NCBI GenBank assembly: GCA_018062705.1
Contig: JAGORQ010000001.1
Span: 21,624 to 85,623, forward strand
DNA: 64,000 nucleotides
Source: Candidatus Shapirobacteria bacterium
Lineage (GTDB): Bacteria > Patescibacteriota > Microgenomatia > UBA12405
Reading direction: 5' to 3'
Position numbers and translations under genes: made by a program. How positions within the stretch are numbered: position 1 is the stretch's first letter; each line of letters starts with the position of its first letter. The notes under the pieces are model-generated. The model was not told the origin of the DNA. It was given only the letters and a program-made list of their open reading frames with translations, and did not search any database. Of the stretch, positions 1 through 64,000 are shown piece by piece.

Positions 1-470
1 TTAGGATTGAGAGATAAGTTGGTAATAAAGTCGACGATTGATGATTCTTGATAGGCATTTAAGGCAAGCTTAGCCGATAAAACCTTGGTTACAGGATCAC
101 TATTAATTGATAATTTATTAAACAAAATATCGGGAGGTGTACTTTCTACCAGACTGCTAAGGCTACTTGAGTAATCTGGCTGTAAAAGATAAAACTTCTT
201 GATAAAACTTAGTCGATTTTGAAGTAATTGATAATCTTTTTCAAAAGGCTGAGTACTTTCCAAAATGGCCCGTCGTTGACGAATAATTTCTGATAAGTCT
301 GAATTTTTTCGATCGAGCCAAAAACGGGAAATAAAAGCGAGGATCACAAACAGCTCAGTGAAGACAATGACAAAACGACCGACCGAAGTTAACCAATTAG
401 TAATTCGGGCAATTAGTGAGGTAGGATTTTCTGATTCGGGAAGAAGTGAGAGCTCCTTTTTTTGCACCAT
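1..470 (-). CDS. PilN-like type IV pilus assembly protein, N-terminal part (gene continues beyond the window start)
   Basis: Open minus-strand frame, ATG at 470..468, absent from the ORF track because it is edge-truncated. Translation is MVQKKELSLLPE..., then a TM helix (FVIVFTELFVILAFISRFWL), then a coiled coil. The xxLLP N-terminus plus single TM plus coiled coil is the PilN architecture. Confidence 0.3.
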   Translation of the reverse strand, partial: MVQKKELSLLPESENPTSLIARITNWLTSVGRFVIVFTELFVILAFISRFWLDRKNSDLSEIIRQRRAILESTQPFEKDYQLLQNRLSFIKKFYLLQPDYSSSLSSLVESTPPDILFNKLSINSDPVTKVLSAKLALNAYQESSIVDFITNLSLNP

Positions 471-491
471 ATAAACAGTATATATGGGAAT

Positions 492-2105
492 TTATTTTTT
501 TGCGATAAATGCTTTGACGCGGTTAAGATATTTTTGATAGTCAGTGATTTCTTCGACTTGAAAAAGATTGGCTGATAGGATAAAAACGGTGAGTCCGACG
601 ACAGAAGTAAAACAAAACAAAATAAGAAGCGGTAGAGTTTTGGAAGTATCAAAAACGAACAAATCAAAAACCCTTAGGCTAAGCCAGGTAGAGAGTCCCA
701 TTAATACCGAGGCGAAAAGAATTTTTACAAAATTTAACAAAGTTTTAAGCCAGCCGGTGCCATCGATAACTCTGATGAAAATTATTAATAGTCCAAGACA
801 TTGAACTATATTACCAACTGAAGCGCTCAAGGCGAGTCCAAGTATTCCTAAATCTGTATAGTTAATAAAGAAAAAAGCGGTGCCGATGTTGGCAATTAAG
901 GAAATAAAGGATATTCGTAAAGGAGTTTTGGTGTCGTGAAGCGCATAAAAAGCTCGAACAAGGATTTGAATAACAGCTTGGGCAACAATAGCCGGGGTAA
1001 GATAGGCTAGAGTTTTGGCAGTTATGAGGGTGGCACTCCAGGGAAATTCGCGAGCACCAAATGCCAAACGAATTATGGCTACCCGATGAACTAGTAACAA
1101 TGTCGTCAGTGGGACGGCAATAAAAAGGCTTTGAAGAATGGTTTTACGGACAGTATTGCGAAAGAGATCGATTTCGTTGCGAGCAATGTTTTTCGAGAGA
1201 ATTGGCAAAGATGCCTGACCGATGGTGGTGCCAAAAATACGACTAGGAAGATACATTATTTGCATTGCCAAATTAAGAAGAGAGATTGATCCAGCCGAGA
1301 GTGAGCTCGCAAAAAACAAGGTAATGGTGTTTTCAATTTCTCCTAGACCAAGCGAAAGAGTGCGGGGGAACATTAGACGAATAACCTCCTTGACTCCGGA
1401 AAGATTTCGGTTGATGACAATTGCGTAGTTAAACCCGGTACCTTTTATAAAAGGAAGTTGAATACCAAAATGCAAAATAGCCCCAATTACAGCACCGTAA
1501 GCTATACCGTAAATTCCAAAAATTGGAGCTAGTGTGAATATACTCACAATAATTGCAAGGTTGTAAACAATGGGGGATAAAGACGGTACGATAAATATTT
1601 GATGAACCTGTAGAATGGCAGTGAAAAAATTGCTGATCAGGAAAAATATTTGAGCGAACAAAAGAATCCGAGTAAGTTCAGTCATTAAAGTTATCTGTTC
1701 GGCAGAGAATCCGGCAGCTATAATTGAGTTAAAAAATGGAGCAAAAATGAAGACGATCACAGAAATGACAATAAACACCAACAAAAGTAAATTTATGATA
1801 GTTGAGGCAATCTTGTTGGCCATTCGCTCGTCTTTGTGAAGATAGCTACTAAATACTGGAATAAATGAGGCGGACAGAGCTCCGGTGACCAAAAGTTTAA
1901 AAATTAGATCGGGAAGTCGAAAAGCGGCGTTATAGGCATCAAGTTGCAAGACACAGCAATTAAAAAAATAGGCGTATAGAAATTTGCTACGAAATAAGCC
2001 AAGTAAAGCGGACAGACCAAAAGTTACTCCTAAAACCAGTGAGGCAGATAAAATGCTGTTTTGTTTTCGAGAGCCAAGATTCAACAAGTGGTGGCCTATT
2101 TTCAT
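492..2105 (-). CDS. murJ: Lipid II flippase MurJ/MviN (537 aa polytopic membrane protein)
   Basis: 537-aa ORF with about 14 predicted TM helices and N/C regions typical of the MurJ/MviN family. Confidence 0.75.
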   Translation of the reverse strand: MKIGHHLLNLGSRKQNSILSASLVLGVTFGLSALLGLFRSKFLYAYFFNCCVLQLDAYNAAFRLPDLIFKLLVTGALSASFIPVFSSYLHKDERMANKIASTIINLLLLVFIVISVIVFIFAPFFNSIIAAGFSAEQITLMTELTRILLFAQIFFLISNFFTAILQVHQIFIVPSLSPIVYNLAIIVSIFTLAPIFGIYGIAYGAVIGAILHFGIQLPFIKGTGFNYAIVINRNLSGVKEVIRLMFPRTLSLGLGEIENTITLFFASSLSAGSISLLNLAMQIMYLPSRIFGTTIGQASLPILSKNIARNEIDLFRNTVRKTILQSLFIAVPLTTLLLVHRVAIIRLAFGAREFPWSATLITAKTLAYLTPAIVAQAVIQILVRAFYALHDTKTPLRISFISLIANIGTAFFFINYTDLGILGLALSASVGNIVQCLGLLIIFIRVIDGTGWLKTLLNFVKILFASVLMGLSTWLSLRVFDLFVFDTSKTLPLLILFCFTSVVGLTVFILSANLFQVEEITDYQKYLNRVKAFIAKK

Positions 2106-2120
2106 CAGGTTATTATATGG

Positions 2121-2126
2121 TATAAT
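2121..2126 (+). promoter_or_regulatory. TATAAT -10 box 7 nt upstream of the rpsT ATG (leaderless-type arrangement)
   Basis: tattatatggTATAATcccatctATG, read directly from the sequence. Confidence 0.35.
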
Positions 2127-2133
2127 CCCATCT

Positions 2134-2460
2134 ATGCCAATTGGAAGATCAGCAAAAAAATCACTGCGAAAAGCAGTAAAAAATCACAAGACTAACGTCT
2201 TTTTTAAAAACAAGCTTAAGCTTGTAATAAAAGAATATTTGGTTAAGCCGACAGAAAAAGGCTTGGTTGAAGTAGCCTCATTTGTGGATAAAGCCGTCAA
2301 AAAAAGCTTGATGCATATAAATAAGGCAGCCAGAATAAAATCACGTCTTTCAAAAATGCTTTCAGCACCAAAAGCTGAAGTAAAAACAAAAGCTGTGGTA
2401 AAAAAAGTTGTCAAGAAAGTACCAACTAAACGAACAGCCAAAGAAAAGATGTCAAAATAA
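2134..2460 (+). CDS. rpsT: 30S ribosomal protein bS20 with a Lys-rich C-terminal tail
   Basis: The internal Met of ORF 1984..2460 gives MPIGRSAKKSLRKAVKNHK...HINKAARIKSRL, a typical S20 sequence. The upstream 50 aa of the ORF are an artefact that overlaps the murJ start. Confidence 0.8.
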   Translation: MPIGRSAKKSLRKAVKNHKTNVFFKNKLKLVIKEYLVKPTEKGLVEVASFVDKAVKKSLMHINKAARIKSRLSKMLSAPKAEVKTKAVVKKVVKKVPTKRTAKEKMSK

Positions 2461-2494
2461 TTGAGTTGTATACTTAATTATTTTAATATCTTTA

Positions 2495-4264
2495 ATGAAC
2501 AAAAAATTTTACGTTACCACCCCGATTTATTATATAAACGATGTGCCTCATATTGGGCATACCTGCACTACTGTAGTGGCTGATATTTTGGCGCGAACTC
2601 ATCGCCAGGCGGGAGACGATGTGTTTTTTTTGACGGGGACTGATGAACATGGTCAAAAGGTTGCTGAGTGTGCTGAAAAAGAAGGGTTGGACCCTCAAAC
2701 TTACTGCGATAAAATTGCCCCGACTTTTGAAACTGCTTGGAAAGATTTAAACATTAGCTATGATTATTTTATAAGGACAACAAATCCCCAACACGAAGTT
2801 GTGGTGGCAGAATTGTTGCAGAAAATTTACGATGCGGGTGATGTTTACAAGGCGAAGTATGAAGGGTATTACTGTATTGGTTGTGAGAAATTTTTGACCG
2901 AAACTGACTTGGTCGATGGACACTGCCCACTTCATCCACCGGAGAAGACAGTTAAAAAGTCGGAAGAAAACTGGTTTTTTAAATTGTCAAAGTTTGTCCC
3001 ACAAATTATAGAAATTATTGAAAAAGAAAATTATATTTTCCCGGAAGGAAAGCGAGCTGAGGTGTTGGCAAAATTGAAGGGGGGAGTGACTGACATATCA
3101 CTATCTCGAGAAAATGTGTCATGGGGGATTCCCCTACCGTGGGATAAAAAACAAACTGCGTACGTATGGTTTGATGCCTTAATTAATTACTACAGCGCCA
3201 CCCAATTTGTCGAAGGCAAAAAAGACTTTTGGCCAGCAGATTTGCATTTGCTCGGAAAAGAAATTTTGTGGTTCCACACGGTTATTTGGCAAGCAATGTT
3301 GTTGTCGGCCAAAATTGGGTTGCCAAAAAAGACATATACTCATAGTTTTTATATGATCGACGGACAAAAAATGTCTAAAAGTTTGGGTAATGTGATTAGT
3401 CCGAAACAATTAATAGACTTGTTTGGAGTTGATGGCACCAGATATTTAATCGCCCGATCGTTTCCAGCGGAAAACGATGCTGATGTCGGTATTGGTAGAT
3501 TTGTGGAAAGATATAATGCAGATTTGGCGAACAACTTGGGTAATTTGGTGTCGAGAGTGTGTAAACTCGCAATCAAAATCCCCCTGTCTCCACCGAAGGC
3601 GGAGACCTCCCCCTTTGACGAAAGGGGGACTTATTTGGAATTAGTGAATAGTTTAAAACTGGATGAGGCGATAGGGTGGGTATTTGAAAAATTTATTGAT
3701 AAATCAAACAACAGACTAAATGAGGTGATGCCATGGAAATTGGAGGCAGATGACCCAAAAAGAATCGAGGTGTTGACTGAGTGTGTGAACAACTTAAGAC
3801 AGGTGGCATTTTATTTAAAACCAGTCATGCCTGATGTTTCTAAAAAAATAGAAGATTGTTTTGATGGTGAAGTTAAACCACTAGAAAGTTCGCTTTTTCC
3901 GCGGGTGGAAGTTCCCAAAATGGCTCCAAATTTGTTGATAAATAAAATCGTGATTGGGGAGATAAAAAATATAGAAAAATTGCCAGACAAGACAATTCAA
4001 AAAATTACGGTCGATGTAGGAACCAAAGAACTAAAAATTGTTTGTGGAGATTTAAGTCTAAAAGTTGGCGAAAAAGTACCAGTGGCACTGCCGGGATCGA
4101 GGGTGAATGATGTTAATGGCGGCAAGAGAAAAATTAAAAAAGGCAAGGTTCATGGAGTCGAATCGGAAGGAATGCTGTGCTCTGGGCTGGAACTAGGGAA
4201 AAATAAAGATGGTGAATTAATTTATAGAGTTGAGGGAGTGGTGGGGGAAGAGATAAATGATTGA
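2495..4264 (+). CDS. metG: Methionyl-tRNA synthetase with a C-terminal EMAP/Trbp111-like tRNA-binding domain
   Basis: Carries the class I HIGH motif (PHIGH) and KMSKS (KMSKS) plus the LANNLGNL anticodon-domain motif. The C-terminal ~100 aa are OB-fold tRNA-binding. Confidence 0.9.
   Translation: MNKKFYVTTPIYYINDVPHIGHTCTTVVADILARTHRQAGDDVFFLTGTDEHGQKVAECAEKEGLDPQTYCDKIAPTFETAWKDLNISYDYFIRTTNPQHEVVVAELLQKIYDAGDVYKAKYEGYYCIGCEKFLTETDLVDGHCPLHPPEKTVKKSEENWFFKLSKFVPQIIEIIEKENYIFPEGKRAEVLAKLKGGVTDISLSRENVSWGIPLPWDKKQTAYVWFDALINYYSATQFVEGKKDFWPADLHLLGKEILWFHTVIWQAMLLSAKIGLPKKTYTHSFYMIDGQKMSKSLGNVISPKQLIDLFGVDGTRYLIARSFPAENDADVGIGRFVERYNADLANNLGNLVSRVCKLAIKIPLSPPKAETSPFDERGTYLELVNSLKLDEAIGWVFEKFIDKSNNRLNEVMPWKLEADDPKRIEVLTECVNNLRQVAFYLKPVMPDVSKKIEDCFDGEVKPLESSLFPRVEVPKMAPNLLINKIVIGEIKNIEKLPDKTIQKITVDVGTKELKIVCGDLSLKVGEKVPVALPGSRVNDVNGGKRKIKKGKVHGVESEGMLCSGLELGKNKDGELIYRVEGVVGEEIND
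3577..3630. repeat. Family E two-hairpin element, in-frame inside metG (encodes ~IPLSPPKAETSPFDERGT)
   Basis: aatccccctgtc-[gtctccaccgaaggcggagac]-ctccccctttgacgaaagggggac. It has the same architecture and near-identical flanks as the intergenic copies at 43497 and 46373. Confidence 0.5.
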
Positions 4265-4985
4265 TACACATTGCCACCTAAGAAACACTGAGGATATTAA
4301 AATTAAGGGCCTAGAGTTTGCGGTGTTGTCGGCAAGCAATTTGGAAGACTCAAAAGAAAATGTCAAATTACAAATGTCAAATGACAAATTAAAGGCATCG
4401 GTGGGGGTACATCCGCAAGAATTAATTACTAATTACGAATTACTAATTACTAATTTAGAAGAATTACTAAGTCAAAATAAAGAAATTGTTGCGGTAGGGG
4501 AATGTGGACTAGACTTTAGTGCCGAAAACTACGATAGACATTCTCAAGAAATTATGTTTAGGGCGCAAATTTGTTTGGCTTTGAAATATGATAAGCCGTT
4601 GATAATTCATAGTCGGAAGGCGATGGACGAAACGTTGGAAGTGTTGAAAAGTTACAAAAACTTACGAGGAGCAATTCATTGTTATAGTGGGGGAATTAAG
4701 CGAATTAAAAAAGTTTTGGAGCTACCCGGAGAGTGGTTCTTTGGTATCGATGGAAATTTAACCTATGAAGCGGGATTGCAGGAAGTAGTAAAAAATATAC
4801 CGAAGGACAGGCTAGTGCTCGAGACTGACAGTCCAGAGTTGACCCCCATCCCCCATCGGGGTGAAAAAAATTATCCGGAGTATGTAAAATTTATTTATCA
4901 AAAAGTGGCAGAGATTTGGGTGATGAGCTTGAAAGAAACTGAGGAATTGATTGATGGGAATGCGAAAAGAATTTTTGATATTTAG
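4257..4985 (+). CDS. tatD: TatD family metal-dependent DNase/hydrolase
   Basis: Has the MIDTHCHL N-terminus and other TatD His/Glu/Asp motifs. It overlaps the metG end by 8 nt. Confidence 0.8.
   Translation: MIDTHCHLRNTEDIKIKGLEFAVLSASNLEDSKENVKLQMSNDKLKASVGVHPQELITNYELLITNLEELLSQNKEIVAVGECGLDFSAENYDRHSQEIMFRAQICLALKYDKPLIIHSRKAMDETLEVLKSYKNLRGAIHCYSGGIKRIKKVLELPGEWFFGIDGNLTYEAGLQEVVKNIPKDRLVLETDSPELTPIPHRGEKNYPEYVKFIYQKVAEIWVMSLKETEELIDGNAKRIFDI
4421..4471. repeat. (TTACTAAT)n microsatellite copy inside the tatD coding sequence (encodes ELITNYELLITNLEELL)
   Basis: attaattactaattacgaattactaattactaatttagaagaattactaag. The same octamer repeat occurs at 5986 and 41565. Confidence 0.4.
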
Positions 4986-4986
4986 C

Positions 4987-5229
4987 GGGTTTGGGCAAGC
5001 CAAACCCCTACTTTACCTTGGCTGTATCGGGTTTGGGCAAGCCAAACCCCTACTTTACTTTGGCAACTTTGGGTTTGGGCAAGCCAAACCCCTACTTTAC
5101 CTTGGCTGTATCGGGTTTGGGCAAGCCAAACCCCTACTTTACCTTGGCTGTATCGGGTTTGGGCAAGCCAAACCCCTACTTTACCTTGGCTGTATCGGGT
5201 TTGGGCAAGCCAAACCCCTACTTTACTAA
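4987..5229. repeat. Tandem array of ~5.8 copies of a 42-bp REP-like unit (GGGTTTGGGCAAGCCAAACCCCTACTTTACCTTGGCTGTATC), each with a GGGTTTGG/CCAAACCC hairpin
   Basis: Exact 42-nt periodicity starting at 4987, 5029, 5071, 5113, 5155 and 5197. ORF-track entries 4951..5229 and 4991..5257 are translations of this array. Confidence 0.85.
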
Positions 5230-5231
5230 AA

Positions 5232-5711
5232 TTGTATATGCGACTTTTAAACGGTAGGCATACTATTCGACGACAAAAAGTAGATTACACAAAACCAAAT
5301 TGTTTTATGGTGACCATTTGTGCCAATAAATTTGGTTATTATTTCGAAAAATATCCAGAATTAAAAAAGATTATTGAAGATAATTTATTAAAAATTTCTG
5401 GTGACTTTGCCAATACTAGGTTAGGTGAATATGTGGTAATGCCAAACCATATCCACTTTATATTGACAATGAGATATCAAATAAAAAATGTAAGTTTGGG
5501 GAAAATTATTGCCACATTTAAATCGAGAGTCGTAACTGACTGGCTAAAAGTAATAAACGATCAAAAACTTAATTCTTTAGCAAAAATTTGGCAAAGAAAT
5601 TATCACGAACATATTATTAGAAATAAAGATGAGTTTGAAGCTTACACTAAATATATCGTTAATAATCCAAAAAATTGGCTAAATGATTCATACCACGTTT
5701 CGGTAAAGTAG
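5232..5711 (+). CDS. IS200/IS605-family Y1 HuH transposase, REP-associated tyrosine transposase (RAYT)-like
   Basis: HuH motif (PNHIHFIL), N-terminal KPNCFMVTIC motif, and C-terminal YHEHIIRN...YIVNNPKNW typical of TnpA_REP/RAYT. The gene is flanked by REP copies in inverted orientation. Confidence 0.75.
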   Translation: MYMRLLNGRHTIRRQKVDYTKPNCFMVTICANKFGYYFEKYPELKKIIEDNLLKISGDFANTRLGEYVVMPNHIHFILTMRYQIKNVSLGKIIATFKSRVVTDWLKVINDQKLNSLAKIWQRNYHEHIIRNKDEFEAYTKYIVNNPKNWLNDSYHVSVK

Positions 5712-5748
5712 GGGTTTTGCTTGCCCAAACCCGACTTACTTTAAAAAA
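5711..5748. repeat. Single inverted copy of the 42-bp REP unit immediately 3' of RAYT1
   Basis: ggggttttgcttgcccaaacccgacttacttt is the reverse complement of the unit core GGGTTTGGGCAAGCCAAACCCCTAC, with 2 mismatches. Confidence 0.6.
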
Positions 5749-5978
5749 TCATTAACAATGTTTTCCAGTTCTTTTTGAGAAGGGTAGCGGTCGATCAAAG
5801 CGACTTCGTTGTCGATTAGCAAAATAGTGTTGCCTTGGTAGCCTCGTGCGTAAGCTTTGTTGAGATCTTTGGAATACTCGGGTTCGTTTTCAATTTGAAG
5901 ACGTTTGCAGACAACTTCCAAATCAGCAAATAATTTTTTACCTTGAGGCAAGCCTCGATCAAAAAGTTGAATTCGCAT
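5736..5978 (-). CDS. Small glutaredoxin-like (thioredoxin-fold) protein lacking the CxxC motif
   Basis: 80 aa. The beta-alpha-beta pattern (RIQLF...KKLFADLEVVCKRL...GNTILLIDNEVAL...ELENI) resembles Grx/NrdH, but no CxxC is present. Confidence 0.3.
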   Translation of the reverse strand: MRIQLFDRGLPQGKKLFADLEVVCKRLQIENEPEYSKDLNKAYARGYQGNTILLIDNEVALIDRYPSQKELENIVNDFLK

Positions 5979-5985
5979 AAAAAAA

Positions 5986-6015
5986 ATTACTAATTACTAA
6001 TTAATAATTACTAAT
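5986..6015. repeat. (TTACTAAT)n microsatellite immediately upstream of the ATG of the minus-strand gene 5736..5978
   Basis: attactaattactaattaataattactaat. Confidence 0.4.
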
Positions 6016-6022
6016 GAGAAAC

Positions 6023-6784
6023 TTAAGTTAGTATAGCAGTAGGTGGTGAAGTTAGATTTTCAAGTAAGCAGGCGATGGTGAGTGGCCCAATACAGCCATA
6101 GGTTGGGGTGATATAGCCAGCTACTTCTGAAACTTCGGTAAAATTTACATCACCACTGGCAGCATCAATCACTATGGCACCGGGTTTGATATAGTCTTTG
6201 GTCACGAGGCCTTTGACGCCGGTGGCAGAAATAAGAAGATCGGCTCCCCTGCTGATTTCTGAGATATTTTTGGTGAATTCATTGCAAAGTGTAACTTGAA
6301 TTTTTTTGGATAATAAAAATTTTTCCAAAGGTTTGCCAATCAAATTTGAATCGTTGATAATTACCGCAGTTTTTACCGTAGGGAGGAGTTGGTATTCAAT
6401 TAGAAGATGAACAATACCTTTAACTACTGCTGGGGTGTAGGGTGAATTTGGAGTAAGCCCATCAACATCTTTCGATTGAACTATGGATGATAAAATTATA
6501 TTTTTGTCAAGATTACTTGGTAGCGGAAGTTGGACAAAAAATCCGGTAACTTGGGGATTATTATTTAGATTATTAATTAGAGAAATGATTTCTTGTTCAG
6601 AAATTGTTTGGGGCAAGGAGTGGATAACACAGTCCTGACCAATCTCTTGGCACTTTTGTTGTTTAAGAGACACATACTTGAGACTGGCAGGATTGTCCCC
6701 CACCAAGATTATGTGGAGTGTGCCTCGAGGCTGGAGATTGGAAATTATTTTATTGGCAAGTGTTTTACCATCAAGAAGTACCAT
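6023..6784 (-). CDS. folD: Bifunctional methylenetetrahydrofolate dehydrogenase/cyclohydrolase
   Basis: LVGDNPASLKYVSLKQQKC, a GxGxxG NAD(P) site and a PGAIVIDAA-type C-terminus. Confidence 0.85.
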   Translation of the reverse strand: MVLLDGKTLANKIISNLQPRGTLHIILVGDNPASLKYVSLKQQKCQEIGQDCVIHSLPQTISEQEIISLINNLNNNPQVTGFFVQLPLPSNLDKNIILSSIVQSKDVDGLTPNSPYTPAVVKGIVHLLIEYQLLPTVKTAVIINDSNLIGKPLEKFLLSKKIQVTLCNEFTKNISEISRGADLLISATGVKGLVTKDYIKPGAIVIDAASGDVNFTEVSEVAGYITPTYGCIGPLTIACLLENLTSPPTAILT

Positions 6785-6792
6785 GGTGTATT

Positions 6793-7371
6793 CTATCTAA
6801 AAATGGTGGAAAAGACATTCCAGACAAAGTGGTTGGCAATGGGAGCGTAAATTGAGCCGGTGACAAAAAATAAATAGATATCAACAAAACCAGATACAAA
6901 GTTACTAATACAATAAGTTAATAAATCGTAACCTGAGTAGTGGAGCTGAAAAATTGCCAGAGGTAGGTGAGTAAAAGTAAAAAATAAACCATTGGCAATT
7001 AGGGCCAGCCATGAGGGCTTAAAAAATTTTAACCAACGATTGAGCAAAAAACCGCGAAAAAATATTTCTTCGGTAAGGGCAGTGGCCAGGCAAACTAAAA
7101 TAGTTAAAAATATTTGGGTTGATTGAAATTCAAAATGTTTGGTAAATAGCCGCTCGAGGGAAAAGACCAAACCAACCCCTAGACCAATTAAAATATTTTG
7201 AAAAACTTTTTTATTAACGAAGCCGAGATTTTTGAATTTGGTGATCAAGTATATCGGTAGTAGCCAAATGAGAGGTTTGAGCAAAAATTCGTCGAGATAT
7301 AAACTTTCAGGAAAAGCTAGTCGATAGAAAGACCAGGTGAGAAAAACAATAAAGGCAATGATGAATGACAC
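6793..7371 (-). CDS. CPBP family (CAAX/Abi) intramembrane metalloprotease
   Basis: EEIFFRGFLL (EExxxR) motif plus FxxxH motif (FTFTHL) in a 6-TM protein. Confidence 0.6.
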   Translation of the reverse strand: MSFIIAFIVFLTWSFYRLAFPESLYLDEFLLKPLIWLLPIYLITKFKNLGFVNKKVFQNILIGLGVGLVFSLERLFTKHFEFQSTQIFLTILVCLATALTEEIFFRGFLLNRWLKFFKPSWLALIANGLFFTFTHLPLAIFQLHYSGYDLLTYCISNFVSGFVDIYLFFVTGSIYAPIANHFVWNVFSTIFR

Positions 7372-7487
7372 AATTTATTTTAATATAGATTCCCGCCTTC
7401 GCGGGAATGACAATTTATTGAAACGGGAATGACGTTTTGTCTGGTCTGGTATAACTTTGGAATTTGATTTAACTTTGATATTTTTTG

Positions 7488-7515
7488 TTAGAGACGCGCC
7501 ATGGTGCGTCTCTAC
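7488..7515. repeat. Family B palindrome (TTAGAGACGCGCC ATG GTGCGTCTCTAC) just 3' of the map stop
   Basis: Perfect inverted repeat. The outer GAGACGC/GCGTCTC stems are shared with 7 other copies. Confidence 0.6.
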
Positions 7516-7525
7516 GGAGAAGATA

Positions 7526-8284
7526 TCAGAGTCGAGTTAATACCTCACAACCATTTTCGGTTATCAAAACAGTATGTTCGAATTGGGCAGAAAGTGAACC
7601 GTCATGAGTGCGGATAGTCCAACCATCATTTTTGTCCAACACTACTTGCCAGTCGGAAGAAGCGTTGACCATTGGCTCAATGGTAAAAATCATGCCTGGT
7701 TTTAAGACAGTGTCGTCGGAACGGTTGGCAAAATGATAAACGAACGGATCTTCGTGAAACTTGACTCCAACGCCGTGCCCACCTAGGTCGCGGACGATAC
7801 CATAACCATATTGACGAAGATAGTTGTCGATAACTTTACCGACACAATCATTGATGTTTTTGCCAGGTCGGAGTGCCGAAATCGCTAAGTCTAGTGATTG
7901 GCGGGTCCGATCGAGCAATTGGGAGGCTTTTTTATCCACCTGACCAACCGGATATGAGGCGGAGGTGTCGCCATAATAACCGTTTAAAATAGTGGTGATA
8001 TCGAGGTTGATGATATCGCCGGTTTTGAGGATATCTTTGGGGGACGGGATACCGTGGCAAACCACATTATTGATAGAAGTGCAGAGGCTTTTGGGGAAGC
8101 CATTGTAATTTAGTGGGGCAGGAATTGCGCCATGATCAAGAATAAATTTATGGACAGCAGTATTTAGTTCTTCAGTTGAAGTCCCCTCTCTGACAAACTT
8201 TGAGGCAAAAATTAGAGTCTCGGCTGCCAATTTAGAAGATTTTCTAATTCCCTCGATTTGTTCGGGAGTTTTGATAATAATCAT
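7526..8284 (-). CDS. map: Methionine aminopeptidase type I
   Basis: Conserved metal-binding D/D/H/E/E context (DIINLDIT, HGVG, FTIEPM, EHTV). Confidence 0.9.
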   Translation of the reverse strand: MIIIKTPEQIEGIRKSSKLAAETLIFASKFVREGTSTEELNTAVHKFILDHGAIPAPLNYNGFPKSLCTSINNVVCHGIPSPKDILKTGDIINLDITTILNGYYGDTSASYPVGQVDKKASQLLDRTRQSLDLAISALRPGKNINDCVGKVIDNYLRQYGYGIVRDLGGHGVGVKFHEDPFVYHFANRSDDTVLKPGMIFTIEPMVNASSDWQVVLDKNDGWTIRTHDGSLSAQFEHTVLITENGCEVLTRL

Positions 8285-8305
8285 ATTGGTTGATTATAGC
8301 GCAGA

Positions 8306-8402
8306 ATCGTCATTGCGAGGAGTCTTATCATACGATCCCCAAAGGGGACAGGCTACACAATCCCAACGAGATTGCCACGACCTTCGGCCTCGCAATGACG
8401 TT
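8306..8402. repeat. Family C composite element (TCGTCATTGCGAGG ... CAATCCCAACGAGATTGC ... CCTCGCAATGACG) between the deacetylase stop and the map start
   Basis: 13-bp terminal inverted repeats enclose a CCAACGAGATTGC module that is shared with 38199, 54715 and 57268. Confidence 0.5.
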
Positions 8403-9138
8403 AATTTAATAACTCGGATAATTTAACAAAATTAAAGCCCTTGGATCGGAGATAGGGAATGGTAGCCTCGAGGGCCTCAGCAGAGTGAGGGGCATTTTTG
8501 TTGCCATGAAAATGGAAGAGTAAAATCGAACCATTTTGGGTTTTGGTTTTGATACTATTAATAATTGCCGGGAGATTGTCGTTAAAAGAATCGGTGCTGG
8601 CGGCATCCCAACCAACAACGGTTAAGCCGTACCTATTTGCCAGTTTAATATCAGTATCAGTTTGGCAACCACCCGGAAAACGAAAAAAATTGGGAGTAAT
8701 ACCAGTGATTTTTTTGATGGCTGATTGGGATTTTTCAAACTCCCCGTCACCACCCCAGGTGGGCATAGCAGGTAGGGCGAAGCATTGGTCAGCAAAACGA
8801 GGATGAGAGTAAGAATGGTTGGCAATTTCAAACAGTGGGTTACTAGCTAATTGACGTGATATATCTGGATAAAGCTCGGCCCACATACCGGACATAAAAA
8901 TTGTGGCGGGAATTTTTTCCCGTTCCAAAATTTCGACTATTTTATCGTTGTACCATGACTTTACTTTACCTTGTTTTAATTCTTCTACCATACCGGGGGT
9001 CATGTCAGCATCAAAAGTTAAGGCAATATTTGGTTGGGTTCGCGGTCCGTGGCTGACGTACGAAATAAATTTTGGCGAATCGACTGAGGTGGTGTGAACA
9101 TTGAAAAACGAAACTAGAAACAAAAAGAACTTAGTCAT
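8401..9138 (-). CDS. Polysaccharide deacetylase (CE4/NodB domain), secreted
   Basis: TFDADMTPGM...ANHSYSHP...LLFHFHG motifs. N-terminal signal/TM from the internal Met (MTKFFLFLVSFF). Confidence 0.75.
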   Translation of the reverse strand: MTKFFLFLVSFFNVHTTSVDSPKFISYVSHGPRTQPNIALTFDADMTPGMVEELKQGKVKSWYNDKIVEILEREKIPATIFMSGMWAELYPDISRQLASNPLFEIANHSYSHPRFADQCFALPAMPTWGGDGEFEKSQSAIKKITGITPNFFRFPGGCQTDTDIKLANRYGLTVVGWDAASTDSFNDNLPAIINSIKTKTQNGSILLFHFHGNKNAPHSAEALEATIPYLRSKGFNFVKLSELLN

Positions 9139-9760
9139 TTTCCCGTCGATAAAGAAAGTAGGAGTAAACAAAAACAAATATCACAGAGCCAAATAATGGC
9201 ACCATTAAAAAATAGACAGACAGTGTGGGCCAAAAGACTCCCAACAATGAAGTTAAGGCGCTAAGTTTGAAAAGCTTACCGCCGACTTGGTGGGTTTGAT
9301 TCCAGACTGATTCACTACTCAAAGTCCAGGGGGTGCGAATGCCGACAAACCAGTTGCGCCTGGCTTTTTGATTAAGAACCCCGGCATAATAAAAAATTAA
9401 AGAAAGTGCTGGTAATAAAAACTGAGTTAAATTAAATTCAAATCCATAATTCCAAGCAATCGTCAAAAAGTATATATAGAATAAAAAGACAAAGACTAAA
9501 TTTACAAAATTATCGTAGTATTTTTTGAACTGAGCAAAGTTGTGTTTGTACGGATCGGTTTTGGGTAAAAATAAAAACAGAAAATACAACAAAATTAATA
9601 ATGTTGGTAAAAAGAATAGACCAAAGCTTTTGGATGAATAGCCATCTACATTGTTATTGATTCCCCAATGAGTGACGATAGTAGGTGGCAGGTAAGGAAA
9701 CGAAATGATAGCTAGAGCAAACGACAATAAAATTATTAGTGGTGGAATGAATTTTTTCAT
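9131..9760 (-). CDS. SdpI/YhfL-family (DUF1648) integral membrane protein
   Basis: About 6 TM helices with a THWGINNNVDGY N-terminal motif, like SdpI immunity-type proteins. Confidence 0.4.
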   Translation of the reverse strand: MKKFIPPLIILLSFALAIISFPYLPPTIVTHWGINNNVDGYSSKSFGLFFLPTLLILLYFLFLFLPKTDPYKHNFAQFKKYYDNFVNLVFVFLFYIYFLTIAWNYGFEFNLTQFLLPALSLIFYYAGVLNQKARRNWFVGIRTPWTLSSESVWNQTHQVGGKLFKLSALTSLLGVFWPTLSVYFLMVPLFGSVIFVFVYSYFLYRREND

Positions 9761-9816
9761 TTGGTTAATTTTACCACTTGACCGTGAGACTGAACTACGA
9801 CTAAAATGATATAAGT

Positions 9817-10392
9817 ATGTTTAAACTAAATCCCCTACCCTATGCCTACGAGGCGCTCGAACCAGTTATTAGCCGTAAAATTATGGAGTTGCATCACGAT
9901 AAACACCATGCGGCCTATGTGACAGCGGCCAACGTAGCGACAGAAAAATTAGCTAAGGCCAGAGCTGGTGAGATAGAAATTGATACCCGAGCAGTAATGC
10001 GCGATTTTAGTTTTAATGCCAACGGAGCAATGATGCATGATATTTTTTGGAACTGTATGCGGGCACCAACTGAAAATAATTTACCGACTGGAAAAATGCT
10101 TGAAGAAATTAACCGAGGTTATGGTAGTTTCGAGGCTTTTAAAAAAGAATTTACGGTTGCCGCGACCACAGTGGAAGGCTCGGGCTGGGCAGTAATGTAT
10201 AAGACTCCCGAAGTACTGACTACAGGGCAACTAGAGAAACATAATTTAATGGCGCTTAATGGCTGTTTGCCAATCTTGGCTTTGGATGTATGGGAACATG
10301 CCTACTATCTTGATTACCTCAATGACCGCAAAACTTATGTAGAAAAGTGGTGGTCGTTAGTCAACTGGGAAGCAGTTGAAAAAATGTTATAG
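9817..10392 (+). CDS. sodA: Fe/Mn superoxide dismutase
   Basis: LHHDKHH N-terminal motif and DVWEHAYY C-terminal motif. Confidence 0.9.
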   Translation: MFKLNPLPYAYEALEPVISRKIMELHHDKHHAAYVTAANVATEKLAKARAGEIEIDTRAVMRDFSFNANGAMMHDIFWNCMRAPTENNLPTGKMLEEINRGYGSFEAFKKEFTVAATTVEGSGWAVMYKTPEVLTTGQLEKHNLMALNGCLPILALDVWEHAYYLDYLNDRKTYVEKWWSLVNWEAVEKML

Positions 10393-10881
10393 ATTGTCGA
10401 GGATCGAGTTGATTTCGGTATTCAAATCGCCGGTGAAAGAAGCGGTTAGAACAGAAACCTGATCTTTTTGAATTTTTATTCGTTGAATCAAGCTGATTTT
10501 GACTTTTTGATTGTAGTAATAGCCAGATAAATTGGCCGTATATAAATTTTCTGAAGATTTTCTTTTATCATCGGTGATGGTGAGAGAAGGGATGGCTGAA
10601 GTAGCGCCAGCAATTAAACTATCAGTATATTTGGCTGGAGCAGTAGCTTCAGATGACTGATTGATAGTTTTGACTATTTGGGGTTTGATGCCACTAGTAT
10701 TTTTTTCTAATTTTAAAGCTACGTTTTTGGCCTCAACAGCAGACCAGCCAGCAGGAAGTTTGTTGATTGAGTCAGAGGAAACCTGAGGCTCAGCTCGACG
10801 AAACATTGTTGGACGACGATAGATTAAATAACCACAAAGTACACCTAGAACTAAAAGAGAAGGGAGGATATATTTTTTCAT
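10387..10881 (-). CDS. Hypothetical N-terminally anchored protein, co-transcribed with the sortase
   Basis: 164 aa with a single N-terminal TM. Its start overlaps the sortase stop at the same nucleotide. Confidence 0.4.
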   Translation of the reverse strand: MKKYILPSLLVLGVLCGYLIYRRPTMFRRAEPQVSSDSINKLPAGWSAVEAKNVALKLEKNTSGIKPQIVKTINQSSEATAPAKYTDSLIAGATSAIPSLTITDDKRKSSENLYTANLSGYYYNQKVKISLIQRIKIQKDQVSVLTASFTGDLNTEINSILDNL

Positions 10882-12197
10882 TATTTGATAATTGAAGCTT
10901 TAACAATAATGCGAGAGTTAGGATAAGTGACACTACAAGTCATTAGGGCAATTTGATCACCAGTTGTCTTAATTGAGTCGACTTGGGATTTGTCGACAAA
11001 AAGCTTGTCGGTGATTTGGTAGGTTGATACCAAACCGTTATTTTCAGTCATGACTTTGTCACCAATATTTAGAGTAAATAACTGGCTAAAGACACCATAG
11101 CCATTGTGGCCGTAGTAGAGGTTGCCCTCACGTAAAACTTCGTTGTGACCGACAATAAATTGATCGCCAATTTTTTGGGGTAAATAAATTGGTTGGTTTA
11201 AATTAAGGGAGGGAATAATTAGCGCTTGATTAGTGTCGAGAGTATTTCCTGAAGGAAGTTTCTCGGTGGAATAGACCACTTCGGCAGTAGCTGCTAATTC
11301 AGAAGAAGTGCCGAGAACTGATCCACCATAACTATTTTTGATGCCATCAATTAGCGGATTGTTGTTTGTTCTAGCTCCTAGTACTCGAAAACCACCAACA
11401 TTTTGGTTGGTACAAACTACATTACTCGGGCTACCACCACGACAACCGTTTTGGGCCTGAACATAAAAACAATATTTGCCACCAGGATTGAGGGCCTTGA
11501 CAGTGTAAGTGGTGACGTTACCAACATTGGGATCACCATATATATAGTTGCCGGTAGTTGGGCCATAACCAACAGCATAGCTAGTGTGATTGCCAGGAGC
11601 ATGATTCCAAGTTAACAAAACTTTACCTCCACCGAGAGCAATGGCCACTAAATTTTGAGGTGCACCGGGATCTGAATCATTGCATGAAGGAGGATTGTTG
11701 TTCGAATTATTTGAAGGTTGAGGGGTTTGATTCTCCACCTGCGCCGTTGGCTCTGGCGAGACAAAGGGTGTGACTGTGGGAATTATTTGACAACTCTCAG
11801 TCTGTTCACAATTTAGAGTTGGAGTAACTGTTGGGGTATTTGATGGAGAAATAGTAGCTGTAGGGCTGGGATTTGAAGTAATCGTGGGTGAGGGAGTTTT
11901 CGTGGCCGTTGGGGTACGAGTGGGTGTGTTGGTAGGGCGACAATCATCATCGTCATGACGACCATGACGGCCATGTTGATTATCGTCACAATCATCATCG
12001 TGATGATTTGAAGTGGGGGTAGGGGTTGGGGTGCGAGTAGGTGTAGGTGTGCGAGTTGAAGTTGGGGTTCGAGTTGGGGTGGGAGAATTCCATTTTGCCT
12101 CAGAAACAATTTTATTCTGAAAAAATTTAGAATTAATAAAGAACACTTCGATTATTGCTAGTGCAACAATCAGACCTGCTTTGATTGTTTTTACCAT
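10881..12197 (-). CDS. Sortase-family transpeptidase with an N-terminal TM, a Pro/Thr-rich linker containing HDDDDC motifs, and an FN3-like domain
   Basis: C-terminal sortase fold with the active-site motif ALMTCS (TLxTC). (TPTRTPTP)n low-complexity region. FN3-like block ([20 protein letters not shown]...YCFYVQAQN). Confidence 0.7.
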
Positions 12198-12296
12198 ATT
12201 GGGAGATAGTATAGCACTATGAGATATAATTTGATAGGTTTTGATGATTGGGTGAGGCTATGCCAATTTTAGGTGGCGAGAGTTTGAGATTTATTA

Positions 12297-12324
12297 GTAG
12301 AGACGGGGCATGCCCCGTCTCTAC
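12297..12324. repeat. Family B palindrome (GTAGAGACGGGGCATGCCCCGTCTCTAC), intergenic
   Basis: Perfect 28-nt palindrome. Confidence 0.6.
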
Positions 12325-12400
12325 ATGATATTTCAAACAATTGTTGATAACCAAAACAAAGAGTCGCACCCAGACAATAAAAAAATATATAATATGCATC

Positions 12401-13165
12401 ATGACAACAGATACTTCATGGAAAAATGTGGGTGGGTGGTACAAAGAAATTGTCGGTGAGGAAGGGCACTTTTATCACCGTGAGGTGGTGTTGCCAAACC
12501 TACTTCGACTGATGAAACTGGATAATAAATCAAAAGTTTTGGATTTGGGCTGTGGACAGGGTGTATTGGCTAGGGCATTGCCCCCTGAAATATATTATTG
12601 GGGAGCAGACATGGCGCCAAATTTAATTGAAGAAGCAAAGAGACTCGATAAAAATCCCCGCCATGTATTTGGGGTGGCCGATGCCACTAAAACTATTCCC
12701 ATAGTTGAAACCGGATTTAGCCATATAACTGTAGTGCTGGCATTACAAAATTTGGAGAGTCCGTTTAAATTGATGAGGAATGTAGACAAATTAATGGCCA
12801 AGGATGGTAGGTTTTTTATCGTATTAAACCATCCGGCTTTTAGAATTCCCAAAAATAGTGACTGGGAAGTTGATGAAAATAAAACAGTGCAATATCGAAA
12901 AGAAAGTAAGTACATGTCTCCCTTAAAAATTGCGATTGAGTCCAGTCCGTTTGATAAAAAGAATAATCAAATTAGCATGTCTTATCATTATCCAATATCA
13001 GCCTATAGTGAAATGTTGCACGACAATGGCATGGTGATAGAAGTGATTGAAGAATGGGTGTCGCCCAAAAAATCGCAAGGACCTATGGCTAAAATTGAAG
13101 ATGTAGCCCGGCGAGAGTTTCCGTTATTTATGTGCATTGTGGCAAGAAAGGTCCAGTCGGGTTAA
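12401..13165 (+). CDS. Class I SAM-dependent methyltransferase
   Basis: VLDLGCGQGVLA motif I. TATAAT lies 7 nt upstream of this ATG. The ORF-track start at 12341 is an upstream extension. Confidence 0.65.
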   Translation: MTTDTSWKNVGGWYKEIVGEEGHFYHREVVLPNLLRLMKLDNKSKVLDLGCGQGVLARALPPEIYYWGADMAPNLIEEAKRLDKNPRHVFGVADATKTIPIVETGFSHITVVLALQNLESPFKLMRNVDKLMAKDGRFFIVLNHPAFRIPKNSDWEVDENKTVQYRKESKYMSPLKIAIESSPFDKKNNQISMSYHYPISAYSEMLHDNGMVIEVIEEWVSPKKSQGPMAKIEDVARREFPLFMCIVARKVQSG

Positions 13166-13173
13166 AATATTTC

Positions 13174-13380
13174 ATGTCGAAAAATGAATACTGGGCAATG
13201 GGAATTGGGGTGTGGTTGATTATTTTGGTGGCAATTTTTGTGGCCACGTCGTTTGGAGAAATTAAGAAACTTGACCAATGTAAAAATGAGAGAATTCGAA
13301 AATATGTCCCAACTGATTTTGTCTGGCAAGGAATTCTGGATGGAATCAAAAATGGCACCTATCAACCAAAGTGTATTTGA
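13174..13380 (+). CDS. Small single-TM protein
   Basis: Internal Met of ORF 13132..13380 (MSKNEYWAMGIGVWLIILVAIFVA). Confidence 0.3.
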   Translation: MSKNEYWAMGIGVWLIILVAIFVATSFGEIKKLDQCKNERIRKYVPTDFVWQGILDGIKNGTYQPKCI

Positions 13381-13424
13381 ATAGCTAGAAGATTTTTTGC
13401 AGATTTATTGGTACTATACGGTCA

Positions 13425-13874
13425 ATGGTAATAGTTGAAGTCACAAGTCATAGACAGGTATTGTCGGTGGCAAAAAAATTAGCAAAAAGTGAATCATTAC
13501 TATCTGTAGGTATCAGGTTTTTTAGAAAAGACCAAGTTGAAAGAGTGGTTCAGACTGGAACTGACAGGTCCGATGCTGATTCACGTGTGTGGTGTGACGA
13601 AAATGATTTTAGGGGAGTGAGACCAGCCAATATCACACCCGGAATAATAACTTATATGAGAGAGATTGACGTGGTAAGCAAGCCCGCAATAATTGTTGGT
13701 TTTAATGGAAGTAATGGTAGGTATGGTGACAGCCTAGATTACCTAAGACATATGGATGCGGACATGGCACAGGTTATTTACAATCCAACTAAAATGCGCC
13801 GAGTGTCTCTTAACGAGTGGTGGTTTATTTCTGACCCTAAGGAAGCTTTATTGGCAATCATTACCCGTCGCTAA
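13425..13874 (+). CDS. Hypothetical protein
   Basis: 149-aa ORF with compatible codon usage and no recognisable motif. Confidence 0.4.
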   Translation: MVIVEVTSHRQVLSVAKKLAKSESLLSVGIRFFRKDQVERVVQTGTDRSDADSRVWCDENDFRGVRPANITPGIITYMREIDVVSKPAIIVGFNGSNGRYGDSLDYLRHMDADMAQVIYNPTKMRRVSLNEWWFISDPKEALLAIITRR

Positions 13875-14170
13875 AGATTATATTTAAGATAGTCAATAAA
13901 ATTAATAATTTGCTGACCACTAAACTTAATCCCCTCGGCTTCGAGACGGCGACGTTGCTCGGGCCAATTGCCCAAGGAAAACTGGTTGGCTAACACTCCC
14001 CCACTTTTGACTACCCGATGGCAGGGAATAGACATGTTTTCGTTGCCCCGAAGTGCCCAGCCAACAACTCTTGGGGTGGTACCAATTAATTTGGCTATAG
14101 AACCGTAAGTAGTTACTTTACCTAGGGGTATTTGGCTAACAATCTGACGGATTTTGAGGAATATTTGCAT
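13871..14170 (-). CDS. ogt: Methylated-DNA-protein-cysteine methyltransferase (stand-alone DNA-binding/active-site domain)
   Basis: IPCHRVV active-site motif in a ~100-aa MGMT-C fold. Confidence 0.7.
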   Translation of the reverse strand: MQIFLKIRQIVSQIPLGKVTTYGSIAKLIGTTPRVVGWALRGNENMSIPCHRVVKSGGVLANQFSLGNWPEQRRRLEAEGIKFSGQQIINFIDYLKYNL

Positions 14171-14320
14171 ATTCTGTTATATATGGTAGACTACCATCTG
14201 ATTTTACGTTAGGCAACGAATCATAATACTGCCCCTGGTACAGATAGCTGTACATAAATATTTATTTTGTGGGCAAATATTACCCCGATGTGTTATCGGG
14301 ATGCCACAATTTAATAAAAT

Positions 14321-15520
14321 ATGTACAACAACAGTCGTCGTTTTGGTGGATACAATAATCATTCTCACCGTCCAAGTTTTGGTGGCAGACCTAAACGCGC
14401 CGGATTTGCTAAAAAAATAGACGAGAGATTATTTGTCAAAAAGGCAGAGGAGTTCAAAACAATTGATGAAGCAGTAACGGTAAATAGTTTTGCCGATTTT
14501 GGACTTAATCCAGTACTGCAAAAAAATATTGTGGGTAAGGGTTATACCAAACCAACTCCAATTCAGGATAGAGTAATTCCAGAGATAATGGCAGGTAAAG
14601 ATGTGTTGGGAATTGCTAACACGGGAACCGGTAAGACAGCAGCCTTTGCACTACCTTTGATCAATAAAATTTTGCAAAAACCGAATACCAGAATTTTAAT
14701 TATGGCGCCAACTCGCGAGCTGGCACAACAAATTAAACAAGATTTCCGATCTTTTACCTATGACTTGAAAATATATATCGCTTTAGCGATTGGTGGTTCG
14801 TTTATCCGCGAACAGATAATGGATATTCGTCGTGATCCACACATTGTGGTAGGCACACCAGGAAGAATTATGGATTTGGCAGAGCGCCGAGTAATTAATT
14901 TTGCAAAATTTGATACGGTTGTTTTAGATGAAGTTGACCGAATGTTGGATATGGGTTTTGTGGAAGATATCAAGGGTATTATGCAACAAATTCCTAAGAC
15001 TCGACAAACACTTTTCTTCTCGGCCACAGTAGATCGAAAAATTGAAACATTAATCGATACCTTTTTGACAAACCCAGCTAAAATTTCAGTTAAAACTCAA
15101 GATACTTCGTCTCACGTCGAACAAGATGTGGTCCGAGTAGCTCGTGGTCAAAAAGAAAGCAAATTGTGTGACCTATTAACCCAAGAACATTTCAAAAAAG
15201 TGTTGGTCTTTGGTGCCACCAAAATGATGGTGGACAGAATTACCACCACCTTGATTCAGAGAGGTTTTAGAGCTGATTCAATTCATGGTAACAAGGCCCA
15301 AAATAAACGTCAGAGAGTCTTGCAAGCATTCAAACTTAGCCAAATAAATATTTTAGTGGCCACAGATGTGGCGGCACGGGGACTAGATATTGCTGATATT
15401 TCCCATGTAATTAATTATGATCAACCAAATAACTACGAAGATTATATTCACCGAATTGGTCGTACTGGCCGAGGTGATGCCAAAGGTTTTGCTTTGACGT
15501 TTGTTGAAGAGAGATACTAA
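14321..15520 (+). CDS. DEAD-box ATP-dependent RNA helicase with an Arg/Gly-rich N-terminus
   Basis: Q motif (PTPIQ), Walker A (ANTGTGKT), DEVD (DEAD variant), SAT, and HRIGRTGR motif VI. Confidence 0.85.
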   Translation: MYNNSRRFGGYNNHSHRPSFGGRPKRAGFAKKIDERLFVKKAEEFKTIDEAVTVNSFADFGLNPVLQKNIVGKGYTKPTPIQDRVIPEIMAGKDVLGIANTGTGKTAAFALPLINKILQKPNTRILIMAPTRELAQQIKQDFRSFTYDLKIYIALAIGGSFIREQIMDIRRDPHIVVGTPGRIMDLAERRVINFAKFDTVVLDEVDRMLDMGFVEDIKGIMQQIPKTRQTLFFSATVDRKIETLIDTFLTNPAKISVKTQDTSSHVEQDVVRVARGQKESKLCDLLTQEHFKKVLVFGATKMMVDRITTTLIQRGFRADSIHGNKAQNKRQRVLQAFKLSQINILVATDVAARGLDIADISHVINYDQPNNYEDYIHRIGRTGRGDAKGFALTFVEERY

Positions 15521-15531
15521 AACATTAAATT

Positions 15532-15559
15532 GTAGAGACGTTGCGCGCAACGTCTCTAC
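15532..15559. repeat. Family B palindrome (GTAGAGACGTTGCGCGCAACGTCTCTAC) between convergent genes; possible bidirectional terminator
   Basis: Perfect palindrome 12 nt after the DEAD helicase stop, followed by an A-run on + and a T-rich stretch on -. Confidence 0.55.
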
Positions 15560-15571
15560 AAAAAAATATCA

Positions 15572-16288
15572 TTATTTTTTTCCTGTTTCTATTTTACGCC
15601 TGGTTTCGCGGAGGGCGAGGCGGGGAAGAGTTAGACCCTGAGTTTCAAGGTACTCCCTAACTATTGATGGAAAGTTTTTGACCATTGAGCGGAGAATCCA
15701 AGAAACTGCTTTTGTTATCAGGATATCTGTTTCAAATTTTAGTTTTTCAACTAGCTCGAGTGATAGATTGGCTAGTTTTAAATTACTTGATTGGCGGAGT
15801 GGCTTACACAAGAAAACTATTGAAGCGCGACGCTGGTTAATGTTTTTTGATGTCGATAATTTCTTTAAAAATTTTGACCAATTTGGAAAATTTTCCAACA
15901 TAATTTCTGCCGAAACATCCGAGCTACACAAACTATCCACTTCTGCCCAACCATGGGTAAAGGTCAACCAATAGTCAAATTTATTGAGAGGAATTTGAGA
16001 GATAATCTTAGGATAGAATCCAATAAGTGAAGCTGCAAAAGAGGTTTCTTCAAAAGTACTAGCTTCTGAATAAAGTTTGTCGATTAACTCAACTAACTCA
16101 TTAATATTTAGAGGGTTGGCTTTGGCAGTTTTTTTGGCTAACTGGCGAATGAGATCGGTTTTGATACAACGAGTAGGCTTGTTACTGCCGAGATATTTTT
16201 GAACCCAACTGCGTTCGGATGGGTTCTCTTTGCCGGGGAGTTTGAATAACTCTGTCTGGACTTGGCGATAAAATGATTGGATGTCCAT
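15572..16288 (-). CDS. DNA alkylation repair enzyme (AlkC/AlkD-like HEAT-repeat glycosylase family)
   Basis: Resembles the all-helical DNA alkylation repair enzyme family (WVQKYLGS..., WLTFTHGWAEVDSLC). Confidence 0.55.
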   Translation of the reverse strand: MDIQSFYRQVQTELFKLPGKENPSERSWVQKYLGSNKPTRCIKTDLIRQLAKKTAKANPLNINELVELIDKLYSEASTFEETSFAASLIGFYPKIISQIPLNKFDYWLTFTHGWAEVDSLCSSDVSAEIMLENFPNWSKFLKKLSTSKNINQRRASIVFLCKPLRQSSNLKLANLSLELVEKLKFETDILITKAVSWILRSMVKNFPSIVREYLETQGLTLPRLALRETRRKIETGKK

Positions 16289-16294
16289 ACAAAA

Positions 16295-16969
16295 CTACAA
16301 TTTGTAATCTGAGATAACCTCATAACTAGCATAAGGGAGAATAGTTTTATCTAAAATACACATTTTTACCTCGGGCCAACAATTTTCCATTTCTTTAATT
16401 TGTTTTTGTGAAGACCAGACAACACCATCATCTAATTTCATTTTTTCTTTTTCACCCATACTCACCTCGATTTTATATATTGCTTGACCGTCGTCAAAAA
16501 GCACTTCTCCGGCGGGAGTTTTGGTAATTTTTAAATGCAAACTAACAAATGAAAATTTGTCTGACGTAACTTTTAGATCAGTATTTTTTTCAAAGATACG
16601 AACTAAAGACTCCTCTATTTTTTCTCCGAATCGAGGATCACCACTAGGTAAATTATAAAAATTTACTTTGGCCATAGGGTGTTCTTTTATCAGGAAATTT
16701 CCTGCGCCATCAGTAATTACCAGCCCGCAAAAAAATAGTTTTTTGCGAGGGAAGTCTAAGTCTGGCAGTCCAAGTGAGTAAATCTCTCGCAACCCTTTTG
16801 GAGTTATTTTGTATTTGTCTTGAGACTTTTCTATTAGTGCTTCTTTTGATAATTGCTTGAGGTGAAAAACAATATTATCTTCAAAATCGTAGCCTCTAGT
16901 TAGGTTTGAATATTTTTGACCGTTTTTGTTTACCAATCTGGCTAAAATAGTTTTTTGGATTTCATGCAT
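16295..16969 (-). CDS. Protein with N-terminal winged-helix-like region and a degenerate Nudix-like domain
   Basis: G-x5-E-x7-R pattern (GDPRFGEKIEESLVRIFEK) approximating the Nudix box. The N-terminal ~70 aa look like an HTH/wHTH. Confidence 0.35.
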   Translation of the reverse strand: MHEIQKTILARLVNKNGQKYSNLTRGYDFEDNIVFHLKQLSKEALIEKSQDKYKITPKGLREIYSLGLPDLDFPRKKLFFCGLVITDGAGNFLIKEHPMAKVNFYNLPSGDPRFGEKIEESLVRIFEKNTDLKVTSDKFSFVSLHLKITKTPAGEVLFDDGQAIYKIEVSMGEKEKMKLDDGVVWSSQKQIKEMENCWPEVKMCILDKTILPYASYEVISDYKL

Positions 16970-17042
16970 TTAGTGTAGTTTACTACTCTAGAAGCCAACA
17001 TTCTAAATTAGTACAATGCCTGAGTTATAGATTATCGCTACT

Positions 17043-17411
17043 ATGTTCAAAAAAATGTTTGCCAACTGTTTGCTAGTTAAAGATTTCAACAAATCTTTGG
17101 CTTTTTATAGAGATACTCTTGGACTTGAGATCAATACTACCGACGGTAAATTTGCCAATTTTAAGATAGATAATATCGAGCTGGCGATTATGGAACAATC
17201 ACAAGCGACTGAAATGTTACCAATGCAATACATGAAGGATGGTGGAAGTGTGCTACTCTGTTTCCAAGTTGAAGATGTAGTTAAAGCAGTCAAAAACCTA
17301 AAATCAAAAGGAGTAGATTTTATAGTGGATACAGAGAAGACATCTTGGGGGCAAACAGTCGCATATTTTCAAGACCCAGATAACAATGTTTGGGAAATAT
17401 CAAAATTATGA
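17043..17411 (+). CDS. VOC/glyoxalase/bleomycin-resistance family protein
   Basis: 122 aa with the beta-alpha-beta-beta-beta VOC pattern (LVKDFNKSLAFYRDTLGLE). Confidence 0.6.
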   Translation: MFKKMFANCLLVKDFNKSLAFYRDTLGLEINTTDGKFANFKIDNIELAIMEQSQATEMLPMQYMKDGGSVLLCFQVEDVVKAVKNLKSKGVDFIVDTEKTSWGQTVAYFQDPDNNVWEISKL

Positions 17412-18049
17412 TTAAAGCTGTAATTTTTGACTACGACGAGACTTTAACCAAAACTATCGAAGGTAAAGCCAAGGCGTATTCTGATTTTGCCAAGTCAGAA
17501 TATAATCAGGAGTTAACACTTGAGGCAGTCAGAAAGGCTTTTGGCAAACCGTACGAAGAATTTATCAAAACACTTTTTGGAAATGTCGAGGAGGTTAATA
17601 CCATTATTTCGAAATATCAAAAATTTAGTGAAAATTATCCACCAATCGCCTACGAAGACGCTGAGGAAAATGTTAATCGACTATTTACTAAGTACTTAGT
17701 CGGGATTGTTAGCGGTGTCAGAAGAAAAGCCCTTTTTAAAGATTTGGAAAAATTGAAATTTGACCAAAAGAGTTTTTTTCATATTCAATGTGGTGACGAC
17801 ACCGTTGACCTAAAACCAAATCCCAAAGTATTTACACCATTACTTTCAAAACTAAAATTATGCCAAATCAGTCCAAGTGAAGTTGTTTATGTTGGTGATA
17901 GTCTCGGAGACTTTCAGGTTTCGACTGCAGTTGGTTTTCAATTTATCGGCACAGCCGAGCATACAATTCCAAAATCAGAATTCGAAAAAGTCGGAGCAGA
18001 GTATATAACTGAATTTAAGCAATTGGAATTAGTCTTAAGCGGTAAGTAG
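17408..18049 (+). CDS. HAD-superfamily hydrolase (subfamily IA-like)
   Basis: DxD motif I (VIFDYDETL), GDS motif (YVGDSLGD). ATGA overlap with the preceding gene. Confidence 0.7.
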   Translation: MIKAVIFDYDETLTKTIEGKAKAYSDFAKSEYNQELTLEAVRKAFGKPYEEFIKTLFGNVEEVNTIISKYQKFSENYPPIAYEDAEENVNRLFTKYLVGIVSGVRRKALFKDLEKLKFDQKSFFHIQCGDDTVDLKPNPKVFTPLLSKLKLCQISPSEVVYVGDSLGDFQVSTAVGFQFIGTAEHTIPKSEFEKVGAEYITEFKQLELVLSGK

Positions 18050-18248
18050 GGAATAACTAGGTTGATTCTGGTATAGGTAATTTTTTCGTATGTCGTCCAG
18101 AATGTGGAGCAAAATGTTAAATTAGCCCAAAGATGAAGTATATATACTACTTTGCGAAGATGACATACTTTATGCCAGAATCTCAAATGTCTTTGACTAT
18201 CGATTCAATTGGTGAAACTTTATAGTTAAAGCAGTATATTTGTTATTA

Positions 18249-19472
18249 ATGATAAAGCTTACACACCAACAACAAGTTTTAGCTGGATATATATATAAAG
18301 AATTTGTATTAAAAGAAGCAAGGGAAAATGACGTTCCATTTATCGACTACGATCAGCAATTCCCAATTATTGACTGGTGGGCTTTGGCTGGAGCAAAGTT
18401 GCTTACTAAACTCAATCAAAGTCAGGTCGACAATTCGGATATATCCTCAGTCTGGAAGAATCGGGTTGTGTTAGACGAATGTCCTGTTTGTGGCCACACA
18501 ATGTCTTTAAAGAAATTGAAATATATTGGAATTTCTAGTATTGAAAATTGTCAAAATTGTGGTCATGGGTTTCAAAATCCGCAATTGTCATTGCCATATT
18601 CGGTAACTCCATTTCCAACACTTATGTCGGATAGTGCAATAACTATAGGTGGAAGAAAACCAAAGATTGTTGAAACCATTGACTATATTGAATCTTGTTT
18701 AAAAGATAAAGATTCTTGGAATGAGCAAGAAACATTAATAGATGTTGGATGTGGCAAAGGTGATCTCATTCAACTATTATTGGACAGAGGATACCCGGGT
18801 ACAATTTACGGTTGTGACACTGACATTAACGCAATTAAAATAGCCAAGGACAAGGTCCAAGGTAGTGACAAAGTTTCCTTAATCTGTGGCACTTTTGAAG
18901 ACCTGATTAGAATCAAAAAGCTTGGGCGGACAAATATTGGAACATTTGTATTGTCAAAATCTCTCGAGCATCTACCTAAACCAAAACAAATAATATCGCA
19001 AATGTTGAACCTGCTAAAACAATCCGGTGTGGTGATAATTTTGGAGATACCAAATCATGATCCGAAAAGTATCATTTCATCTTTGCTTGAAGACAAGACT
19101 GGCTATAATTATTTCCCAGACCATCTTCATTTTTTTACAGTCAATTCCCTAAGAATTCTAGCAAAATCCATCTTCGCAGAAATTAAAATAGACAGAGTCG
19201 GCCACCTTACAGAAAAAGAACCTGTCATAACCGAAATAGGAGCTCGGGGATGGTTTGGAAAAACTGAATGGGTTGGAGGTGAAATGGCTGTAAACAATCC
19301 GAATTTCTGTAACTCATACCAATTAAATATTTCCCATATAAAGAAATTTTTTAAGTTACACAACTTGAATATTCCTCCAAAAATTGGATCATTTGAGAAA
19401 TTCTTTGATTTATTCAAAAAAACAGATATTACCGGTTCGGCTTTATTGAACGCGGTAATAACAAAAACCTAA
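18249..19472 (+). CDS. Class I SAM-dependent methyltransferase with an N-terminal Cys4 zinc-ribbon
   Basis: CPVCGH...CQNCGH, and IDVGCGKGDL motif I. Confidence 0.6.
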   Translation: MIKLTHQQQVLAGYIYKEFVLKEARENDVPFIDYDQQFPIIDWWALAGAKLLTKLNQSQVDNSDISSVWKNRVVLDECPVCGHTMSLKKLKYIGISSIENCQNCGHGFQNPQLSLPYSVTPFPTLMSDSAITIGGRKPKIVETIDYIESCLKDKDSWNEQETLIDVGCGKGDLIQLLLDRGYPGTIYGCDTDINAIKIAKDKVQGSDKVSLICGTFEDLIRIKKLGRTNIGTFVLSKSLEHLPKPKQIISQMLNLLKQSGVVIILEIPNHDPKSIISSLLEDKTGYNYFPDHLHFFTVNSLRILAKSIFAEIKIDRVGHLTEKEPVITEIGARGWFGKTEWVGGEMAVNNPNFCNSYQLNISHIKKFFKLHNLNIPPKIGSFEKFFDLFKKTDITGSALLNAVITKT

Positions 19473-19843
19473 ATTTATTTTGATGTTTTAAATTGTTGTT
19501 TCTAGCTTTATCATTGTAGTCGCATACTTCTTCCAAATTATATCTAAGACTAAGAGCATTAATAAGTTATTTGGAGTTCTAGGGTCTCAAACACTGTCCT
19601 GGTATTCCCCCATTCCTAAATATGTCTACTAGTGGGAGCATAATAAAAAAGCCGTCAAAAATGACGGGTTATTTATTATCTTCTCACTCAGTTTCAGGTC
19701 TGGGAGCCTGTCCTGAGTGAATTCATCATGAACTTGCCGAATGAACCGAAGGACGCGGTGGAGCAGACATTAATATAATACGTAAAGATACGCCAAACAT
19801 ACTTTCTTGTAATGGTTTAATAGAAGTAAAGTATAATCAGTTC

Positions 19844-20299
19844 ATGAAAACTAAAAGAGCTGCACGAACGGTGATTATCGATGAGGATAACTTGGTCGCT
19901 TTGATTGATGTTAGAGATGGAGAGTATTATAAAATTCCCGGTGGTGGAATTGAGAAAGGTGAAACGGAAGAAGCAGCTGCCAAAAGAGAAGCTCTAGAAG
20001 AAGCTGGTTGTGATATTGAAATAATTAAAAAAATCGGAGAACAACAGTTTGAAGATATGAATCCTAAGTTTGGCGACATTATTCATCACTCTGTTTGTTA
20101 TTTAGCTAAGAAAGTCGGTGACAAGAAAAACACTAGTTTTGATGAGTGGGAAAAGAGTAACAAAATGAAACTAATCTGGGTTACTTTTCCAAAAGCTATA
20201 GAACTTTTTTCGAAAGTGAATACCCATGATTTCTTTGGGTCGGAGATAAATAAAAGAGACTTCGGGTTTGTTCTCAAAGCTAAAGAAATGTTGGCATAG
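19844..20299 (+). CDS. NUDIX hydrolase
   Basis: Canonical Nudix box GGGIEKGETEEAAAKREALEEAGC. Confidence 0.8.
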   Translation: MKTKRAARTVIIDEDNLVALIDVRDGEYYKIPGGGIEKGETEEAAAKREALEEAGCDIEIIKKIGEQQFEDMNPKFGDIIHHSVCYLAKKVGDKKNTSFDEWEKSNKMKLIWVTFPKAIELFSKVNTHDFFGSEINKRDFGFVLKAKEMLA

Positions 20300-20415
20300 T
20301 TTTAAAATCGTTCCACTCACGTAGCATCATAGACTCGGACTTATTTTGAACCCAAAATAGGTCCAAACTTTTCATACCCCCTCATAGACTTCAGAACTTT
20401 TGGTAAAATCATATA

Positions 20416-20727
20416 ATGAAAATATACAATTTTGCTACTGACCCAGGCGTTATTACTGGGCAAGAAAATAACCCTGATTTGTTTATTAGAAGAACTGATT
20501 TCTCTGCAGGGTATTCCGAAGCTGACTATCATAATCATCCCAACTCTTACGAATTCTATGTTGTGTTGAAAGGCAAAATAAAGTTTGAATCAGAAAATAA
20601 AGAAATAGTTGATGCAATCAGTGGTTCATTGGTTTATTTTAATGAAGCCGAGCCACACAGAATCGTAATGGTTGATGAAGATGTTGAAATGTTGTTGATA
20701 AAAAGACTTGGAGCTACAAAAGCATAA
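20416..20727 (+). CDS. Cupin-domain protein
   Basis: Cupin motifs (YHNHPNSYEFYVVLKG ... AEPHRIV). Confidence 0.55.
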   Translation: MKIYNFATDPGVITGQENNPDLFIRRTDFSAGYSEADYHNHPNSYEFYVVLKGKIKFESENKEIVDAISGSLVYFNEAEPHRIVMVDEDVEMLLIKRLGATKA

Positions 20728-20876
20728 GTTTACCTTAATATCCGCAAACAGCAGTCATGATTGATTCCAAAGCGGGGAGCAGATATATTCCATAAGTTAT
20801 TTGTTGGTAGAGCATAATTATATTGTAGTATAAGTTTTATTCAGCTGAGATTAAGCTACTAGACTATAATTGGAGT

Positions 20877-21533
20877 ATGAGAATACTAGTCGTCGAAGAT
20901 GAACACCGAATTGCCAACACCATTAAAAAAGGGTTGGAACTAGAACATTATGCTGTTGATGTGGCCTATGATGGAATTGAAGGTTATGATTTGGCCAGTA
21001 GTGGCGACCATGATTTGATTATCTTAGATTTAATGTTGCCCGGAAAAGACGGTCTAAAAATTTGTGCCGAGCTTAGGGCTAATAAAATTCAAACACCAAT
21101 TTTGATTTTGACGGCCAAAGGCCAAACACAAGACAAGGTGAAGGGGTTAAACATGGGAGCAGACGATTATTTGACAAAACCATTTGCGTTTGAAGAATTG
21201 TTGGCTCGAATCAAGGCGTTGTCGAGAAGACCAAAAACTGCGATTAATCAGATGATTGAAGTGGCTGATTTGAAAATTAATACCACAACTTATGAAGTTA
21301 AAAATGGTAATAAAATAATTGAACTATCGAAGAAAGAATATGCATTGCTCGAGTGTCTGGCCCGGCATGCCAATAAAATTTTGAGTAAAGATCAAATTAT
21401 GAATCAGGTGTGGAACTATGAGGCAGATATTTTACCAAATACGGTGGAAGTTTATATTAAAAAATTGAGAAATAAATTGGGGGAGAAAGTTATTAAAACA
21501 GTGAGAGGGTTTGGATATAAACTAGAGAGTTAA
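20877..21533 (+). CDS. OmpR/PhoB-family response regulator
   Basis: REC domain (D-D-K residues, ILDLMLPG) plus a C-terminal winged helix (VRGFGYKL). Confidence 0.85.
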   Translation: MRILVVEDEHRIANTIKKGLELEHYAVDVAYDGIEGYDLASSGDHDLIILDLMLPGKDGLKICAELRANKIQTPILILTAKGQTQDKVKGLNMGADDYLTKPFAFEELLARIKALSRRPKTAINQMIEVADLKINTTTYEVKNGNKIIELSKKEYALLECLARHANKILSKDQIMNQVWNYEADILPNTVEVYIKKLRNKLGEKVIKTVRGFGYKLES

Positions 21534-21534
21534 A

Positions 21535-21573
21535 TAGATTTAAGATTTAAGATGTATGATTTAAGAATAGAAC
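21535..21573. repeat. Family D element (TAGATTTAAGATTTAAGATGTATGATTTAAGAATAGAAC) between the RR stop and the HK start
   Basis: Shares more than 80% identity with copies at 23821, 24551, 32913, 39432 and 45654. Confidence 0.6.
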
Positions 21574-21588
21574 ATCAACAATCAAATA

Positions 21589-22599
21589 ATGTTTGAGAAA
21601 ACGAGACTAAAATTAACCGGCTGGTACTTGATGATTATTATGGTGGTGTCATTATCTTTTTCGGGCGTAATTTATAGAATTGTAACTCAAGAAATAGATA
21701 GATTTGCTCAGGCGCAACGATCAAGAACCGAAAGAAGGATGATGGTGTTTCCCGGAGGACCTACCGTGGTGTTTTTGGATACTGATTTGGTAGCAGAGAC
21801 AAAAAAGAGATTAGTAATTGAACTAATGTCGGTCAATGTACTTGTATTGATAATTTCTGGATGGTTAGCTTATTTGTTGTCTGGTAAGACATTGAAGCCA
21901 ATTCAGGAAATGGTGGAGGAACAAAATAGATTTATTTCTGATGCGTCACATGAACTTAAAACTCCCCTAACCTCCCTAAAAACGGCAATGGAAGTGAGTT
22001 TGCGCGATAAAAATTTTTCTTTAAACGAAGCAAAAGAGCAAATAAAGGAAAATATTGAAGAGGTAAATAAATTACAATCACTGTCGGAGGGGTTGTTGGA
22101 GTTATCAAGATTTGAACAACCAAAACAAATTAATGATTTGGAAAAAATAGTGTTGCCTAAATCAATTGCCAGTGTGGTTAAAACTTTGAAACCAATTGCC
22201 ACAAAAAAAGAAGTGAAAATAATTAACTTAATAAAAGGTGGTGGTGAAATAAAAGGCAACGAGGCGGAACTGAACAAGCTATGGACAATATTAATTGAAA
22301 ACGCGATTAAATATACTAATAATACTGGCGAAGTGAAATTGGAATTGGGTGAGACCAAAAATCATTGGCAAGTAATTATCAGTGATAATGGTGTGGGAAT
22401 CGCTCCAGCGGATGTGCCACATATTTTTGATCGATTTTATCGGGCGGACAGTGCCAGAACCAAAGCAGGAAATGATGGCTACGGACTAGGGCTAGCAATT
22501 GCTAAAAAAATAATTGAATCACACAATGCTAAAGTAGAAGTGCAAAGTGAAATTAATAAAGGTACCAGCTTTAAGCTGACATTCAGGAAAGAGATTTAA
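21589..22599 (+). CDS. Sensor histidine kinase (2 TM, HisKA, HATPase_c)
   Basis: H-box SHELKTPL and the N, G1, G2 boxes (DNGVGI, GYGLGLAI). Confidence 0.85.
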   Translation: MFEKTRLKLTGWYLMIIMVVSLSFSGVIYRIVTQEIDRFAQAQRSRTERRMMVFPGGPTVVFLDTDLVAETKKRLVIELMSVNVLVLIISGWLAYLLSGKTLKPIQEMVEEQNRFISDASHELKTPLTSLKTAMEVSLRDKNFSLNEAKEQIKENIEEVNKLQSLSEGLLELSRFEQPKQINDLEKIVLPKSIASVVKTLKPIATKKEVKIINLIKGGGEIKGNEAELNKLWTILIENAIKYTNNTGEVKLELGETKNHWQVIISDNGVGIAPADVPHIFDRFYRADSARTKAGNDGYGLGLAIAKKIIESHNAKVEVQSEINKGTSFKLTFRKEI

Positions 22600-22608
22600 A
22601 TTACCACC

Positions 22609-23817
22609 ATGAAAACAAAGGTTAAATATCTAATAATATTTTTGATAGGAGTTGGCGGTTGGTTAATTTATGCCAATTTGTTTAAAAATAAAACAGCTAC
22701 TGTCAGTTATCAAACAGCGGTGGCGGAAAAAGGAACACTGATAACCACATTATCTGGATCGGGACAAATTAGTAGTGTGAATAATCGAGCAGTAACCACA
22801 TCAACTTCGGGAGTAGTATCAAAAGTTTATGTCAAAAACGGACAAAAAGTAATAGTTGGTACAGTGGTAGCATCGGTTGACCTGGATATGACTGGAAGAC
22901 AAGCTCGAGATTCGGCCTACACTAGCTATTTGAGCGCCAAAAATACACTGGAGACGACAAAAAATAGTTTGTTGACATTACAAAGCACCCTGGCTACGGC
23001 TTATGATAAATTTCACAACGATGCCGGGGCTAGAGGTTTGGCGACAGACGATGTGACTTATGTTAACCAATACAATGCCTATCAATCAGCACAATTTAAT
23101 GTAAATAATTTTGTAAATCAACAAAAAATAGCTGAACAGCAAGTGGCTAATGCTTGGAGCAACTACCAACAAGCAAGTAATTTGATCTATGCACCGATTT
23201 CCGGAGTAATTAGTGGACTATCACTGAAACCTGGGATGGTCATAAGTGGTGGCACGACTGGTTTAAAAGTGGCCAATATTACGACTAGTGCTACACCAAC
23301 AGTAACAGTTAATCTGACTGAGGTAGATATTCCCAAGTTGACTGTAGGCAATAAAGCCACAATAACCTTGGATGCTTTGGCGGAGAAATCGTTTACCGGG
23401 ACGGTGGTGGCAATTGATAAATTGGGGTCGGTGTCGTCTGGGGTAGTTAATTATCCAGTAGTCATTCAGCTTGACAGCGTGTCGGAAGAAGTGTTCCCAA
23501 ACATGTCTGCCAGCGCCAAAATTATTACGAGTGTCAAAGACAATGTGATTTTGGTAGCGTCAACTGCTGTTAAAAAAACTAACGGGGTAGCAACTATCCA
23601 AGTGATGAAAAATGGTAAGCCAGTAAATATAGATGTGGAAGTTGGTGGAAATAATGATACTCAAACTGAAATAATTTCCGGAATTATTGAAGGCGATTTG
23701 GTAGTGACCTCGTCAACTAGTGCCTCAAAAGCCACAGGCACATCTACGTCGACTTCGGTTTTTGGTGGAAGTAATAGAGGTTTTGGGGGTGCTGGCGCGG
23801 TTAGAGTGGGGAGGTAA
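22609..23817 (+). CDS. HlyD/MacA-family periplasmic adaptor subunit
   Basis: N-terminal TM, coiled-coil, lipoyl and beta-barrel regions typical of membrane-fusion proteins. Sits in an operon with the ABC ATPase and permease. Confidence 0.7.
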   Translation: MKTKVKYLIIFLIGVGGWLIYANLFKNKTATVSYQTAVAEKGTLITTLSGSGQISSVNNRAVTTSTSGVVSKVYVKNGQKVIVGTVVASVDLDMTGRQARDSAYTSYLSAKNTLETTKNSLLTLQSTLATAYDKFHNDAGARGLATDDVTYVNQYNAYQSAQFNVNNFVNQQKIAEQQVANAWSNYQQASNLIYAPISGVISGLSLKPGMVISGGTTGLKVANITTSATPTVTVNLTEVDIPKLTVGNKATITLDALAEKSFTGTVVAIDKLGSVSSGVVNYPVVIQLDSVSEEVFPNMSASAKIITSVKDNVILVASTAVKKTNGVATIQVMKNGKPVNIDVEVGGNNDTQTEIISGIIEGDLVVTSSTSASKATGTSTSTSVFGGSNRGFGGAGAVRVGR

Positions 23818-23820
23818 AAA

Positions 23821-23877
23821 TAGATTTAAGAAATAAGATTTAAGATTCTTGCTGAAGCAAACAAGTATGAATAAGAC
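23821..23877. repeat. Family D element upstream of and overlapping the ABC ATPase start
   Basis: tagatttaagaaataagatttaagattcttgc...aagtatgaataagacaa. Confidence 0.55.
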
Positions 23878-24571
23878 AATAAAAAAAATAGTAATTGAGA
23901 CGAGGAATTTGTCGAAGGTGTATACCGTCGGAGATGTGAAGACGGTGGCACTCGATAAGGTGTCGTTTAACATTGAGCAAGGTGAATTTGTGGCGATAAT
24001 GGGACCATCTGGTTCGGGCAAATCAACTTTGATGCATATTATTGGAGCTCTGGACAAACCAACTGGCGGTCAATATATCTTGGATGGAAGTAATGTAGAA
24101 AATCTGAGTGATGATGAGCTGGCGGAAATTAGAAATAAAAAAATTGGGTTTATTTTTCAGGCGTTTAATTTATTACCCAGGACCACCACAATGAAAAATG
24201 TGATGCTACCAATGAAATATGCTGGGTTGTCGGAAGAAAAACAAAAAGCAACAGCAGAAAAGTTTTTGAAAATGGTGGGATTAGGAGACAGACTAAAACA
24301 TACCAGTAATCAGTTGTCCGGAGGACAACAACAGCGAGTGGCAATTGCTCGGGCACTAGTACTGGACCCGGCAATTATTTTGGCAGATGAGCCAACAGGA
24401 AATATTGCTTCGGCACAGGCGGATGAAATAATGGAGATTTTTGAAAAATTAAATGATGAAGGTCATACCATTGTGATGATTACTCACGAACCAGATATAG
24501 CCAATCATGCTAAAAGGATTATTCATATAAAGGATGGGCAAATATACAAAGATTTAAGAAATAAGATTTAA
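23867..24571 (+). CDS. ABC transporter ATP-binding protein (MacB/LolD-like)
   Basis: Walker A (GPSGSGKST), signature LSGGQQQRV, Walker B (ILADEPTGN). The last 8 codons are encoded by family D copy D3. Confidence 0.85.
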
Positions 24572-24590
24572 GATGTATGAATAAAACAAA
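24551..24590. repeat. Family D element that supplies the C-terminus (KDLRNKI) and TAA stop of the ABC ATPase and precedes the permease ATG
   Basis: gatttaagaaataagatttaagatgtatgaataaaacaaa. Confidence 0.55.
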
Positions 24591-24593
24591 CAC

Positions 24594-25820
24594 ATGAAAG
24601 AATTAATTAATCAATTTGTTGAAAGTTTGGGGACACTGACTCTGAATAAAACCAGGACAGGATTGGCGATTTTGGGAATTGTGATCGGTATTGGTAGTGT
24701 GATTGCGCTGGTGTCGCTCGGTGAGGCGACCCAAAAATCAATCCAAAATCAGATTGAGTCCTTGGGGTCAAACTTATTGACGGTTAATCCTGGCGCAGTC
24801 AGTTCGGGAGGAGTGCGGGGGGCACAGGGTGGTGTGACTACCTTAACTTTGGAAGATGCTAAAGCGATAATTACATCGAGCACTGTGACGACAATTAAAA
24901 CAGTGTCGCCAGAGTTTTCCAGAAGAACCCAGGTGGTAACAACCGGTAAAAATACCAACACCCAAATAATTGGAGTTAGCCCGGAATATGCGAATGTACA
25001 TAAACTGTCGGTGGAAACGGGTAGCTTTGTGTCGCAAACAGAAGTTGACGGCATGAGTAAGGTGGCAGTACTCGGGCCACAGGTTGTAACTGATTTGTTT
25101 GGAGATGGCGCTAATCCAGTTGGTCAGACAATAAGAATCAGTGGACAAACTTTTACGGTTATTGGAGTGACAGTGTCAAAAGGAGGCAGTGGTTTTCAAA
25201 ATCAAGACGATATTATTTACGTACCAATAACTACCGCCCAAAAACAATTGTTTGGAGTAAATTATTTGAGCTCAATTGGACTAGAAGCGAAAACGGCCGA
25301 GGTGATGACCCAAGCCCAAGACGAGGTAGGTTACTTATTATTATCGAGACATAAATTTAATGATCCGAGTCAGGCTGATTTTTCAATTTTTTCCCAACAG
25401 GATATTTTGAATACCGCTTCATCAACTACCGGGACGTTTACTTCGTTATTGTCGGGAATAGCGGCCATTTCATTACTAGTAGGCGGAATTGGGATAATGA
25501 ATATAATGCTAGTGACCGTGACGGAGAGAACTAGAGAAATTGGACTGCGTAAAGCCTTGGGAGCCAAAAAGAAAGTGATAACCAGTCAATTTTTGACTGA
25601 GTCAGTTATTCTGACATTTACTGGCGGAATTATTGGAGTGGCAATGGGGATACTGGCATCGTACATAATTTCACTCTTAACCGGCTCGTTATTTGTAGTA
25701 TCGGTAAATTCGATAGTGTTGGCATTTGGAGTGTCGGCGGGAATTGGAGTAGTGTTTGGCTGGTACCCAGCCCAAAAAGCTGCCAATATGCAACCGATAG
25801 AAGCGTTGAGATATGAATAG
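24594..25820 (+). CDS. ABC transporter permease, MacB/FtsX-like (4 TM with a large periplasmic domain)
   Basis: MacB_PCD-like periplasmic region and the FtsX C-terminal TM bundle. Confidence 0.8.
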   Translation: MKELINQFVESLGTLTLNKTRTGLAILGIVIGIGSVIALVSLGEATQKSIQNQIESLGSNLLTVNPGAVSSGGVRGAQGGVTTLTLEDAKAIITSSTVTTIKTVSPEFSRRTQVVTTGKNTNTQIIGVSPEYANVHKLSVETGSFVSQTEVDGMSKVAVLGPQVVTDLFGDGANPVGQTIRISGQTFTVIGVTVSKGGSGFQNQDDIIYVPITTAQKQLFGVNYLSSIGLEAKTAEVMTQAQDEVGYLLLSRHKFNDPSQADFSIFSQQDILNTASSTTGTFTSLLSGIAAISLLVGGIGIMNIMLVTVTERTREIGLRKALGAKKKVITSQFLTESVILTFTGGIIGVAMGILASYIISLLTGSLFVVSVNSIVLAFGVSAGIGVVFGWYPAQKAANMQPIEALRYE

Positions 25821-25911
25821 TTTAAATCCCAAACTCTAAACTCTAAATTCTAAAAAATTCAGTAAAAGTTAAGTAATAATTTATAAAATATATTAATAGT
25901 TATTAAATATT

Positions 25912-25931
25912 CCGCCTGCGGCGGGCTTTTT
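25912..25931 (+). terminator. GC hairpin (CCGCCTGCGGCGG) plus T-run abutting the next ATG
   Basis: tccgcctgcggcgggcttttt ATG, read directly from the sequence. Confidence 0.35.
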
Positions 25932-26384
25932 ATGAAACAAAATCAAATTATTTCCTTAGTTTTAGTAGCGGTTATTTTTGGTGCAGGTGGGTTTTTTGGA
26001 GGGATGAAATATCAACAATCAAAAGCCCCCAATTTTAATTTTGGAGACCGAGCAGGTATGGTGGGTCAATTTGGAAATAGACAAGGTGGTGGTATGGGAC
26101 AAAACGGAACTCAAGCGAGAAGAATGGGTGGGCAAACCTATGGCGATATATTGTCTTTAGATGACAAAACGATGACAGTAAAAATGGCAGATGGTAGCTC
26201 AAAAATAATTTTGTTATCTGACTCAACTTCATTTAATAAAGAGGCGACTGGTACTAAAACAGATTTAAAAGTTGGTGATAAGGTGGGTGTATTTGGTCAA
26301 AGCAATACCGATGGCTCAATCAGTGCCCAAATGGTGCAAATAAACCCAGTGATGCGACAACAAAGCCTTGTGCCGACGAAATAA
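25932..26384 (+). CDS. Hypothetical secreted Gly/Gln-rich protein
   Basis: N-terminal TM/signal (IISLVLVAVIFGAGGFFGG) and a G/Q-rich low-complexity region. Confidence 0.4.
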   Translation: MKQNQIISLVLVAVIFGAGGFFGGMKYQQSKAPNFNFGDRAGMVGQFGNRQGGGMGQNGTQARRMGGQTYGDILSLDDKTMTVKMADGSSKIILLSDSTSFNKEATGTKTDLKVGDKVGVFGQSNTDGSISAQMVQINPVMRQQSLVPTK

Positions 26385-26539
26385 GACCAAAAAAAATCCG
26401 TTAAAACGGATTCAGAAAAGGAAGGAATGAAAAAACAGTAGAGCAAAAAAATTTAAAATATAGGGGGGTATAAATTAAATTAAAGGGGGGATTTTTGGTC
26501 TGACTGTTTTTTCGTTTTTGGTTTGGGTTGGTTGTCTTG

Positions 26540-26760
26540 TGTGTTGTTGGTCACCCCCTTTGGGTGACCGCCGTGAGGACTCTTCCTATTCGCACCCATT
26601 TCTGTGCTACTTATGGAGAGGATACCTATTGGTAAAACTATAGGAAGAGTCCTAATTCCGGTCTCAGACGTTTCTGACTACACGAACAATACAAACGAAC
26701 AAACGTCTGAACTAATAAATGGTGGAGTCCACCGCTTGTTAGTTCAGACGTTACCTAAAC
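26540..26760 (+). ncRNA. Candidate structured non-coding RNA of unknown family, in a 477-nt non-coding gap
   Basis: Stacked hairpins: ggtcaccccctttgggtgacc; a 15-bp inverted repeat gaggactcttcctat / ataggaagagtccta; tcagacgtttctga; and a 13-bp stem acgtctgaactaa / ttagttcagacgt enclosing ggtggagtccacc. A TATAAAT box lies about 70 nt upstream. No conserved RNase P, tmRNA or SRP motifs were seen. Confidence 0.25.
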
Positions 26761-26861
26761 CAAAATTTTTAAAGAACTGATCGAATGGGTCAATGCAGAC
26801 ATTGAAATTCGATTGATGGGGTATTGTAATACCAAAAATATAGGCTGTCAAGACAGAGTTT

Positions 26862-27233
26862 TTATGGCAGATAAATCAATTTTAAAGCAGACTGAAGTGC
26901 TGTTTTGTGCTCGTCGGTGGCACCAAGTGACAATTCCCATTTTGGGGTCATAAACATATGGGTAATAAATCCAGAGCCGTGGACTCGTCGATAAAAATCT
27001 TCAAAATCTGAATGGGTTGCACCAGATTTTTTAATTGCTTCATAGACATCATCACTAAAAATGTCATTTTGAGAAAAAATGGGGAAATGGTGTAAACGAC
27101 GAAGATTTTTGGTGTATTTGTCTAGCCGTTTCAAATTTTTGGGGATATTTTCTGGTCCTTCGGAAGAAATGATGCCAGAAACATAACCAATTTGAGTAAT
27201 ACCTTGTTGACGCATTTTTAAAAAAAGAACCAA
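26862..27233 (-). CDS. Hypothetical protein (possibly a DUF4406/nucleoside deoxyribosyltransferase-like fold)
   Basis: 123-aa ORF. The family assignment is weak. Confidence 0.35.
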   Translation of the reverse strand: MVLFLKMRQQGITQIGYVSGIISSEGPENIPKNLKRLDKYTKNLRRLHHFPIFSQNDIFSDDVYEAIKKSGATHSDFEDFYRRVHGSGFITHMFMTPKWELSLGATDEHKTALQSALKLIYLP

Positions 27234-27295
27234 AAGACCGTCGGCGATTTCATCTAAACTCCTGGCACCTTGGAGGTGCTTTTGTATTATATGTT

Positions 27296-27619
27296 TTATG
27301 GAAAAGTATAAATTATTTTTTCAAAATCAACAACGCGGTCTTTGGCGGTGAGTTTAATCCCCTCTTTTTTATACAAGGCGAGTCTAGTTTTTCGATGTTT
27401 ATCATCTAACCATACCTTGCCACCGGAATAGACAATCCGATGAAAAGGAATTTTGTCTACATCGGGAGAACGACTGAGAATGGTGGTGATCATTTGAGAA
27501 AGTATTGGGTGGCCACCGGCGGCCACTGTCAACAAACCATAAGTGGTTACCCGACCAGGAGGTATGGTGAGGGCTAGGGCACAAACTTTTTTGGAAAATT
27601 CACCGGGAGCGAGCTTCAT
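27296..27619 (-). CDS. Alkyltransferase-like (ATL) MGMT-family protein lacking the active-site cysteine
   Basis: MGMT-C fold with PFHRIV in place of the PCHRV motif (Cys to Phe), as in ATL proteins. Confidence 0.55.
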   Translation of the reverse strand: MKLAPGEFSKKVCALALTIPPGRVTTYGLLTVAAGGHPILSQMITTILSRSPDVDKIPFHRIVYSGGKVWLDDKHRKTRLALYKKEGIKLTAKDRVVDFEKIIYTFP

Positions 27620-27677
27620 AAATTATTTCGGGCGCCAGCAACCTGCCTACCGGCAGGCAGGGTGTCGCCCCTACGGA

Positions 27678-28154
27678 TTAGTATAATGCCATTGTGTATG
27701 AATATAAATATAACGGTGAAGTAATTTTTGATTTTATAAGGGCGACACTATCTGATAGTTGTTTAAGGTTTTTTTGTTGCTCTTTTAACCGACGTTGATT
27801 CAATACATAACCTTTGACTAAATATTGTTTTAGGGTTTTAGTTGCCCAGATACGAAATTGGGTGGCCTTGACGGAATTTATGCGATAACCGACCGAAATT
27901 ATCAAGTCTAAGCTATAAGCTTTGACTGGTTTATCAGAATTTGCAATGTTCCATTTTAGAACATTGCTTTTTTCAACCAATTCGTTTGATTTAAAAATAT
28001 TATTTATGTGCTTGGTGACTGCAGGTCGTCGAGTACCGAATAAATCAGCTATTTGTGACTGTGTTAACCAGATGTTATTTTTTTCGATTTTAGTTTTTAG
28101 TTTAACTTCACCGTTAATGGATTTGTATATTGCAATCTGATTATTATTTTTCAT
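27678..28154 (-). CDS. RhuM-family (virulence protein RhuM-like) protein
   Basis: Conserved RhuM region (WLTQSQIADLFGTRRPAVTKHINNIF...FRIWATKTLKQYLVKGY). Start taken at the internal MKNNNQIAIY. Confidence 0.55.
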   Translation of the reverse strand: MKNNNQIAIYKSINGEVKLKTKIEKNNIWLTQSQIADLFGTRRPAVTKHINNIFKSNELVEKSNVLKWNIANSDKPVKAYSLDLIISVGYRINSVKATQFRIWATKTLKQYLVKGYVLNQRRLKEQQKNLKQLSDSVALIKSKITSPLYLYSYTMALY

Positions 28155-28211
28155 AAATAAATATAACCCAAATAAAAACCGAAGTAAATAATTTGGTGGT
28201 AAGATTAATGA

Positions 28212-28859
28212 ATGAAGAACCGAGCCAACAGCTCCACCAATCAACAAATTCGCAGTACTAGTGGTCAAGCATTTAGGCGGGCAGGAAAAGTATTGGTTTT
28301 AATGGTGGTTATCTTGGTTGGGGTAATGGTGGTAGGCAAAATGTACGGCGGGATGAAAGAGGATAAATTTTGTGTGACCAAACATGTTCCAACAACTACA
28401 AAACCTAAGGATTTGGTGACTGCCCAAGATTGGCTCTATACGGGTGATTATGATTTTGAGAGCGGTAATTGCGAACAAGCAATTTCCGATCTTAATATGG
28501 CAATTGGAATTAATCCAAAATATGCTGAGGCATACAATAACCGAGGTTACATAAAAACCAGACTAAAGCGCTATGCTGAGGCGTTACCCGATTTTGACAA
28601 AGCGATAGAATTAAGACCGGGTTATCCTCATGCGCTGATGAATCGAGGTGATTTGTACAATTATTATTTGGTGGTAAAAGACAAGACTAAAGCGATGGCG
28701 GATTATGATAGGGTGATTGCTTTGGGAAAAGAGACTATAAAATCAGAAGCAGTTTGTGGCCACCGTGATATGGCCACTTACGAGGGAAATTTTGTCAGAG
28801 CAATTTTTAATGCGGTTTTGAGGAAGGGAGAGTGTTGGAAATTGTATTTTGAAAAATAA
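28212..28859 (+). CDS. Membrane-anchored TPR-repeat protein
   Basis: N-terminal TM followed by three or more TPR units (AEAYNNRGYIKTRLKRYAEALPDFDKAIELRPGYPHALMNRGDLY). Confidence 0.6.
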   Translation: MKNRANSSTNQQIRSTSGQAFRRAGKVLVLMVVILVGVMVVGKMYGGMKEDKFCVTKHVPTTTKPKDLVTAQDWLYTGDYDFESGNCEQAISDLNMAIGINPKYAEAYNNRGYIKTRLKRYAEALPDFDKAIELRPGYPHALMNRGDLYNYYLVVKDKTKAMADYDRVIALGKETIKSEAVCGHRDMATYEGNFVRAIFNAVLRKGECWKLYFEK

Positions 28860-29503
28860 TGTCGTATTTACAAATAAATGATTTTGATGCGGAGTTAGAG
28901 CAGTTGCAGTTGAAACACGGCAATCCGAGTATCTGTTCAATAAATGGAGCCGGTTGTATTGATAACCCAAGACTATTTCTTTTGTTTATGAATCCGACAG
29001 CAAAAAATGTATCGGCCAACAAAAACTGGAGAGGTTTGAGAGCGCCATGGATTGGGACAAAAAATATTTGGAAACTGCTACTTAAACTTAATTTAATAGA
29101 CAAGGAACAATTTGATAAAACTCAGAAATTAAAACCGACTGAGTGGACAACGGATTTTGCAGAAAGCTTATATAAAACTTTGGCTAATAATAAAATCTAT
29201 TTAAGCAATTTGGCTAAGTGTACTCAGGATGATGCCAGACCACTAAAGAATGCCGTGTTTAGGGAATATTTAGAGCTAACTAAAAAAGAAGTTTATAAAG
29301 TGTCAGCAATAAATATAGTTTCGTTTGGAGTGCAAGTGAGCGAAATTTTACTGGGAAAGAAAATTGAATTGAAAAGTTCGACTGAAGAAGAATTGGTGAT
29401 TGAGGACAAAAAGTTTAATATCTATCCAACTTATTACCCGGTGGGACAAGGAATGAGAAATATGGGTAAAGCGGTGGAGCGAATATCAGCGCTTCTTGGG
29501 TAA
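28859..29503 (+). CDS. Uracil-DNA glycosylase superfamily protein (family 4/5-like)
   Basis: UDG-like motif block (LFLLFMNPTA...) and overall ~210-aa size. The assignment is tentative. Confidence 0.4.
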   Translation: MSYLQINDFDAELEQLQLKHGNPSICSINGAGCIDNPRLFLLFMNPTAKNVSANKNWRGLRAPWIGTKNIWKLLLKLNLIDKEQFDKTQKLKPTEWTTDFAESLYKTLANNKIYLSNLAKCTQDDARPLKNAVFREYLELTKKEVYKVSAINIVSFGVQVSEILLGKKIELKSSTEEELVIEDKKFNIYPTYYPVGQGMRNMGKAVERISALLG

Positions 29504-30397
29504 ATCGTGGTGGAAGATTACTTTGCCAAGAGCTAGAGTCATGGGACGGTTTTTCATGGAGTCAAGAATTATTTTATTTAAATTATCGCGGTACTCAGCG
29601 GTGTCGGCAGACTCAAAATCGGGAATTAGTTCGGGGGAATTTTTTTGAAGATACTCGTAAAGTCGGGTTTTGATTTTGGAACTTTGATTGAGATGTTCAA
29701 ACCAAACTTCGGAAACTCCGGCATGCTGGAGCGCATCGAGCAATTCATTAATGGCTTTTTTATTATTGACAAAATGTGGCAGAATTGGACCGACAAAGGC
29801 GTAAGTGGAAACACCATTATCGTGTAATTGTTTTAGTGCTTCAATGCGAGCAGAAATAGGTGGTGCTAGAGGTTCGAGAAAGCGAGCCACTTGGTCGTCG
29901 AGTGTGGTGACAGTAAAACCAACTTGAACTTTTTTTAATTTTTTTAAAATATCAATATCTTGAGTAACCAAGGGTGATTTTGTTTGAATGCCAATTGCTC
30001 CTTCATAACCAAAATCAACAAAAACTTGAAGACATTGGCGGGTGATATGGTATTTGGCTTCGAGACCGGTGTAGGGGTCGGTGACCGAACTAAAAAAGAT
30101 AAAACCAAAATCTTTTGATGATTTAATTTTATTTTGGTGTGTAGAGACGCCAGGCCTGGCGTCTCTACGAGACAGCTTGTTTAATTCATTTTTTAATAAT
30201 TCAGGCGCGTTGGTTTTGACATCTAAATAACTCCCCCACTCTTCATCGGGGTGATGCCAGCGGGCTATTTGGGCGGCATAGCAGTACGTGCAACCGAGCT
30301 GGCAACCGCCGTAGGAATTAACTACCCAATCGGCACCAGGCAGACCGGATTTGGTGAGGATTGTTTTGGCGGTAATTTCGTTAATTTTGAGGAGCAT
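29486..30397 (-). CDS. Radical SAM protein of the spore-photoproduct-lyase/DNA-photolyase-like (SplB) type, carrying an in-frame family B palindrome insert
   Basis: The CxxxCxxC cluster (CQLGCTYC) near the N-terminus and the overall architecture fit SplB-like rSAM. Residues SRRDARPGVST are encoded by the palindrome at 30141..30168. Confidence 0.55.
   Translation of the reverse strand: MLLKINEITAKTILTKSGLPGADWVVNSYGGCQLGCTYCYAAQIARWHHPDEEWGSYLDVKTNAPELLKNELNKLSRRDARPGVSTHQNKIKSSKDFGFIFFSSVTDPYTGLEAKYHITRQCLQVFVDFGYEGAIGIQTKSPLVTQDIDILKKLKKVQVGFTVTTLDDQVARFLEPLAPPISARIEALKQLHDNGVSTYAFVGPILPHFVNNKKAINELLDALQHAGVSEVWFEHLNQSSKIKTRLYEYLQKNSPELIPDFESADTAEYRDNLNKIILDSMKNRPMTLALGKVIFHHDLPKKR
30141..30168. 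repeat. Family B palindrome (GTAGAGACGCCAGGCCTGGCGTCTCTAC) in-frame inside the radical SAM gene
   Basis: Perfect 28-nt palindrome. The minus-strand reading frame passes through it without a stop. Confidence 0.6.
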
Positions 30398-31588
30398 TTA
30401 TTTTTTGGTAGTTTTGTTAATATAATACTTTTTATTTTTAACTTTATCGGGTAGTAACGATTCGGTGGTGTATTTTTCATACCCTTTGCCGTAGCCGAGG
30501 TCTTTCATCAGATCGGTAGGAGAATTGCGTAAATTCATCGGAATAGGCAAGTTTCCATAGGTCTTGATATCCGCTTGGGCTAAGCGGAGGCCGTCGTAGG
30601 CGGAGCGGTTTTTGGGGGAGAGGGCCAGATAGGTAACCCCATGGGCCAGGTTGATGGCACATTCAGGATAACCAATTTGGGTGACAGCTTGAAAGACTTG
30701 GTTGGCCAACATTAAGGCAGAAGAGTTGGCTACTCCAATATCTTCGGAGGCAAAAATCACCATCCGCCGGGCAATAAACTTGGGGTCCTCCCCCGCTTCA
30801 ACCATCCGTGCCAAGTAATAAAGAGCCGCATCGGGATTTGAGGCACGCATACTTTTAATGAAGGCACTAATAGTGTTGTAGTGTTCCTCGCCTTTTTTGT
30901 CGAAACGTAAATAAGAATTTTGGAGAGTGGATTTGAGAGTGTCGATAGTGATTTTTTGGTAGAGAGTAAAGGCGTTGTCCAACATGGTGATGGCTTGGCG
31001 GGCATCACCGTTGGCCATTTGAATTAGCCAATCTTTGGCTTTTTTGTCAATCCCCCCTTTAGTCCCCCCTTTGACAAGGGGGGAAAGAATATCTATACAG
31101 CGTTTTATTATTTGACCCATTTCATCGTCGGATAATTCTTTGAGAACAAAGACACGGCAGCGGGATAATAATGGAGAAATGACCTCGAAACTGGGATTTT
31201 CGGTGGTGGCACCGATGAGAGTTAGTAGACCTGATTCAACATAAGGCAGGAGAAAATCTTGTTGGGCTTTGTTGAAGCGATGAATTTCGTCTAAAAATAA
31301 TATTTTTTTGTTGAGGCCGGGCTGACCTGACCCAATAATTTTTTTGATATCGTCTTTACTAGCAGAAACAGCTGATAACTCATATAAATCGGCCTGGGAT
31401 TCGTGGGCAATAATTTTGGCGAGAGTAGTTTTACCCACACCGGGTGGGCCCCAAAAAATCATCGAGAAAATCTGATGATTGTCGATAGCCATTTTTAGAG
31501 GCTTCCCCTCCCCGACTAAATGAGTTTGGCCGACAAAGTCGGCTAGGGATTTTGGTCTTAATAGTGAAGCTAAAGGTTGAGTTAACAT
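30398..31588 (-). CDS. rarA: Replication-associated recombination protein A (AAA+ ATPase MgsA/RarA)
   Basis: Walker A (GPPGVGKTT), Walker B ([10 protein letters not shown]), and the characteristic C-terminal MgsA helical domain. Confidence 0.85.
31049..31090. repeat. Degenerate family E-like hairpin (AATCCCCCCTTTAGTCCCCCCTTTGACAAGGGGGGAAAG) in-frame in rarA (encodes ~[14 protein letters not shown])
   Basis: Shares AATCCC...CCCCCTTTGA(C/A)(G/A)AAGGGGG with family E copies. Confidence 0.3.
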
Positions 31589-31667
31589 TTTTGGGTTTTA
31601 TTTGGATGTCTTAGAATATAATTTATTATTAATTTAATCAAGTTGGAAGTGTTGTACAATAGTCGGC

Positions 31668-31994
31668 ATGTCAGAAGATATAAGTAAGCAACAGCTGGAG
31701 GCTATATATGCGAATGCGTTTAAACGATTGGGAGAACGATGTGTCCTTAGTCGGTCAGATTTGGCGAAGATAGCTGTTGAAGTTGGTTTAAAAGAAAAAA
31801 GCCTAGGTCCCCAGTTTTTAGAAGCGTCTATTAGAAGCCGTTTCATGGTGGATAATAATAGGCCGTTAACAGTGGTTCTGGTGGGTCAGGAAAGATTACT
31901 GTGGGATAGTCAGTTTCCACTGGAGAGAACAAACATTAGCCAAATAGTTGAGAGAAAGAATGGGGCCAAAAACAGACGGGTGAGAATTTTATAA
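31668..31994 (+). CDS. Hypothetical protein
   Basis: 108-aa ORF with no recognisable motif. Confidence 0.35.
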   Translation: MSEDISKQQLEAIYANAFKRLGERCVLSRSDLAKIAVEVGLKEKSLGPQFLEASIRSRFMVDNNRPLTVVLVGQERLLWDSQFPLERTNISQIVERKNGAKNRRVRIL

Positions 31995-32056
31995 AGATAT
32001 AGGCCTTTTTAATTATTAGATGAAGCTGTCAAGATGCTTTGATATAATCACTGATT

Positions 32057-32908
32057 ATGAAAAAGTTGGCCGGAATAATTTTATTATTGACGGTGTTTTT
32101 TGTTGGTCTATTAAATAGTAAGCATATTTATAGGGCTAAATTGGTGGTGGCTGATGCGCCTGTTGTTCCGACACTTACGCCAACCTTGATACCGACGCCA
32201 TCAATAAAGGTATTATCTTTTGAGGAAATGAATAAATATTATGGTCCTTGCGTGGTGGCGCCAACTCTCATGTACCACCACATTCAACCAGAGGTGGAGG
32301 CAAAAACAAAAGGTCAGGGTGGGCTAAGTATTAGCCCCGACTGGCTTAGAAAACACTTGGAATATCTAAGGATGAACGGCTACACAATAATTGATGCGCA
32401 TGATTTAAATGGTTTTTTTGACAATGGTTTGAAACTGCCAAATAAACCAGTAATTATTACTTGGGACGATGCTTACGAAGACAACTATTCTTTTGCCTTG
32501 CCAATTATTCGAGAACAGGTGGCCAAGGTAACCCTGTTTACACCAACTGGTTTGGTAACTAATCCTGACTATTTGAATTGGGAGCAGATTCGTGAAATGG
32601 CAGGCAGTGGTTTGGTATATTTTGGCAACCACACCTGGTCACACCAGAGCATGAAAACAACTGCTGAGAAAATTAGAGAGGAAATCGGAACAGCCGACAA
32701 ACAGCTTGTAGAGCACGGATTAAATAGTCACAAGGTATTTGCCTACCCATACGGTAGTTATAGTAAACTGGCTGAGGAAGAATTAAAAAGGCTGGGATAT
32801 GGTTTGGCTTTTGGCACTAAGAGTGGAAAAATTTTATGCAAGGGAATGAGGCTAGATTTGCCGAGAGTGAGGGTGGGGAATGCGCCGCTGTCGAGGTATG
32901 GAATATAA
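32057..32908 (+). CDS. Polysaccharide deacetylase (CE4/NodB), secreted; second paralog
   Basis: N-terminal TM, then ITWDDAYEDN ... GNHTWSHQSM motifs. Confidence 0.75.
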   Translation: MKKLAGIILLLTVFFVGLLNSKHIYRAKLVVADAPVVPTLTPTLIPTPSIKVLSFEEMNKYYGPCVVAPTLMYHHIQPEVEAKTKGQGGLSISPDWLRKHLEYLRMNGYTIIDAHDLNGFFDNGLKLPNKPVIITWDDAYEDNYSFALPIIREQVAKVTLFTPTGLVTNPDYLNWEQIREMAGSGLVYFGNHTWSHQSMKTTAEKIREEIGTADKQLVEHGLNSHKVFAYPYGSYSKLAEEELKRLGYGLAFGTKSGKILCKGMRLDLPRVRVGNAPLSRYGI

Positions 32909-32912
32909 AAAA

Positions 32913-32955
32913 TAGATTTAAGATTTAAGATGTAAGATTTATGAATAAGACAAAG
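32913..32955. repeat. Family D element immediately after the deacetylase stop
   Basis: tagatttaagatttaagatgtaagatttatgaataagacaaag. Confidence 0.55.
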
Positions 32956-32970
32956 ATGTTAAAATAAATT

Positions 32971-33114
32971 ATGATATTAAGAAATATTTCTCCGCTAATG
33001 TCTTTGATTTTTGGATTTTTGATTTTGATTAATCCAAAATTGTTGTCGGTGCTGGTGGCAATTTATTTGATTGTTACTGGGCTAATTGGATTGGGTGTGC
33101 TGAGGCTTGGATAA
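32971..33114 (+). CDS. Small (47 aa) two-TM hydrophobic protein, not in the ORF track (below its length cutoff)
   Basis: ATG at 32971, TAA at 33112..33114, translation MILRNISPLMSLIFGFLILINPKLLSVLVAIYLIVTGLIGLGVLRLG. Its 3' end overlaps the convergent gene 33074..34072. Confidence 0.3.
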   Translation: MILRNISPLMSLIFGFLILINPKLLSVLVAIYLIVTGLIGLGVLRLG

Positions 33115-34072
33115 ACTTTTTTTCTAATTTTTCGAGCTTGCGGGTTTTTCGGGCAAGGCTGTTTAATGAATCCTGGGCAGATTGATTTAGCTCATGAGGG
33201 GAGATTAATTTTTCCATAACCTCACTATAATAGTGGTGAAATTCCTGTAACCTTTTTTCTTTGGTACTTGAGTTCCGGGAGTGCCTTAAGGTGGCGATGG
33301 TGCTTTTTGTGAGTCGACGCAAAAATAATATTGCATGGTTAGGCGATAAGGAAGCATAGGCACTTAGATCAGGATTAAAGTCTTGTTTTTCGTAGTGAGA
33401 GACACTAACTCCATACATTCGACCACTAGTAGAGATTACTGTTTTACCTTGGTTTGGCAGATATCCTAGGTTCTGGTAAGCTTGCTCTTCGGATACTGTT
33501 TCACTGATAAATACAGGATAAACTTCGGCGTAGGGTGAGGGGAAATCTTTTTTTGGATTAATAGAGTCACTGATGCCAGGACCAACATAGACGATAGTTT
33601 CACCGGTACTAATTTTATGAAGCTGAGAATCGTGGGGGTCGGGAATTTGACTCTGAAATAGCTCGCAAACTTTTTGTTGACGAAGATTGTTGTCCATTTC
33701 TAGATACTTTGGATGTAAGAAAAAAGCTACGTTGTTAGTAGTCACCAAGGCATCGTTTTCACCCCATATTTCCAATTCATTTGTCTCAATAAATGGTTGT
33801 AGCTCTGTCCAGATTTCTGGACTACAACATAATACAGGAATGGTAAGGTCAATATCTTTGCCTTTGGCCCGATTTTCGGAAATTCCCGGACGAAGGTCGG
33901 CGATAATTGAGCCAATACGGTTGAGGATATGATAAGGACATTTGGGTAAAAGATCTAATAATGGCGCCAGTTTTTCGGGTGCATTAATAGATTCAGGTAA
34001 AGAATTGACCCGATGACCAAGTAAGTGCGTCAAATCTTCATTGATGTTCTGCATAGTTGAGACTATAGCCAC
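33074..34072 (-). CDS. Hypothetical cytoplasmic protein (332 aa), first gene of an uncharacterised three-gene cassette
   Basis: Long ORF with no recognisable domain. Overlaps the downstream regulator gene by 35 nt. Confidence 0.45.
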   Translation of the reverse strand: MAIVSTMQNINEDLTHLLGHRVNSLPESINAPEKLAPLLDLLPKCPYHILNRIGSIIADLRPGISENRAKGKDIDLTIPVLCCSPEIWTELQPFIETNELEIWGENDALVTTNNVAFFLHPKYLEMDNNLRQQKVCELFQSQIPDPHDSQLHKISTGETIVYVGPGISDSINPKKDFPSPYAEVYPVFISETVSEEQAYQNLGYLPNQGKTVISTSGRMYGVSVSHYEKQDFNPDLSAYASLSPNHAILFLRRLTKSTIATLRHSRNSSTKEKRLQEFHHYYSEVMEKLISPHELNQSAQDSLNSLARKTRKLEKLEKKFIQASAHPIQLAQ

Positions 34073-35129
34073 GGCCGCGACTGGTAGAAATTAATGTAGA
34101 TGGTAAGCCAATGTCAACTAACTTTTGACGGAGGCGGGAAATTAATTTGTCGATAGCTGAATCGGAAACTGTAAGAGGATTTTTGTGCCAACAAATTTCA
34201 ATTAACTGATCGCGGTTGATAAATTTTTCTTGAGACATTTTAACCAATAACTCTATTTCGTGCGGGGCAAAATAGCTATTGATTTCTGATTCACCAAGAA
34301 AAATGTTTTTATTTGACGAATCAATTACAAATTTATCGATTACTTTAAAGTTACTTAAAGTATGTGTCAAAGCAAGACTGATAACTTGGTTGGAAGTGTT
34401 GGTTAGTCCTAGTTTTTGAAAGTGAAGTTTGAAATCATCATCTTGTTTGGTAATATTTTTTAGTCTGACAATTTCAGTAACAGGTAACTGGTTGAGAAGC
34501 TTGATGGAGACAGGGTGCAAGTTATTTACTATTTCATCTTCAGATTTGGTTATTAGTGAAAATTCAAAAACCTTTTTGACTAAATAGGGGTAGCCGCCGG
34601 TAACACTTTGAATTTTCTGCAATTGGGCATTGGTGTAGTCAGTTGAAAAACGTTTTGAATAATGCTCAATTAACTCGGGAAATTCACTATTGCCAGCCAA
34701 CGGAAAATAGTCCAACTGTCGAGATGACGCTGATACTCCATACCAATTTGGATTTGAATAAAAATGATAAATAAGGTTGGTGTTTTTGCGGTGCTGATTG
34801 CGAAGCTTTTCAATTAGCTCATAGGTTTCTACACATTTGTTGGAAAACAAAGGAAAATTCTCAATCAAAAAGTAAGTTGGCCGTGAATTATTGTTTAAAC
34901 TAAATTTTTGGTCGAGGTAGTCAGCTAGTTTATCTGGATGAAGGGATATATCAATAATTGACAGTTCGTTTTCTAGCTCGAGCAAATTAAATGCCTCACT
35001 AATAGTTCTTTTGATACCAGACTTTGGTAGTCCGATAAAAAATGAATTCAGACGCTCTTCAATAATTTTTTTTAGTGTATCGGCTGTTGAGGCTACACGG
35101 TAGACAAATTTAATTGGTTGACTGTCCAT
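34038..35129 (-). CDS. Transcriptional regulator: N-terminal P-loop-like/ATPase-like region plus C-terminal OmpR/PhoB-type winged helix
   Basis: C-terminal trans_reg_C signature (LTVSDSAIDKLISRLRQKL...SRGRGYSL). N-terminal degenerate GxxxxGxK (GLPKSGIKRT). Confidence 0.5.
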   Translation of the reverse strand: MDSQPIKFVYRVASTADTLKKIIEERLNSFFIGLPKSGIKRTISEAFNLLELENELSIIDISLHPDKLADYLDQKFSLNNNSRPTYFLIENFPLFSNKCVETYELIEKLRNQHRKNTNLIYHFYSNPNWYGVSASSRQLDYFPLAGNSEFPELIEHYSKRFSTDYTNAQLQKIQSVTGGYPYLVKKVFEFSLITKSEDEIVNNLHPVSIKLLNQLPVTEIVRLKNITKQDDDFKLHFQKLGLTNTSNQVISLALTHTLSNFKVIDKFVIDSSNKNIFLGESEINSYFAPHEIELLVKMSQEKFINRDQLIEICWHKNPLTVSDSAIDKLISRLRQKLVDIGLPSTLISTSRGRGYSLNYAEHQ

Positions 35130-35230
35130 TTAGTAATTCTAGCACGCAGAAAAACAGACAAACTGTGTCAGATAATGTCAGGTAACTATGTAACCTATAA
35201 GTTATATTGTGGTCAATATTTAATTAAATA

Positions 35231-36866
35231 TATGAAGAAATTAATTGAAGGACAAAATATTGGTGAGAAAAAACCAAACCCAGCATTTGAATCTCAGATC
35301 GAAAGGCTGACGTTTTGGGGAAATGTGGAACTGGAGAGATTTGATTTTGTCGATGAAAAATACCTTCAAGGTTTATTTTTAAGTAGTCACTATCAATTAC
35401 TAGACGAAGATGGGAGCGAAATCATTTCTTCTTTAAAGGGTGAGAGATTATTTAGCTTTTTAAAAGATACTACAAAAAACCAATGGCCAACAGAAGTTGT
35501 TGACTTAGCTGAAAATCCGAGTGGAGATTTAGTAGAATTTTTAAGTTCAGAAAATATAGGCGATGAAGAATATGAGAGGATTATAAAGGTCAGCCAGATA
35601 ATGGCTACCAGAGCATACGAAAAAGTTGATAAAACTACGCCTCAAGAAAACAGACTGATTGATAACGGTGTGTCGGTGGCGGATATGGTGATACAAGTAA
35701 TGAATGCAGGGATAGAAAATAAAAACATGTTGCCAATGACGAATGGAAGCTGGAGAAACACAATTATTGATTTGGTTTCATCTGAGGAGCTTGAAGCCTA
35801 TACAAGAAATCTAAATTACGTTGATGGAATATTGGATAACAGAGACTGGTATAAGGATATGGGAATTGACCTACTAAAGAAGAGCCTGACAGAAGAATTA
35901 AGTGGTAGCCCATTACAAAAAACAAAAGAATTAATTGAAATACTGACGATAAGACCTCGGGCAATCACTGATTGTGCAAAAGAATTGATTCACACCACGA
36001 TTAGATATAGTCAAAACGCAAAGTTGATGATGGGAATGTTGGTTAAATACGCCGATTTAGCTCAACAAGATATTGACGGGACAATGAAGATTCCAAATTA
36101 TTGGCACATGTCACAGCTCTTTAAGTATACAAACAATAAAATAGAATCAGGTTTAGCTATTCCTATGGAGCCAGATCAAGGACAATCTTGGGAAGAAACT
36201 GTGATTAAAAATATGAAAAATCCAAATCGGTTCAGAGAAGTGCTAGAAAAATGGAGAAAAAGAGATGATTTAAGTGTTGAACAGGCTTCGGTCGATTTGT
36301 TTTTAGATGGTGCGATTAGGGACGATCTTTCGGTTAATAGTTATCTAAATATATTTAATAACCCTGGACTGATAACAAAATTAATACCAACACTGGAGGC
36401 TTCAGTAAATTATTCCCTTGGAGCTAATAATTTGGCGAGAAAAATATTGCATGTGGCTGAGGCTGGTCAAAGATTCAAAGAAAAAATCAATGCTGGTCTT
36501 AAAGTCGAGGTTGTTGTTTTAAAAGATAACAAGGAAACTATAAAAATTGGTTTAGACCTAGGAAAAGTAAAAGGTAATCTAACCAAAACAATAGATGGAG
36601 CCACCAATCGAAATAGACAAGGCGAATGGTTAAGTGTGACTCCCAATGGTCGGGTACATTTGGCTGTTGGTGAACATACACCGGGAGGAAAACTGTTGAA
36701 CAATGCTTTGGTCTGGAAAGAAATTGGACAAAGAATAAATATGAAACTGAGAATATTGCCAATTGGAAAATCCAGCACCACAAGATATTTGATGGATATC
36801 CCCCAAAATGGCGAATTAGTTGTCAGCAAACCACCACAAGAATGGCGGTTTAGACTTTCTGAATAA
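35231..36866 (+). CDS. Large hypothetical cytoplasmic protein (about 545-580 aa) divergent from the regulator
   Basis: Long ORF with no TM or signal and no recognisable motif. The ORF-track start at 35118 overlaps the divergent gene, so the internal ATG at 35231 (MKKLIEGQ) is preferred. Confidence 0.45.
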
Positions 36867-36918
36867 TGATGACGATTCTCAATACCTTTTTTGAGGTTGT
36901 GGTAAAAATCTAGGGCGA

Positions 36919-37266
36919 TTAGTTTTTTTTAAGTACAAGTTTGCCGTTTTCTATGGTAGCACTATCTGGAACAGCTATCATTGTAACCTTGGTACATTTT
37001 CTAATACCCAGCGCGTGCAACCACGAGTTTCCAGAATAAAAAGTTTCCTTGCATCCTAATTGGTATCTAAACTCATGTGTCCCTCTGAGATTGGGAATAG
37101 GTAACCCACCGTATTCAGCCTCAAGGACTACAAACATCTCAAAATTTTTTACCCGAGCAGAGGAATGGTGGTTAATTTTTGAGTGAGGAACAGTGTCTCC
37201 TGTGGCCAAGAAAGATACAACTTTTTTTTCGTCTGGAACTTCAACAGTGACAAAAGCTTTTGCCAT
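36919..37266 (-). CDS. Hypothetical protein
   Basis: 115-aa ORF. Confidence 0.3.
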   Translation of the reverse strand: MAKAFVTVEVPDEKKVVSFLATGDTVPHSKINHHSSARVKNFEMFVVLEAEYGGLPIPNLRGTHEFRYQLGCKETFYSGNSWLHALGIRKCTKVTMIAVPDSATIENGKLVLKKN

Positions 37267-37305
37267 ATTTCTATGTATTATAAGTCACTATCTCGTTTTA
37301 GTCAA

Positions 37306-38169
37306 CTAGGCTCTCTTTTTAATAAAATACCAATATATGATAACTAGTAGAAATATTATTGGAGAGTATACTGCTCCCCAGATAAGGAAATTGCCGAGAT
37401 TGCGGACATTGGCAATCAGGGAGCGGACGGCTTCTTTGAAAACTACGGCCGGGCGCCACTCGTTGGTAGGAGCGTATGGTAGAGCTAGTTCATCGGTGGA
37501 TAAATAGATGGATATTTTGGTAAGTTTGGCTGATTGCTCGTAGTATTTTTGTTGACCTTTGATACTGTCAATTTGTTGCTGAATGTTGGTTAGCTGTTGC
37601 TGAACATTCATTAGATCATTAACTTGGGTGGCTTTGGCCAAAATTTCCTGAAACTTTTGTTTGGTTTGAAGCAGAACTTCTAGCTGGGCATCAAGATCGG
37701 TGTACTGATCGGTAACATCATTGGCATAAACGGATCGGGAAACGACTTTGACGGCTAGCTTGGAAAATTCGGTCATAGCTTCTGATCTTTTTTCTTCAGG
37801 GACACGAACAGAGATATTGCCCGAAGCCGATTGGTCAGGACGATTAAGATTTGAATTGATCATATAGCCACCAAGGTTTTTGGTAGTAACTTCGATTTGA
37901 GAGATAGAGGCTGGGACATCTTTAACTTGAAGCGACAAACTAGTGTCTTGAATGACTAGCCGATTGGCAGAATCGGAAAGGGCTACTTCTCGAGTGGGCA
38001 TCATTTTCGAAGAGACAGAATCAAAGGCAAGACCGCCTGAACCGGCCATCATAGTATTAATTCCACCTCCAGCTATAGGAATGGTGGGAGAGGTGCTGGA
38101 CCGACCATAAACAAATGCAATCGTAACGATAACTAAAATTAACCAGTTTTGTTTGAGCCAATTGATCAT
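37306..38169 (-). CDS. DUF4349-like protein: N-terminal TM, coiled-coil, C-terminal TM
   Basis: Coiled-coil block (QLEVLLQTKQKFQEILAKATQVNDLMNVQQQLTNIQQQIDSIKGQQKYYEQ) and a C-terminal hydrophobic anchor. Start taken at MINWLKQNW, because the upstream part of the track ORF lies over repeat C2. Confidence 0.4.
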   Translation of the reverse strand: MINWLKQNWLILVIVTIAFVYGRSSTSPTIPIAGGGINTMMAGSGGLAFDSVSSKMMPTREVALSDSANRLVIQDTSLSLQVKDVPASISQIEVTTKNLGGYMINSNLNRPDQSASGNISVRVPEEKRSEAMTEFSKLAVKVVSRSVYANDVTDQYTDLDAQLEVLLQTKQKFQEILAKATQVNDLMNVQQQLTNIQQQIDSIKGQQKYYEQSAKLTKISIYLSTDELALPYAPTNEWRPAVVFKEAVRSLIANVRNLGNFLIWGAVYSPIIFLLVIIYWYFIKKRA

Positions 38170-38198
38170 ATATTTAAAGTATAGCACCACCATACTTT

Positions 38199-38346
38199 CG
38201 TCATTGCGATCCGCCAGTTGGCGGAGTGGCAATCCCAACGAGATTGCTTCGTCCCCTTCGGCTACGCTCAGGGTCCTCGCAATGACCCTTCGACTTCGCT
38301 CACAATCCTCGTTATAACCCTTCGACTTCGCTCAGGGTTATAACGT
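38199..38346. repeat. Family C composite element in a divergent promoter region; includes a duplicated CTTCGACTTCGCTCA(G/C) submodule
   Basis: gtcattgcga...ggcaatcccaacgagattgcttcg...cctcgcaatgacc, then two copies of cttcgacttcgctca. Confidence 0.5.
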
Positions 38347-38351
38347 ATTAT

Positions 38352-39614
38352 ATGGTTATGAAAATATGGTGGATTTTGCTAATTTGTCTGGGAATTAGAC
38401 TTATAGGAATTAATCAATCGTTGTGGCTAGATGAGGCAATATCGGCCAATGTAGCCAAGAATTTTTCCTACCAAGAAATACTGACAAAATTTAGTCCGGG
38501 AGATTTTCACCCGCCAGGATATTATCTGATGTTGAAAACTTGGGGAAGTATTTTTGGTTATTCGGAAATTAGCTTAAGACTAACGTCGGTAATATTTAGT
38601 TTAATAACGATTTATGTGGTTTATTTACTGGGAGGATCGGCTGGTGCAATGCTGGTTGGATTTAATCCCCTGTTAGTGTATTACTCGCAAGAAGTGAGAA
38701 TGTACTCGATGGTGACCATGTGGCTAACTTTGGCGATCTATTTTTTGATAAAAGAAAAATATTGGCTAGTGGGACTATTTTTTGGATTGGCGTTTGGGAC
38801 GTTTTACGGGTCGGTATTTTTGATGGTGGCGGTGTTTATCTATTTAATTGTTAATAAAAAATATAAACCGGCAGGAATCGTAACAATAGTTCCATTGATA
38901 TTCTTGCTAATTATATGGCCATTGATGAGTCAACAACTTCAAAATTCAAAGGTGATGTTGGCCACAGTGTCGGGCTGGAGCCTTGTGCTAGGAAAAGTAA
39001 ATCTGAAAAATTTATTGTTGATTCCGATGAAATTTACGTCGGGGAGAATCAGCTTTTATCCAAAGATTATTTATTATGTTTTGGCGGGAGGATGGTCTAT
39101 ATTTGTGTTTTTTAAAGTGCTTAGTGCTAAGTTCAAAGTGCAAAGCAAAATCTATAGTTTTTTGTTTTGGACTACGTTGGCAATCGGGGTGGTGTTTTCG
39201 ATATTTACCCCTATGTTTGAGTATTTTAGATTTTTGTACTTGATACCAATTATGGCGCTAGCAATAGGGAAAAATAAACTGATAGCCGGAGGGTTTTTGG
39301 CGTGGAGTTTGGTGTATGTACTAAACCCGAGTTTTTATCGAGAAGATTGGAAGAGTGTGGTGGCAGAGTTATCGAAAGACCAACCAGTTTACATGATCAA
39401 ATCATTTGAAGATCCGGTGAGTTATTACAATCTAGATTTAAGATATAAGACGTATGATTTAAGAATAGAACCGAAAGAAAATAGAATAACGGTAATACCC
39501 TATGGTGAGGAGATACATGGAGTGAACCATGTTAAATTGATGGAAAAACAGGGTTATAAAATGGTTGACCAAAAAAATTATCGAGGATTGGTGAGTGAAT
39601 CTTGGAGTCGGTGA
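38352..39614 (+). CDS. GT-C fold glycosyltransferase (GT39/GT83, PMT/ArnT-like) membrane protein
   Basis: DE motif in the first periplasmic loop (LWLDEAISANV) and about 11 TM helices. A family D repeat lies in-frame near the C-terminus. Confidence 0.6.
   Translation: MVMKIWWILLICLGIRLIGINQSLWLDEAISANVAKNFSYQEILTKFSPGDFHPPGYYLMLKTWGSIFGYSEISLRLTSVIFSLITIYVVYLLGGSAGAMLVGFNPLLVYYSQEVRMYSMVTMWLTLAIYFLIKEKYWLVGLFFGLAFGTFYGSVFLMVAVFIYLIVNKKYKPAGIVTIVPLIFLLIIWPLMSQQLQNSKVMLATVSGWSLVLGKVNLKNLLLIPMKFTSGRISFYPKIIYYVLAGGWSIFVFFKVLSAKFKVQSKIYSFLFWTTLAIGVVFSIFTPMFEYFRFLYLIPIMALAIGKNKLIAGGFLAWSLVYVLNPSFYREDWKSVVAELSKDQPVYMIKSFEDPVSYYNLDLRYKTYDLRIEPKENRITVIPYGEEIHGVNHVKLMEKQGYKMVDQKNYRGLVSESWSR
39432..39472. 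repeat. Family D element in-frame inside the GT39 gene (encodes LDLRYKTYDLRIEP)
   Basis: tagatttaagatataagacgtatgatttaagaatagaacc. Confidence 0.55.
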
Positions 39615-40369
39615 ATTATTGGCAGGGTAGCTTGGTAACCAAAGTTGATCATTTCTTCAATAGACTTTTCTGACTTAACTTGGGTAATTAGATTTTCTGG
39701 CTCGACGATAAAATCAGCATCTTCTAAATTTAATTTAGTTAGCTGATAAACGGAACAGTAAAATGCTTTAATGAGATCGTTGAGCTTACCTAGATTTTCG
39801 AGGTTGTTCATCGGAAAAACGTGACTAAGCAAATTAACCGCCAAGACAATATCACCATGTTCACGCGCAACTGATACAGGTACTGGTGAGGTAATTCCGC
39901 CATCTAATAAGGTGTGGTGGTGATGTTTAACTGATGGCATGATTAACGGGACAGCTACTGAGGCGGAAACTGCTTTGAACAAATTGCCTTCATTTAGAAC
40001 ACAGGGTTCTCCTAAATCAATATTGGTAGCTACGGCAGTAAAGGGAATTTTTAAATTAGCAAAAGTGATATCACCTAACTTTTGCCGGAAGTCGTTTAGT
40101 TTTCGACGATATTCAAGAAAAAATATATATTTTTTTCCGGCTACTTGAAACTTCGTTTGACGATAAAAATTTTCGACGTCATTTATATCGCCATTTATAC
40201 AATAAAGCGAACCAACCAAGGCTCCGGTAGAACAGCCGACAATATGGTCAATTTTAATATTGTTGTCAAGAAGACATTTAATGACTCCAATATGGGCGGC
40301 ACCACGAATACCACCGACACCGAGGGCTAGAGCTAACTTTGGTTTTTTTGGCAATTGATATATTGACAT
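39578..40369 (-). CDS. Patatin-like phospholipase
   Basis: GxGxxG oxyanion motif (GVGGIRGAAHIG) and the GCSTG lipase serine motif. Confidence 0.8.
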   Translation of the reverse strand: MSIYQLPKKPKLALALGVGGIRGAAHIGVIKCLLDNNIKIDHIVGCSTGALVGSLYCINGDINDVENFYRQTKFQVAGKKYIFFLEYRRKLNDFRQKLGDITFANLKIPFTAVATNIDLGEPCVLNEGNLFKAVSASVAVPLIMPSVKHHHHTLLDGGITSPVPVSVAREHGDIVLAVNLLSHVFPMNNLENLGKLNDLIKAFYCSVYQLTKLNLEDADFIVEPENLITQVKSEKSIEEMINFGYQATLPIIHRLQDSLTNPR

Positions 40370-40452
40370 GCTGGCAGTTAATATTTATACTGCTAATTGT
40401 CTTCGATATTATAAAGAAGACAAAACATTATATATTATTTTTAGGAGGATAT

Positions 40453-40866
40453 ATGAGATATCTACCTTTTAAGCCGTTACTAGATTACCGCCCATTTTTT
40501 TGGGATGAAGATGACTGGCAAGAAACAGCCGGAGCATCAGGAATTAATGTTTATATTGATGAAAAAGAAACTGAAGTAACCGTGGAAGCGCCAGTAGCAG
40601 GACTGGAACCAAAGGATGTAAAGGTGACATACCATGACGGGATGTTGCATATTTTCGGATCAAATAGTCAAAAAGATGAAGATAAGAAAAAGGGTCAGGT
40701 AGTGAAAAAGTGGCAAATGGCCACTAGTTTTGACTATGTAACTTCCCTACCCCGACCAATCGATGCCAAATCTGTCGACGCCAAGGTAAAAAACGGTGTA
40801 ATTACCATCAAAGCAAAAGTAGCCGAAGAGTCGAAACCAAAAGAAATTGAGGTTAAGGTTGGTTAA
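40453..40866 (+). CDS. Hsp20/alpha-crystallin small heat-shock protein
   Basis: ACD motifs (VTYHDGMLHIFG...NGVITIKA). An AGGAGG RBS lies upstream of this internal ATG. The track start at 40339 is a hydrophobic upstream extension. Confidence 0.8.
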   Translation: MRYLPFKPLLDYRPFFWDEDDWQETAGASGINVYIDEKETEVTVEAPVAGLEPKDVKVTYHDGMLHIFGSNSQKDEDKKKGQVVKKWQMATSFDYVTSLPRPIDAKSVDAKVKNGVITIKAKVAEESKPKEIEVKVG

Positions 40867-41557
40867 ACATTAAAGACTTCACTTCACCCGGGGATAGTGG
40901 TCGCCACTCCCCGGGTTTTAGTTGGCCTAGACTGATGCGACCGATGGAAATGCGACAGAGATCAATTACAAATAAATTGAGCGAGGCGCAAAGCAGACGG
41001 ATCTGGCGTTTTTTTCCTTGATATAGGGTGATTTTCATTTGAGTGTTGTCAAAGTTGCCAACCGTAGCCTCAACATCAGCCGGAACGCGACGAATTGTTT
41101 GGAGTTTTTCAGCAGTGACTTTGCCCCGAATTGTCACTAAATACGTTTTGGGTAAATGAAATCGAGGGTGGGTTAGCCGAAGGGTCAACTCACCATCGTT
41201 GGTTAAAATTATTAGACCAGATGATTCAAAATCGAGGCGACCAACCGGAAAAACCCGAGGGTTGAGAGGAACATAGTCGAGAACAGTTTTGCGTCCACGA
41301 TCATCACTGGTGCTACTGAGGACGAATTTTGGCTTGTTGAGCAGATAATAGACTAGGGTTGGTCCGCCAGCTGGCGGATGGGGTGGGATTATTTTTTTGT
41401 CGACAATAACTGTATCGACATCAGGGTCAACCTTATCCCCAAGTATGGCTATTTGACCATTAATTTGAATCCGGTGGCTAATGGTAAATTGATCGATTTG
41501 GCGACGGGAGGCGACTCCAAGGGAGGCGAGGTATTTATTTAGTCTGATTAATGGCAT
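40853..41557 (-). CDS. Pseudouridine synthase, RsuA/RluB family, with an S4 domain
   Basis: S4 N-terminus (LNKYLASLGVASRRQ) and the catalytic region (PVGRLDFESSGLIILTNDG). Confidence 0.8.
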   Translation of the reverse strand: MPLIRLNKYLASLGVASRRQIDQFTISHRIQINGQIAILGDKVDPDVDTVIVDKKIIPPHPPAGGPTLVYYLLNKPKFVLSSTSDDRGRKTVLDYVPLNPRVFPVGRLDFESSGLIILTNDGELTLRLTHPRFHLPKTYLVTIRGKVTAEKLQTIRRVPADVEATVGNFDNTQMKITLYQGKKRQIRLLCASLNLFVIDLCRISIGRISLGQLKPGEWRPLSPGEVKSLMFNQP

Positions 41558-41564
41558 GTGTTTT

Positions 41565-41598
41565 TAATTACTAATTACTAATTACTAATTACTAATTT
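41565..41598. repeat. (TTACTAAT)n microsatellite in the divergent promoter region between the rluB-like gene and the nuclease gene
   Basis: taattactaattactaattactaattactaattt. Confidence 0.4.
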
Positions 41599-41604
41599 GA
41601 AGAA

Positions 41605-42495
41605 ATGAGATATGATAGTTTTATGGCTAAAGACAAGTATAGCGCAATCTGGGTGAGTCATTCTTCGATAGGGAGTTTTTTGGAATGTCCGAGAGGTTAT
41701 TATTTGCGAAACATTTATAAAGATCCAAAATCGGGACATAAAATAAAAATTGTTAGCCCACCTTTGGCGTTGGGAACAGCGGTGCACGAGGTAATTGAGA
41801 GCTTGTCGAATATTCGGACCGACGAGCGATTTAAAGAATCGCTTTTGGAAAAATACGAGAGGGCCTGGAAAAAAGTGTCGGGTAAGCTAGGGGGATTTTT
41901 TGATGCCGACACTGAATATAAATATAAAATGCGGGGTCAGGAAATGATTGAGCGGGTGATGAAGCACCCTGGACCAGTGGCTGAAAAAGCAGTCAAGATT
42001 AATATGGAACTCCCCTATTATTGGCTGTCGGAAGAAGACAATATTATCTTGTGTGGCAAAATTGACTGGCTAAAATATATTGAAAAAACTGATTCAGTGG
42101 AAATAGTTGATTTTAAAACTAGCAAGAATGAAGAGGGTGAGGATAGTCTTCAATTACCAATCTACAATCTTCTTGTACATAACTGTCAGAAGAGAAAGGT
42201 GGATGGGGCGTGGTATTGGTACTTGGGTATGAGCGATGAATTGGTGAAAAAAGAATTACCAGATATTGTGGAAGCCGAAAAAAAGATATTAAAAATTGCT
42301 AAGCAAATGAAATTGGCCAGACAGCTGGAAAGGTTTGTCTGTCCATCTGGCACTGAGGGTTGCCGAGCCTGCCGACCTTATGAAATGGTGCTAAATGGTA
42401 GCGCAGAATTTGTGGGCAACGACGAATATCGAGCGGATGTGTATGTGATCAATAAACCTACGATGACTGAGGTAGAGGATGCGAGGGTACTTTAG
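41605..42495 (+). CDS. PD-(D/E)XK nuclease with a Cas4/RecB-like 4-Cys cluster
   Basis: One N-terminal Cys (FLECPRGYY), a D...E-V-D-F-K core (EIVDFKTSK), and three C-terminal Cys (CPSGTEGCRACRPY). No CRISPR array or cas genes are nearby. Confidence 0.55.
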   Translation: MRYDSFMAKDKYSAIWVSHSSIGSFLECPRGYYLRNIYKDPKSGHKIKIVSPPLALGTAVHEVIESLSNIRTDERFKESLLEKYERAWKKVSGKLGGFFDADTEYKYKMRGQEMIERVMKHPGPVAEKAVKINMELPYYWLSEEDNIILCGKIDWLKYIEKTDSVEIVDFKTSKNEEGEDSLQLPIYNLLVHNCQKRKVDGAWYWYLGMSDELVKKELPDIVEAEKKILKIAKQMKLARQLERFVCPSGTEGCRACRPYEMVLNGSAEFVGNDEYRADVYVINKPTMTEVEDARVL

Positions 42496-42513
42496 GTTTT
42501 GTATAATACCCAA

Positions 42514-42900
42514 ATGGCGAAGATTTTTGTAATACACCCAGAATGTATTAATATAGATTTAAGACTCAATTTACATTTACAATACAGACCACACCAGCTT
42601 GATGTTTTATCTCAAATTAAAACCATAACAAAAAATGCAAGGAACCTAGTTGTGATAGATGATTATGATTTAGAAAATACCCCAAAAGATGGTGATGTAT
42701 ATTTATTGGAAGAAGGTCCAACTCGACTGGTAGCAGGCTGTATAGTCAGAAAAGATGAGGCAATATTCATTGGTGCTTACACTGAAAAATGTGTTTCAGA
42801 AGCTGCCAATGTCGCAAGACGTGCTGGTGCAATCGTAACTATTAATAGAAAGCTAACTGTGCCACTAGATCCTAGATTATATTCTGAAATATTAAAATAG
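42514..42900 (+). CDS. Small isochorismatase-family-like (cysteine hydrolase-like) protein
   Basis: IGAYTEKCVSEAANVARRAGAIVTI resembles the isochorismatase catalytic-Cys block, but the protein is short (~128 aa). Confidence 0.3.
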   Translation: MAKIFVIHPECINIDLRLNLHLQYRPHQLDVLSQIKTITKNARNLVVIDDYDLENTPKDGDVYLLEEGPTRLVAGCIVRKDEAIFIGAYTEKCVSEAANVARRAGAIVTINRKLTVPLDPRLYSEILK

Positions 42901-43494
42901 TCCTAGTTGTGGTGCTTCAACTTTTTTGGGATAGGAAAAGTCGACCGGAAAGGTGCGGATAGTGTTCCATTTGTCCATGAATTTTAGTTGCTTGTTTTTG
43001 AGGCCAAAATCGTAGACTTCCTTGGTAACCTGGACATCAGCTTCGCAATATTTTTTTAATTTGGCAAGCGATTCGGCCGAGTGCTCCGCCCAATACTTAA
43101 CAGCGTTGAGACCATGATCGATTTTGGTGTGGCCGAGGGTTTCGGCGGCCAAATTCCCCAGACCAATTCTAAAACCGAGTGATAATTTAATCGGATCCAT
43201 TAGGTCAAAATGATTTAATTTTTTAAAATCATAAGGAGCTAGCGGAGCCATGGCCGGCACATCAAAATGAAGAGAATTGAAACCAATTATCCGATCGACA
43301 TTGGTAAATATTGGCCACATTTTGGGAAAATCTTCTTCCCAAAAACTCATCATTTGTCCATCGATTTCATTTAGATTATCGTCGAGAGTGCGTTTGAAAA
43401 CAGAGATAATGGAGATACCCAAATCGGCCGGATCGCCAGTGGCGATATCGTCAAATATTTTTTTGGTTTCGATGTCAAAAAAAACTTCAATCAT
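42892..43494 (-). CDS. DEDDh-type 3'-5' exonuclease (DnaQ-like fold)
   Basis: FDIET (Exo I), HFDVP (Exo II), and H...D in the C-terminal block. Confidence 0.5.
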   Translation of the reverse strand: MIEVFFDIETKKIFDDIATGDPADLGISIISVFKRTLDDNLNEIDGQMMSFWEEDFPKMWPIFTNVDRIIGFNSLHFDVPAMAPLAPYDFKKLNHFDLMDPIKLSLGFRIGLGNLAAETLGHTKIDHGLNAVKYWAEHSAESLAKLKKYCEADVQVTKEVYDFGLKNKQLKFMDKWNTIRTFPVDFSYPKKVEAPQLGLF

Positions 43495-43496
43495 AA

Positions 43497-43549
43497 ATCC
43501 CTCTGTCCTGCGGTCGCCGGACCTCTCCCTTTGAAGAAAGGGAGAAATA
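43497..43549. repeat. Family E two-hairpin element immediately 5' of the exonuclease ATG
   Basis: aatccctctgtc-[ctgcggtcgccggac]-ctctccctttgaagaaagggagaaataac. Confidence 0.55.
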
Positions 43550-43575
43550 ACTAAATACGTAGAGAGAAGATTATA

Positions 43576-44139
43576 TTAGAAACCGAGATCTTGTTCAACA
43601 AAGAGGATATGAGTGCGGGAGGCAACAGGTTCTTTATTGAGAATTAAAAGCTTATTAACACCACTGTGAACACCATAAGCTTTCAAGGCCCTAGCATCTT
43701 CAAGAGGTAGTACAACATCATAAATTCTCTTGAGAGCTGCGGTCAAGTCACCACTAATTTTTTTGGTGCTGACTACAAAAATAACTTTTTTGGCGCCAAA
43801 AACATACGCCGGAAGTTGGCTACCAGTAGCTGAGGCAATGACTAATTCGCCAGTTTCAGTGACCGCATGAACACTACCAATAGCAATATCTGGCAGGGAG
43901 GCTAAGTGGCGGGCTTCAGCATCGCCGGCATAAAACTTGGGTTTGATGGCATCATATTTGCCCGACTCATTAATTTCTTGGGAAATTCCTAACTGGTCGA
44001 GAGTGGTGGAAGACATGGTCATAACTTGACTACCTTCGGGAATTAACTCATGAATTTTTTTGATGACATCATCACTACTAACACTAACCGACACCTCAAA
44101 ACCATTATTTTTGAGATTTGAAATTAAATCTTGATTCAT
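43576..44139 (-). CDS. LUD-domain protein (YkgG/LutC family, DUF162)
   Basis: Pattern of conserved Gly-rich segments (IAIGSVHAVTETGELVIASATGS). Confidence 0.5.
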   Translation of the reverse strand: MNQDLISNLKNNGFEVSVSVSSDDVIKKIHELIPEGSQVMTMSSTTLDQLGISQEINESGKYDAIKPKFYAGDAEARHLASLPDIAIGSVHAVTETGELVIASATGSQLPAYVFGAKKVIFVVSTKKISGDLTAALKRIYDVVLPLEDARALKAYGVHSGVNKLLILNKEPVASRTHILFVEQDLGF

Positions 44140-44191
44140 TTTTTATAATAAATTTTAACTACTACAACTGTAGTATTAGTTAAGACAAATG

Positions 44192-45415
44192 TCAAGAGAT
44201 GTTGCCGAAGCCAATAGCGTCATGAACAGCTTCGCCCAGGCCCAGCATTTTGGCTGGAGTGAGAACGAAACTACCGTATTTTTGGGTAACTTTATCAATG
44301 GCTAAATTTAGATTGATATGTTTTTTGATGTCACCAAATAGATCGAGTTGGAGGCTATTGTTTTGCGATAAATTGAAAAAAGTGACGGCTAAATTGGCCA
44401 CCGGAGAATGGTAAGGGGAGGATGACATAATTTTGTAAGCTCGACGATAGAGGTGGTAATCATCGGAAACTGGTTCGGGGTAAATAGCGCCGTGATGCCA
44501 AAACTGACGGTCGCGATAGAGTAGTGAAATATGGACACCACTGGCGGTATAACCATGACTTCTGAGGCGAAGACCGGCTTTGACAACTAGTTTGTGGAGA
44601 ATGGGTGAGAGTTCCTCGGGGGTACTAAGTGGTTTGGGGAGTGAATACATATGACCAAAACTTTTGCGGGCAAAATCAACATTATCAATTTCTAGGCCTC
44701 GAAGACGAAGATACCAATAATAGCCGTTAATGGAGTTAAAGGCATGATGGAGAATGTGGATTGGGGCATTATAAAAATCCATAACTGAAAAAATACCTGA
44801 GTGGTGAAGGTGGGTGGCGTTAGCTCGGGCAATACCAGTCAGATCGGTGAGTTCAAGTTTTTGATAAATTTCTAAATAGTTTTTGGAATTTATTTCATCT
44901 AGACCATCGGGCTTGTGAAGATTACTAGCAGTTTTGGCCAAAAAACGGTTTGGACCAATACCAACCGAGACAGTTAGCCAATCCCCGATTTCACTTTTTA
45001 TTTTTGACTTTATTTCTCGACCTATAAGGTGCAGGCCAATTTTGAGGCCGGGAAAATTTTGAAAATTAAGAGAAAATTCATCAATAGATTTGGCGGTATA
45101 GTCGGCAGTATAGTAGCTTAATAATTTGTGGAGTTTATGGTGGACAAAACGATATTTGTCGGGATCGGAAGTGAGAACAATTAAGTTGGGACAAAGCTTT
45201 TTGGCCTCAAAGATGCGAAAACCGGTTTTGATGCCGAGGGCTTTGGCCTCGACTGAAGGAGCAAGAATGCAACCGCGAGGACTGTCGTAGGCGGCCACAG
45301 CGATCGGCCGACCACGGAGGAGTGGATTAGCCTGTTGCTCGATCCGAGCAAAACAGGAATTTAAATCGACGTGCATAAAAGTCGATTGACATTGATTAAA
45401 ATCGAGATTAATCAT
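44192..45415 (-). CDS. dinB: DNA polymerase IV (Y-family)
   Basis: MHVDLNSCFARIEQ N-terminus and the ImpB/UmuC core motifs. Confidence 0.9.
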   Translation of the reverse strand: MINLDFNQCQSTFMHVDLNSCFARIEQQANPLLRGRPIAVAAYDSPRGCILAPSVEAKALGIKTGFRIFEAKKLCPNLIVLTSDPDKYRFVHHKLHKLLSYYTADYTAKSIDEFSLNFQNFPGLKIGLHLIGREIKSKIKSEIGDWLTVSVGIGPNRFLAKTASNLHKPDGLDEINSKNYLEIYQKLELTDLTGIARANATHLHHSGIFSVMDFYNAPIHILHHAFNSINGYYWYLRLRGLEIDNVDFARKSFGHMYSLPKPLSTPEELSPILHKLVVKAGLRLRSHGYTASGVHISLLYRDRQFWHHGAIYPEPVSDDYHLYRRAYKIMSSSPYHSPVANLAVTFFNLSQNNSLQLDLFGDIKKHINLNLAIDKVTQKYGSFVLTPAKMLGLGEAVHDAIGFGNIS

Positions 45416-45653
45416 TGGAGACTTCTTGGAGTTCCCAAAATAAATTGTCAGTGTTGAGACTTAACCGAAAAAAAGTCTGATTGGCAGTGACAGAGAAAAT
45501 GTGGAACAGAGTCTGCCCGCGACGGATAGTATGGTGGAGACCGATTTGAGAAACGGTGTAATCTACTCCACGCCAAAAAAATTTACGCGGACCAACCCGA
45601 TTGGTGGCGGAGTCGAAACTAGAGATGACAGAGATGGGAATTTTTAACTGCAT
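45408..45653 (-). CDS. Small hypothetical protein overlapping the dinB start by 8 nt
   Basis: 81-aa ORF translationally coupled to dinB. Confidence 0.35.
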   Translation of the reverse strand: MQLKIPISVISSFDSATNRVGPRKFFWRGVDYTVSQIGLHHTIRRGQTLFHIFSVTANQTFFRLSLNTDNLFWELQEVSND

Positions 45654-45698
45654 GATTTAAGAAGTAAGATTTAAGATGTATGAATAAAACAAAAAAAC
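45654..45698. repeat. Family D element abutting the start codon of the minus-strand small gene
   Basis: gatttaagaagtaagatttaagatgtatgaataaaacaaaaaaac. Confidence 0.55.
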
Positions 45699-45705
45699 AT
45701 AGGTC

Positions 45706-45735
45706 ATTCCCGCGGAGGCGGGAATCTAATTTTTT
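45706..45735 (+). terminator. 8-bp GC hairpin (ATTCCCGC GGAG GCGGGAAT) plus T-run; terminator-like with no obvious upstream + gene
   Basis: A similar hairpin attcccgccttcgcgggaat occurs at 7389..7408. Confidence 0.3.
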
Positions 45736-45737
45736 AA

Positions 45738-45805
45738 ATCTCCCTCGGCTGCGCCGCATCCCTCATCTCTGCTGAGACATCTTCGACTTTGATGAAAGAG
45801 GGACT
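45738..45805. repeat. Divergent family E-like element
   Basis: aaatctccctcggctgcgccgcatccctcatctctgctgagacatcttcgactttgatgaaagagggact. Confidence 0.3.
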
Positions 45806-46024
45806 ATAAGGTAAATTTATACTATACCGAAGAAAAGCCGAAGTCAAGAGATATTAGATTTCAAAAACTTTGAAAATATACAATAAGTACGAAACATATG
45901 AGGATAAGTAATACTATCTTAGTTGCACAAACTAAAAAAGAGGTATAATACCTGCTGTAGAGAAGTTTCTGTCAAGCAAAGTTAGTTGAAAAGAGGTCGC
46001 TACAGATTATTAATTTTTACTAAA

Positions 46025-46372
46025 ATGGTAAAAAAATTGTATGTCGGCGGCTTGTCATTTTCGACAACTGATGACACTTTGAGAGCGGCATTCGCTCAAG
46101 CTGGAACCGTCGTTTCAGCAGTAGTTATTAAAGATAAATTCTCCGGTCAATCAAAAGGCTTTGGATTTGTGGAAATGGATTCGGAAGAGTCCGCACAAGC
46201 AGCTATTGATATGTGGAATGAGAAAGAATTGGATGGTCGCACCGTTAAGGTGAACGAGGCTCGTCCAATGGAAGAGAGACCCCCACGACGTGATAATTAC
46301 TCTCGTGGTCCTAGCCGACAAGGTTTCGGTGGTGGTTCACAAGGTGGTTACGGTGGTGGTTCAAGATACTAA
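46025..46372 (+). CDS. RRM-domain RNA-binding protein with a Gly-rich C-terminal tail
   Basis: RNP-2 (LYVGGL) and RNP-1 (KGFGFVEM). The promoter TATAAT at ~45936 predicts a ~85-nt 5' UTR that contains an inverted repeat. Confidence 0.8.
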   Translation: MVKKLYVGGLSFSTTDDTLRAAFAQAGTVVSAVVIKDKFSGQSKGFGFVEMDSEESAQAAIDMWNEKELDGRTVKVNEARPMEERPPRRDNYSRGPSRQGFGGGSQGGYGGGSRY

Positions 46373-46421
46373 AATCCCTCTGTCAGCGTTGCTGACATCT
46401 CCCTTTGAAGAAAGGGAGAAC
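46373..46421. repeat. Family E two-hairpin element immediately 3' of the RRM gene stop
   Basis: aatccctctgtc-[agcgttgctgacat]-ctccctttgaagaaagggagaacc. Confidence 0.55.
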
Positions 46422-46423
46422 CT

Positions 46424-46452
46424 AAAAAAACCCGTCGCAAGACGGGTTTTTT
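46424..46452. terminator. Rho-independent terminator, bidirectional (A-run, CCCGTC GCAA GACGGG, T-run)
   Basis: aaaaaaacccgtcgcaagacgggtttttt. Confidence 0.7.
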
Positions 46453-46475
46453 GATGGATTTTAAAATGTACCCAA

Positions 46476-46501
46476 AGAGACGCATTGCAATGCGTCTCTA
46501 C
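46476..46501. repeat. Family B palindrome (AGAGACGCATTGCAATGCGTCTCTAC) overlapping the RAYT2 stop codon
   Basis: Perfect palindrome. The minus-strand TAG of RAYT2 lies inside it. Confidence 0.6.
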
Positions 46502-47040
46502 AATTTGGAAAATAATCTGTCCTTTTGCCAGTTTTTGGGGTTGTTTCTGATGTAGTATTTGATTTGAGTTAACCGTTTTTCGTCGTGAATAATTTCGTCA
46601 TAAAAACGAGGTTGCCAGGCGAAATAAATATTATGTTTTTTGCAGATGCGTTTGACGGCACCTTTGAAGGATTTGATGGTTTGGGAAATTGTTTGGATTG
46701 ATTTGGAATTTATATCTTGATAAAAATCTGGGTGGTTCCGATGGCTATGGATAAATATTGGCGTTGGGGAACTTTCGTGTAGAGACGCATGGCAATGCGT
46801 CTCTACAGGGATATCCCGAATGGTGATTAGCAGGTGAACATGGTTGGGCATGACCACCCAGGGGTTGATAATTAAAGATTTTCGAATAGAGATGGTTTTG
46901 ATTAATTCATCAACAGCAATTTGACCCCTATCCGATAATTCCATTTTTCCGTTGATAATTTTGCCAAAGAAATTGTTATGGTTGTAGGTGCAGATGGTGA
47001 TGAAGTAAAAGCCAGGTGTGGAGTAGTCCCAACCATTCAA
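46498..47040 (-). CDS. IS200/IS605-family HuH Y1 transposase (RAYT-like), second copy, carrying an in-frame family B palindrome
   Basis: YFITICTYN N-terminal motif, HuH (PNHVHLLIT), C-terminal YYIRNNPKNW. Residues VETHCHASLH are encoded by the palindrome at 46779..46806. Confidence 0.7.
   Translation of the reverse strand: MNGWDYSTPGFYFITICTYNHNNFFGKIINGKMELSDRGQIAVDELIKTISIRKSLIINPWVVMPNHVHLLITIRDIPVETHCHASLHESSPTPIFIHSHRNHPDFYQDINSKSIQTISQTIKSFKGAVKRICKKHNIYFAWQPRFYDEIIHDEKRLTQIKYYIRNNPKNWQKDRLFSKL
46779..46806. repeat. Family B palindrome (GTAGAGACGCATGGCAATGCGTCTCTAC) in-frame inside RAYT2
   Basis: Differs by 1 nt from the copy at 46476. Confidence 0.6.
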
Positions 47041-47094
47041 TCGATTGGATTCAGTGCGATATTTTTCGGCAAAGCGGAGAACAAATAAATTGTA

Positions 47095-47652
47095 CTATTT
47101 TTGGCAGGCAGTGGGTGACCAGAGGCCGAGATTGTTCGATTCAGCCTGTTTTTGGGAATCTTTGAACTGTGTTTGGAATTTGTAGGGAATGCGATAGGTG
47201 TATTCATGACCATAACCATTCGCAATGATTTTTTGATTAACTAGGGTGCCGTCGGGCAGATAAACGTAGCGTAGTAGTCGGCCGTATTTGTCGAGATTGC
47301 CTTGGGTTGGGTCGGATACCAATATTACACTTTGATTTTCCAAAAGTTTTTTGGTGAACTCTGAGGCTTCCTTTCCAAAACACTGGACCGGTTTGCGCGG
47401 GTCGACCACTTCGGGAGTGTCGACACCAATTAGGCGGACCGTTTCGATTTTATTATCGATAATAACTTTGATGGTGTCACCATCAACGACCCGGTCGACT
47501 TTTACTGGTGCACCTGAAATTGAGGCGGTGATTGACGGTGTAACAGTGGCAACTATTTTTGTCGGCGTGACGGACGGAAATAAACTCTTAACTAATTTAG
47601 CCTGACTGCGAGGGAGAAAAAGGAGAAGGAAGGAGAGGAGAAGAATTTTCAC
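47095..47652 (-). CDS. Secreted thermonuclease (SNase/micrococcal nuclease family)
   Basis: Signal peptide, VVDGDTIKV...RLIGVDTPE, and YG...R catalytic residues. Confidence 0.8.
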   Translation of the reverse strand: MKILLLSFLLLFLPRSQAKLVKSLFPSVTPTKIVATVTPSITASISGAPVKVDRVVDGDTIKVIIDNKIETVRLIGVDTPEVVDPRKPVQCFGKEASEFTKKLLENQSVILVSDPTQGNLDKYGRLLRYVYLPDGTLVNQKIIANGYGHEYTYRIPYKFQTQFKDSQKQAESNNLGLWSPTACQK

Positions 47653-48548
47653 AATTTACTAACTAACAAATTTTTGGCTTCGTTGATGAATTTTACATCA
47701 ATATTTTCAATAACGTCGTTGGTCGAATGATAATTTTTCATGACTAAACTTTGATCGTTTTGGAGCCAGTAAGTTTTGGATGAATATTTTTCAAGATTTC
47801 GGAATTGAAGTACAAGTTTTAAATCAGTTTTAGTTAAATTTGGACTGCTTAACCCAATACCATCAACTACAAAAATTTGCTTGGCCGACTCGAGAATATC
47901 TTGATGCTTTGATTCAAAAACACGAAAACCGTGACCATCATAATCAACAATATCTTCGGGATACTCGTCGTAGGAAATTTCCTCATTACCGGCAAAAATA
48001 AATAGATTTTTTGTTAGAGAATTTGGATCTGATTTAATAATGTCAACCAGCATGGCGACAGCACAGCCATTGTCCATGGCGCCAGGACCAATAATGGAAT
48101 CGTGATGGGCAAATATTATGTTTTGTGGATTGATGATGTTGCCAACTAAAATATTTTTGGTGAAAAAATCTTCTTTGACGACAGTGATATTGCCATTGAT
48201 AACCTTGGCATTGTTTATTATTTCTTGATCGATCCGGGATATTGCGAGCGATGGTTGGTCGTAAAAAGACACTACACTGATATTGTCTGCATGAGGACTA
48301 GAATGAATAAATTCTTTGGAAACTATTTGGCCACTACTAAAACTACAACCCAGACAAGGAACGGCTTCACCATCTACCAACAACTCGGCTTTGGTGATTC
48401 GAGGAACGGAAGACTCAAAAGGTTCTTCAACAAAGTTGATGTTTGAACTTTTTAATTCGTCAATAATTACTTGCGCCCCCTTGGATTCATCTATACCGTA
48501 GCGAGGAGAGATGGAGGTTAGCTTTTGTAAAAAACTTAGATCAAACAT
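47649..48548 (-). CDS. M28-family Zn-dependent peptidase-like protein
   Basis: HHDS and GAMDNGCAVA motifs. Confidence 0.45.
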   Translation of the reverse strand: MFDLSFLQKLTSISPRYGIDESKGAQVIIDELKSSNINFVEEPFESSVPRITKAELLVDGEAVPCLGCSFSSGQIVSKEFIHSSPHADNISVVSFYDQPSLAISRIDQEIINNAKVINGNITVVKEDFFTKNILVGNIINPQNIIFAHHDSIIGPGAMDNGCAVAMLVDIIKSDPNSLTKNLFIFAGNEEISYDEYPEDIVDYDGHGFRVFESKHQDILESAKQIFVVDGIGLSSPNLTKTDLKLVLQFRNLEKYSSKTYWLQNDQSLVMKNYHSTNDVIENIDVKFINEAKNLLVSKL

Positions 48549-48565
48549 GACTGATTATAACCCAA

Positions 48566-48766
48566 TCAGGCGGTGACGGAGCAGAAGACTCTTTTCTCGC
48601 CATAGTCGTGTTTATCAAACTGTTTTTGATGTTTAGTATCATGCTCGGCAAATTCCTCCTTAAAAACTCGATGCATTTCTTTGATTATAAGTTTAAAGTA
48701 TTCACCAAACTTAACGTCGAATTTTTCATCAATTTTTTTCTCTAACTTATCACTAAATTCTTGCAA
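48566..48766 (-). CDS. Small charged hypothetical protein
   Basis: 66-aa Lys/Glu-rich ORF. Confidence 0.3.
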   Translation of the reverse strand: MQEFSDKLEKKIDEKFDVKFGEYFKLIIKEMHRVFKEEFAEHDTKHQKQFDKHDYGEKRVFCSVTA

Positions 48767-48853
48767 ATCCTTTTTTGTAACAAAATCAGTATTCTTGTTT
48801 ATAAATAATACTACCTCTAGTTTTAATTTTTAAAAATAGACATCAAAAGCATC

Positions 48854-49468
48854 TCAGAAAGTCAGATGACCGTAGCAGGTATTGCCATTGGTACCACTAT
48901 TGGTACCATCGGGACAAGTGGTGGTAGCTCCCCAATAAACATTGGTGATAGTGGTATTGGTAAAAATTGCCTTGTCAAAATTTGAATTATAAGTTTGACC
49001 GTCGATACTAAAAATAGCACCAGTTAGATTGGCGTTGGTAAAATTGGCACCAACTGCTTGGACATCTGTCAGCCTGGCACCGGTAATGTCGTCACCGGTG
49101 AAATCAGTACCGTTGAGACGAGCATAGTTGAGATTGGCACCAGTTAGTTTGTGGCCGGTAAAATCATGATAAATAATTCGTTCTTGTGACAAATCGGCAT
49201 TGGTCAGATCGGTGAGATATGAACCAGAGGTACTATAAATATTGTTGGTGATGTAGGTGGTGGTACCGACACCAGTTGAACTACCACCAGTACTTAGGGT
49301 GACTGCAGTTTCACGAGGAAAACAAGTTTGCTTACCAGCAATAATTCTGATTAAACCAAGCGGGGTGATACAAGCATTTAGCGAACCGGCGGCCAAAACT
49401 TCTTTAGTGACTAGAGCCACAACTAAACCAATAACGAGACCAGTACAGAGAATCGTTATTTTTTTCAT
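48854..49468 (-). CDS. Secreted pentapeptide-repeat protein
   Basis: Signal peptide plus tandem A(D/N)LxG pentapeptides (ANLNYARLNGTDFTGDDITGARLTDVQAVGANFTNANLTGAIF). Confidence 0.75.
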   Translation of the reverse strand: MKKITILCTGLVIGLVVALVTKEVLAAGSLNACITPLGLIRIIAGKQTCFPRETAVTLSTGGSSTGVGTTTYITNNIYSTSGSYLTDLTNADLSQERIIYHDFTGHKLTGANLNYARLNGTDFTGDDITGARLTDVQAVGANFTNANLTGAIFSIDGQTYNSNFDKAIFTNTTITNVYWGATTTCPDGTNSGTNGNTCYGHLTF

Positions 49469-49551
49469 TAAATTAATAATATAATCTTGGTACAGAGAGT
49501 CAATGACCTAGAGTGGTGAAACCGTAGCTGAAACAAGGTAGAATTGTCAAT

Positions 49552-51249
49552 ATGTGGAACTGGAAAAAATGGTTGATGGTTGGCATACTGACTGGATTAG
49601 CAGTATTTAGATTTAGTGGAATACTGAACAATCCTCCATCGCTGTTTTCTGATGAGGTGGATGAGGGTTACCAGGCATTTGTTTTAAATAACTGCGGTAC
49701 GGATTATTTTGGAAATAAATGGCCAGTGCATTTTCAATCTTTTGCCGACTTTAGAACACCGCTTTATATATATAGTATTGCTGGACTAGAAAGATTAGGA
49801 GTAGGGAGCGAACTGGCAGTGAGATTGCCGTCAGCAATTATGGGGATAGTTACTATTGGTGGCTTTTTTGGATTAATAATGTTGGTGTTTAATAACTATT
49901 GGCTGGCAGTGACCGGAATGGTCTTGCTAGCAATTAACCCGTGGTGGTGGCATTTTAGTCGAGGTGGGTGGGAAGTGGTGGGGATGATAATGTGTTTGTT
50001 GTGGGCACTAATTTGCTGGCTAAAATATTTGGATAACAAGCGAATTGGCTGGTTGTTGACTGGAGCAACTTTACTGGCGGGAAGTTTTTATTTTTATGCT
50101 ACTGCCAAAATGATGGCGGTAATATTGGGGATATTGCAAATTATCGTCTGGAGAAAACAGACCACAAAAATTGACAAAAAACATTTAATATTGGGGCTGG
50201 CTTGGTTGATGTTGGTAAGTGCGCCGATGATCAAAGACACTTTAAATGGGCGGGCTGGATACCGGTTTAATTATATTAATATTTTTTCTGACCCTACCAA
50301 TTCAAAAGTGGTTGACGGGGTACGTTACCAGGATGGGTTGTTGATGCAAAAGAAAGATACGGTTGGAATAGTGCCCAGCGCTGAAACTAAAATTGCTCAC
50401 AATAAACTAAGTTTGTTGGTGTCTAAATTTGGACGAAATTATCTAAAAGCATTTTCGACTGATTATTTATTTTTGACTGGCGACGGAAATTTGCGACATG
50501 GATTTGGAAGCAAAGGTTACTTGCTTTATCCAGATTTTATTTTAGTTATTTTGGGAATTGGAGCGGTCATATTTTCAAAAAAATACAAAAATAATCTGGG
50601 GACATTCATGTTGGGATGGTTACTGTTGGCACCAATTCCCAATGCGTTGACTCGGGATAGTGATTTTCCAAACGGTACTCGGTTGCTACTGATGTTAATA
50701 CCTCTTATGTACTTGGTGGTGGTGGGAATTAAAACTATTTGGAACAAAAAATGGCTACTGGCAATTACACTGGTAACCTACGGTTTGTCGTTTGCTGATT
50801 TTTATCATTATTATAGTTATCACTTTCCTCAAATTGCGCCAAAGGAATGGCATTACGGTATTAAAGAAGCGGTAAATGAATCGATTAAATTGGCACAACC
50901 TGATGACAAAATATATTTTAGTAATAGTTATGAGCCAGTACTACCATTTTTTTGGTTTTATAATAATTATTTACCGAGTAGTGGTAGCTGTGTGCCAGCA
51001 AAGGCGCTGGTAAAAACTAGCGAGTTTGGATTTGAAGGCAAAAGTTTGGAAAATAAATATTATTTTGGTAATTTTGAATGGAGGGAAATGGTGAAGAACA
51101 GATCCAGCCTAGAAAACAAAATATTTGTAATCAATAGCAAAGATATGGATCAAATTAAAATGTTACCGGGAGTAAAAGTTGACTTTTTGGCTCTACCACA
51201 AATTAAGTTTACCGAACAAGAAAAATTTTGGATAATCAGGCTAGATTAA
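49552..51249 (+). CDS. GT-C fold glycosyltransferase (PMT/ArnT-like, GT39/83) polytopic membrane protein; second paralog
   Basis: DE loop motif (FSDEVDEGYQAF) and about 12 TM helices. Confidence 0.6.
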   Translation: MWNWKKWLMVGILTGLAVFRFSGILNNPPSLFSDEVDEGYQAFVLNNCGTDYFGNKWPVHFQSFADFRTPLYIYSIAGLERLGVGSELAVRLPSAIMGIVTIGGFFGLIMLVFNNYWLAVTGMVLLAINPWWWHFSRGGWEVVGMIMCLLWALICWLKYLDNKRIGWLLTGATLLAGSFYFYATAKMMAVILGILQIIVWRKQTTKIDKKHLILGLAWLMLVSAPMIKDTLNGRAGYRFNYINIFSDPTNSKVVDGVRYQDGLLMQKKDTVGIVPSAETKIAHNKLSLLVSKFGRNYLKAFSTDYLFLTGDGNLRHGFGSKGYLLYPDFILVILGIGAVIFSKKYKNNLGTFMLGWLLLAPIPNALTRDSDFPNGTRLLLMLIPLMYLVVVGIKTIWNKKWLLAITLVTYGLSFADFYHYYSYHFPQIAPKEWHYGIKEAVNESIKLAQPDDKIYFSNSYEPVLPFFWFYNNYLPSSGSCVPAKALVKTSEFGFEGKSLENKYYFGNFEWREMVKNRSSLENKIFVINSKDMDQIKMLPGVKVDFLALPQIKFTEQEKFWIIRLD

Positions 51250-51701
51250 ATTTGACCTAAAGATATTTTTTGGATGCTGACTGGCTGATCGTTGACCATG
51301 ACTTTGGTGCCAATCGGTTGACCGAGAAGGGCAATGCCGAGTGGACTGTCAGCGGATACCCAGTCTGGACGGAGTCGAGCATCGTTTTTGCCAACCAAGG
51401 TGAGGGTGATTTGACGTTTATCGGTTTCAAAAAAAATAGTGACCTGGTGACCAAACTCGACAGTATTGGTTTGAGTTGGAGCGGTAGCCACAGTTGATTC
51501 TTTTAAATCGGTTTCGAGTTGATCAATTTGAGATTGAAGCACCTGGGCTCGTTCGCCTAGAAAGATGTAGGCGGAATTTTCTTTGAGGTCGCCCTCGGCG
51601 GCGGCGGCTTGACGCTCGTCGTAGGTGCGGGTGAGCTCGGACTTGAGCTCCTGAATTTGAGTGGTAAGGTTGTCTAAACCTAGTTGAGTAATCAAGGACA
51701 T
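51246..51701 (-). CDS. greA: Transcription elongation factor GreA
   Basis: N-terminal coiled coil (LTTQIQELKSELTR...) and C-terminal FKBP-like domain (VEFGHQVTIFF...GKNDARLRPDWVSADSPLGIALLG). Start at the internal Met. Confidence 0.8.
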   Translation of the reverse strand: MSLITQLGLDNLTTQIQELKSELTRTYDERQAAAAEGDLKENSAYIFLGERAQVLQSQIDQLETDLKESTVATAPTQTNTVEFGHQVTIFFETDKRQITLTLVGKNDARLRPDWVSADSPLGIALLGQPIGTKVMVNDQPVSIQKISLGQI

Positions 51702-51748
51702 GACGTCTATTTTAACACAAGAGCTAGTTTTGTAAGTTATACTTTGGC

Positions 51749-52447
51749 ATGAAATATGCAGTTTTGACAGGCGGATCATCAACAATTGGGCGGTTAGTAG
51801 CCAACGAGTTAATTAAAAATGATTTTGAAGTGGCGTTAATTGGACGAGATACTCAAAAATTAAAAGAAATCGGATTGCCGTATATTGAAGCAGATTTGTC
51901 GAACACAAAAAATATAGATACGTTAGTTAATAAAATATTAGAAAAAAATAAAAAAATAGACTTAATTGCCAATATTGCCGGTGTCTGGCACAACTCCGAT
52001 AGTGTTTTTGCTGGCGTAGATTTTGAGAAGTTTGAAGATAAAACAATAACTGAAACGATGAATGTGGGGATTTTGTCGCCGATGCTTTTGGTAAAGAAAT
52101 TAATTCCCAATATGGCAACTAATTCTTTGATAACTAATTTGTCTGGTACTTTTGAAAATGGGGGAAAAGGCTGGCTTCCTTATTTTGTTTCAAAAAGAGC
52201 GATTGAAGATTTTACTGTAGGATTAGCTGACGAATTACGAGAGAAAAATATTCGGGTGTGTGGAATTTCACCATCGGACACAGCAACCGAAAGTTATAAA
52301 AAGTTTTTCCCACAATATATTGAAGATTCTCTTGACCCAAGAGAAATTGCTAAATTTGTAACAGATCTATATTTTAATTCAAAAGAAACTGGGAAAATTT
52401 TTGTATTGAAAAAAGACACAAAACCTTTTGAGAATTTTCATTATTAA
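51749..52447 (+). CDS. SDR-family oxidoreductase
   Basis: TGGSSTIGR Rossmann motif, NIAG, YxxxK (YFVSKRA). Confidence 0.8.
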   Translation: MKYAVLTGGSSTIGRLVANELIKNDFEVALIGRDTQKLKEIGLPYIEADLSNTKNIDTLVNKILEKNKKIDLIANIAGVWHNSDSVFAGVDFEKFEDKTITETMNVGILSPMLLVKKLIPNMATNSLITNLSGTFENGGKGWLPYFVSKRAIEDFTVGLADELREKNIRVCGISPSDTATESYKKFFPQYIEDSLDPREIAKFVTDLYFNSKETGKIFVLKKDTKPFENFHY

Positions 52448-53007
52448 TGACCTACAAAACTCATAATGCATTTGGATTGGGATTGATGTTGGCGATAGCC
52501 ATATATCAGCCGGCAGAATCGATTGGGGTGGCCACAATAATTTTGGCGCTAATTGCTAATGCAGTTGGATCGATTGCCCCAGATATGGATCAGGGGTCAA
52601 ACAAGCTTTGGAGTATGTTGCCGGTGGGCAATATTATTGGAAAATTTTTGAGACGAATTTTTTTGGGGCACAGAGCAGTGTCACACTCATTCTTGGGAAT
52701 CTGGATAATTTATAAAATAAACATGTGGATATTTTTTAATATATTTAACCCTAATTTTGTAAATCCGGAGTGGATTGTGTTGGGATTTATGGTGGGATAT
52801 TTGTCGCACATTTTGATTGATGGATTAACTGAAGAGGGTGTTCCCCTACTCTGGCCACTGCCCTGGAAAGTAGGCTTCCCGCCAATTAAACCCTGGCGGA
52901 TAAAAACTGGTAAATGGTTTGAAAACTTGATTATTTTTCCAGGAATATTATTGTGGATTGGCTGGATGGGGTGGGATAAGTGGCTTCACTTGATATTGTT
53001 TTTATAG
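52447..53007 (+). CDS. Membrane-bound metal-dependent hydrolase, YdjM/DUF457 family
   Basis: Conserved His residues in TM segments (HNAFGLG...HRAVSHSFLG...HILIDGLT). Confidence 0.45.
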   Translation: MTYKTHNAFGLGLMLAIAIYQPAESIGVATIILALIANAVGSIAPDMDQGSNKLWSMLPVGNIIGKFLRRIFLGHRAVSHSFLGIWIIYKINMWIFFNIFNPNFVNPEWIVLGFMVGYLSHILIDGLTEEGVPLLWPLPWKVGFPPIKPWRIKTGKWFENLIIFPGILLWIGWMGWDKWLHLILFL

Positions 53008-53460
53008 AGAATGCCAATTGAACAATAGTAGAATTAGACTAGCGGTGGAAAACATCATGATGATTTGAAAAAAGACTTGCATAATAATCAGGCATTGTTG
53101 ATAAGAGATGTTGCCAAAAATATAGCGAAGAATTTGAAACCGATCATCAATATAATGTGGGAAATGCTTTGGTTCCAAAAATTGCTGGAGGAAAAAGTAA
53201 AGTGTTTCGCCGGCACTACGAATGACCCAAAAAATTAGGAAGAAAAATAAACCAAACTTTAGTTGCTCGGTGACTACGGTAATAATTGAGGCAATTAGAC
53301 CGTAAAGCGAGAAGATAAATATATCTTCCCAGACAAAGGCGCCAATTAAAAATGCCCAACTGTAGGTGAACTCGGCAATTTGCTTGCCCCGACGAATACT
53401 TCGCCAGGAGATGACTAAGAGGATTAAAAAAATTAGGGTAGAGAGGTAGGCGGGGAACAT
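53002..53460 (-). CDS. Hypothetical polytopic membrane protein
   Basis: About 4 TM helices from the internal Met MFPAYLSTLIF. The upstream part of the track ORF lies over repeats B7/B8. Confidence 0.4.
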   Translation of the reverse strand: MFPAYLSTLIFLILLVISWRSIRRGKQIAEFTYSWAFLIGAFVWEDIFIFSLYGLIASIITVVTEQLKFGLFFFLIFWVIRSAGETLYFFLQQFLEPKHFPHYIDDRFQILRYIFGNISYQQCLIIMQVFFQIIMMFSTASLILLLFNWHSL

Positions 53461-53496
53461 TGCCTGATTGTAACATTTATGAAAAAACTTGTACCA

Positions 53497-53522
53497 AGAG
53501 ACGTCATATATGACGTCTCTAC
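53497..53522. repeat. Family B palindrome (AGAGACGTCATATATGACGTCTCTAC)
   Basis: Perfect palindrome, intergenic. Confidence 0.6.
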
Positions 53523-53613
53523 AAAAATATTCTAGAGTCTTCGCTAAAACAAAACAAAACAAACAGAAGAGTTTAAATTGAAGATAAATACCTAGGTTTA
53601 GTTTTATGCTGAA

Positions 53614-53638
53614 AGAGACGCACATAGTGCGTCTCTAC
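53614..53638. repeat. Family B palindrome (AGAGACGCACATAGTGCGTCTCTAC) 4 nt from the stop of the minus-strand kinase gene
   Basis: Near-perfect palindrome with one central unpaired nt. Second copy 92 nt from B7. Confidence 0.6.
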
Positions 53639-53642
53639 AAAA

Positions 53643-54086
53643 TTAAATTATTTCTTTAACTAGTTTTTCGACTGGTAAGGTGGCGTCGAGGCTTTTGTCG
53701 ATAAGTCCGGCACGTTTAAGCTCGGATTGATAATCAAAATTACCATCAAGATAAAGTGATAGATCTTCTTTGCCGGACTTTAAATTAATTTGATTACGAC
53801 GAGTGGCTTCGGTGACAGTTATTTCGAGTTGATAAATTTTGAAACCAAGTTTTTTGGCTTCGCGAAGATCATCGAGAGTTAAGTAATCAGTGTTGGCAAT
53901 TAACAAAATATCTTTTTGAGCAAAAGCATCTTTGAGGATTTTGGGGATTTGATCGGCATATTTTTCGTGAACATCGGAAGTTGTTAGTTCTTCGTCAATT
54001 TCCCGATATTGGATATTTTTGGACCGGAGATGTGTGGCGAGAGTGGTTTTACCCGAGAGTGACGCGCCGATGATGATGGTTTTCAT
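53643..54086 (-). CDS. P-loop NTPase, small kinase-like protein
   Basis: Walker A (GASLSGKTT) in a 147-aa protein. Confidence 0.5.
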   Translation of the reverse strand: MKTIIIGASLSGKTTLATHLRSKNIQYREIDEELTTSDVHEKYADQIPKILKDAFAQKDILLIANTDYLTLDDLREAKKLGFKIYQLEITVTEATRRNQINLKSGKEDLSLYLDGNFDYQSELKRAGLIDKSLDATLPVEKLVKEII

Positions 54087-54087
54087 A

Positions 54088-54678
54088 TTATTTTTGAGGA
54101 TTTTTAAACATTTTACCGTGTCCAGGAATTATAAAATCGGCGACCTCAAGCACGGTCTGTCTTGATTTTTTAAGTGCTTCAATGTCGGTGGCAAAAGGGT
54201 CGACTAAATTCATTAAGTCTTCAACGGTGTCAGACTTTTGTTCACCATCTTCCCACCAAAAAACATCTGGGGCAATAGCTACTGTGCCATCTTTGGTGGT
54301 AACTAATAGCGTGGCATCTTCGGGTGAATGACCGGGGGTGGATAATATTTTTATGTCGGTGCCTGGCAAATAATCCTTGTAAAAATGCTCCTCATCTTCT
54401 CGCCACATGATGCCTCCATCATAAATGTCTACACCAGGAAAAAGTCGGATGTTTAAAAAATGATCGGGGTGGTAATGACTCAAATAAACTCCGGTAATGT
54501 CGGAAATTTTGAGATTATTTTTTGATAAAGCCTCGAGTAATAATTTTGAATTGGTGCCGGGATCAACAATAAATTTTTTGGTAACCGTATCGATTAAAGT
54601 GGTAGTGGGGCTGGCAATATAGATACCGTCTTTGCCAGGGTGGGCATAGCCTTCAATGAGAATGGTGATTGTATTCAT
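54088..54678 (-). CDS. MBL-fold metallo-hydrolase
   Basis: HxHxDH motif (LSHYHPDH) and downstream His/Asp ligands. Confidence 0.75.
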   Translation of the reverse strand: MNTITILIEGYAHPGKDGIYIASPTTTLIDTVTKKFIVDPGTNSKLLLEALSKNNLKISDITGVYLSHYHPDHFLNIRLFPGVDIYDGGIMWREDEEHFYKDYLPGTDIKILSTPGHSPEDATLLVTTKDGTVAIAPDVFWWEDGEQKSDTVEDLMNLVDPFATDIEALKKSRQTVLEVADFIIPGHGKMFKNPQK

Positions 54679-54714
54679 ATGGGGTTATTTTATAACATTT
54701 ACTTTTTATTTGGA

Positions 54715-54772
54715 CTGTTCCAATTTCAACTAGATTGCCACCCTTTCGACTTTGCTCAGGATCGCAATAACG
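54715..54772. repeat. Family C module copy (CAATTTCAACTAGATTGCC...TTTCGACTTTGCTCAGGATCGCAATAACG) immediately upstream of the MBL hydrolase gene
   Basis: About 85% identical to the copy at 57268, including the adjacent start-codon-proximal sequence. Confidence 0.5.
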
Positions 54773-55057
54773 TATGTATATGAATATTGATTAACAAAGT
54801 GTAATATTAATTATGAAAGGAAAACATAAAAGGATTAGAAGAAAAGAACTAAAAGACACTACTTCGATTGGCGAATGGTCAAGAATGTTGCACAAATGGT
54901 GGAAATTGAGTGTGCTAAATAAAATTGAATTCAAGAAGAAACGGGAAGACATACAATAGTACCCGTCTTTGTTTTCTAGCTATTTTATTGATGGTGATTG
55001 ATGCCATGTCGATATCAGGAGTTTAATTAAAATCTGTGTGTTAATTGGGACGGAGCA

Positions 55058-56044
55058 TTAGCTTTCAACTACTTTTTTTAACTCGTTTAATAAATTATCT
55101 TCAACTTCTATTTCACCTGCATCTAGCCTTGACTTGGTGGTCTTGTCGCCTTTTTCGCCAGGCATAAATATTTCATCAACTCCGGGCATTTTTTTGGTTG
55201 ATTTTACTTTGGTAGCTAACTCGGAAGTTTGTTTTTTAAAATCATTTATGTCTACTAACATTGTAGGATCAATGGCATAAATCAAGTTCCCCCAACCTTT
55301 TTCCGGACTGATACCAACATAAGAAGCGGCAATTAATGGACCAGTAAACATTTCGACAATAAGTGAAAGTGAAGCGCCTTTGTAGGATCCATCAAATGGT
55401 CGGATTGCCCCTTCCATAGCTAAGGCTGGATTAGTGGTTAAATTGCCTTGTTCATCGTAGGCAATACCTTCGGGAATTTGACGACCGGCAGTTTTGGCTT
55501 CAATTAATCCAAAATAAGGCATGGCTGATGTAGCCATATCTAAAACCACCGGCTCACTATCTGTTGGGACGCCAATAGCAAATGGATTGGTACCAAATAT
55601 TGCCTGATAAGAACCGTGATAATTTACACTAGGTGGCGAACCGGCAAATACAAAACCAATTAAATTTTCTTTAGCAATTTGGCGGGCAAAATAACCGATG
55701 GCGCCAGTTGAAGTTGAAGTATTATTGATACCAACAATTCCAAAACCATGCTCTTTGGCTTTTAAAATTGCCGTTTCGACGGCTTTTTTCATAACCACCA
55801 TACCCTGATTGTGGGCACCATCGAGTAGGGAGGAGAGTTTTGTTTCTTTGATGGTTTTGATTTCTGACGCAGTTGGGTCTTTGGGAATTCCTTTACCAAT
55901 TAATTTAACAACTCCTTGATTATTACCCCTAAGTTGGGCATACATTAAAACTTCGGAAATTATGTTGACTTCTTCTGGTTGATAACCATATTTAACCAAA
56001 GCTTTATCGACAAGTGTTTTTAGTTCGGAAATTGATATTTTCAT
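55058..56044 (-). CDS. Ldh_2-family malate/L-lactate/sulfolactate dehydrogenase
   Basis: Overall Ldh_2 family pattern (N-terminal YGYQPEE...AQLRGNNQG, C-terminal EKGDKTT). Confidence 0.65.
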   Translation of the reverse strand: MKISISELKTLVDKALVKYGYQPEEVNIISEVLMYAQLRGNNQGVVKLIGKGIPKDPTASEIKTIKETKLSSLLDGAHNQGMVVMKKAVETAILKAKEHGFGIVGINNTSTSTGAIGYFARQIAKENLIGFVFAGSPPSVNYHGSYQAIFGTNPFAIGVPTDSEPVVLDMATSAMPYFGLIEAKTAGRQIPEGIAYDEQGNLTTNPALAMEGAIRPFDGSYKGASLSLIVEMFTGPLIAASYVGISPEKGWGNLIYAIDPTMLVDINDFKKQTSELATKVKSTKKMPGVDEIFMPGEKGDKTTKSRLDAGEIEVEDNLLNELKKVVES

Positions 56045-56050
56045 ATTGTC

Positions 56051-57238
56051 CTATTGTATAACAATCGATTGCTTTTTTTGGAAAAATAAAAATGAGGCGG
56101 TGATGAAGAGTAAAATTAGTCCGATGATGGTATAGATAATTGGACTTTGAAATAGACCGATAAAATACATGCCAAGCCAGACACCGACAGCACTAAAAAA
56201 TGAAGAAAACATGTTGACAAAGGAAATTGAGGTGGCACGCTCTCGGGAACTTAACTCTTGATTTAAATAAGTGTCAGAAATTATTGGGGCAGTAGCAGTG
56301 ATCATTTCAATTAATAAAATAATACTCACTCCACCAATAAAACCGGCTATTTTTGATGGAAGTAAAACCAAAACTACCAGTAATAAATAGGTGTAGATGA
56401 CTTTGTTTTGGGAAAAACGAATAATTAGATGACCAATCACCATAACCGCAATTGTTTTGAGAATCGCACTAACTCCAAATAACAAACTTTGATTTTTGGC
56501 ATCGAGTCCTAAATCAATGGCATAGGAATAATTGAGATATTCACGAAAAATTACTCCAAAAGAAATTGCCGTAACCGACATTAGAGCAATTAATTTGATC
56601 CGTGATGAATGACTGATTGCCTTGAAACCATCGACAATCATTTGCCGATAACCAGTCCAGGAAAACTGCTGACTATCAATTGTCGGTTCGTTGACAAAAA
56701 ACCAGATGATAATTTCAACAAGACTGGTAACTCCGTACAACAAATAGGGTAGTGGACCCCAGAGGTTAAAAAGATAACCACCAGCAAAAGAACCAATGAT
56801 AATTCCGATACGAGAAATAGTTGAGGCAAGAGAATTAATTTTGGAAAAACTTTTTTCGTGGCCGACTGACAACAAGTGATCATAAATTAGCGCGGTATTG
56901 GAACCCGAGACAAAAGCCCCAGCCACCCCCCAGAGAAGTGAGCCAATTATTAAGTGGGTACTGTTAGTGGCAAAAGCAACGGTAAAGGCGGCCAGGGCAA
57001 TGCCAATTTTGCCAATAATAATTGAAGTTTTGCGGCCAAAAACATCAGCAAAAGCACCGGTGGGCACTTCCAAAAACATAGTTAAAATAATACCGATACT
57101 TTCAATTAATCCGACGGTAGACATGGGGATAAACCGGGTATACCAGATTAACCAAATAGGCAGTAAAAACTTCATGCCTTCAAAAAATGAGGAAAGATAG
57201 TAGAGACGAATGTTTTTGTCGGTGGACATGTTTGGCAT
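56051..57238 (-). CDS. MFS transporter
   Basis: 12 TM helices. Loop 2-3 motif (GAFADVFGRK). Confidence 0.8.
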   Translation of the reverse strand: MPNMSTDKNIRLYYLSSFFEGMKFLLPIWLIWYTRFIPMSTVGLIESIGIILTMFLEVPTGAFADVFGRKTSIIIGKIGIALAAFTVAFATNSTHLIIGSLLWGVAGAFVSGSNTALIYDHLLSVGHEKSFSKINSLASTISRIGIIIGSFAGGYLFNLWGPLPYLLYGVTSLVEIIIWFFVNEPTIDSQQFSWTGYRQMIVDGFKAISHSSRIKLIALMSVTAISFGVIFREYLNYSYAIDLGLDAKNQSLLFGVSAILKTIAVMVIGHLIIRFSQNKVIYTYLLLVVLVLLPSKIAGFIGGVSIILLIEMITATAPIISDTYLNQELSSRERATSISFVNMFSSFFSAVGVWLGMYFIGLFQSPIIYTIIGLILLFITASFLFFQKKQSIVIQ

Positions 57239-57267
57239 ATTTTATAACAATTACTTTTTATTGGGCT

Positions 57268-57323
57268 GGGGAGATTCCAACGAGATTGCTTCTCCTTCGA
57301 CTTCGCTCAGGATCGCAATGACG
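57268..57323. repeat. Family C module copy (GAGATTCCAACGAGATTGCTTCTCCTTCGACTTCGCTCAGGATCGCAATGACG) upstream of the MFS gene, in a divergent promoter region
   Basis: Shares the CCAACGAGATTGC, CTTCGACTTCGCTCAGG and CGCAATGACG submodules with C1-C3. Confidence 0.5.
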
Positions 57324-57375
57324 ACTTGGTTTATTTTTTAATTCAAGAAGAAACGGGAAACTGTATAATGAAATT

Positions 57376-57837
57376 ATGAAATGGATTCAGGGAGTGTTGA
57401 TAGTGCTAGTGCTGGGGGTATGGTGGAACGTGAGACTGGTGGAAAAAAAATTAATTGAGAAACAAAGCAACAAAGTTGAAACAAAAGTAATTGAAGCTGG
57501 GACTGATAATCAAGACTTGGCAATTCAAATTGATAATCTAAAAAAAGAGGTGAATGAACTAAAAAAACAACAGAGTAAAAGTCAGGTACTGGGAGCCAAT
57601 ATTGGTGGGGACCCAACAACTGTCCTGGGCACTGGATTTATCAAAATTCGCGACGAAAAATGGACAACGATAGAGGTGTTTGAAAAACCACTAGCATCGG
57701 CTAAAGTAGTGGGTAGTATTAATTTTGGAAAATTAATTTACTATACCAAGCAAGAACCGGGGTGGTATTTGGTGGAATATTTGGATGGTAAATACGGCTG
57801 GGTGCAAAACCAGTTTATGGAGGAGATAACTGAATGA
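57376..57837 (+). CDS. Membrane-anchored protein with a coiled coil and a C-terminal bacterial SH3-like domain
   Basis: N-terminal TM, coiled coil (DNLKKEVNELKKQQ), C-terminal GWYLVEYLDGKYGWV (SH3b-like). Confidence 0.4.
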   Translation: MKWIQGVLIVLVLGVWWNVRLVEKKLIEKQSNKVETKVIEAGTDNQDLAIQIDNLKKEVNELKKQQSKSQVLGANIGGDPTTVLGTGFIKIRDEKWTTIEVFEKPLASAKVVGSINFGKLIYYTKQEPGWYLVEYLDGKYGWVQNQFMEEITE

Positions 57838-58640
57838 CAATACTAGGCAAAATACTCTACTGGTACAGTTTCTTTTTGCTGATGTTGATATTGGTGTCTG
57901 GATTAGCGCTGGGTAGTGCCAACCGAAACACGGGGACACTAACTATCGTTGGTTTGATGTTGAGTTATTTTGGGTTGAAGAGATTAAAAGTAAAAATACT
58001 GCCAAATATTATAAGTTTTGTAGGGGCAATGGTGGGGATAGTGCTATTGGCAATGAATGCTGGCAGAGCCCAATCCCCTTATCAATTGACATTGGGATTA
58101 ATCTTTGGACCGGTGGCATTATTTTTTTGGCTGGAAATGGCTGAATGGATAGGAGAGGGGTGGAAAAAAATTAATTTGAAAAAATTTAAGAATTTAGAAT
58201 TTAAAAATTTAGAAACTAGAAAAGGAGAAGAAGGAGAAGTGATAAGAAGCAATGTGACTGATGAAGACAGACGGCGGTTTTTAAAAATAGTGGGTGGAAC
58301 TAGCCTAGGAATTGTGGCATTGTCACTAATTAACCCCAAAAAAGCTGGGGCGGCGTTTTTTGGAAGTGTGCCAGGTCCAGGGACAGTGGCCCTAAAAGAT
58401 AGTGGTGGAGTGAAAATTGACCCGGCAATAAAACAACCGACAGATGGATATAAAATTAGCCAGGTGGACGACTCAACTGCACCGGCATATTACGGTTATG
58501 TAAACAACGGTGGTGCCTGGTACATAATGAAGGAAGAAGCAGATGGTAGCTATCGCTATGTGCGAGGCGCAAGTGGATTTTCGACTGGCTGGACAAATAG
58601 GGCGAGTCAAACCTATGATTATTTTGATGCAGTTTTTTAG
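57834..58640 (+). CDS. Membrane protein (4-5 TM) with an extracytoplasmic C-terminal domain; contains an internal twin-arginine-like motif
   Basis: ATGA-coupled to the upstream gene. The internal DEDRRRFLKIVGGTSLGIVALSLI resembles a Tat signal and is preceded by AAGGAG and an in-frame GTG. Confidence 0.4.
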   Translation: MTILGKILYWYSFFLLMLILVSGLALGSANRNTGTLTIVGLMLSYFGLKRLKVKILPNIISFVGAMVGIVLLAMNAGRAQSPYQLTLGLIFGPVALFFWLEMAEWIGEGWKKINLKKFKNLEFKNLETRKGEEGEVIRSNVTDEDRRRFLKIVGGTSLGIVALSLINPKKAGAAFFGSVPGPGTVALKDSGGVKIDPAIKQPTDGYKISQVDDSTAPAYYGYVNNGGAWYIMKEEADGSYRYVRGASGFSTGWTNRASQTYDYFDAVF

Positions 58641-58652
58641 ATATAATGCGGA

Positions 58653-59144
58653 ATGATAATAACTGACATAAATGGTAGCCAACGAGAGTGTGTGGAAACA
58701 CGAATTGACCCGCAATATCCAGGTTTTGTGACGGTGGTATATGCCTCAAAAAACCGACCGGGGGATAAACATGTGGAATGGTATCCGATGGAAGAGTTTA
58801 TGAAGCTGAACCCGGAAGTGGTGACAGTTCTGGGTGGTATGCCAAACACACCAAAGGATGATTTGGGGGTAGTGACCCACGCCGGAGAGATGTACATGGA
58901 GGATACAAAAAAAGATTGGCAAACAAATATCTATGTGGGATTTTATGTTTGGATTTCTCGAGGAGAGGGGGAGGCTCAGGTGCGCTTAATTAAAAGTAAT
59001 AGTAAAAACACATTAACAATAGATAGGGTGTGGGATAAGGTGCCCAACACAACCTCACAGTATGTGATTTCACATAATATTCATGATGTTAAAATATTAG
59101 GTAACGAATTGCCGACTATAAATTTACAAAAAACAAATCAATAA
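58653..59144 (+). CDS. Hypothetical protein
   Basis: 163-aa ORF in the same operon. Confidence 0.4.
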   Translation: MIITDINGSQRECVETRIDPQYPGFVTVVYASKNRPGDKHVEWYPMEEFMKLNPEVVTVLGGMPNTPKDDLGVVTHAGEMYMEDTKKDWQTNIYVGFYVWISRGEGEAQVRLIKSNSKNTLTIDRVWDKVPNTTSQYVISHNIHDVKILGNELPTINLQKTNQ

Positions 59145-59159
59145 TTTTTAACAAAGAAT

Positions 59160-59609
59160 ATGAAAAAGGAATATTGGTTGTTTGTTGCAATAGGATTACT
59201 GGTGTTGGCCTTGGTGATTGATTCGGTGTCAGGACCAATAAATTTGCCAATAAAAAATCAACTAGAATACTTTGACCCGACAATAATGCAAAAATACCCG
59301 TTGACAACAGTGGGGATATTTTTTCGCAGTTTGGGAATTATTGTGGGATATGGACTGCTCTGGTCGTTATTTGAGAGATTGTATGGGATAAAGTTGATTG
59401 CAACCTTTTTGTTGACAGGGTTGATGGAATTGTTTGTGGTGCAACAATTGGCGACAGGGATGAGAACAGTTAATTTTCAGTGGATAATGGCGATTGCTGT
59501 GGCTGGAGCAGGATTTGGGTTGCCATTGGTTTATTACTTTGTAAGATTATTGATCCCATCACCAAGAGTACAAGTGGTGGTAGATGAAAATTCAAAGAGT
59601 GTGTTATAA
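59160..59609 (+). CDS. Hypothetical 4-TM membrane protein
   Basis: Four hydrophobic helices. Confidence 0.4.
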   Translation: MKKEYWLFVAIGLLVLALVIDSVSGPINLPIKNQLEYFDPTIMQKYPLTTVGIFFRSLGIIVGYGLLWSLFERLYGIKLIATFLLTGLMELFVVQQLATGMRTVNFQWIMAIAVAGAGFGLPLVYYFVRLLIPSPRVQVVVDENSKSVL

Positions 59610-59619
59610 GTAGCTAGCT

Positions 59620-60069
59620 ATGAAAAAAATAATAAAGAAGGAAGTGAAGAAAAAGGCGGTGGTGAAACCTGTTGATGTAGTGAAAGTTGAGGAGGTGGTT
59701 TTGGAGGTAAAAAAAGTTGAACCGGTAGTGAAGATTAAACCAGACTTAGTGAGCTTTTATAGTAATAATATTAGATGCACTTTTATGAATAACCAGTGGT
59801 ATTTTTCATTGGAGGATATTTTGAAAGTAGCTAAAGTGGTTGATCCAACTAAGATGCTAATTGAGCTTAAGAACTTAGAATCAATGAAAGACCGTTATTA
59901 TCATATGGTGGAAACTTTTAGTTATTATGATGAAGTTAATCCAGTGGTAATACCAATAGTAAACTATCAGTCTTTTGTGTCGATACTACCGGCAATTAGA
60001 GAAATGAGTTATGGAGTGCCTGGTCCGTTCCCGGAATGGCTGAGGTCAATGGCAAATCGAAAATTTTGA
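59620..60069 (+). CDS. Bro-N/KilA-N-like domain protein with a Lys/Val-rich N-terminus
   Basis: FYSNNIRCTFMNNQWYFSLEDILKVAKV resembles the Bro-N core (F..IR......WF...DV...L). Confidence 0.35.
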   Translation: MKKIIKKEVKKKAVVKPVDVVKVEEVVLEVKKVEPVVKIKPDLVSFYSNNIRCTFMNNQWYFSLEDILKVAKVVDPTKMLIELKNLESMKDRYYHMVETFSYYDEVNPVVIPIVNYQSFVSILPAIREMSYGVPGPFPEWLRSMANRKF

Positions 60070-60119
60070 AGACTGGTGTCTGATAAGTTGAGTTTGGCTT
60101 GCTATAATTTTGGTATCAC

Positions 60120-63100
60120 ATGGCCACGATTACAATGTACAACAGCATCAATATTGATGATGCATTTTCTCCAACTTTCGTTGCCATTGGTTATGGAGTG
60201 ACATCTGGATCATCAACTGCCGACACGACAGGAGCGTGGACTGCTCGGACTTTACCTTCATCATCAAATTGGAATTCTGTTTGTTATGGCAACAAACAAA
60301 TCGTCGCTGTCTCTGGCTCGACCACTGTTGCCGCTACAAGTCCAACTGGTGTTACCTGGACTGCACGTTCCTTGCCAGTTAGTGCTGTTTGGCAGTCGGT
60401 AGTTTATGGTACTCGCTTTGTCGCTATCGCCAATGGATCAACTGATACTGCCTATTCTGTGGACGGAATTAGTTGGACTAGTGGAGGTGCCCTTCCTAGC
60501 TCCGCCGCTTGGTTTTGTTTGGCTTATGGTGAGGGGACCTATGTTGCTGTTTCAACTACATCTTCTACTGCCGCCGCTTATTCAACTGATGCCGGCACAA
60601 GTTGGAACAGTGCTACTCTGCCGGCAACAGGCAATTGGCAATCAGTTACTTATGGCAACGGCACCTTTGTCGCCGTTGCTTATGGTGGAACTGATGCTGC
60701 TTATTCCGCCGATGGCACCACTTGGAATACTGCCACTTTACCCAGTTCTCAAAATTGGTCCAGTGTCACTTGGGGTAATCCAGGCAATACTGCTAACGGT
60801 GTTTTTGTTGCTGTTGCCTATGGTACGGCCATTGGAGCTATTTCCACCAATAATGGTGCCACTTGGACGCAGGTTTCCCTGGCTCCAGACGTGGTTGTAA
60901 ATGGTAGTTTTACAGGAAATGCTGATGGGTGGACTCTTGGTGCTGGTTGGACCTATGGTACCAACAATGTTGTCCATACATCAGGCACGGCTACCATCAC
61001 CCCCAACCCCGCCTTAACAATCGTTGCTGCTACTCAATACGAAGTTACCTATACTATTTCAGGATGTAGCAGTGGTTCAATTACTGCCAGAATTGGCAAC
61101 GTCAATGGTACTGCCAGGTCAACTAATGGCACCTATGTCGAAGTCATCACATCATCAAACACCAACAGCTTGATACTTACTCCTACTACTGATTTTGACG
61201 GAGCTATCGATGATATTAAAGTTCGCTATTCTGCCAACTGGAACTGTATTAGTTATGGAGAAATTTCTGCCCAAGGAGTTAAAGTGTTTACTGTTACTCC
61301 CTATGGACAGGCATTTACCGCAGTTTCCTTTGATGGTACTAACTGGTTTACCAAAACAATATCATCGGCTGCCAACTGGAAATATCACTGCTATGCCCCA
61401 GTAACTTGGAATTCAGGAGACACCCTCTCGATTCAAAATAATGCCACAATTACTGTTAATACAAACCAAACAAAATTTTGGAAAACTTTTACTGCCACTT
61501 ACGGTCAGCTTTCAATTCAAAATTCCAGTACCTCAGCCCCCATTGGCTTTTATATGGGGCGTGTTTCCGCAGCTACTGCCAACGATATTACCCCACTTTC
61601 TGGTGCTTTTAATATTGATATAGATGGTAACTGGATACAAATAGGAACTGGAACTGGTATCGCCGGACAGACCGTAACCGCTTCATTTTCAGAATATATT
61701 CCCAGTTTATGGATCGAGACTGGCAGTGGTACTGGCGTTTATGAAATTTGGAACAATATTACTGGTGCTACCGGTAATTACATGAATTTATTTGGTAAAG
61801 ATGGTCTTGAGTGGGCGGGGAGTGGTAAACAAGGGAACTACTTTGTTCAGACTCCAGCAACTAATCCCACTGAAATATTATCCTTATCTTCTGGTGCCAC
61901 TACCAATCAGTCTTATTTTGTAACGTGTACAGATACTACAGGTGTTTTGCCAGGTGCGTATATTACAGGAACCAATATTCCAGCAAACACGGTTGTTAAT
62001 AAAGTTGTTGATGGCACTACCCTCGAATTAAATGTTGTGTGCACTGCCACTGGTTCTGCATATACTTTTACTGTTTACAACCCTGTTCAATCTCAATGGA
62101 CAACTACAATTGTTTTTGGTAATGGAACCAATGGTAATTTGGTTCCCAGTGGTGCCAAAATTAGACAACCAAATATTTTAATTAGTGATATCACTAATGC
62201 TTCAATTTTGGGAGCCAATCATACAACTCAGGCTTACATTAATATGGGTAATGGTGGTCTAATAGATGCACGAATTTGTCTGTTTGGTGAGTCTTATGTA
62301 AATTTTGCCCAAGCGGCATCTGTTTACTTACGTAATGTTGGGTTTGCCTATCAATGGGCACTTTCAGAGTGTTACTCAGTAGATATGGATGGTATTGGCA
62401 ACGCCGCCAATCCTACTGTTTGGTATTATTCGGGTCAATGGATTATTCGAGACCCTCGTTATGGAATCTTGCCACCTTTTGGCTATACTGCATCTTCAGC
62501 CACAAGCAATGTTTCTATTTCCTACGTCCATAATGCAACTATAAAAAACTGGCACAAAGTAGTTTATTGTTCGGCTTATTTTACAGGCACTTCAATTCTG
62601 ATGCCAATCGACCTGTCATACACTGACGATGCTGTATTTGAAAATATTCGCTCTGTAGTCCTCATGCCACATCGTGCCATCCGCTGTTTTAATATTAGTG
62701 CTCGGGTGTATCGTACCACTTTTACCAACCTTGAGCTTTATGGTGCGAACCCTCTTCAAGTCGCCACCAGTGACAACAATACTTTTGCCGGCATAGAGTA
62801 CTCACTTGATATGTTTAAGCCTATAGTGGCCTTCAAATCAAATCATCGCTTGTCCCAGAAAGCTGATGGCACTCTACTTTCTGACAATGTTCCTGTTTAT
62901 ATAAAAACTCGAACATTTTTTTCTTGGGCGACTCGGGATATGTATTTTGAGTCGGGTGAGTACAGTGCCACTCCTTTTCAAAACAATTGGCTTTTTCCCG
63001 ACATAATTTCTGTCCGACCTACCGAATCTGTCCCTGCATCCGTTACTTTTAACTGGACACAGAGGGAACCTACCGCCGCCACCACCACTGCCTATGAAAT

Positions 63101-64000
63101 TCATAGATCAACATCTGAAGGTTTTACGGCTCGAAATACTGCCACAGCAGTTTTTCGTATTGCCACACCAGCCACAGTTACTTATGCAAATAGTCCCACT
63201 ACACCGGTTGTTGCCGGTGCCCCAAATCTTACATTTAATGTCAACAAGACTATTACAGCAGCATCGGCAATTTGGACTGCAAATGGCTTTGCTGTTGGAG
63301 ACGTGGTCGAAGTGACGGGAACTGTGGCTAATAATGGCACTTACACAATTACTACCCTAACTACTACGGTGATGACGGTCATGGAAACACTGGTTACTGA
63401 AGCAACTTATACTAGCGGTGCTACCGTTACAGGACGACCCCCGACATTAGACACCAAATATTACTACCGCATGCGCAAATTCCACAGCATTACGGCACAC
63501 GTAGACTGTTCTGTTGCTAGCGGTTCTACAACCATGACGTGTTCTAATATCAACACCAACTGGGGGTTTGACAAATTATATGCCGCCAAAGATTTTTATT
63601 ACGATTCTGGCTCTACTGTTATTCGCAACCGAAAATACAATTTATTTGCACTACCTTATTATCTTGGAGCCACCATTACTGGCCCTGGCATTCCCGCAGG
63701 CACAACTATTACTTATATAGACGCGGCCGGACAAAAATATAATATTAGTCAGGCGACCACATCGGCGCAGACAAATGCTACTGTCACTCTTCCAATTCAA
63801 GCTGGCATGGCAGTGGTTTGGCAAATAAACAGACCAGGAGAAGGGCTCCCTTACGGAAATACTGTTGCCAGTGTTGAAAGTGCAACTAGTCTGACCCTGA
63901 ATCAAGCTGCAACCGCTGATATTGCCTATCTTTCCAATGGTTCTTTTACTGGAAATGCTGATGGTTGGACTTTAACAGCTGGTTGGGCTTATGGAAGTAA
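60120..64000 (+). CDS. Giant BNR/Asp-box-repeat surface protein with Thr/Ser/Asn/Gly-rich beta-rich repeats (>1290 aa; 3' end beyond the window)
   Basis: Open frame from ATG 60120 (or 60135) to the window end with no stop. Absent from the ORF track because it is edge-truncated. Six ~45-aa N-terminal repeats each carry an Asp-box (YSVDGISW, YSTDAGTSW, YSADGTTW...) and W.SV.YGNG.FVAV. The internal motif LSNGSFTGNADGWTLxAGWxYG recurs about 3 kb apart (60895 and 63935). Confidence 0.7.
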   Translation, partial: MATITMYNSINIDDAFSPTFVAIGYGVTSGSSTADTTGAWTARTLPSSSNWNSVCYGNKQIVAVSGSTTVAATSPTGVTWTARSLPVSAVWQSVVYGTRFVAIANGSTDTAYSVDGISWTSGGALPSSAAWFCLAYGEGTYVAVSTTSSTAAAYSTDAGTSWNSATLPATGNWQSVTYGNGTFVAVAYGGTDAAYSADGTTWNTATLPSSQNWSSVTWGNPGNTANGVFVAVAYGTAIGAISTNNGATWTQVSLAPDVVVNGSFTGNADGWTLGAGWTYGTNNVVHTSGTATITPNPALTIVAATQYEVTYTISGCSSGSITARIGNVNGTARSTNGTYVEVITSSNTNSLILTPTTDFDGAIDDIKVRYSANWNCISYGEISAQGVKVFTVTPYGQAFTAVSFDGTNWFTKTISSAANWKYHCYAPVTWNSGDTLSIQNNATITVNTNQTKFWKTFTATYGQLSIQNSSTSAPIGFYMGRVSAATANDITPLSGAFNIDIDGNWIQIGTGTGIAGQTVTASFSEYIPSLWIETGSGTGVYEIWNNITGATGNYMNLFGKDGLEWAGSGKQGNYFVQTPATNPTEILSLSSGATTNQSYFVTCTDTTGVLPGAYITGTNIPANTVVNKVVDGTTLELNVVCTATGSAYTFTVYNPVQSQWTTTIVFGNGTNGNLVPSGAKIRQPNILISDITNASILGANHTTQAYINMGNGGLIDARICLFGESYVNFAQAASVYLRNVGFAYQWALSECYSVDMDGIGNAANPTVWYYSGQWIIRDPRYGILPPFGYTASSATSNVSISYVHNATIKNWHKVVYCSAYFTGTSILMPIDLSYTDDAVFENIRSVVLMPHRAIRCFNISARVYRTTFTNLELYGANPLQVATSDNNTFAGIEYSLDMFKPIVAFKSNHRLSQKADGTLLSDNVPVYIKTRTFFSWATRDMYFESGEYSATPFQNNWLFPDIISVRPTESVPASVTFNWTQREPTAATTTAYEIHRSTSEGFTARNTATAVFRIATPATVTYANSPTTPVVAGAPNLTFNVNKTITAASAIWTANGFAVGDVVEVTGTVANNGTYTITTLTTTVMTVMETLVTEATYTSGATVTGRPPTLDTKYYYRMRKFHSITAHVDCSVASGSTTMTCSNINTNWGFDKLYAAKDFYYDSGSTVIRNRKYNLFALPYYLGATITGPGIPAGTTITYIDAAGQKYNISQATTSAQTNATVTLPIQAGMAVVWQINRPGEGLPYGNTVASVESATSLTLNQAATADIAYLSNGSFTGNADGWTLTAGWAYGS

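Follow-up and report, generated by a model that had tools for sequence, protein, structure and literature searches.

Upstream elements of four genes in a Candidatus Shapirobacteria genome are probably a local sample of CGTC-tagged REP-type repeats

Four genes in a 64-kb stretch of a Candidatus Shapirobacteria genome (the window, meaning the whole of the DNA that was analyzed) are each preceded by a copy of the same modular element, Family C, which raises the question of whether the copies (C1 to C4) are a shared regulatory site, a mobile promoter, or a repeat inserted beside these genes. The preliminary description had proposed either a transcription factor module or a promoter-carrying MITE. 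Our analysis indicates that Family C is probably a local sample of a REP-type repeat belonging to the CGTC-tagged super-family. C1 to C4 are probably hairpin-forming repeat copies inserted beside genes and neither a shared regulatory site nor a promoter for them. All four loci lie where they had been placed before and have motifs in common, and the downstream genes are identified by domain as Peptidase_M24 (map), DUF4349, Lactamase_B (MBL hydrolase), and MFS_1 (MFS transporter).

The sequence CTTCGACTTCGCTCAGG (≤3 mismatches) occurs five times in the window compared with 0.04 expected (0/100 dinucleotide shuffles), CCAACGAGATTGC (≤2 mismatches) seven times compared with 1.03 (0/100), the real copies being only the four at the loci, and CGCAATGACG (≤1 mismatch) six times compared with 2.1 (2/100). 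A covariance model trained solely on units from other genomes recovered five units in the window, every one within the four loci, and the remaining matches were no better than E ~1. The refined limits are 8308-8400 for C1, 38199-38349 for C2, 54730-54772 with a tail to 54687 for C3, and 57281-57323 with a tail to 57239 for C4, with the following components:

8308..8400, minus strand: C1, an inverted pair with the CGTC tags outside (HH dimer), from sequence
8367..8400, minus strand: C1 canonical unit CGTCATTGCGAGGCCGAAGGTCGTGGCAATCTCG (covariance model 39.2 bits, E 1.8e-9)
8308..8366, plus strand: C1 partner arm, made up of head CGTCATTGCGAGG, a long insert that contains the hairpin TCCCC-AAA-GGGGA, and the degenerate tail ACAATCCCAACGAG
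8293..8298, minus strand: native map -10 box TATAAT, outside the element and 8 nt ahead of the ATG (context only)
38199..38237, plus strand: C2 left unit CGTCATTGCGA-TCCGCCAGTTGGCGGA-GTGGCAATCCCA (covariance model 31 bits, E 5.5e-7)
38239..38287, minus strand: C2 right unit GGTCATTGCGAGGACCCTGAGCGTAGCCGAAGGGGACGAAGCAATCTCG (covariance model 45.1 bits, E 2.8e-11)
38286..38349, plus strand: C2 extension, two more tandem 32-nt partial copies (CCCTTCGACTTCGCTCA...), from repeat family D4, fold, and sequence
38178..38183, minus strand: DUF4349 -10-like box TATACT, lying 14 nt beyond C2 and 8 nt ahead of the ATG (context only)
54730..54772, minus strand: C3, a single degenerate unit CGTTATTGCGA-TCCTGAGCAAAGTCGAAAGGGTG-GCAATCTAG (covariance model 14.4 bits, E 0.059)
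54687..54711, minus strand: C3 tail AAATAAAAAGTAAATGTTATAAAAT, including a -10-like box that precedes the MBL ATG by 8 nt
57281..57323, minus strand: C4, a single unit CGTCATTGCGA-TCCTGAGCGAAGTCGAAGGAGAA-GCAATCTCG, then TTGG (covariance model 39.4 bits, E 1.6e-9)
57239..57263, minus strand: C4 tail CAATAAAAAGTAATTGTTATAAAAT, including a -10-like box before the MFS start

The unit has the layout CGTC-ATTGC-GA-(variable hairpin)-GWR-GCAAT-CTCGTTGG, in which an unpaired CGTC tag is followed by a 5-bp basal stem (ATTGC/GCAAT), a purine-rich internal loop (GA/GWR), an inner hairpin that keeps its pairing and is free in sequence, and the tail CTCGTTGG. The inner segment is 8–50 nt long, with a stem of 3 to 9 or more bp and a loop of 3–12 nt. 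The tag is CGTC in both arms of C1, the left arm of C2, and C4, GGTC in the right arm of C2, and CGTT in C3, and copies in foreign genomes carry CGTC or TGTC. The tail CTCG(TTGG) is present in every copy retrieved, although the scan pattern demanded that tail, so CCA-tailed relatives fall outside the sample. C3 and C4 are solitary units, C1 and C2 are inverted pairs whose CGTC ends face outward, and the C2 extension is a small cluster.

The inner sequences illustrate the pairing constraint, as 166 of them are distinct among the matches listed and many are perfect hairpins of unrelated sequence. Across 28 units of equal length, paired cells amount to 91.6%, compared with 76% in shuffles and 29–50% with slid partners, and double-sided changes number 46, compared with 11.9 in shuffles (0/500), with ATCGC/GCGAT in the basal stem among them. 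Stem pairs 5-34, 6-33, and 7-32 are 86–100% paired, and some G-U pairs are present in units. Such compensatory changes in the core point to a folded single strand rather than to recognition of a duplex.

As single-stranded DNA, C1 is predicted to form an outer stem of 13 bp that encloses inner hairpins (z -4.5, either strand), and the 13-bp inverted ends noted earlier are confirmed as this outer stem. The partner arm was undetected by the covariance model and contains an 11-nt match to the map upstream region in one orthologous locus (L120). C1 adjoins the TAA stop of a polysaccharide deacetylase gene (8401-8403), the only one of the four copies to abut a stop codon, and lies upstream of the map -10 box at a distance of 9 nt. 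The left and right units of C2 also form an HH dimer (fold z -4.7 to -5.0). C2 also contains three tandem 32-nt copies (repeat family D4), and the last C2 copy has a perfect 12-bp hairpin, CGTTATAACCCT/AGGGTTATAACG (about 38310-38345). Several observations count against a REP identity: C3 folds with z -0.4, and neither C3 nor C4 has a significant structure (z ~0); likeness among the window copies is only ~65–88%; all four copies have the same orientation toward the downstream gene; and two of the four, C2 and C4, are flanked by divergent genes, an uncommon setting for the family.

The 24-base frame CGTCATTGCGA..GCAATCTCGTTGG was found at at least 118 loci in ~12 phyla. Among the matches listed, the carriers include Chloroflexota, Alpha- and Gammaproteobacteria, Actinomycetota, Armatimonadota, Bacteroidota, Rhodothermota, Bacillota, Omnitrophota, Nitrospirota, Abyssobacteria, and one Methanoperedens MAG, together with Patescibacteria (six Shapirobacteria MAGs, Paceibacterota, and Saccharibacteria), although most of these foreign loci belong to MAGs and their taxonomy may in some cases be mistaken, with the archaeal assignment the least secure. 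The frame also occurs on plasmids of Methylosinus, Methylocystis, and Halomonas. Viral contigs yielded 36 matches to a 20-base version of the frame, a little above chance by a rough estimate, and these are too few for phages to be the main vehicle.

Unit pairs among the matches listed comprise 122 with tags outside (HH), 23 with tags inside (TT), and 24 in tandem (HT), and 86 units are unpaired. In other low-GC genomes, the gene context of 22 elements is convergent for 9, co-directional for 10, and divergent for 3, and the distance to a facing 3' gene end is ≤8 nt in 7 of 29 cases. No target-site duplication was found, as 68 of the 95 distinct dimers among the matches listed are without a matching flanking base and no length is recurrent. 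Likewise, clustering of 1,727 ORFs around the matches listed gave no recurrent neighbor protein family, the commonest being present in 7 of 118 loci. The MITE interpretation thus holds in a loose sense, in that Family C is dispersed, modular, non-autonomous, and built of inverted repeats. However, with inverted ends and no target-site duplication, it is not a classical MITE (a DDE-transposase derivative).

Orthologous loci identify C1 and C2 as insertions. All six map loci (L120-L125) lack the element and retain the -10 box (GCGCTATAAT, GCTATAAT, or GATATAAT) 5 to 8 nt before the start codon, and the map -10 box is of native origin. All five syntenic PMT_2/DUF4349 loci (L207-L211) are also without the element, and the genome of L211 has Family C elsewhere, at L013 on the same contig. 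The TATAAT and TATACT boxes described 8 nt before the map and DUF4349 start codons are both present, but they lie outside the elements, contrary to the claim that C1 and C2 carry these promoters. Such a box belongs to the general layout of the genome rather than to the element, since a TATAAT (≤1 mismatch) ends 5–10 nt before the ATG in 27 of 54 ATG-start genes in the window, compared with 7% of control ATGs. Inspection of the ends of C1 and C2 revealed no acceptable -35 hexamer 16–18 nt from the -10 box.

The inverted half-sites ATTGC/GCAAT upstream of all four genes, together with their uniform orientation, would be expected if a single transcription factor bound a common module and co-regulated map, DUF4349, the MBL hydrolase, and the MFS transporter. 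However, the frame recurs many times per genome across ~12 phyla, is absent from the orthologous map and DUF4349/PMT_2 promoters, keeps pairing rather than sequence in its core, and stands at inconstant distances from the -10 box (9, 14, and ~40 nt). Moreover, the placement of 9 of 22 elements between convergent genes, where there is no promoter, argues against either a promoter or a transcription factor site. We consider co-regulation by one factor highly improbable, and the four-gene regulon was rejected. A literature search with the four motif strings returned primer coincidences only.

Correia elements are promoter-bearing MITEs of Neisseria. Family C resembles them as a short inverted-repeat element near gene starts that could contribute promoter hexamers, although it is without a TA duplication, the -10 boxes of C1 and C2 fall outside the element, and that of map is native. 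A similar mobile cassette, in which unit and tail move jointly and bring a -10 box to the downstream gene, could explain C3 and C4. These two copies can be aligned over the whole distance between CGTC tag and -10 box with no large gap, are ~80% identical over the common stretch, and have 25-nt tails identical at 24 positions (two matches in the window compared with 0.00 expected). The TATAAC of the last C2 copy, which precedes the ATG (38352) of the divergent PMT_2 gene by 8 nt, would also fit. In contrast, no real copy of either the C3/C4 tail or the loop CCTGAGCGAAGTCGAAGG was found across 1.4 Mb of related loci, many family members lie between convergent genes, and, with 2.5 kb between C3 and C4, their likeness is equally well accounted for by gene conversion or a local duplication. 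Together with the position of the map and DUF4349 boxes, these points make a promoter-carrying cassette unlikely. As C3 and C4 have 25 nt including a -10 box in common, it is possible from their sequence that the tail is a co-duplicated promoter or has a local regulatory role. A scan for orthologous C3/C4 loci through relatives of Ldh_2 in metagenomes found that synteny is lost: there is no MFS gene, and the stretch from Ldh_2 to the next common gene lacks the MBL/p147 block.

The units may instead function in transcripts as a structured RNA element, for example a 3'-end hairpin stabilizing or terminating the upstream mRNA, which would be compatible with a REP identity. C1 begins one base past the deacetylase stop, short distances to facing 3' gene ends recur elsewhere (7 of 29), and some G-U pairs occur, and REPs are reported to act in this way in the survey by Di Nocera, De Gregorio, and Rocco (2013, BMC Genomics 14:522, PMC3733652). 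However, C2 and C4 are probably untranscribed given their location between divergent genes and upstream of leaderless-type promoters, no T run follows the units, both strands fold equally well, and Rfam matched nothing in the whole window at gathering thresholds, or around C2 at E up to 1. An RNA role appears doubtful, though less so than a mobile promoter. The window contains no tRNA or tmRNA.

The CGTC-tagged REPs, which include Neisseria dRS3 and Rickettsia RPE-4/RPE-6, have an unpaired terminal CGTC (variants TGTC and CCTC) on a palindromic unit whose stem carries complementary A and T at the first and second positions, according to the same survey (PMC3733652). These features agree with the unpaired CGTC/TGTC tag of Family C and with its stem, which starts with A and T (ATTGC/GCAAT). 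Among CGTC REP dimers, HH is described as predominant, TT as rare, and HT as negligible, and the repeats are placed mostly between convergent or co-directional genes, near 3' ends, with no transposase gene associated with them (PMC3733652). Similarly, Family C is intergenic, with HH pairs predominating and no adjacent transposase gene, is present in several phyla, and in other low-GC genomes lies mainly between convergent or co-directional genes, often near 3' gene ends, although within the window C2 and C4 depart from this placement and only C1 abuts a stop codon. The four described families have an 8–9 bp stem, a 4–5 nt loop, and an unpaired 3-nt tail that is mostly CCA (PMC3733652). In contrast, the stem of Family C (ATTGCGAG-type) is split into 5 bp, an internal loop, and a variable inner hairpin of 3 to 9 or more bp, and the tail is CTCGTTGG. 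CGTC repeats were known from five phyla, mostly Alphaproteobacteria, and the survey allows that bulged or unusual members were possibly missed (PMC3733652). Family C is also found in Patescibacteria, Chloroflexota, and other phyla beyond the range given there, and on the stem, loop, and tail values stated for the four families, it appears to be a variant outside them.

REPINs are described as lineage-specific and vertically inherited, with the tag GTAG (GT[AG]G) at the 5' end of each REP. The REPIN/RAYT systems, reportedly the work of Bertels and Rainey in 2011, Nunvar in 2010, and Ton-Hoang in 2012, resemble Family C in that an inverted unit pair with a short spacer forms one long hairpin, is non-autonomous, and leaves no target-site duplication; moreover, the host genome of Family C encodes RAYT-like Y1 transposases. 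On the other hand, the Family C tag is CGTC and not GTAG, its frame is common to many phyla, and the RAYT-like genes in the 64 kb examined are flanked by other, GTAG-tagged REPs rather than by Family C. The RAYT-like transposase gene at 5238-5711 has the flanking repeats GGGTTTGGGCAAGCCAAACCC-CTAC, and the one at 46498-47040 is flanked by GTAGAGACG..CGTCTCTAC. In a comparison with solved structures, one RAYT-like protein weakly matched TnpA-REP 4ER8, with no other match. Like the BIMEs of Escherichia coli, Family C is a mosaic whose palindromic units alternate in orientation, are joined by variable linkers, and are occasionally amplified in tandem, although its sequence is unrelated.

For a CGTC-type REP of this kind, we infer a mode of spread in which non-autonomous units would be copied or maintained as a single-stranded hairpin by a putative trans-acting factor and would persist where insertion is tolerated, that is, in intergenic DNA. 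The host genome appears to use -10-only promoters abutting start codons, so that insertion a few bases upstream of a -10 box, or past the preceding stop as in C1, would do little harm. The units would then be neutral toward expression, supplying no promoter to map or DUF4349 and defining no four-gene regulon, which would remove a false lead. Family C would also extend CGTC-type REPs to Candidatus Shapirobacteria (Patescibacteria), where they lie beside two RAYT/GTAG-REP units in the same 64 kb.

A more speculative proposal, to which we give only a modest chance, is that the invariant 24-base frame, which encloses inner hairpins of each lineage's own in about a dozen phyla, including tiny Patescibacteria genomes and possibly an archaeon, is maintained or spread by a putative, widely shared recognizer, and that in leaderless genomes such as this one units may now and then be co-opted with a -10 tail as portable promoters, as perhaps at C3 and C4. 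Candidates for such a recognizer would be a mobilizing enzyme moving between phyla or a conserved host factor. CGTC REPs have no known transposase (PMC3733652), and an identical frame with a lineage-specific hairpin may offer a handle on the question, dating from 2013, of what mobilizes or maintains them. The units also yield spurious ORFs and apparent "motifs," and masking them is therefore advisable in annotation.

The four Family C loci, as the preliminary description had reported, were confirmed by inspection of the sequence, and the minus-strand genes beside them encode Peptidase_M24 (map), DUF4349, Lactamase_B, and MFS_1 proteins.

8308-8400, C1, inverted pair of units at map
38199-38349, C2, inverted pair of units at the DUF4349 gene
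54730-54772, C3, lone unit at the MBL hydrolase (Lactamase_B) gene
57281-57323, C4, lone unit at the MFS gene

The shared motifs occur far more often than expected by chance in the window (G+C 39%), with five matches to CTTCGACTTCGCTCAGG versus 0.04 expected, seven to CCAACGAGATTGC versus 1.0, and six to CGCAATGACG versus 2.1. In the reading direction of the downstream gene, all four loci open with one unit consisting of CGTCATTGCGA, a variable segment, GCAATCTCG, and TTGG. C1 and C2 each continue with a second, inverted unit, which leaves the CGTC ends pointing outward, and C2 additionally carries two tandem 32-nt partial copies, the last of which is a perfect 12-bp hairpin. Folded as single strands, C1 and C2 form a 10-13 bp outer stem around three hairpins (z of -4.5 to -5.0 on both strands); C3 and C4 folded alone yielded no significant structure. 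A covariance model built from foreign units picked out the five units that can be recognised in the four loci and had zero matches elsewhere in the window. The lone units of C3 and C4 are followed by a common tail, AAATAAAAAGTAAWTGTTATAAAAT, with a -10-like box inside, which leaves room for a co-duplicated promoter, although a local duplication 2.5 kb away accounts for the tail equally well. Synteny around Ldh_2 in this region is not conserved in relatives.

A scan for the frame CGTCATTGCGA-N(5-35)-GCAATCTCGTTGG (24 fixed bases, one genome per species) identified at least 118 loci. Judged by record titles among the matches listed, the hosts include Chloroflexota (Dehalococcoidia/SAR202 and others, with many copies per genome), Alpha- and Gammaproteobacteria, Actinomycetota, Armatimonadota, Flavobacteriaceae, Rubricoccaceae, Clostridia/Coproplasma, Omnitrophota, Nitrospirota, Abyssobacteria, and one Methanoperedens MAG, as well as Patescibacteria (at least six Shapirobacteria MAGs, Paceibacterota, and Saccharibacteria); most hosts are MAGs, and taxa with a single match call for caution. 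Cultured hosts carry the frame on plasmids of Methylosinus trichosporium OB3b, Methylocystis rosea, and Halomonas. Elements among the matches listed are generally built from two arms, the right one repeating the left in inverted form, with 0-60 nt of spacer between them. In SAR202/Dehalococcoidia loci (L011, L016, L019, L071, and others), the CGTC dimer is nested within a longer inverted repeat, CACGCGTACCCAGTTT...AAAATGGGTACGCGTG, giving a larger composite element.

Repetitive extragenic palindromes (REPs) have been divided into GTAG-tagged and CGTC-tagged super-families, the latter described as having an unpaired CGTC tag and stems opening with A and T, forming mostly tags-outside dimers in several phyla without an associated transposase, and found mainly near 3' ends, in the intervals of co-directional or convergent gene pairs (Di Nocera et al., 2013; PMC3733652). 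Family C resembles this description in its dimers (122 tags outside, 23 tags inside, and 24 tandem, with no target-site duplication found, among the matches listed), in the lack of a recurring protein family near the elements (the 118 loci listed), and, in low-GC genomes other than the host, in its location. Elements there lie between convergent (9), co-directional (10), and divergent (3) genes, and in 7 of 29 measured distances the 3' end that faces the element is ≤ 8 nt away. We place Family C inside the CGTC super-family but outside its four described families, as set apart by their textual descriptions, because a variable inner hairpin interrupts its stem and its tail is CTCGTTGG rather than CCA (PMC3733652). 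The repeat is real and of a kind already known, and its reading as a regulatory element finds no support; a modest interest lies in its extension to Patescibacteria and in a frame kept across phyla, in a repeat class without a known mobiliser.

The inner segments between the fixed flanks comprise at least 166 distinct sequences, many of them perfect hairpins of unrelated sequence (e.g., GGCCGCC-AAA-GGCGGCC, GCCCCGC-CGCT-GCGGGGC, and TCCGCC-ATCT-GGCGGA). In the 28 distinct units whose inner segment measures 18 nt, 91.6% of cells are paired in the two-helix structure, versus 76% in shuffles and 29-50% with slid partners, and 46 double-sided changes occur versus 11.9 in shuffles, with 0 of 500 shuffles attaining 46. 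Compensatory change was found in all six inner pairs, and the basal stem has the variant ATCGC/GCGAT. We propose that Family C represents REP-type non-autonomous elements whose single-stranded hairpin form would be what a trans-acting factor constrains and probably copies. Insertions may be tolerated here since promoters would require just a -10 box beside the ATG.

The -10 boxes at C1 and C2 had been taken to predict leaderless transcripts. TATAAT (≤ 1 mismatch) ends 5-10 nt 5' of the ATG in 27 of 54 ATG-start genes in the window, versus 7% of control ATGs, and a Shine-Dalgarno-like sequence precedes only 1 of the 54, which makes the leaderless layout a rule of this genome and not a trait of the elements. 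This suggests that mRNAs are mostly leaderless or have very short leaders.

10881-12197, 13425, 19844, 32057, 47649, 57376: examples of gene starts with a TATAAT-like box

In each of six map orthologue loci (67-83% protein identity), a TATAAT box stands 5 to 8 nt 5' of the start codon and no Family C element is present; by this comparison the map box is evidently native, and C1 evidently an insertion between it and the upstream deacetylase stop codon. In that position, C1 could possibly play an RNA role at the 3' end of the deacetylase transcript. The element is likewise absent from five syntenic loci that keep the divergent PMT_2/DUF4349 pair, and one of these shares a contig with L013, a locus elsewhere on it that bears Family C. 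These absences speak against the regulatory module proposed in the preliminary description. The closest map orthologue (L120), also element-free, contains at 195-205 the 11-mer TAGCCTGTCCC found at 8343-8353 within the partner arm of C1, where two units may have trapped native upstream DNA between them. In the PMT_2/DUF4349 orthologues (L207-L211, approximately 2800-3004), a small lysine-rich ORF of 43-66 aa separates the two genes and begins 16 nt from the PMT_2 start; it is missing from 38170-38350, where C2 holds the gap.

The window also encodes two RAYT-like (REP-associated tyrosine transposase) Y1 transposases, each flanked by its own GTAG-tagged REP, which is unrelated to Family C. Both match Pfam Y1_Tnp; in NCBIfam, both score best against REP-associated tyrosine transposase (E of 1e-18 and 2.5e-12, under the model cut-off).

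5238-5711, plus strand, RAYT-like gene with motifs MPNHIHFIL and IWQRNYHEHIIR..YIVNNPKNW (unit 4941-5753)
46498-47040, minus strand, RAYT-like gene (unit 46476-47040)
7490, 12299, 15534, 30143, 46476, 46781, 53497, GTAG-tagged perfect palindromes GTAGAGACG-N(8-10)-CGTCTCTAC
7386-7411, 45703-45728, GTCATTCCCGCGRAGGCGGGAATC
4422-4456, 5983-6017, 41564-41598, TAATTAC heptamer tandem arrays directly 5' of gene starts
21532, 23818, 24546, 32910, 39430, 45649, AGATTTA/AGATGTA heptamer tandem arrays directly 5' of gene starts
3604-3630, 43520-43546, 46394-46420, hairpin repeat GACCTCTCCCTTTGAAGAAAGGGAGAA

The first gene has six tandem 42-nt repeats on its 5' side, each with GGGTTTGGGCAAGCCAAACCC-CTAC, and a single inverted copy, GTAG-GGGTTTTGCTTGCCCAAACCC, on its 3' side; by sequence, 4941-5753 is a predicted GTAG-REP and RAYT unit in a Patescibacteria genome. 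The TAG stop of the second gene comes from a GTAGAGACGCATTGCAATGCGTCTCT palindrome, of which another copy lies in frame within the ORF (46778-46807, translated VETHCHASLH). The GTAG palindromes have a fixed stem and a variable centre, and several are bordered by A and T runs, like two-way terminators. We take GTCATTCCCGCGRAGGCGGGAATC to be a second CGTC-tagged REP type, similar to the CGTC-1 family and to Neisseria dRS3. An Rce1-like gene has one copy on its upstream side; compared with the orthologues, this gene is an insertion between map and folD. The heptamer array at 41564-41598 occupies the whole gap of a divergent gene pair, and one GACCTCTCCCTTTGAAGAAAGGGAGAA copy lies within the methionyl-tRNA synthetase ORF. 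Coding repeats at the window end (60900-60958 and 63936-63994, 81% identical; also 60249 and 60615) suggest that 60249-63994 codes for a large, repetitive protein region of surface type.

Follow-up and report, generated by a model that had tools for sequence, protein, structure and literature searches.

What are the short, near-identical sequences that recur beside genes in this Candidatus Shapirobacteria (Patescibacteria) MAG, and do they serve the genes next to them? The first-pass annotation of the 64,000-nt stretch analysed here (the window; two Logan contigs are identical to it) had described six copies of a ~40-nt element, family D, at gene junctions. It had read them as an intercistronic RNA-processing or translation-coupling element or as a small MITE.

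Structure and placement of the family D copies

A scan with the six 37-nt cores at a threshold of at least 27/37 identity returned, register-shifted self-hits aside, exactly six sites, all on the + strand and far above chance, which bore out the reported copies and their positions. The motif GATTTAAGA occurred 14 times in the window, always on the + strand, against an expectation of 1.35. A near-identical unit was thus correctly recognised, but it is not a 40-nt element with hidden structure: each copy comprises about 37 nt, namely five degenerate heptamers (GAnnTAn; GATTTAA, GATGTAT or GAATAAR) followed by AC, and TRF gave period 7 for 6/6 copies. The 5 x 7 + AC alignment was gapless over the 37 nt, with an 18-nt mini-hairpin inserted in copy 2 (c2) as the sole exception. 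The boundaries were sharp, running from (TA)GATTTAAGA to GAATARRAC, a non-repeat end. This end and the common order of the variant units show that the copies derive from one another. Pairwise identity ranged from 28 to 36 of 37 positions, with the closest relationships forming a chain (c5-c1 35/37, c1-c4 33/37, c4-c3 32/37 and c3-c6 36/37). The two subtypes distinguished earlier were real and concerned the tails, one being found in c1 and c5 and the other in c2, c3, c4 and c6. Since the heptamer periodicity had been missed, so had the link to a known class of intergenic heptamer repeats.

All six copies were in direct orientation on the G-rich strand. Their arrays are AT-rich, lack C and are unable to form G4 structures. 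The analysis of copy count, orientation and position covered 70 kb of host DNA from one genome, of which a 24-kb segment contained every copy (P about 0.02).

Table 1. Positions in the window of the family D copies, neighbouring genes, predicted mini-ORFs and other heptamer arrays.
Feature	Position	Strand	Context
Copy 1 (c1)	21537-21573	+	RR|HK junction; GATTTAA GATTTAA GATGTAT GATTTAA GAATAGA AC; TAA-A-TA just before
Copy 2 (c2)	23823-23877	+	HlyD(MFP)|ATPase junction
Mini-hairpin in c2	23848-23865		CTTGCTGAAGCAAACAAG
Copy 3 (c3)	24551-24587	+	3' end of ATPase gene and ATPase|permease junction
Copy 4 (c4)	32915-32951	+	between polysaccharide deacetylase stop codon and 47-aa DUF3096 gene
Copy 5 (c5)	39435-39471	+	within GT39 glycosyltransferase CDS (38352-39614); in-frame DLRYKTYDLRIEP
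Copy 6 (c6)	45654-45690	+	divergent spacer
Five-gene operon	20877-25820	+	RR, HK, MFP/HlyD, MacB-type ATPase, permease
RR	20877-21533	+	
HK	21589-22599	+	
MFP/HlyD	22609-23817	+	
MacB-type ATPase	23867-24571	+	
Permease	24594-25820	+	
Mini-ORF MYDLRIEHQQSNNV*	21552-21596	+	starts in c1; stop codon ends 7 nt beyond first base of HK ATG
Mini-ORF MNKTNT*	24577-24597	+	starts in c3 tail; TGA overlaps permease ATG (ATGA)
Mini-ORF MNKTKMLK*	32941-32967	+	starts in c4 tail; ends 3 nt ahead of DUF3096 ATG
TAATTAC x5 array (family D5, sister heptamer family)	41559-41602	+	fills whole 47-nt divergent spacer
Further TAATTAC array	4420-4460		direct orientation like 41559-41602
Further TAATTAC array	5981-6018		direct orientation like 41559-41602
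AAACTCT period-7 array	25824-25856	+	directly 3' of permease stop codon

The description of family D as elements at gene junctions held for c1 to c4, but c5 lies within a coding sequence and c6 in a divergent spacer beside a minus-strand ATG. Three of the four internal junctions of the operon, whose genes were identified by Pfam, carry an element, and these were indeed the RR|HK, HlyD|ATPase and ATPase|permease junctions named before. Copy c1 occupies part of a 55-nt RR|HK gap. The tail of c2, TATGAATAAGAC, holds the ATPase start codon (23867), at which the gene call also begins. Copy c3 codes for the last ATPase residues, (K)DLRNKI; as had been claimed, it supplies the stop codon of this gene (TAA, 24569-24571) and ends shortly before the next ATG, at a distance of 6 nt. 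Downstream of c4, direct reading of the sequence placed a TAAAAT -10-like box 5 nt 5' of the DUF3096 ATG. Copy c6 starts right after the ATG (complement, 45651-45653) of an 81-aa gene on the minus strand; a gene for an RRM protein begins 335 nt downstream of this copy. Mechanical ORF reading from the ATG within c1, c3 and c4 predicted mini-ORFs ending -4 to +7 nt from the ATG of the next gene, a match between ORF end and gene start that comprises three cases.

Host genes were mostly of the leaderless type, with Shine-Dalgarno (SD) sequences almost absent: a TANNNT box was located 5-9 nt 5' of the start codon in 56% of genes versus 11% at random positions, and an SD-like core in only 3/66 genes of the window. 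The window is ~88% coding, so any non-coding repeat falls at a gene junction and such placement is weak evidence of function. Co-directional junctions were divided almost equally between the strands, 22 being (+,+) and 21 (-,-).

Single-sequence folds of the copies gave z-scores from -1.4 to +0.4, RNAalifold predicted zero pairs and no Rfam family matched the element, so its RNA is predicted to be unstructured. The suggestion of a processed or structured RNA, for which covariation analysis had been proposed, was not supported. No terminal inverted repeats (TIRs) were found in the copies and no significant target-site duplications (TSDs) around them.

Orthologous loci in relatives

Relatives L036, L037 and L056 retain the operon. 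Spacers in relatives measured 2-4 nt at the RR|HK junction and 2-11 nt at MFP|ATPase; the ATPase and permease genes were 2 nt apart or overlapped by 8 nt, in which case the KKEV tail codons contained AAGGAGGT, and PDA|DUF3096 read TAA, 6 nt and ATG. The cassette was absent from the orthologous junctions in all relatives sampled. Spacers this short, or overlapping, at four junctions indicate that c1-c4 are lineage-specific insertions: each entered a formerly tight junction of co-directional genes, between one gene's stop codon and the start codon that follows. L036-L039, the closest relatives, contained no period-7 array in 69 kb. In the closest relative, L035, the MFP|ATPase junction carried an array of another heptamer, TTTCAAT x4.

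Nearly all of the 120 ATPase homologues among the matches listed possess a 10-20-aa tail after a conserved DG+I motif, in place of which the window ATPase ends with KDLRNKI* inside c3. In L037, this tail contains AAGGAGGT, the permease SD, upstream of the permease ATG. The insertion of c3 truncated the ATPase and took out the tail, which in one relative bears the permease SD. All genes downstream of cassettes, the permease included, are intact, as a functional translational element would also predict.

Copy c5, by comparison with its orthologues, is native, conserved and vertically inherited GT39 coding sequence and not a junction element. The GT39 orthologue of L038 (63% aa identity) reads GATTCAAGAATTAAGATATATGATTTGAGAATAAAAC, 32/37 identical to the intergenic c1; across 71 kb of relatives, no other tract matched at 27/37 or better. 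Within a subclade, the motif D-x-R-I-K-x-x-D-x-R-I-K-P is conserved. Copy c5 deviates from the conserved I-x-I pattern exactly where it matches the element, suggesting that an array converted the gene and not the reverse.

Other heptamer arrays and known systems

Period 7 was the dominant short tandem repeat of the window, with 8 arrays versus 0-2 for each of the other periods from 4 to 12, and it was built from several different units. The same heptamers form arrays in Patescibacteria and Bacteroidota genomes with no consistent orientation to genes; they can face either way, lie far from start codons or form hairpins downstream of genes. Other metagenome contigs contained five-unit arrays with GAATAARAC at the end. 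In other organisms, two-unit versions constitute natural stop/start junctions of ribosomal-protein operons (L6|L18 and L29|S17). Among 20 viral matches, none was an array. In 8/10 Patescibacteria loci, the G-containing strand of the array was the locally G-rich strand.

Short intergenic heptamer arrays are known from cyanobacteria, Beggiatoaceae, Bacteroidetes and Xanthomonas (PMC4679880, PMC4692102, bioRxiv 10.1101/2022.06.06.494920), and family D would be a Candidatus Shapirobacteria example of these functionally unexplained repeats. TAACTGA direct repeats, in sets of 2-6 tandem units, occur in Beggiatoaceae, cyanobacteria and some Bacteroidetes; translational regulation was proposed for them, their function being unproven (MacGregor 2015, PMC4679880). 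Both families consist of short tandem 7-nt units with stop codons in the unit, are mostly intergenic and often forward and a few nt from an SD-less start codon, include occasional ORF-internal copies, are distributed sporadically with close relatives lacking them and have other heptamers mixed in. Family D differs in its unit (GATKTAW), its phylum (Patescibacteria) and its degenerate rather than perfect units, and also in that its variant units keep one order, end in GAATARRAC, lie on one strand and are clustered.

Cyanobacterial heptamers, such as those of Calothrix PCC7601, the GGGGAYT arrays of Nostoc (PMC4692102) and the TTTTGAA arrays (bioRxiv 10.1101/2022.06.06.494920), are likewise dispersed and intergenic, with several unit families per genome, many copies near start codons or promoters and no identified binding partner. 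They often have more units, up to 26 or beyond against five in family D, and are often closer to perfect; some are G-rich and quadruplex-forming. The intergenic GGGAATC heptamers of Xanthomonas form arrays of mostly about four units, whose length and sequence differ between close species at the same junction (PMC4692102). They also occur as inverted pairs, as do GATKTAW arrays in Bacteroidota loci. Unlike family D, they are G-rich with G4 potential, belong to another phylum and have no tie to cistron junctions.

MITEs and REP/BIME elements resemble family D as short, dispersed, non-coding sequences found mainly between genes, whereas family D has only 37 nt and no inverted repeats, hairpin or target-site duplication. 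The omega (RHH) repressor of inc18 plasmids binds contiguous 7-bp heptads, direct or inverted, at promoters. These resemble the units of family D in length and contiguity, but they are promoter-sited with a known cognate protein, whereas three family D copies lie within an operon and have no known counterpart to this protein.

Origin and possible roles of the cassette

The reading that we prefer, with about even confidence, is that family D belongs to the STRR/TAACTGA class and is a heptanucleotide-repeat cassette that has dispersed locally and is tolerated or weakly co-opted, not a conserved regulatory signal; STRR denotes the three heptanucleotides repeated in tandem in Calothrix PCC7601. 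Such cassettes would arise and spread at the DNA level by 7-nt slippage and short-range copy-and-paste, hypothetically when AT-rich heptamer-like tracts exchange sequence through template switching or gene conversion, which would account for the uniformly direct orientation of the six copies and for their clustering in 24 kb. The GT39 tract c5 may have seeded the family or taken part in the exchange. Cassettes would persist only where harmless, namely in spacers between cistrons and at the 3' ends of genes, being tolerated because they end reading frames, stay single-stranded and offer an AUG-AAU-AAR start. This start may become that of the next gene (c2) or open a mini-ORF ending at the AUG of the next gene (c1, c3 and c4), so termination-reinitiation coupling would survive the insertion. 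Other features sit less well with this reading: a discrete element or a protein-binding site would account better than free slippage for the fixed five units and the same order of variants; a length of 37 nt is small for RecA-dependent conversion, which counts against copy-and-paste; and a neutral process offers no explanation for GATKTAW units recurring in distant phyla.

A dedicated translational role is possible but unproven, and we consider it rather unlikely. As proposed for TAACTGA, the AU-rich array RNA would serve as a single-stranded platform, bound, for example, by ribosomal protein S1, a cold-shock protein or the RRM protein, that drives (re)initiation at internal cistrons in an SD-less host. 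The unstructured RNA and the scarcity of SD-like cores agree with this, as do the two-unit sequences in ribosomal-protein operons and the RRM-protein gene near c6. Four of the five non-coding copies are forward and 0-19 nt upstream of a co-directional start codon, and the permease remained intact where c3 replaces the tail that holds the SD in L037. The earlier idea of translation coupling is compatible with the replaced tail and the mini-ORF ends, but a conserved role is opposed by the absence of the cassette from the junctions of all sampled relatives, the closest of which has an unrelated heptamer at one of them, and by the inconsistent orientation and position of arrays in other genomes. 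Moreover, c6 abuts an opposite-strand gene far from the next co-oriented one, the gene downstream of c4 has its own -10-like box and minus-strand copies number zero despite the nearly equal share of (-,-) junctions.

Two further explanations appear improbable to a similar degree. In the first, a miniature mobile element, mobilised in trans by some enzyme, would target stop-codon-proximal A-rich DNA in one replication-strand orientation. Dispersed, near-identical units with sharp boundaries, four of them inserted between stop and start codons, are what remains of the small-MITE proposal; the single orientation on the G-rich strand, the strand bias of the Patescibacteria loci, the sporadic occurrence among relatives and the IS200-like Y1 transposase gene of the window agree with it. 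The copies, however, lack TIRs, hairpins and TSDs and are far below known MITE size, one of them is native coding sequence common to an orthologue, the Y1 gene is accompanied by hairpins of another family and no viral match is an array.

In the second, the intergenic copies would be short local duplications of the heptamer-like tract c5, and thus a curiosity of the 24-kb region and not a genome-wide element. The vertical inheritance of c5, the L038 match, the conserved subclade motif, the position of c5 at one end of the identity chain and the clustering of copies favour such an origin. Against it, unrelated contigs carry arrays of five such units that likewise end in GAATAARAC, many genomes have GATKTAW arrays with no link to GT39, the other heptamer families of the window have no coding counterpart and the I-x-I deviations suggest conversion of the gene by an array.

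It is very improbable that the units act at the DNA level, as heptads for an oligomerising DNA-binding protein comparable to omega or as AT-rich, UP-like promoter tracts. In favour are the contiguity of the units, which are direct in this window and can also be inverted in other genomes; the -10-like box a short way downstream of c4; the TAATTAC array, which takes up a divergent spacer in which two promoters must fit; and the effect of Nostoc heptamer repeats on promoter activity. Against this, c1-c3 are operon-internal and lack a -10-like box at the customary spacing of 5-9 nt, a sigma-70 consensus scan was not enriched (19 sites vs 16.1 expected) and no candidate binding protein was identified. 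Least probable of all is an intercistronic RNA-processing site, since the single-stranded AU-rich RNA, the three copies between cistrons and the unit GAUUUAA, which presumably resembles an RNase E-type R-N-W-U-U single-stranded cleavage context, are set against non-conservation at the junctions of relatives, no structure or covariation defining a site, one coding copy and one copy upstream of a divergent gene.

The Y1 gene of the window encodes a RAYT-type protein. Six palindromic, REP-like D3 hairpins also occur, one just past the 3' end of this gene and another within it; the D3 family is unrelated to family D.

Copies and anatomy of the family D cassette

Reading of the sequence at each site confirmed the six copies (c1 to c6) of the ~37-nt family D cassette listed in the first-pass annotation. 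The six 37-nt cores used as queries returned exactly six sites with at least 27/37 identity, all on the + strand, when register-shifted self-hits were set aside. The copies could be aligned without gaps, except that copy 2 carries an inserted mini-hairpin of 18 nt, and pairwise identity amounted to 28-36/37, with a chain leading from c5 to c1 (35 of 37), c1 to c4 (33), c4 to c3 (32) and c3 to c6 (36). On sequence grounds, the six are clearly copies of one another. The cassette is composed of five degenerate heptamers followed by AC: GATTTAA (H1), GA(T/A)(T/A/G)TAA (H2), GA(T/C)(G/T)TA(T/A) (H3), GAT(T/G)TA(A/T) (H4) and GAATA(A/G)(A/G) (H5). The TRF program reported a period of 7 and 3.4-4.4 units wherever it called a family D copy, the alignment showing five.

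The word GATTTAAGA occurred 14 times in the window, exclusively on the + strand, versus 1.35 occurrences expected. All six copies were in direct orientation and restricted to 24 kb, the sequence examined amounting to 70 kb (P about 0.02), and no family D copies were detected in the 6 kb of further sequence beyond the window. All of them lay on the G-rich strand, the GC skew being strongly positive (~+0.2) from 1 to ~60 kb of the window whatever the gene strand. Past 60 kb the skew fell to ~0 or negative values, and a 2822-aa repetitive ORF starts there. The two family D subfamilies could be related via a register shift of one unit, with shifted self-hits of 27-28/37 seen in a single strain only; Logan contigs from SRR11088367 carried the window sequence with no differences.

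Family D was accompanied by other arrays of the same period. At equal stringency, eight period-7 arrays (units GATTTAA, TAATTAC, AAACTCT, AAATGAC and AAGTGCT) were found versus 0-2 for any other period between 4 and 12. The TAATTAC family (D5) was represented by three copies of four to five units, all direct, one of which fills an entire divergent spacer and therefore must hold both promoters. Repeats of other kinds in the window included a 32-nt unit (CCCTTCGRCTWCGCTCAGGGT...), present both in tandem and singly, with the single units forming part of a 69-nt repeat (families D4, D6 and D14), and a 42-nt (6 x 7) tandem repeat.

Family D copies, other repeats and associated features (start positions for c1 to c6; window coordinates unless a contig is named)
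Feature	Position	Context	Same junction in relatives
c1	21535	RR/HK gap of 55 nt	L036: TAA + 4 nt + ATG; L056: 2 nt
c2	23821	MFP/ATPase gap of 49 nt; ATG in c2 tail is the ATPase start (MNKT...)	L036: 2 nt; L037: 11 nt
c3	24551	codes final ATPase residues and TAA stop; ends 6 nt before permease ATG	L036: 2 nt; L037: 8-nt overlap
c4	32913	between deacetylase stop and 47-aa DUF3096 gene	L039 and L056: TAA + 6 nt + ATG
c5	39432	inside GT39 CDS	
c6	45654	adjoins ATG of 81-aa minus-strand gene; 335 nt upstream of RRM gene (46025-46372)	
D3, six copies	7490-7516; 15534-15560; 30143-30169; 46476-46502; 46781-46807; 53497-53523		
Y1 transposase gene	46498-47040 (-)	one D3 copy just beyond its 3' end, one inside	
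D5 (TAATTAC), three copies	4420-4460; 5981-6018; 41559-41602	last copy occupies the whole 47-nt divergent spacer of pseudouridine synthase and PDDEXK genes	
32-nt unit, three in tandem	38254-38349	upstream of GT39	
32-nt unit, single	54742-54773; 57293-57324		
69-nt repeat	54704-54772; 57255-57323		
D8 hairpin, three copies	3604-3630; 43520-43546; 46394-46420		
42-nt tandem repeat, ~6 copies	4941-5268	93% identity; overlaps short ORFs	
GT39 period-7 tract	39116-39145	variable loop	
KKEV codons	L037 10700-10760	9 nt upstream of permease ATG	
TTTCAAT array and GC-rich hairpin element	L035 255-375, 1060-1180	array at MFP/ATPase junction; hairpin entered by ATPase frame	
GC-rich hairpin insertion	L037 7500-7625	RR/HK junction	

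Gene junctions in the window and in its relatives

The Pfam analysis confirmed the operon genes, coding for a response regulator (RR), histidine kinase (HK), HlyD-type membrane fusion protein (MFP), MacB-type ATPase and permease, as well as the polysaccharide deacetylase, DUF3096, RRM protein and IS200-like Y1 transposase genes. The ATPase and GT39 proteins of the window showed 100% identity to those of a Candidatus Shapirobacteria MAG. The proposed location of three copies at the RR/HK, HlyD/ATPase and ATPase/permease junctions thus held for c1, c2 and c3, and so did the proposal that the last of these supplies a stop codon. The claim that all six copies sit at gene junctions was correct in part: c1 to c4 precede co-directional genes and c6 lies in a divergent spacer, and it failed for c5, which is coding. 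Four of the six copies were intergenic, forward and placed right before a start codon. Since coding sequence makes up about 88% of the window, practically any non-coding repeat has to fall at a junction. Closure of all three frames by stop codons was rejected as a general trait of the cassette, one frame being open in c1 as well as in c5, of which the latter is translated.

The operon and the deacetylase-DUF3096-GT39-HSP20 neighborhood were conserved among relatives. The corresponding junctions in the relatives were tight, and therefore the four junction copies (c1 to c4) are derived insertions. No period-7 arrays were found in 69 kb from relatives L036-L039. In the closest relative, L035 (ATPase identity of 84%), another heptamer array, TTTCAAT x4, was located at the MFP/ATPase junction. 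In L035, the ATPase frame enters a hairpin element rich in GC, and the protein ends with ...SPPLSPPRGRGK. A GC-rich hairpin insertion (GTCCCCGCTACGCGGGGAC) was also observed at the RR/HK junction of L037, with start regions resembling each other on its two sides, ATGTTCAAAA... and ATGTTTAAAC..., an arrangement suggestive of a duplicated HK start.

With few exceptions, the 120 listed ATPase homologues possessed a tail of 10-20 aa past the conserved DG+I motif, commonly ending with ...KKEVLKND. The window ATPase is devoid of this tail and terminates with KDLRNKI* within c3. The KKEV codons of L037 read AAGGAGGT and provide a Shine-Dalgarno (SD) sequence for the overlapping permease gene. The presence of an SD sequence inside the KKEV codons may be the reason for the conservation of the ATPase tail in many Shapirobacteria.

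The coding copy, c5, is part of a glycosyltransferase (GT39) gene, and GT39 homologues showed full-length alignment across the c5 region. At the position of c5, the orthologue from L038 (63% aa identity) has the codons GAT TCA AGA ATT AAG ATA TAT GAT TTG AGA ATA AAA CCG (DSRIKIYDLRIKP), which matched intergenic c1 at 32/37 positions and were the only match of at least 27/37 in 71 kb of relatives. Copy c5 is thus vertically inherited and translated. The motif D-x-R-I-x-x-x-D-x-R-I-K-P was common to a GT39 subclade, and it is precisely at the sites of agreement between c5 and the element that the window protein departs from the conserved I-x-I residues. To judge from these alignments, c5 may be either the seed of family D or a tract partly converted by an array. 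A second period-7 tract of this gene (AGTGCTT, AGTGCTA, AGTTCAA, AGTGCAA) was located in a variable loop, in which the window protein has ~6 more residues than most homologues.

Heptamer arrays in other genomes

The search of GTDB representative genomes with the 19-mer TAAGATTTAAGATGTATGA revealed 33 loci in Bacteroidota (Ferruginibacter, Chitinophagaceae and Saprospiraceae), Patescibacteria (Moranii-, Paceibacterota and Saccharibacteria) and a few others. By composition alone, 5-30 matches could arise in about 600 Gb according to a rough estimate; the evidence lies in the location of the matches in arrays and not in their number. Nearly all of the 33 matches were situated within heptamer arrays, many with an inverted partner array giving a potential hairpin. 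The base following the 19-mer was A in only about a quarter of matches. Since the cross-phylum searches were conditioned on patterns derived from family D, a polar array end conserved across phyla was dropped as a trait, being largely imposed by the search patterns. In metagenomes, the tail pattern retrieved five-unit arrays ending in GAATAARAC (L043, L044, L047, L048 and L054), and the two-unit versions from this search represented natural stop/start junctions of ribosomal operons, L6/L18 and L29/S17. The array strand containing G coincided with the locally G-rich strand at 8 of 10 Patescibacteria loci.

Family D fits the class of intergenic heptamer repeats (STRR/TAACTGA type), as far as can be judged from sequence features. 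The shared features are head-to-tail 7-nt units, a period-7 excess, several unit families, a mostly intergenic forward position before start codons and a sporadic distribution, period-7 arrays being absent from L036-L039 and heptamer arrays present in other Patescibacteria and Bacteroidota. This class includes the TAACTGA repeats (PMC4679880), the heptanucleotides of Calothrix and Nostoc and the GGGAATC repeats of Xanthomonas (PMC4692102) and the TTTTGAA repeats of Nostoc (bioRxiv 10.1101/2022.06.06.494920). Many bacterial genomes contain an excess of heptamer repeats, for which neither a function nor a generating mechanism has been established (PMC4692102, PMC4679880). The translational or regulatory role proposed for the class is likewise not established. 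The literature search identified no paper on GATKTAW arrays, the general form of the family D unit, or on heptamer repeats in Patescibacteria.

In three Moraniibacteriota MAGs (L003, L023 and L034), a TTAACGA-type array preceded a GATTTAA/GATGTAT array, and this composite element occurred in differing gene contexts. The metagenome contig L048 (Ga0209211_10012296, 10.8 kb, GC 0.49) was extreme in this respect, with eleven period-7 arrays of ~5-6 units each, the units including TCTTCCC, GGAAGAA, AAAGCTC and AAAGTTA.

Origin of the cassette and its possible role in translation

The cassette would best be explained by an origin at the DNA level, through 7-nt slippage combined with short-range template switching or gene conversion, and copies would survive only where the insertion does no harm. 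The host appears to use mostly leaderless mRNAs, judging from its upstream regions: a TANNNT box was present 5-9 nt upstream of the start in 56% of 66 genes versus 11% at random positions, and a TATAAT match of at least 5/6 in 39% of them versus 3.5%. An SD-like core was found for 3 of the 66 genes window-wide. For the DUF3096 gene, a TAAAAT box of its own was located 5 nt before the ATG. In such a leaderless-type, nearly SD-free genome, the internal cistrons would presumably rely on termination-reinitiation, which the cassette might keep possible, with c2 supplying the next start codon and the mini-ORFs from AUG in c1, c3 and c4 finishing near the next ATG (-4 to +7 nt relative to it). The preservation of reinitiation by the cassette is thus suggested by three or four cases.

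The survival of harmless insertions has a live rival in a dedicated translational role of the cassette. Across other genomes, the orientation of arrays relative to genes was inconsistent: individual arrays followed a co-oriented stop, adjoined the start of an opposite-strand gene or lay far from any gene. A more far-reaching reading, which we regard as improbable, would make five-unit heptad cassettes (such as family D and TAATTAC) a discrete, actively propagated element class of SD-poor lineages (some Patescibacteria, Bacteroidota and cyanobacteria), written into stop-proximal DNA by a replication-strand-coupled mechanism and used as SD-independent intercistronic modules that combine a stop codon with an unstructured spacer and an AUG-AAU-AAR start or relay mini-ORF. 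If this were true, heptad cassette modules could stand in for classical SD-based translational coupling. The locus offers a clean natural experiment, a conserved five-gene operon with and without cassettes at three junctions, in which c3 replaced the ATPase C-terminal tail that holds the SD sequence before the permease start in L037. Provided that the genes downstream remain expressed, the cassette would reveal which sequence is enough to initiate internal cistrons in organisms of this type. The arrays are also a warning for annotation, as they yield spurious C-termini and mini-ORFs and make real genes seem to contain repeats.

Of the readings raised in the first-pass annotation, the structured-RNA or processing role and the MITE, taken in its classical sense, are no longer live rivals. 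Single family D sequences folded no better than shuffles (z-scores from -1.4 to +0.4), the RNAalifold consensus of the copies contained 0 pairs, Rfam gave 0 matches at the gathering threshold and no relation of family D to tRNA or tmRNA was found. No terminal inverted repeats spanned the ends of any copy, and the search for target-site duplications yielded shared flank words of at most 3-7 nt, A-rich, with shuffle P of at least 0.06 for every copy.

In operators of the omega/RHH type, heptads located at promoters are bound by a cognate protein. Family D resembles them in its contiguous 7-bp units and differs in that c1 to c3 are operon-internal; a scan of the operon for the sigma-70 consensus gave 19 sites versus 16.1 +/- 3.5 expected, that is, no enrichment. 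An SD-type ribosome-binding site, defined by a GGAGG-like core 5-10 nt before the start codon, was rejected, as no SD-like core was present upstream of the four downstream genes (HK, ATPase, permease and DUF3096). Phage origin was rejected as well, the 20 viral matches to a 16-mer being ordinary non-repeat sequence (0/20 arrays).

The cassette is not a REP/BIME element either, as it has no stem and the REP-like family of the window (D3) is another sequence. D3 is a palindromic family of six copies with the form AGAGACGY-N6-8-RCGTCTCT-AC(A/G). Two of its copies were associated with the IS200-like Y1 (RAYT-type) transposase gene (Pfam Y1_Tnp), and several appear to lie within ORFs. A further hairpin family, D8 (GACCTCTCCCTTTGAAGAAAGGGAGAA), was present in three copies, which may be terminators.

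What the first reader, a model, noticed from the sequence alone, without database searches (positions are those of the whole stretch)
26385..26861. 477-nt gene-free region with dense nested hairpins: candidate novel structured ncRNA
The region has a 15-bp long-range inverted repeat (26576..26590 versus 26640..26653), a 13-bp stem (26703..26715 versus 26738..26750) enclosing another hairpin, and two more local hairpins. All lie downstream of a TATAAAT box (~26472). I could not match it to RNase P, tmRNA, SRP or 6S consensus motifs. AGGAAGAGTCCTAATTCCGG is only loosely reminiscent of the RNase P P4 region.
Basis: seen in the sequence. Interest (0 to 1): 0.5.

Follow-up and report, generated by a model that had tools for sequence, protein, structure and literature searches.

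The report
Conserved minus-strand structured RNA gene
It is shared with at least one other Shapirobacteria genome, matches no known RNA family, and its function is unknown.

Summary
The hairpins are real. The 477-nt gap folds far better than shuffled sequence (z -8.5 on the plus strand, -9.9 on the minus strand) and is the most structured long intergenic region in the window. Rfam 15 has no match, and there is no tRNA or tmRNA.

The minus strand carries a TTGACA-17-TACAAT promoter (26851-26823) and an intrinsic terminator (26413-26394 plus T8). Together these define an RNA of about 430 nt (about 26817 to 26388), directly downstream of a DUF4406-like gene.

A second Ca. Shapirobacteria genome (locus L017) has a homolog at the same position and on the same strand. 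It shares:
- identical promoter hexamers and spacing, with a diverged spacer;
- its own terminator;
- the same fold architecture;
- 18 base pairs kept through changes on both sides.

The RNA blocks are as conserved (69-77% identity) as the flanking coding genes. No ORF is conserved on either strand.

Function is unknown. My best guess is a stable stand-alone RNA that works in trans. The main rival is an orphaned 5' leader of a DNA-alkylation-repair operon. The case rests on only two sequences, with no expression data.

The parts
26823..26851 (-). Sigma-70-type promoter: -35 TTGACA (26851-26846), 17-nt spacer, -10 TACAAT (26828-26823). It starts 10 nt after the stop codon of the DUF4406-like gene.
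   Evidence: The promoter scan scores it 11 of 12. L017 has the same hexamers and the same 17-nt spacing at 10363-10391, while only 8 of 17 spacer bases are identical. No ATG follows within 4-11 nt, unlike the leaderless genes of this genome.
26388..26817 (-). Predicted ncRNA transcript of about 430 nt. The start is inferred as about 7 nt after the -10 box and the end as the terminator U-run.
   Evidence: Bounded by the promoter and terminator. Folds at -140.8 kcal/mol, z -9.3. The homologous RNA in L017 spans about 10398-10985, roughly 590 nt, z -9.6.
26780..26813 (-). P1, the 5'-terminal hairpin: outer stem AUCGAAU/AUUCGAU and inner stem UCAAUG/CAUUGA.
   Evidence: Pair probabilities 0.96-0.99. 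Conserved in L017 with one compensatory pair (U-A to A-U) and one U-A to U-G change.
26757..26778 (-). Longest conserved block, AGUUCUUUAAAAAUUUUGGUUU. The first 12 nt are predicted single-stranded. The last 9 nt form the 5' strand of the long-range helix.
   Evidence: Exact 12-mer and 13-mer matches with L017. Unpaired probability of AGUUCUUUAAAA is 0.91 here and 0.64 in L017.
26516..26524 (-). 3' strand (AAACCAAAA) of the long-range helix. It pairs with 26757-26765 and closes about 240 nt.
   Evidence: Predicted independently in both RNAs: 9 bp at P 0.94 here, and 10 bp (UUUUGGUUUU/AAAACCAAAA) at P 0.87 in L017, where it spans about 335 nt.
26702..26752 (-). It has a 14-bp lower stem, a conserved internal motif 5'-ACAAGC/AUUUAU-3' (two C-A oppositions flanking A-U, A-U, G-U), and an apical 5-bp stem.
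   Evidence: In L017 the lower and upper stems differ in sequence but stay paired: 12 pairs changed on both sides, 97.7% of cells paired. The internal motif is identical.
26566..26701 (-). Variable central domain. The block UUGUUCGUGU (26680-26689) is conserved.
   Evidence: L017 has about 150 more nt here, with a different sequence that includes a 23-nt exact direct repeat. Only short blocks are shared.
26549..26569 (-). GC-rich hairpin GGUCACCC-AAAGG-GGGUGACC.
   Evidence: Pair probability 1.00 in both RNAs. One compensatory A-U to G-C change in L017.
26503..26548 (-). A/C-rich strand with almost no U and few G. It supplies one strand of the long-range helix, of a weak helix with UUGUUCGUGU, and of P6.
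   Evidence: Seen in the sequence. Shared blocks with L017 are ACACACAA, AAACCAAAAAC and AAAAAACAG.
26429..26513 (-). P6, the 3' domain. An 11-bp helix GAAAAAACAGU/ACUGUUUUUUC (26513-26503 with 26439-26429) encloses CAAAAA/UUUUUG and an AU-rich apical hairpin with two unpaired C6 runs.
   Evidence: Pair probability 1.00 here and 0.96 in L017. Four compensatory pairs and 100% pairing.
26386..26413 (-). Intrinsic terminator: stem GAAUCCGU/ACGGAUUU (26413-26394) followed by U8.
   Evidence: Called by the terminator scan on the minus strand only. On the plus strand the hairpin has an A-run before it and no T-run after it. L017 ends with its own terminator, 10959-10978 plus U6.

Best explanation
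The gap is a gene for a structured non-coding RNA of about 430 nt, transcribed from the minus strand. Transcription starts at a sigma-70-type promoter immediately after the DUF4406-like gene and ends at an intrinsic terminator just before the convergent DUF5666 gene.

Predicted fold, 5' to 3':
- a 5'-terminal hairpin (P1);
- a conserved single-stranded AGUUCUUUAAAA;
- a long-range helix (UUUUGGUUU with AAACCAAAA) that encloses a long irregular hairpin (P3, with a conserved C-A/G-U internal motif), a lineage-variable domain and a GC hairpin;
- an A/C-rich strand;
- a 3' domain (P6);
- the terminator.

Shown: the signals, the homolog in a second species, the shared architecture, the compensatory pair changes and the absence of a conserved ORF.

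Inferred: the RNA is made as a discrete, stable transcript whose ends are protected by the 5' hairpin and the terminator hairpin. It acts in trans as a protein-binding or regulatory RNA. The conserved unpaired 12-mer and the conserved irregular loop of P3 are the likely contact sites, and the centre is a tolerated expansion segment.
For: - Transcription signals. The minus strand has a promoter scoring 11/12 and a terminator. In L017 the same hexamers and 17-nt spacing sit 8 nt after the DUF4406 stop codon, with a diverged spacer, and a terminator follows about 590 nt later.
- Homology. Homologous sequence lies at the same syntenic position and on the same strand: nhmmer E 2.6e-9 and 2.4e-5. 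Covariance models built from the window sequence alone hit L017 over their full length at E 2.8e-11 and 1.6e-12.
- Pair conservation, 5' domain. Of 35 pairs, 97% of cells are paired and 13 pairs changed on both sides. None of 500 shuffles reaches this, and slid controls give at most 2.
- Pair conservation, 3' domain. Of 39 pairs, all cells with letters are paired and 5 pairs changed on both sides. Slid controls give 0.
- Architecture. Independent minimum-free-energy folds of the two RNAs recover the same helices, including the long-range helix.
- Conservation level. Nucleotide identity of the RNA blocks is 69-77%, equal to the flanking MgsA, radical-SAM, MGMT and DUF4406 coding sequences.
- Not coding. 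No ORF is conserved on either strand, and 1-nt indels sit inside the conserved blocks.
- Possible third case. A JGI contig carrying the closest DUF4406 homolog (P0122) has a 592-nt gene-free gap at the same position.
- Not a leaderless mRNA. This genome's genes mostly have a -10 box 4-11 nt before the ATG. This promoter has no ATG there, in either species.
- Still intact when alone. In this window the RNA has no co-directional downstream gene, yet all its elements are intact.
Against: - Only two sequences could be compared, so the covariation counts are not a statistical proof.
- The alignments were fitted to the model structure, which leans the counts towards that structure.
- Hairpin covariation is symmetric, so it does not tell RNA from DNA or one strand from the other. 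G-U versus A-C counts are about equal on the two strands.
- No expression data are available.
- The RNA is absent at the syntenic site in three other genomes of the same DUF4406 subclade (L009/L016, L010, L011), and from the other 27 of the 29 loci (all but L016 and L017) fetched by the genome-contig scan. Its distribution is therefore narrow and patchy.
- In L017, and probably in the P0122 contig, the RNA is directly upstream of and co-directional with a 49-aa ORF plus a DNA-alkylation-repair gene. That fits a cis-acting leader as well.
- The trans-acting mechanism is pure inference.
Confidence: 0.55

Rival explanations
1. The RNA is a cis-acting 5' leader (attenuator or riboswitch-like) of the operon made of a 49-aa membrane peptide and an AlkD-type DNA-alkylation-repair gene. 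In this genome a block of about 9.4 kb (16970-26384, reverse orientation) has been inserted between the leader and that operon. The window copy would then be an orphaned leader that still has its promoter.
For: In L017 the order is DUF4406, RNA, terminator, 49-aa ORF, DNA_alkylation (231 aa), all on one strand. The terminator ends about 20 nt before the ORF. The P0122 contig shows DUF4406, a 592-nt gap, a 48-aa ORF and DNA_alkylation. The three relatives without the RNA also lack the AlkD module at this site. In the window the AlkD gene (15572-16288, minus strand) is still co-directional and next to the DEAD helicase, as in L017. The 3' end of the window RNA is shorter than in L017, which has two more hairpins before its terminator.
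Against: The window copy keeps an 11/12 promoter, a clean terminator and every conserved helix without any gene to regulate. A leader of 430-590 nt with a variable centre would be unusual. No Rfam cis-regulatory family matches. No alternative antiterminator pairing is shared by the two sequences.
Confidence: 0.2
2. The region is the 3' untranslated region of the DUF4406-like mRNA, possibly processed into a 3'-UTR-derived RNA. On this view it is not an independent gene.
For: No terminator lies between the DUF4406 stop codon (26862) and the structured region, and the -35 box starts only 10 nt after the stop, so read-through is likely. The RNA is always directly downstream of DUF4406.
Against: Both promoter hexamers and their spacing are conserved while the spacer between them has diverged. 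This points to selection on a separate start site. Most DUF4406 homologs have no such extension.
Confidence: 0.1
3. The region is not a functional RNA. It is a cluster of DNA palindromes or terminator-type hairpins between convergent genes, or the remains of a mobile element, kept by template-switch repair of quasi-palindromes rather than by selection.
For: Both strands fold equally well. Another gap between convergent genes (46373-46497) holds four consecutive hairpins. The genome carries a repeated palindrome family, AGAGACG-N10-CGTCTCT. The region sits at a synteny breakpoint, next to a truncated RhuM fragment.
Against: The region is single-copy in the window and has no copy of the palindrome family. 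Its sequence blocks are as conserved as coding genes between two species whose proteins are about 59% identical. Long-range helices 65 and 240-335 nt apart are conserved, four pairs with compensatory changes, and local template switching does not explain that. The promoter and terminator are conserved. In L017 the region is not between convergent genes.
Confidence: 0.1
4. One reading: a plus-strand RNA started by the TATAAAT box near 26472.
For: The plus strand has the lower folding energy (-164 against -146 kcal/mol), and more G-T wobbles fall on the plus strand in the window copy (hand count). A weak hairpin with a T-run lies at 26846-26866 on the plus strand.
Against: No plus-strand promoter is called in the region. 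TATAAAT has no -35 box and lies in the AU-rich apex of P6. L017 has a different sequence there and no equivalent promoter. The hairpin at 26394-26413 terminates only minus-strand transcription.
Confidence: 0.04
5. The region encodes a small protein: the 58-aa ORF at 26604-26780 (plus strand), the 39-aa ORF at 26480-26599 (minus strand), or the 15-aa ORF at the 5' end of the RNA.
For: These ORFs exist. tblastx gives a 32-aa match at 37.5% identity in the frame of the 58-aa ORF.
Against: The identities in that match come from the conserved nucleotide blocks. The N-terminal halves are unrelated, and L017 has a stop and no start codon there. The 39-aa ORF is open only because the A/C-rich tract cannot contain stop codons, and a 1-nt indel shifts its frame in L017. 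The 15-aa and 10-aa peptides are frameshifted relative to each other. None has a Shine-Dalgarno sequence or a leaderless start.
Confidence: 0.01

Closest known systems
Large structured bacterial ncRNAs of unknown function found by comparative genomics (OLE, ROOL, GOLLD, raiA, HEARO)
   Same: Several hundred nucleotides long. Multi-helix fold closed by long-range pairing. Conserved irregular internal loops. A variable insertion domain. No coding potential.
   Different: No covariance-model match to any of them in Rfam 15. Known so far from only 2-3 genomes of one candidate-phylum lineage. AU-rich helices. Much less sequence conservation has been shown.
Stand-alone trans-acting bacterial small RNAs with their own sigma-70 promoter and intrinsic terminator
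   Same: A discrete transcription unit between protein genes, with a 5' hairpin and a terminator hairpin. A short, conserved, accessible single-stranded stretch could act as a seed. The RNA is lineage-specific.
   Different: At 430-590 nt it is several times longer than typical sRNAs. No target or chaperone is identified. The host mostly uses leaderless mRNAs, so the usual targeting of Shine-Dalgarno regions would not apply.
Protein-sponge RNAs such as CrcZ (about 400 nt, A-rich CA motifs) or CsrB/RsmZ
   Same: Similar length. Contains an A/C-rich tract of about 50 nt with AAN-type triplets.
   Different: This is a resemblance from general knowledge only. The tract is predicted to be base-paired with U-rich strands. 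There are no repeated GGA or AANAANAA loop motifs. No Crc, Hfq or CsrA partner has been examined.
Long 5' leaders and transcription attenuators
   Same: In L017 the RNA ends in a terminator about 20 nt before a co-directional operon.
   Different: In this window no gene follows it. No Rfam leader or riboswitch matches. No shared alternative pairing has been found.

Membership tests
Bacterial RNase P RNA (Rfam RF00010/RF00011) | Covariance-model match, including the P4 helix with its conserved nucleotides | tested here: not met
   No RNase P hit at the gathering score in the 64-kb window, nor at E <= 10 in 26200-27100 or in the L017 homolog. The 'P4-like' string is one arm of a 14-bp hairpin that is not conserved in L017.
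tmRNA | tRNA-like domain plus a tag-peptide reading frame | tested here: not met
   ARAGORN finds no tRNA or tmRNA in the window. No Rfam tmRNA hit.
6S RNA / SRP RNA | Covariance-model match (6S: long hairpin with a central bubble; SRP: domain IV motif) | tested here: not met
   No hit, even at E <= 10.
Known large ncRNAs (OLE, GOLLD, ROOL, HEARO, raiA) and riboswitches or leaders in Rfam 15 | Covariance-model match at or near the gathering score | tested here: not met
   Zero hits at gathering in the window and in L017, L020 and L032. The sub-threshold hits are generic hairpin matches to eukaryotic miRNA and snoRNA models, plus, in L017, weak matches to two leader models (S6-S18-Chlorobi and Phe_leader).
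Independent ncRNA gene (generic) | Own promoter and terminator on one strand | tested here: met
   The minus strand has TTGACA-17-TACAAT and a hairpin followed by U8. The same signals are found in L017. These are consensus matches; transcription itself was not observed.
Independent ncRNA gene (generic) | Conservation of sequence and secondary structure in other species, with compensatory changes | tested here: met
   One homolog, L017: E 2.8e-11 and 1.6e-12 with models built from the single window sequence, and 18 pairs changed on both sides. With only two sequences this is supportive, not statistically conclusive.
Independent ncRNA gene (generic) | Expression as a discrete transcript | not testable with these tools
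Independent ncRNA gene (generic) | Absence of a conserved reading frame | tested here: met
Repeated palindromic elements (REP/MITE-like) | Multiple copies in the genome, with terminal inverted repeats or a shared palindrome consensus | tested here: not met
   The region is single-copy in the window and has no copy of the AGAGACG-N10-CGTCTCT family. Only 64 kb of the genome could be searched.
cis-regulatory leader / attenuator | A co-directional regulated gene immediately downstream | tested here: inconclusive
   Met in L017, and by gene layout in the P0122 contig. Not met in this window, where the next gene is convergent.

The most novel reading that the evidence does not exclude
This is the founding member of a new class of large (430-590 nt) structured RNAs specific to Shapirobacteria (candidate phyla radiation). 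It would work as a ribonucleoprotein or ribozyme-like RNA linked to the conserved DNA-alkylation-repair neighbourhood (MGMT, DUF4406-like, RNA, AlkD-like). The conserved C-A/G-U internal loop of P3 and the unpaired AGUUCUUUAAAA would be its functional sites.
Probability: 0.12. Interest if true: 0.7.

Novelty: new member of a known kind. Interest (0 to 1): 0.42.

Why it matters
Almost no lineage-specific non-coding RNAs have been described for candidate-phyla-radiation bacteria. These organisms have tiny genomes and, as this window shows, mostly leaderless mRNAs, so the usual ways in which small RNAs act need not apply. A conserved, independently transcribed, highly structured RNA of more than 400 nt in a genome this compact is likely to be doing something useful. 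If confirmed, it would be a new RNA family to add to Rfam and a concrete candidate for transcriptome and structure-probing studies. With only two sequences and no function, it is a solid lead rather than a discovery.

Tried and rejected
1. Known RNA families. Rfam at gathering score on the whole window and at E <= 10 on the region gave only generic hairpin hits to eukaryotic miRNA models. ARAGORN found nothing.
2. Phage and plasmid collections. blastn in 'distant' mode gave no match.
3. Synteny through the MacB-type permease on the left flank. Relatives are at most 79% identical, and other genes follow the DUF5666 gene in them, with no homolog of the region.
4. Exact-pattern scans.
   - Viral contigs: one pattern gave nothing. 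The other gave two unrelated hairpins, one apparently within coding sequence (judged by eye; no ORF call was run) and one a phage iteron array.
   - Genome contigs with the arms of the 25-bp hairpin: 0 hits, so the window's own genome is not in that collection.
   - Metagenome contigs with the arms of the 14-bp repeat: 2 unrelated high-GC hairpins.
5. Remnant of the DEAD-box helicase that follows DUF4406 in relatives. Only a 21-aa low-complexity tblastx match (E 0.047) was found, and the intact helicase is at 14321-15520.
6. Further homologs among 38 related loci (568 kb) by blastn, nhmmer, block profiles and covariance models. Only L017 is a true hit. The L032 hit (E 8e-4) appears to lie within glycosyltransferase-like coding sequence (my reading of the DNA; not checked with an ORF call or a Pfam scan). 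The window hit at 7323-7517 (E 4e-3) comes from an AGAGACG palindrome plus an A-rich tract.
7. Other DUF4406 contigs. The P0122 contig has the right layout but its DNA could not be fetched. The P0136 contig ends 12 nt after the gene. P0126 has genes at that position.
8. Small-protein coding was rejected.
9. C-rich loops targeting Shine-Dalgarno sequences was rejected, because only 5 of 53 genes have an SD-like motif.
10. The complement of the conserved 12-mer as a target seed is not enriched in the window: 18 matches with up to 2 mismatches against 22 expected.
11. Strand assignment from G-U versus A-C counts is inconclusive.
12. Literature searches found nothing on ncRNAs of this lineage.

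Full report
**Context.** The window comes from a Candidatus Shapirobacteria (Microgenomates, candidate phyla radiation) metagenome-assembled genome. Source names for the identical flanking proteins say so. The region 26385-26861 lies between two convergent genes. One is a DUF5666 protein gene (25932-26384, plus strand), the last gene of a two-component/ABC-efflux block. The other is a DUF4406-like gene (26862-27233, minus strand).

**Observation.**
- The '15-bp inverted repeat' has a perfect 14-bp core, 26576-26589 with 26640-26653.
- The '13-bp stem' is the base of one continuous 25-bp imperfect hairpin, 26702-26752.

The 477 nt fold at -164.1 kcal/mol on the plus strand (z -8.5) and -146.3 on the minus strand (z -9.9). 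No shuffle reaches these values. Among 17 intergenic gaps of the window this one has the most extreme z-scores. Only the short gap 46373-46497, also between convergent genes, is comparable. Rfam 15 has no hit at gathering score anywhere in the 64 kb. At E <= 10 the region matches only eukaryotic miRNA-type hairpin models. ARAGORN finds no tRNA or tmRNA.

**Which strand.** The promoter and terminator scan finds nothing on the plus strand inside the region. On the minus strand it finds:
- TTGACA-17-TACAAT (26851-26823, 11 of 12 matches), starting 10 nt after the DUF4406 stop codon;
- a clean intrinsic terminator, GAAUCCGU-UUUA-ACGGAUUU followed by U8 (26413-26386).

On the plus strand that hairpin has an A-run before it and no T-run after it.

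**Finding a homolog.** The following routes failed:
- synteny through the left-flank permease;
- phage and plasmid BLAST;
- exact-pattern scans of the viral, genome and metagenome collections.

Anchoring on the DUF4406-like protein worked. Three relatives have MgsA, radical-SAM, MGMT and DUF4406 followed directly by a convergent DEAD-box helicase, with no structured region. A scan of species-representative genomes with a DUF4406 alignment then returned 29 loci.

One of them, L017 (JACPHO010000001.1, Ca. Shapirobacteria; DUF4406 59% identical), carries homologous DNA directly downstream of DUF4406 on the same strand (nhmmer E 2.6e-9 and 2.4e-5). The closest DUF4406 homolog of all (P0122, 66-67% identical) sits on a JGI contig with a 592-nt gene-free gap at the same place. 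That gap is followed by a 48-aa ORF and a DNA_alkylation gene, exactly as in L017, but its DNA could not be retrieved.

**What is conserved.** In L017 the promoter hexamers and their 17-nt spacing are identical, while only 8 of 17 spacer bases match. The scan calls it 11/12 with an extended -10. About 590 nt later comes L017's own terminator (10959-10978 plus U6). L017's region also has no Rfam match.

Independent minimum-free-energy folds of the two RNAs (z -9.3 and -9.6) recover the same elements with high pair probabilities:
- P1, a 5'-terminal two-tier hairpin;
- a conserved linker;
- a long-range helix, UUUUGGUUU with AAACCAAAA, spanning 240 nt here and 335 nt in L017;
- P3, a long hairpin directly after it;
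- a central domain;
- an 8-bp GC hairpin;
- an A/C-rich strand;
- P6, an 11-bp helix enclosing an AU-rich hairpin.

**Objective alignment and pair counts.** To avoid hand-aligning, I built covariance models from the window sequence alone, with its own predicted structure. R1 covers 26816-26700 and R2 covers 26573-26425.
- Both hit L017 over their full length (59.7 bits, E 2.8e-11; 62.6 bits, E 1.6e-12). They hit nothing else credible in 622 kb of related loci.
- 5' domain: 35 pairs, 97% of cells paired, 13 pairs changed on both sides. Twelve of these are in P3, whose lower and upper stems are almost entirely rewritten. None of 500 shuffles reaches this, and slid controls give at most 2.
- 3' domain: 39 pairs, all cells with letters paired, 5 compensatory pairs. 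13 of 500 shuffles reach this, and slid controls give 0.
- P3 keeps an identical irregular motif in both species, 5'-ACAAGC paired against AUUUAU-3'. This gives two C-A oppositions around A-U, A-U and G-U.
- The longest identical block is AGUUCUUUAAAA(A)UUUUGGUUU. Its first 12 nt are predicted unpaired in both RNAs.

**Level of conservation.** Between the two genomes the flanking coding genes align at 69-73% nucleotide identity. The alignment of the DUF4406 gene runs straight on through the promoter and 5' domain of the RNA at 69%. The 3' block aligns at 77%. Neutral intergenic DNA would not align at this distance.

**Not coding.**
- The 58-aa plus-strand ORF, the 39-aa minus-strand ORF and the 15-aa ORF at the RNA's 5' end have no conserved counterparts.
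- tblastx identities fall on the conserved nucleotide blocks and occur in several frames with internal stops.
- One-nucleotide indels lie inside conserved blocks.
- The A/C-rich tract is open only because it contains almost no T.
- The genome is largely leaderless. In 31 of 53 ATG-start ORFs a TAnnnT box lies 4-11 nt before the ATG (shuffles give 14.8 +/- 3.2), and only 5 have an SD-like motif. This promoter has no ATG at that distance in either species.

**Genomic history.** L017 reads radical-SAM, MGMT, DUF4406, RNA, 49-aa ORF, AlkD-type DNA_alkylation gene, then a convergent 76-aa ORF and the DEAD helicase. The window has the same order. The difference is that about 9.4 kb (16970-26384) lies between the RNA's terminator and the 224-aa-ORF/AlkD pair (16295-16969 and 15572-16288, minus strand). 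That block is in the opposite orientation and carries glyoxalase, HAD, methyltransferase, NUDIX, cupin, two-component and ABC-efflux genes. The DEAD helicase sits at 14321-15520. Here, therefore, the RNA has no gene to regulate in cis. Its 3' end is also shorter than in L017, which has two more hairpins before its terminator.

**Interpretation.**
- Best supported (0.55): an independent minus-strand ncRNA gene of a new, narrowly distributed family. The mechanism is inference only: a stable transcript protected by terminal hairpins that acts in trans through the conserved unpaired 12-mer and the conserved P3 loop, with an expandable centre.
- Main rival (0.2): a 5' leader of the 49-aa/AlkD operon, orphaned here by the insertion. 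The layout in L017 and in the P0122 contig fits this, and so does the co-absence of the RNA and AlkD at this site in three relatives. The intact promoter, terminator and helices of the orphan copy argue against it.

**Limits.**
- Only two sequences could be compared.
- The alignments were fitted to the model structure.
- Hairpin covariation cannot tell the strands apart or tell RNA from DNA.
- G-U versus A-C counts are about even.
- There are no expression data.
- Only 64 kb of this genome, plus 20-kb pieces of relatives, could be searched.

**Verdict.** It is a new member of a known kind, an unclassified bacterial ncRNA. Interest is moderate at 0.42.

Noticed in passing
window 7490-7513, 12299-12322, 15534-15557, 30143-30166, 46476-46499, 46781-46804, 53497-53520; also L009 9691, L011 520 and 2898, L016 14607: A repeated 24-nt palindrome family, AGAGACG-N10-CGTCTCT, has 7 copies in the window where shuffles give none. 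The outer 7 bp are fixed. The inner 10 nt differ between copies but are themselves palindromic, or nearly so, which looks like a covarying inner stem. Four copies are intergenic and three lie inside ORFs. The family also occurs in other Shapirobacteria loci. It contains the CGTCTC site as an inverted pair. Its function is unknown; it may be a REP-like element or a protein-binding or terminator hairpin.
   Followed up: partly
whole window (start regions of 53 ATG-start ORFs): Genes appear to be mostly leaderless. In 31 of 53 ORFs a TAnnnT -10-like box lies 4-11 nt upstream of the ATG (shuffled 14.8 +/- 3.2, maximum 26). Only 5 of 53 have an SD-like GGAG/GAGG/AGGA motif within 22 nt.
   Followed up: partly
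window 46373-46497: A 125-nt gap lies between the convergent RRM-protein gene and the ORF 46498-47040. It holds four consecutive perfect hairpins, including a bidirectional terminator (A7-CCCGTC-GCAA-GACGGG-T6) and one copy of the AGAGACG palindrome. Its fold z-scores are -8.6 (plus strand) and -6.0 (minus strand).
   Followed up: partly
window 16970-26384: Compared with L017, and with the gene layout of the P0122 contig, a block of about 9.4 kb lies between the RNA and the AlkD gene, in the opposite orientation. It carries glyoxalase, HAD hydrolase, methyltransferase, NUDIX, cupin, a response regulator, a histidine kinase, and membrane-fusion/ABC/MacB/DUF5666 genes. The right junction falls within about 10 nt of the RNA's terminator.
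   Followed up: partly
window 26862-27233 (-) and 27678-28268 (-): The DUF4406-like ORF lacks about 28 N-terminal residues that all 12 homologs have. The RhuM-family ORF matches only profile positions 16-85 of 252, so it is a fragment. Both suggest local gene decay next to the RNA.
   Followed up: no
L017 10556-10640: The variable centre of the L017 RNA contains a 23-nt exact direct repeat (CAAGUGUAGUGUUCUACCGCAAG, spacing about 36 nt), and each copy forms a small hairpin. The window RNA has no such repeat.
   Followed up: no
window 1-64000: No tRNA gene and not a single Rfam family at gathering score in 64 kb. This is a notably RNA-gene-poor stretch.
   Followed up: no
window 45416-45985: This 570-nt gene-free gap upstream of the RRM-protein gene is the largest gap in the window. 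It is moderately structured on the plus strand (z -3.8). It was not examined further.
   Followed up: no
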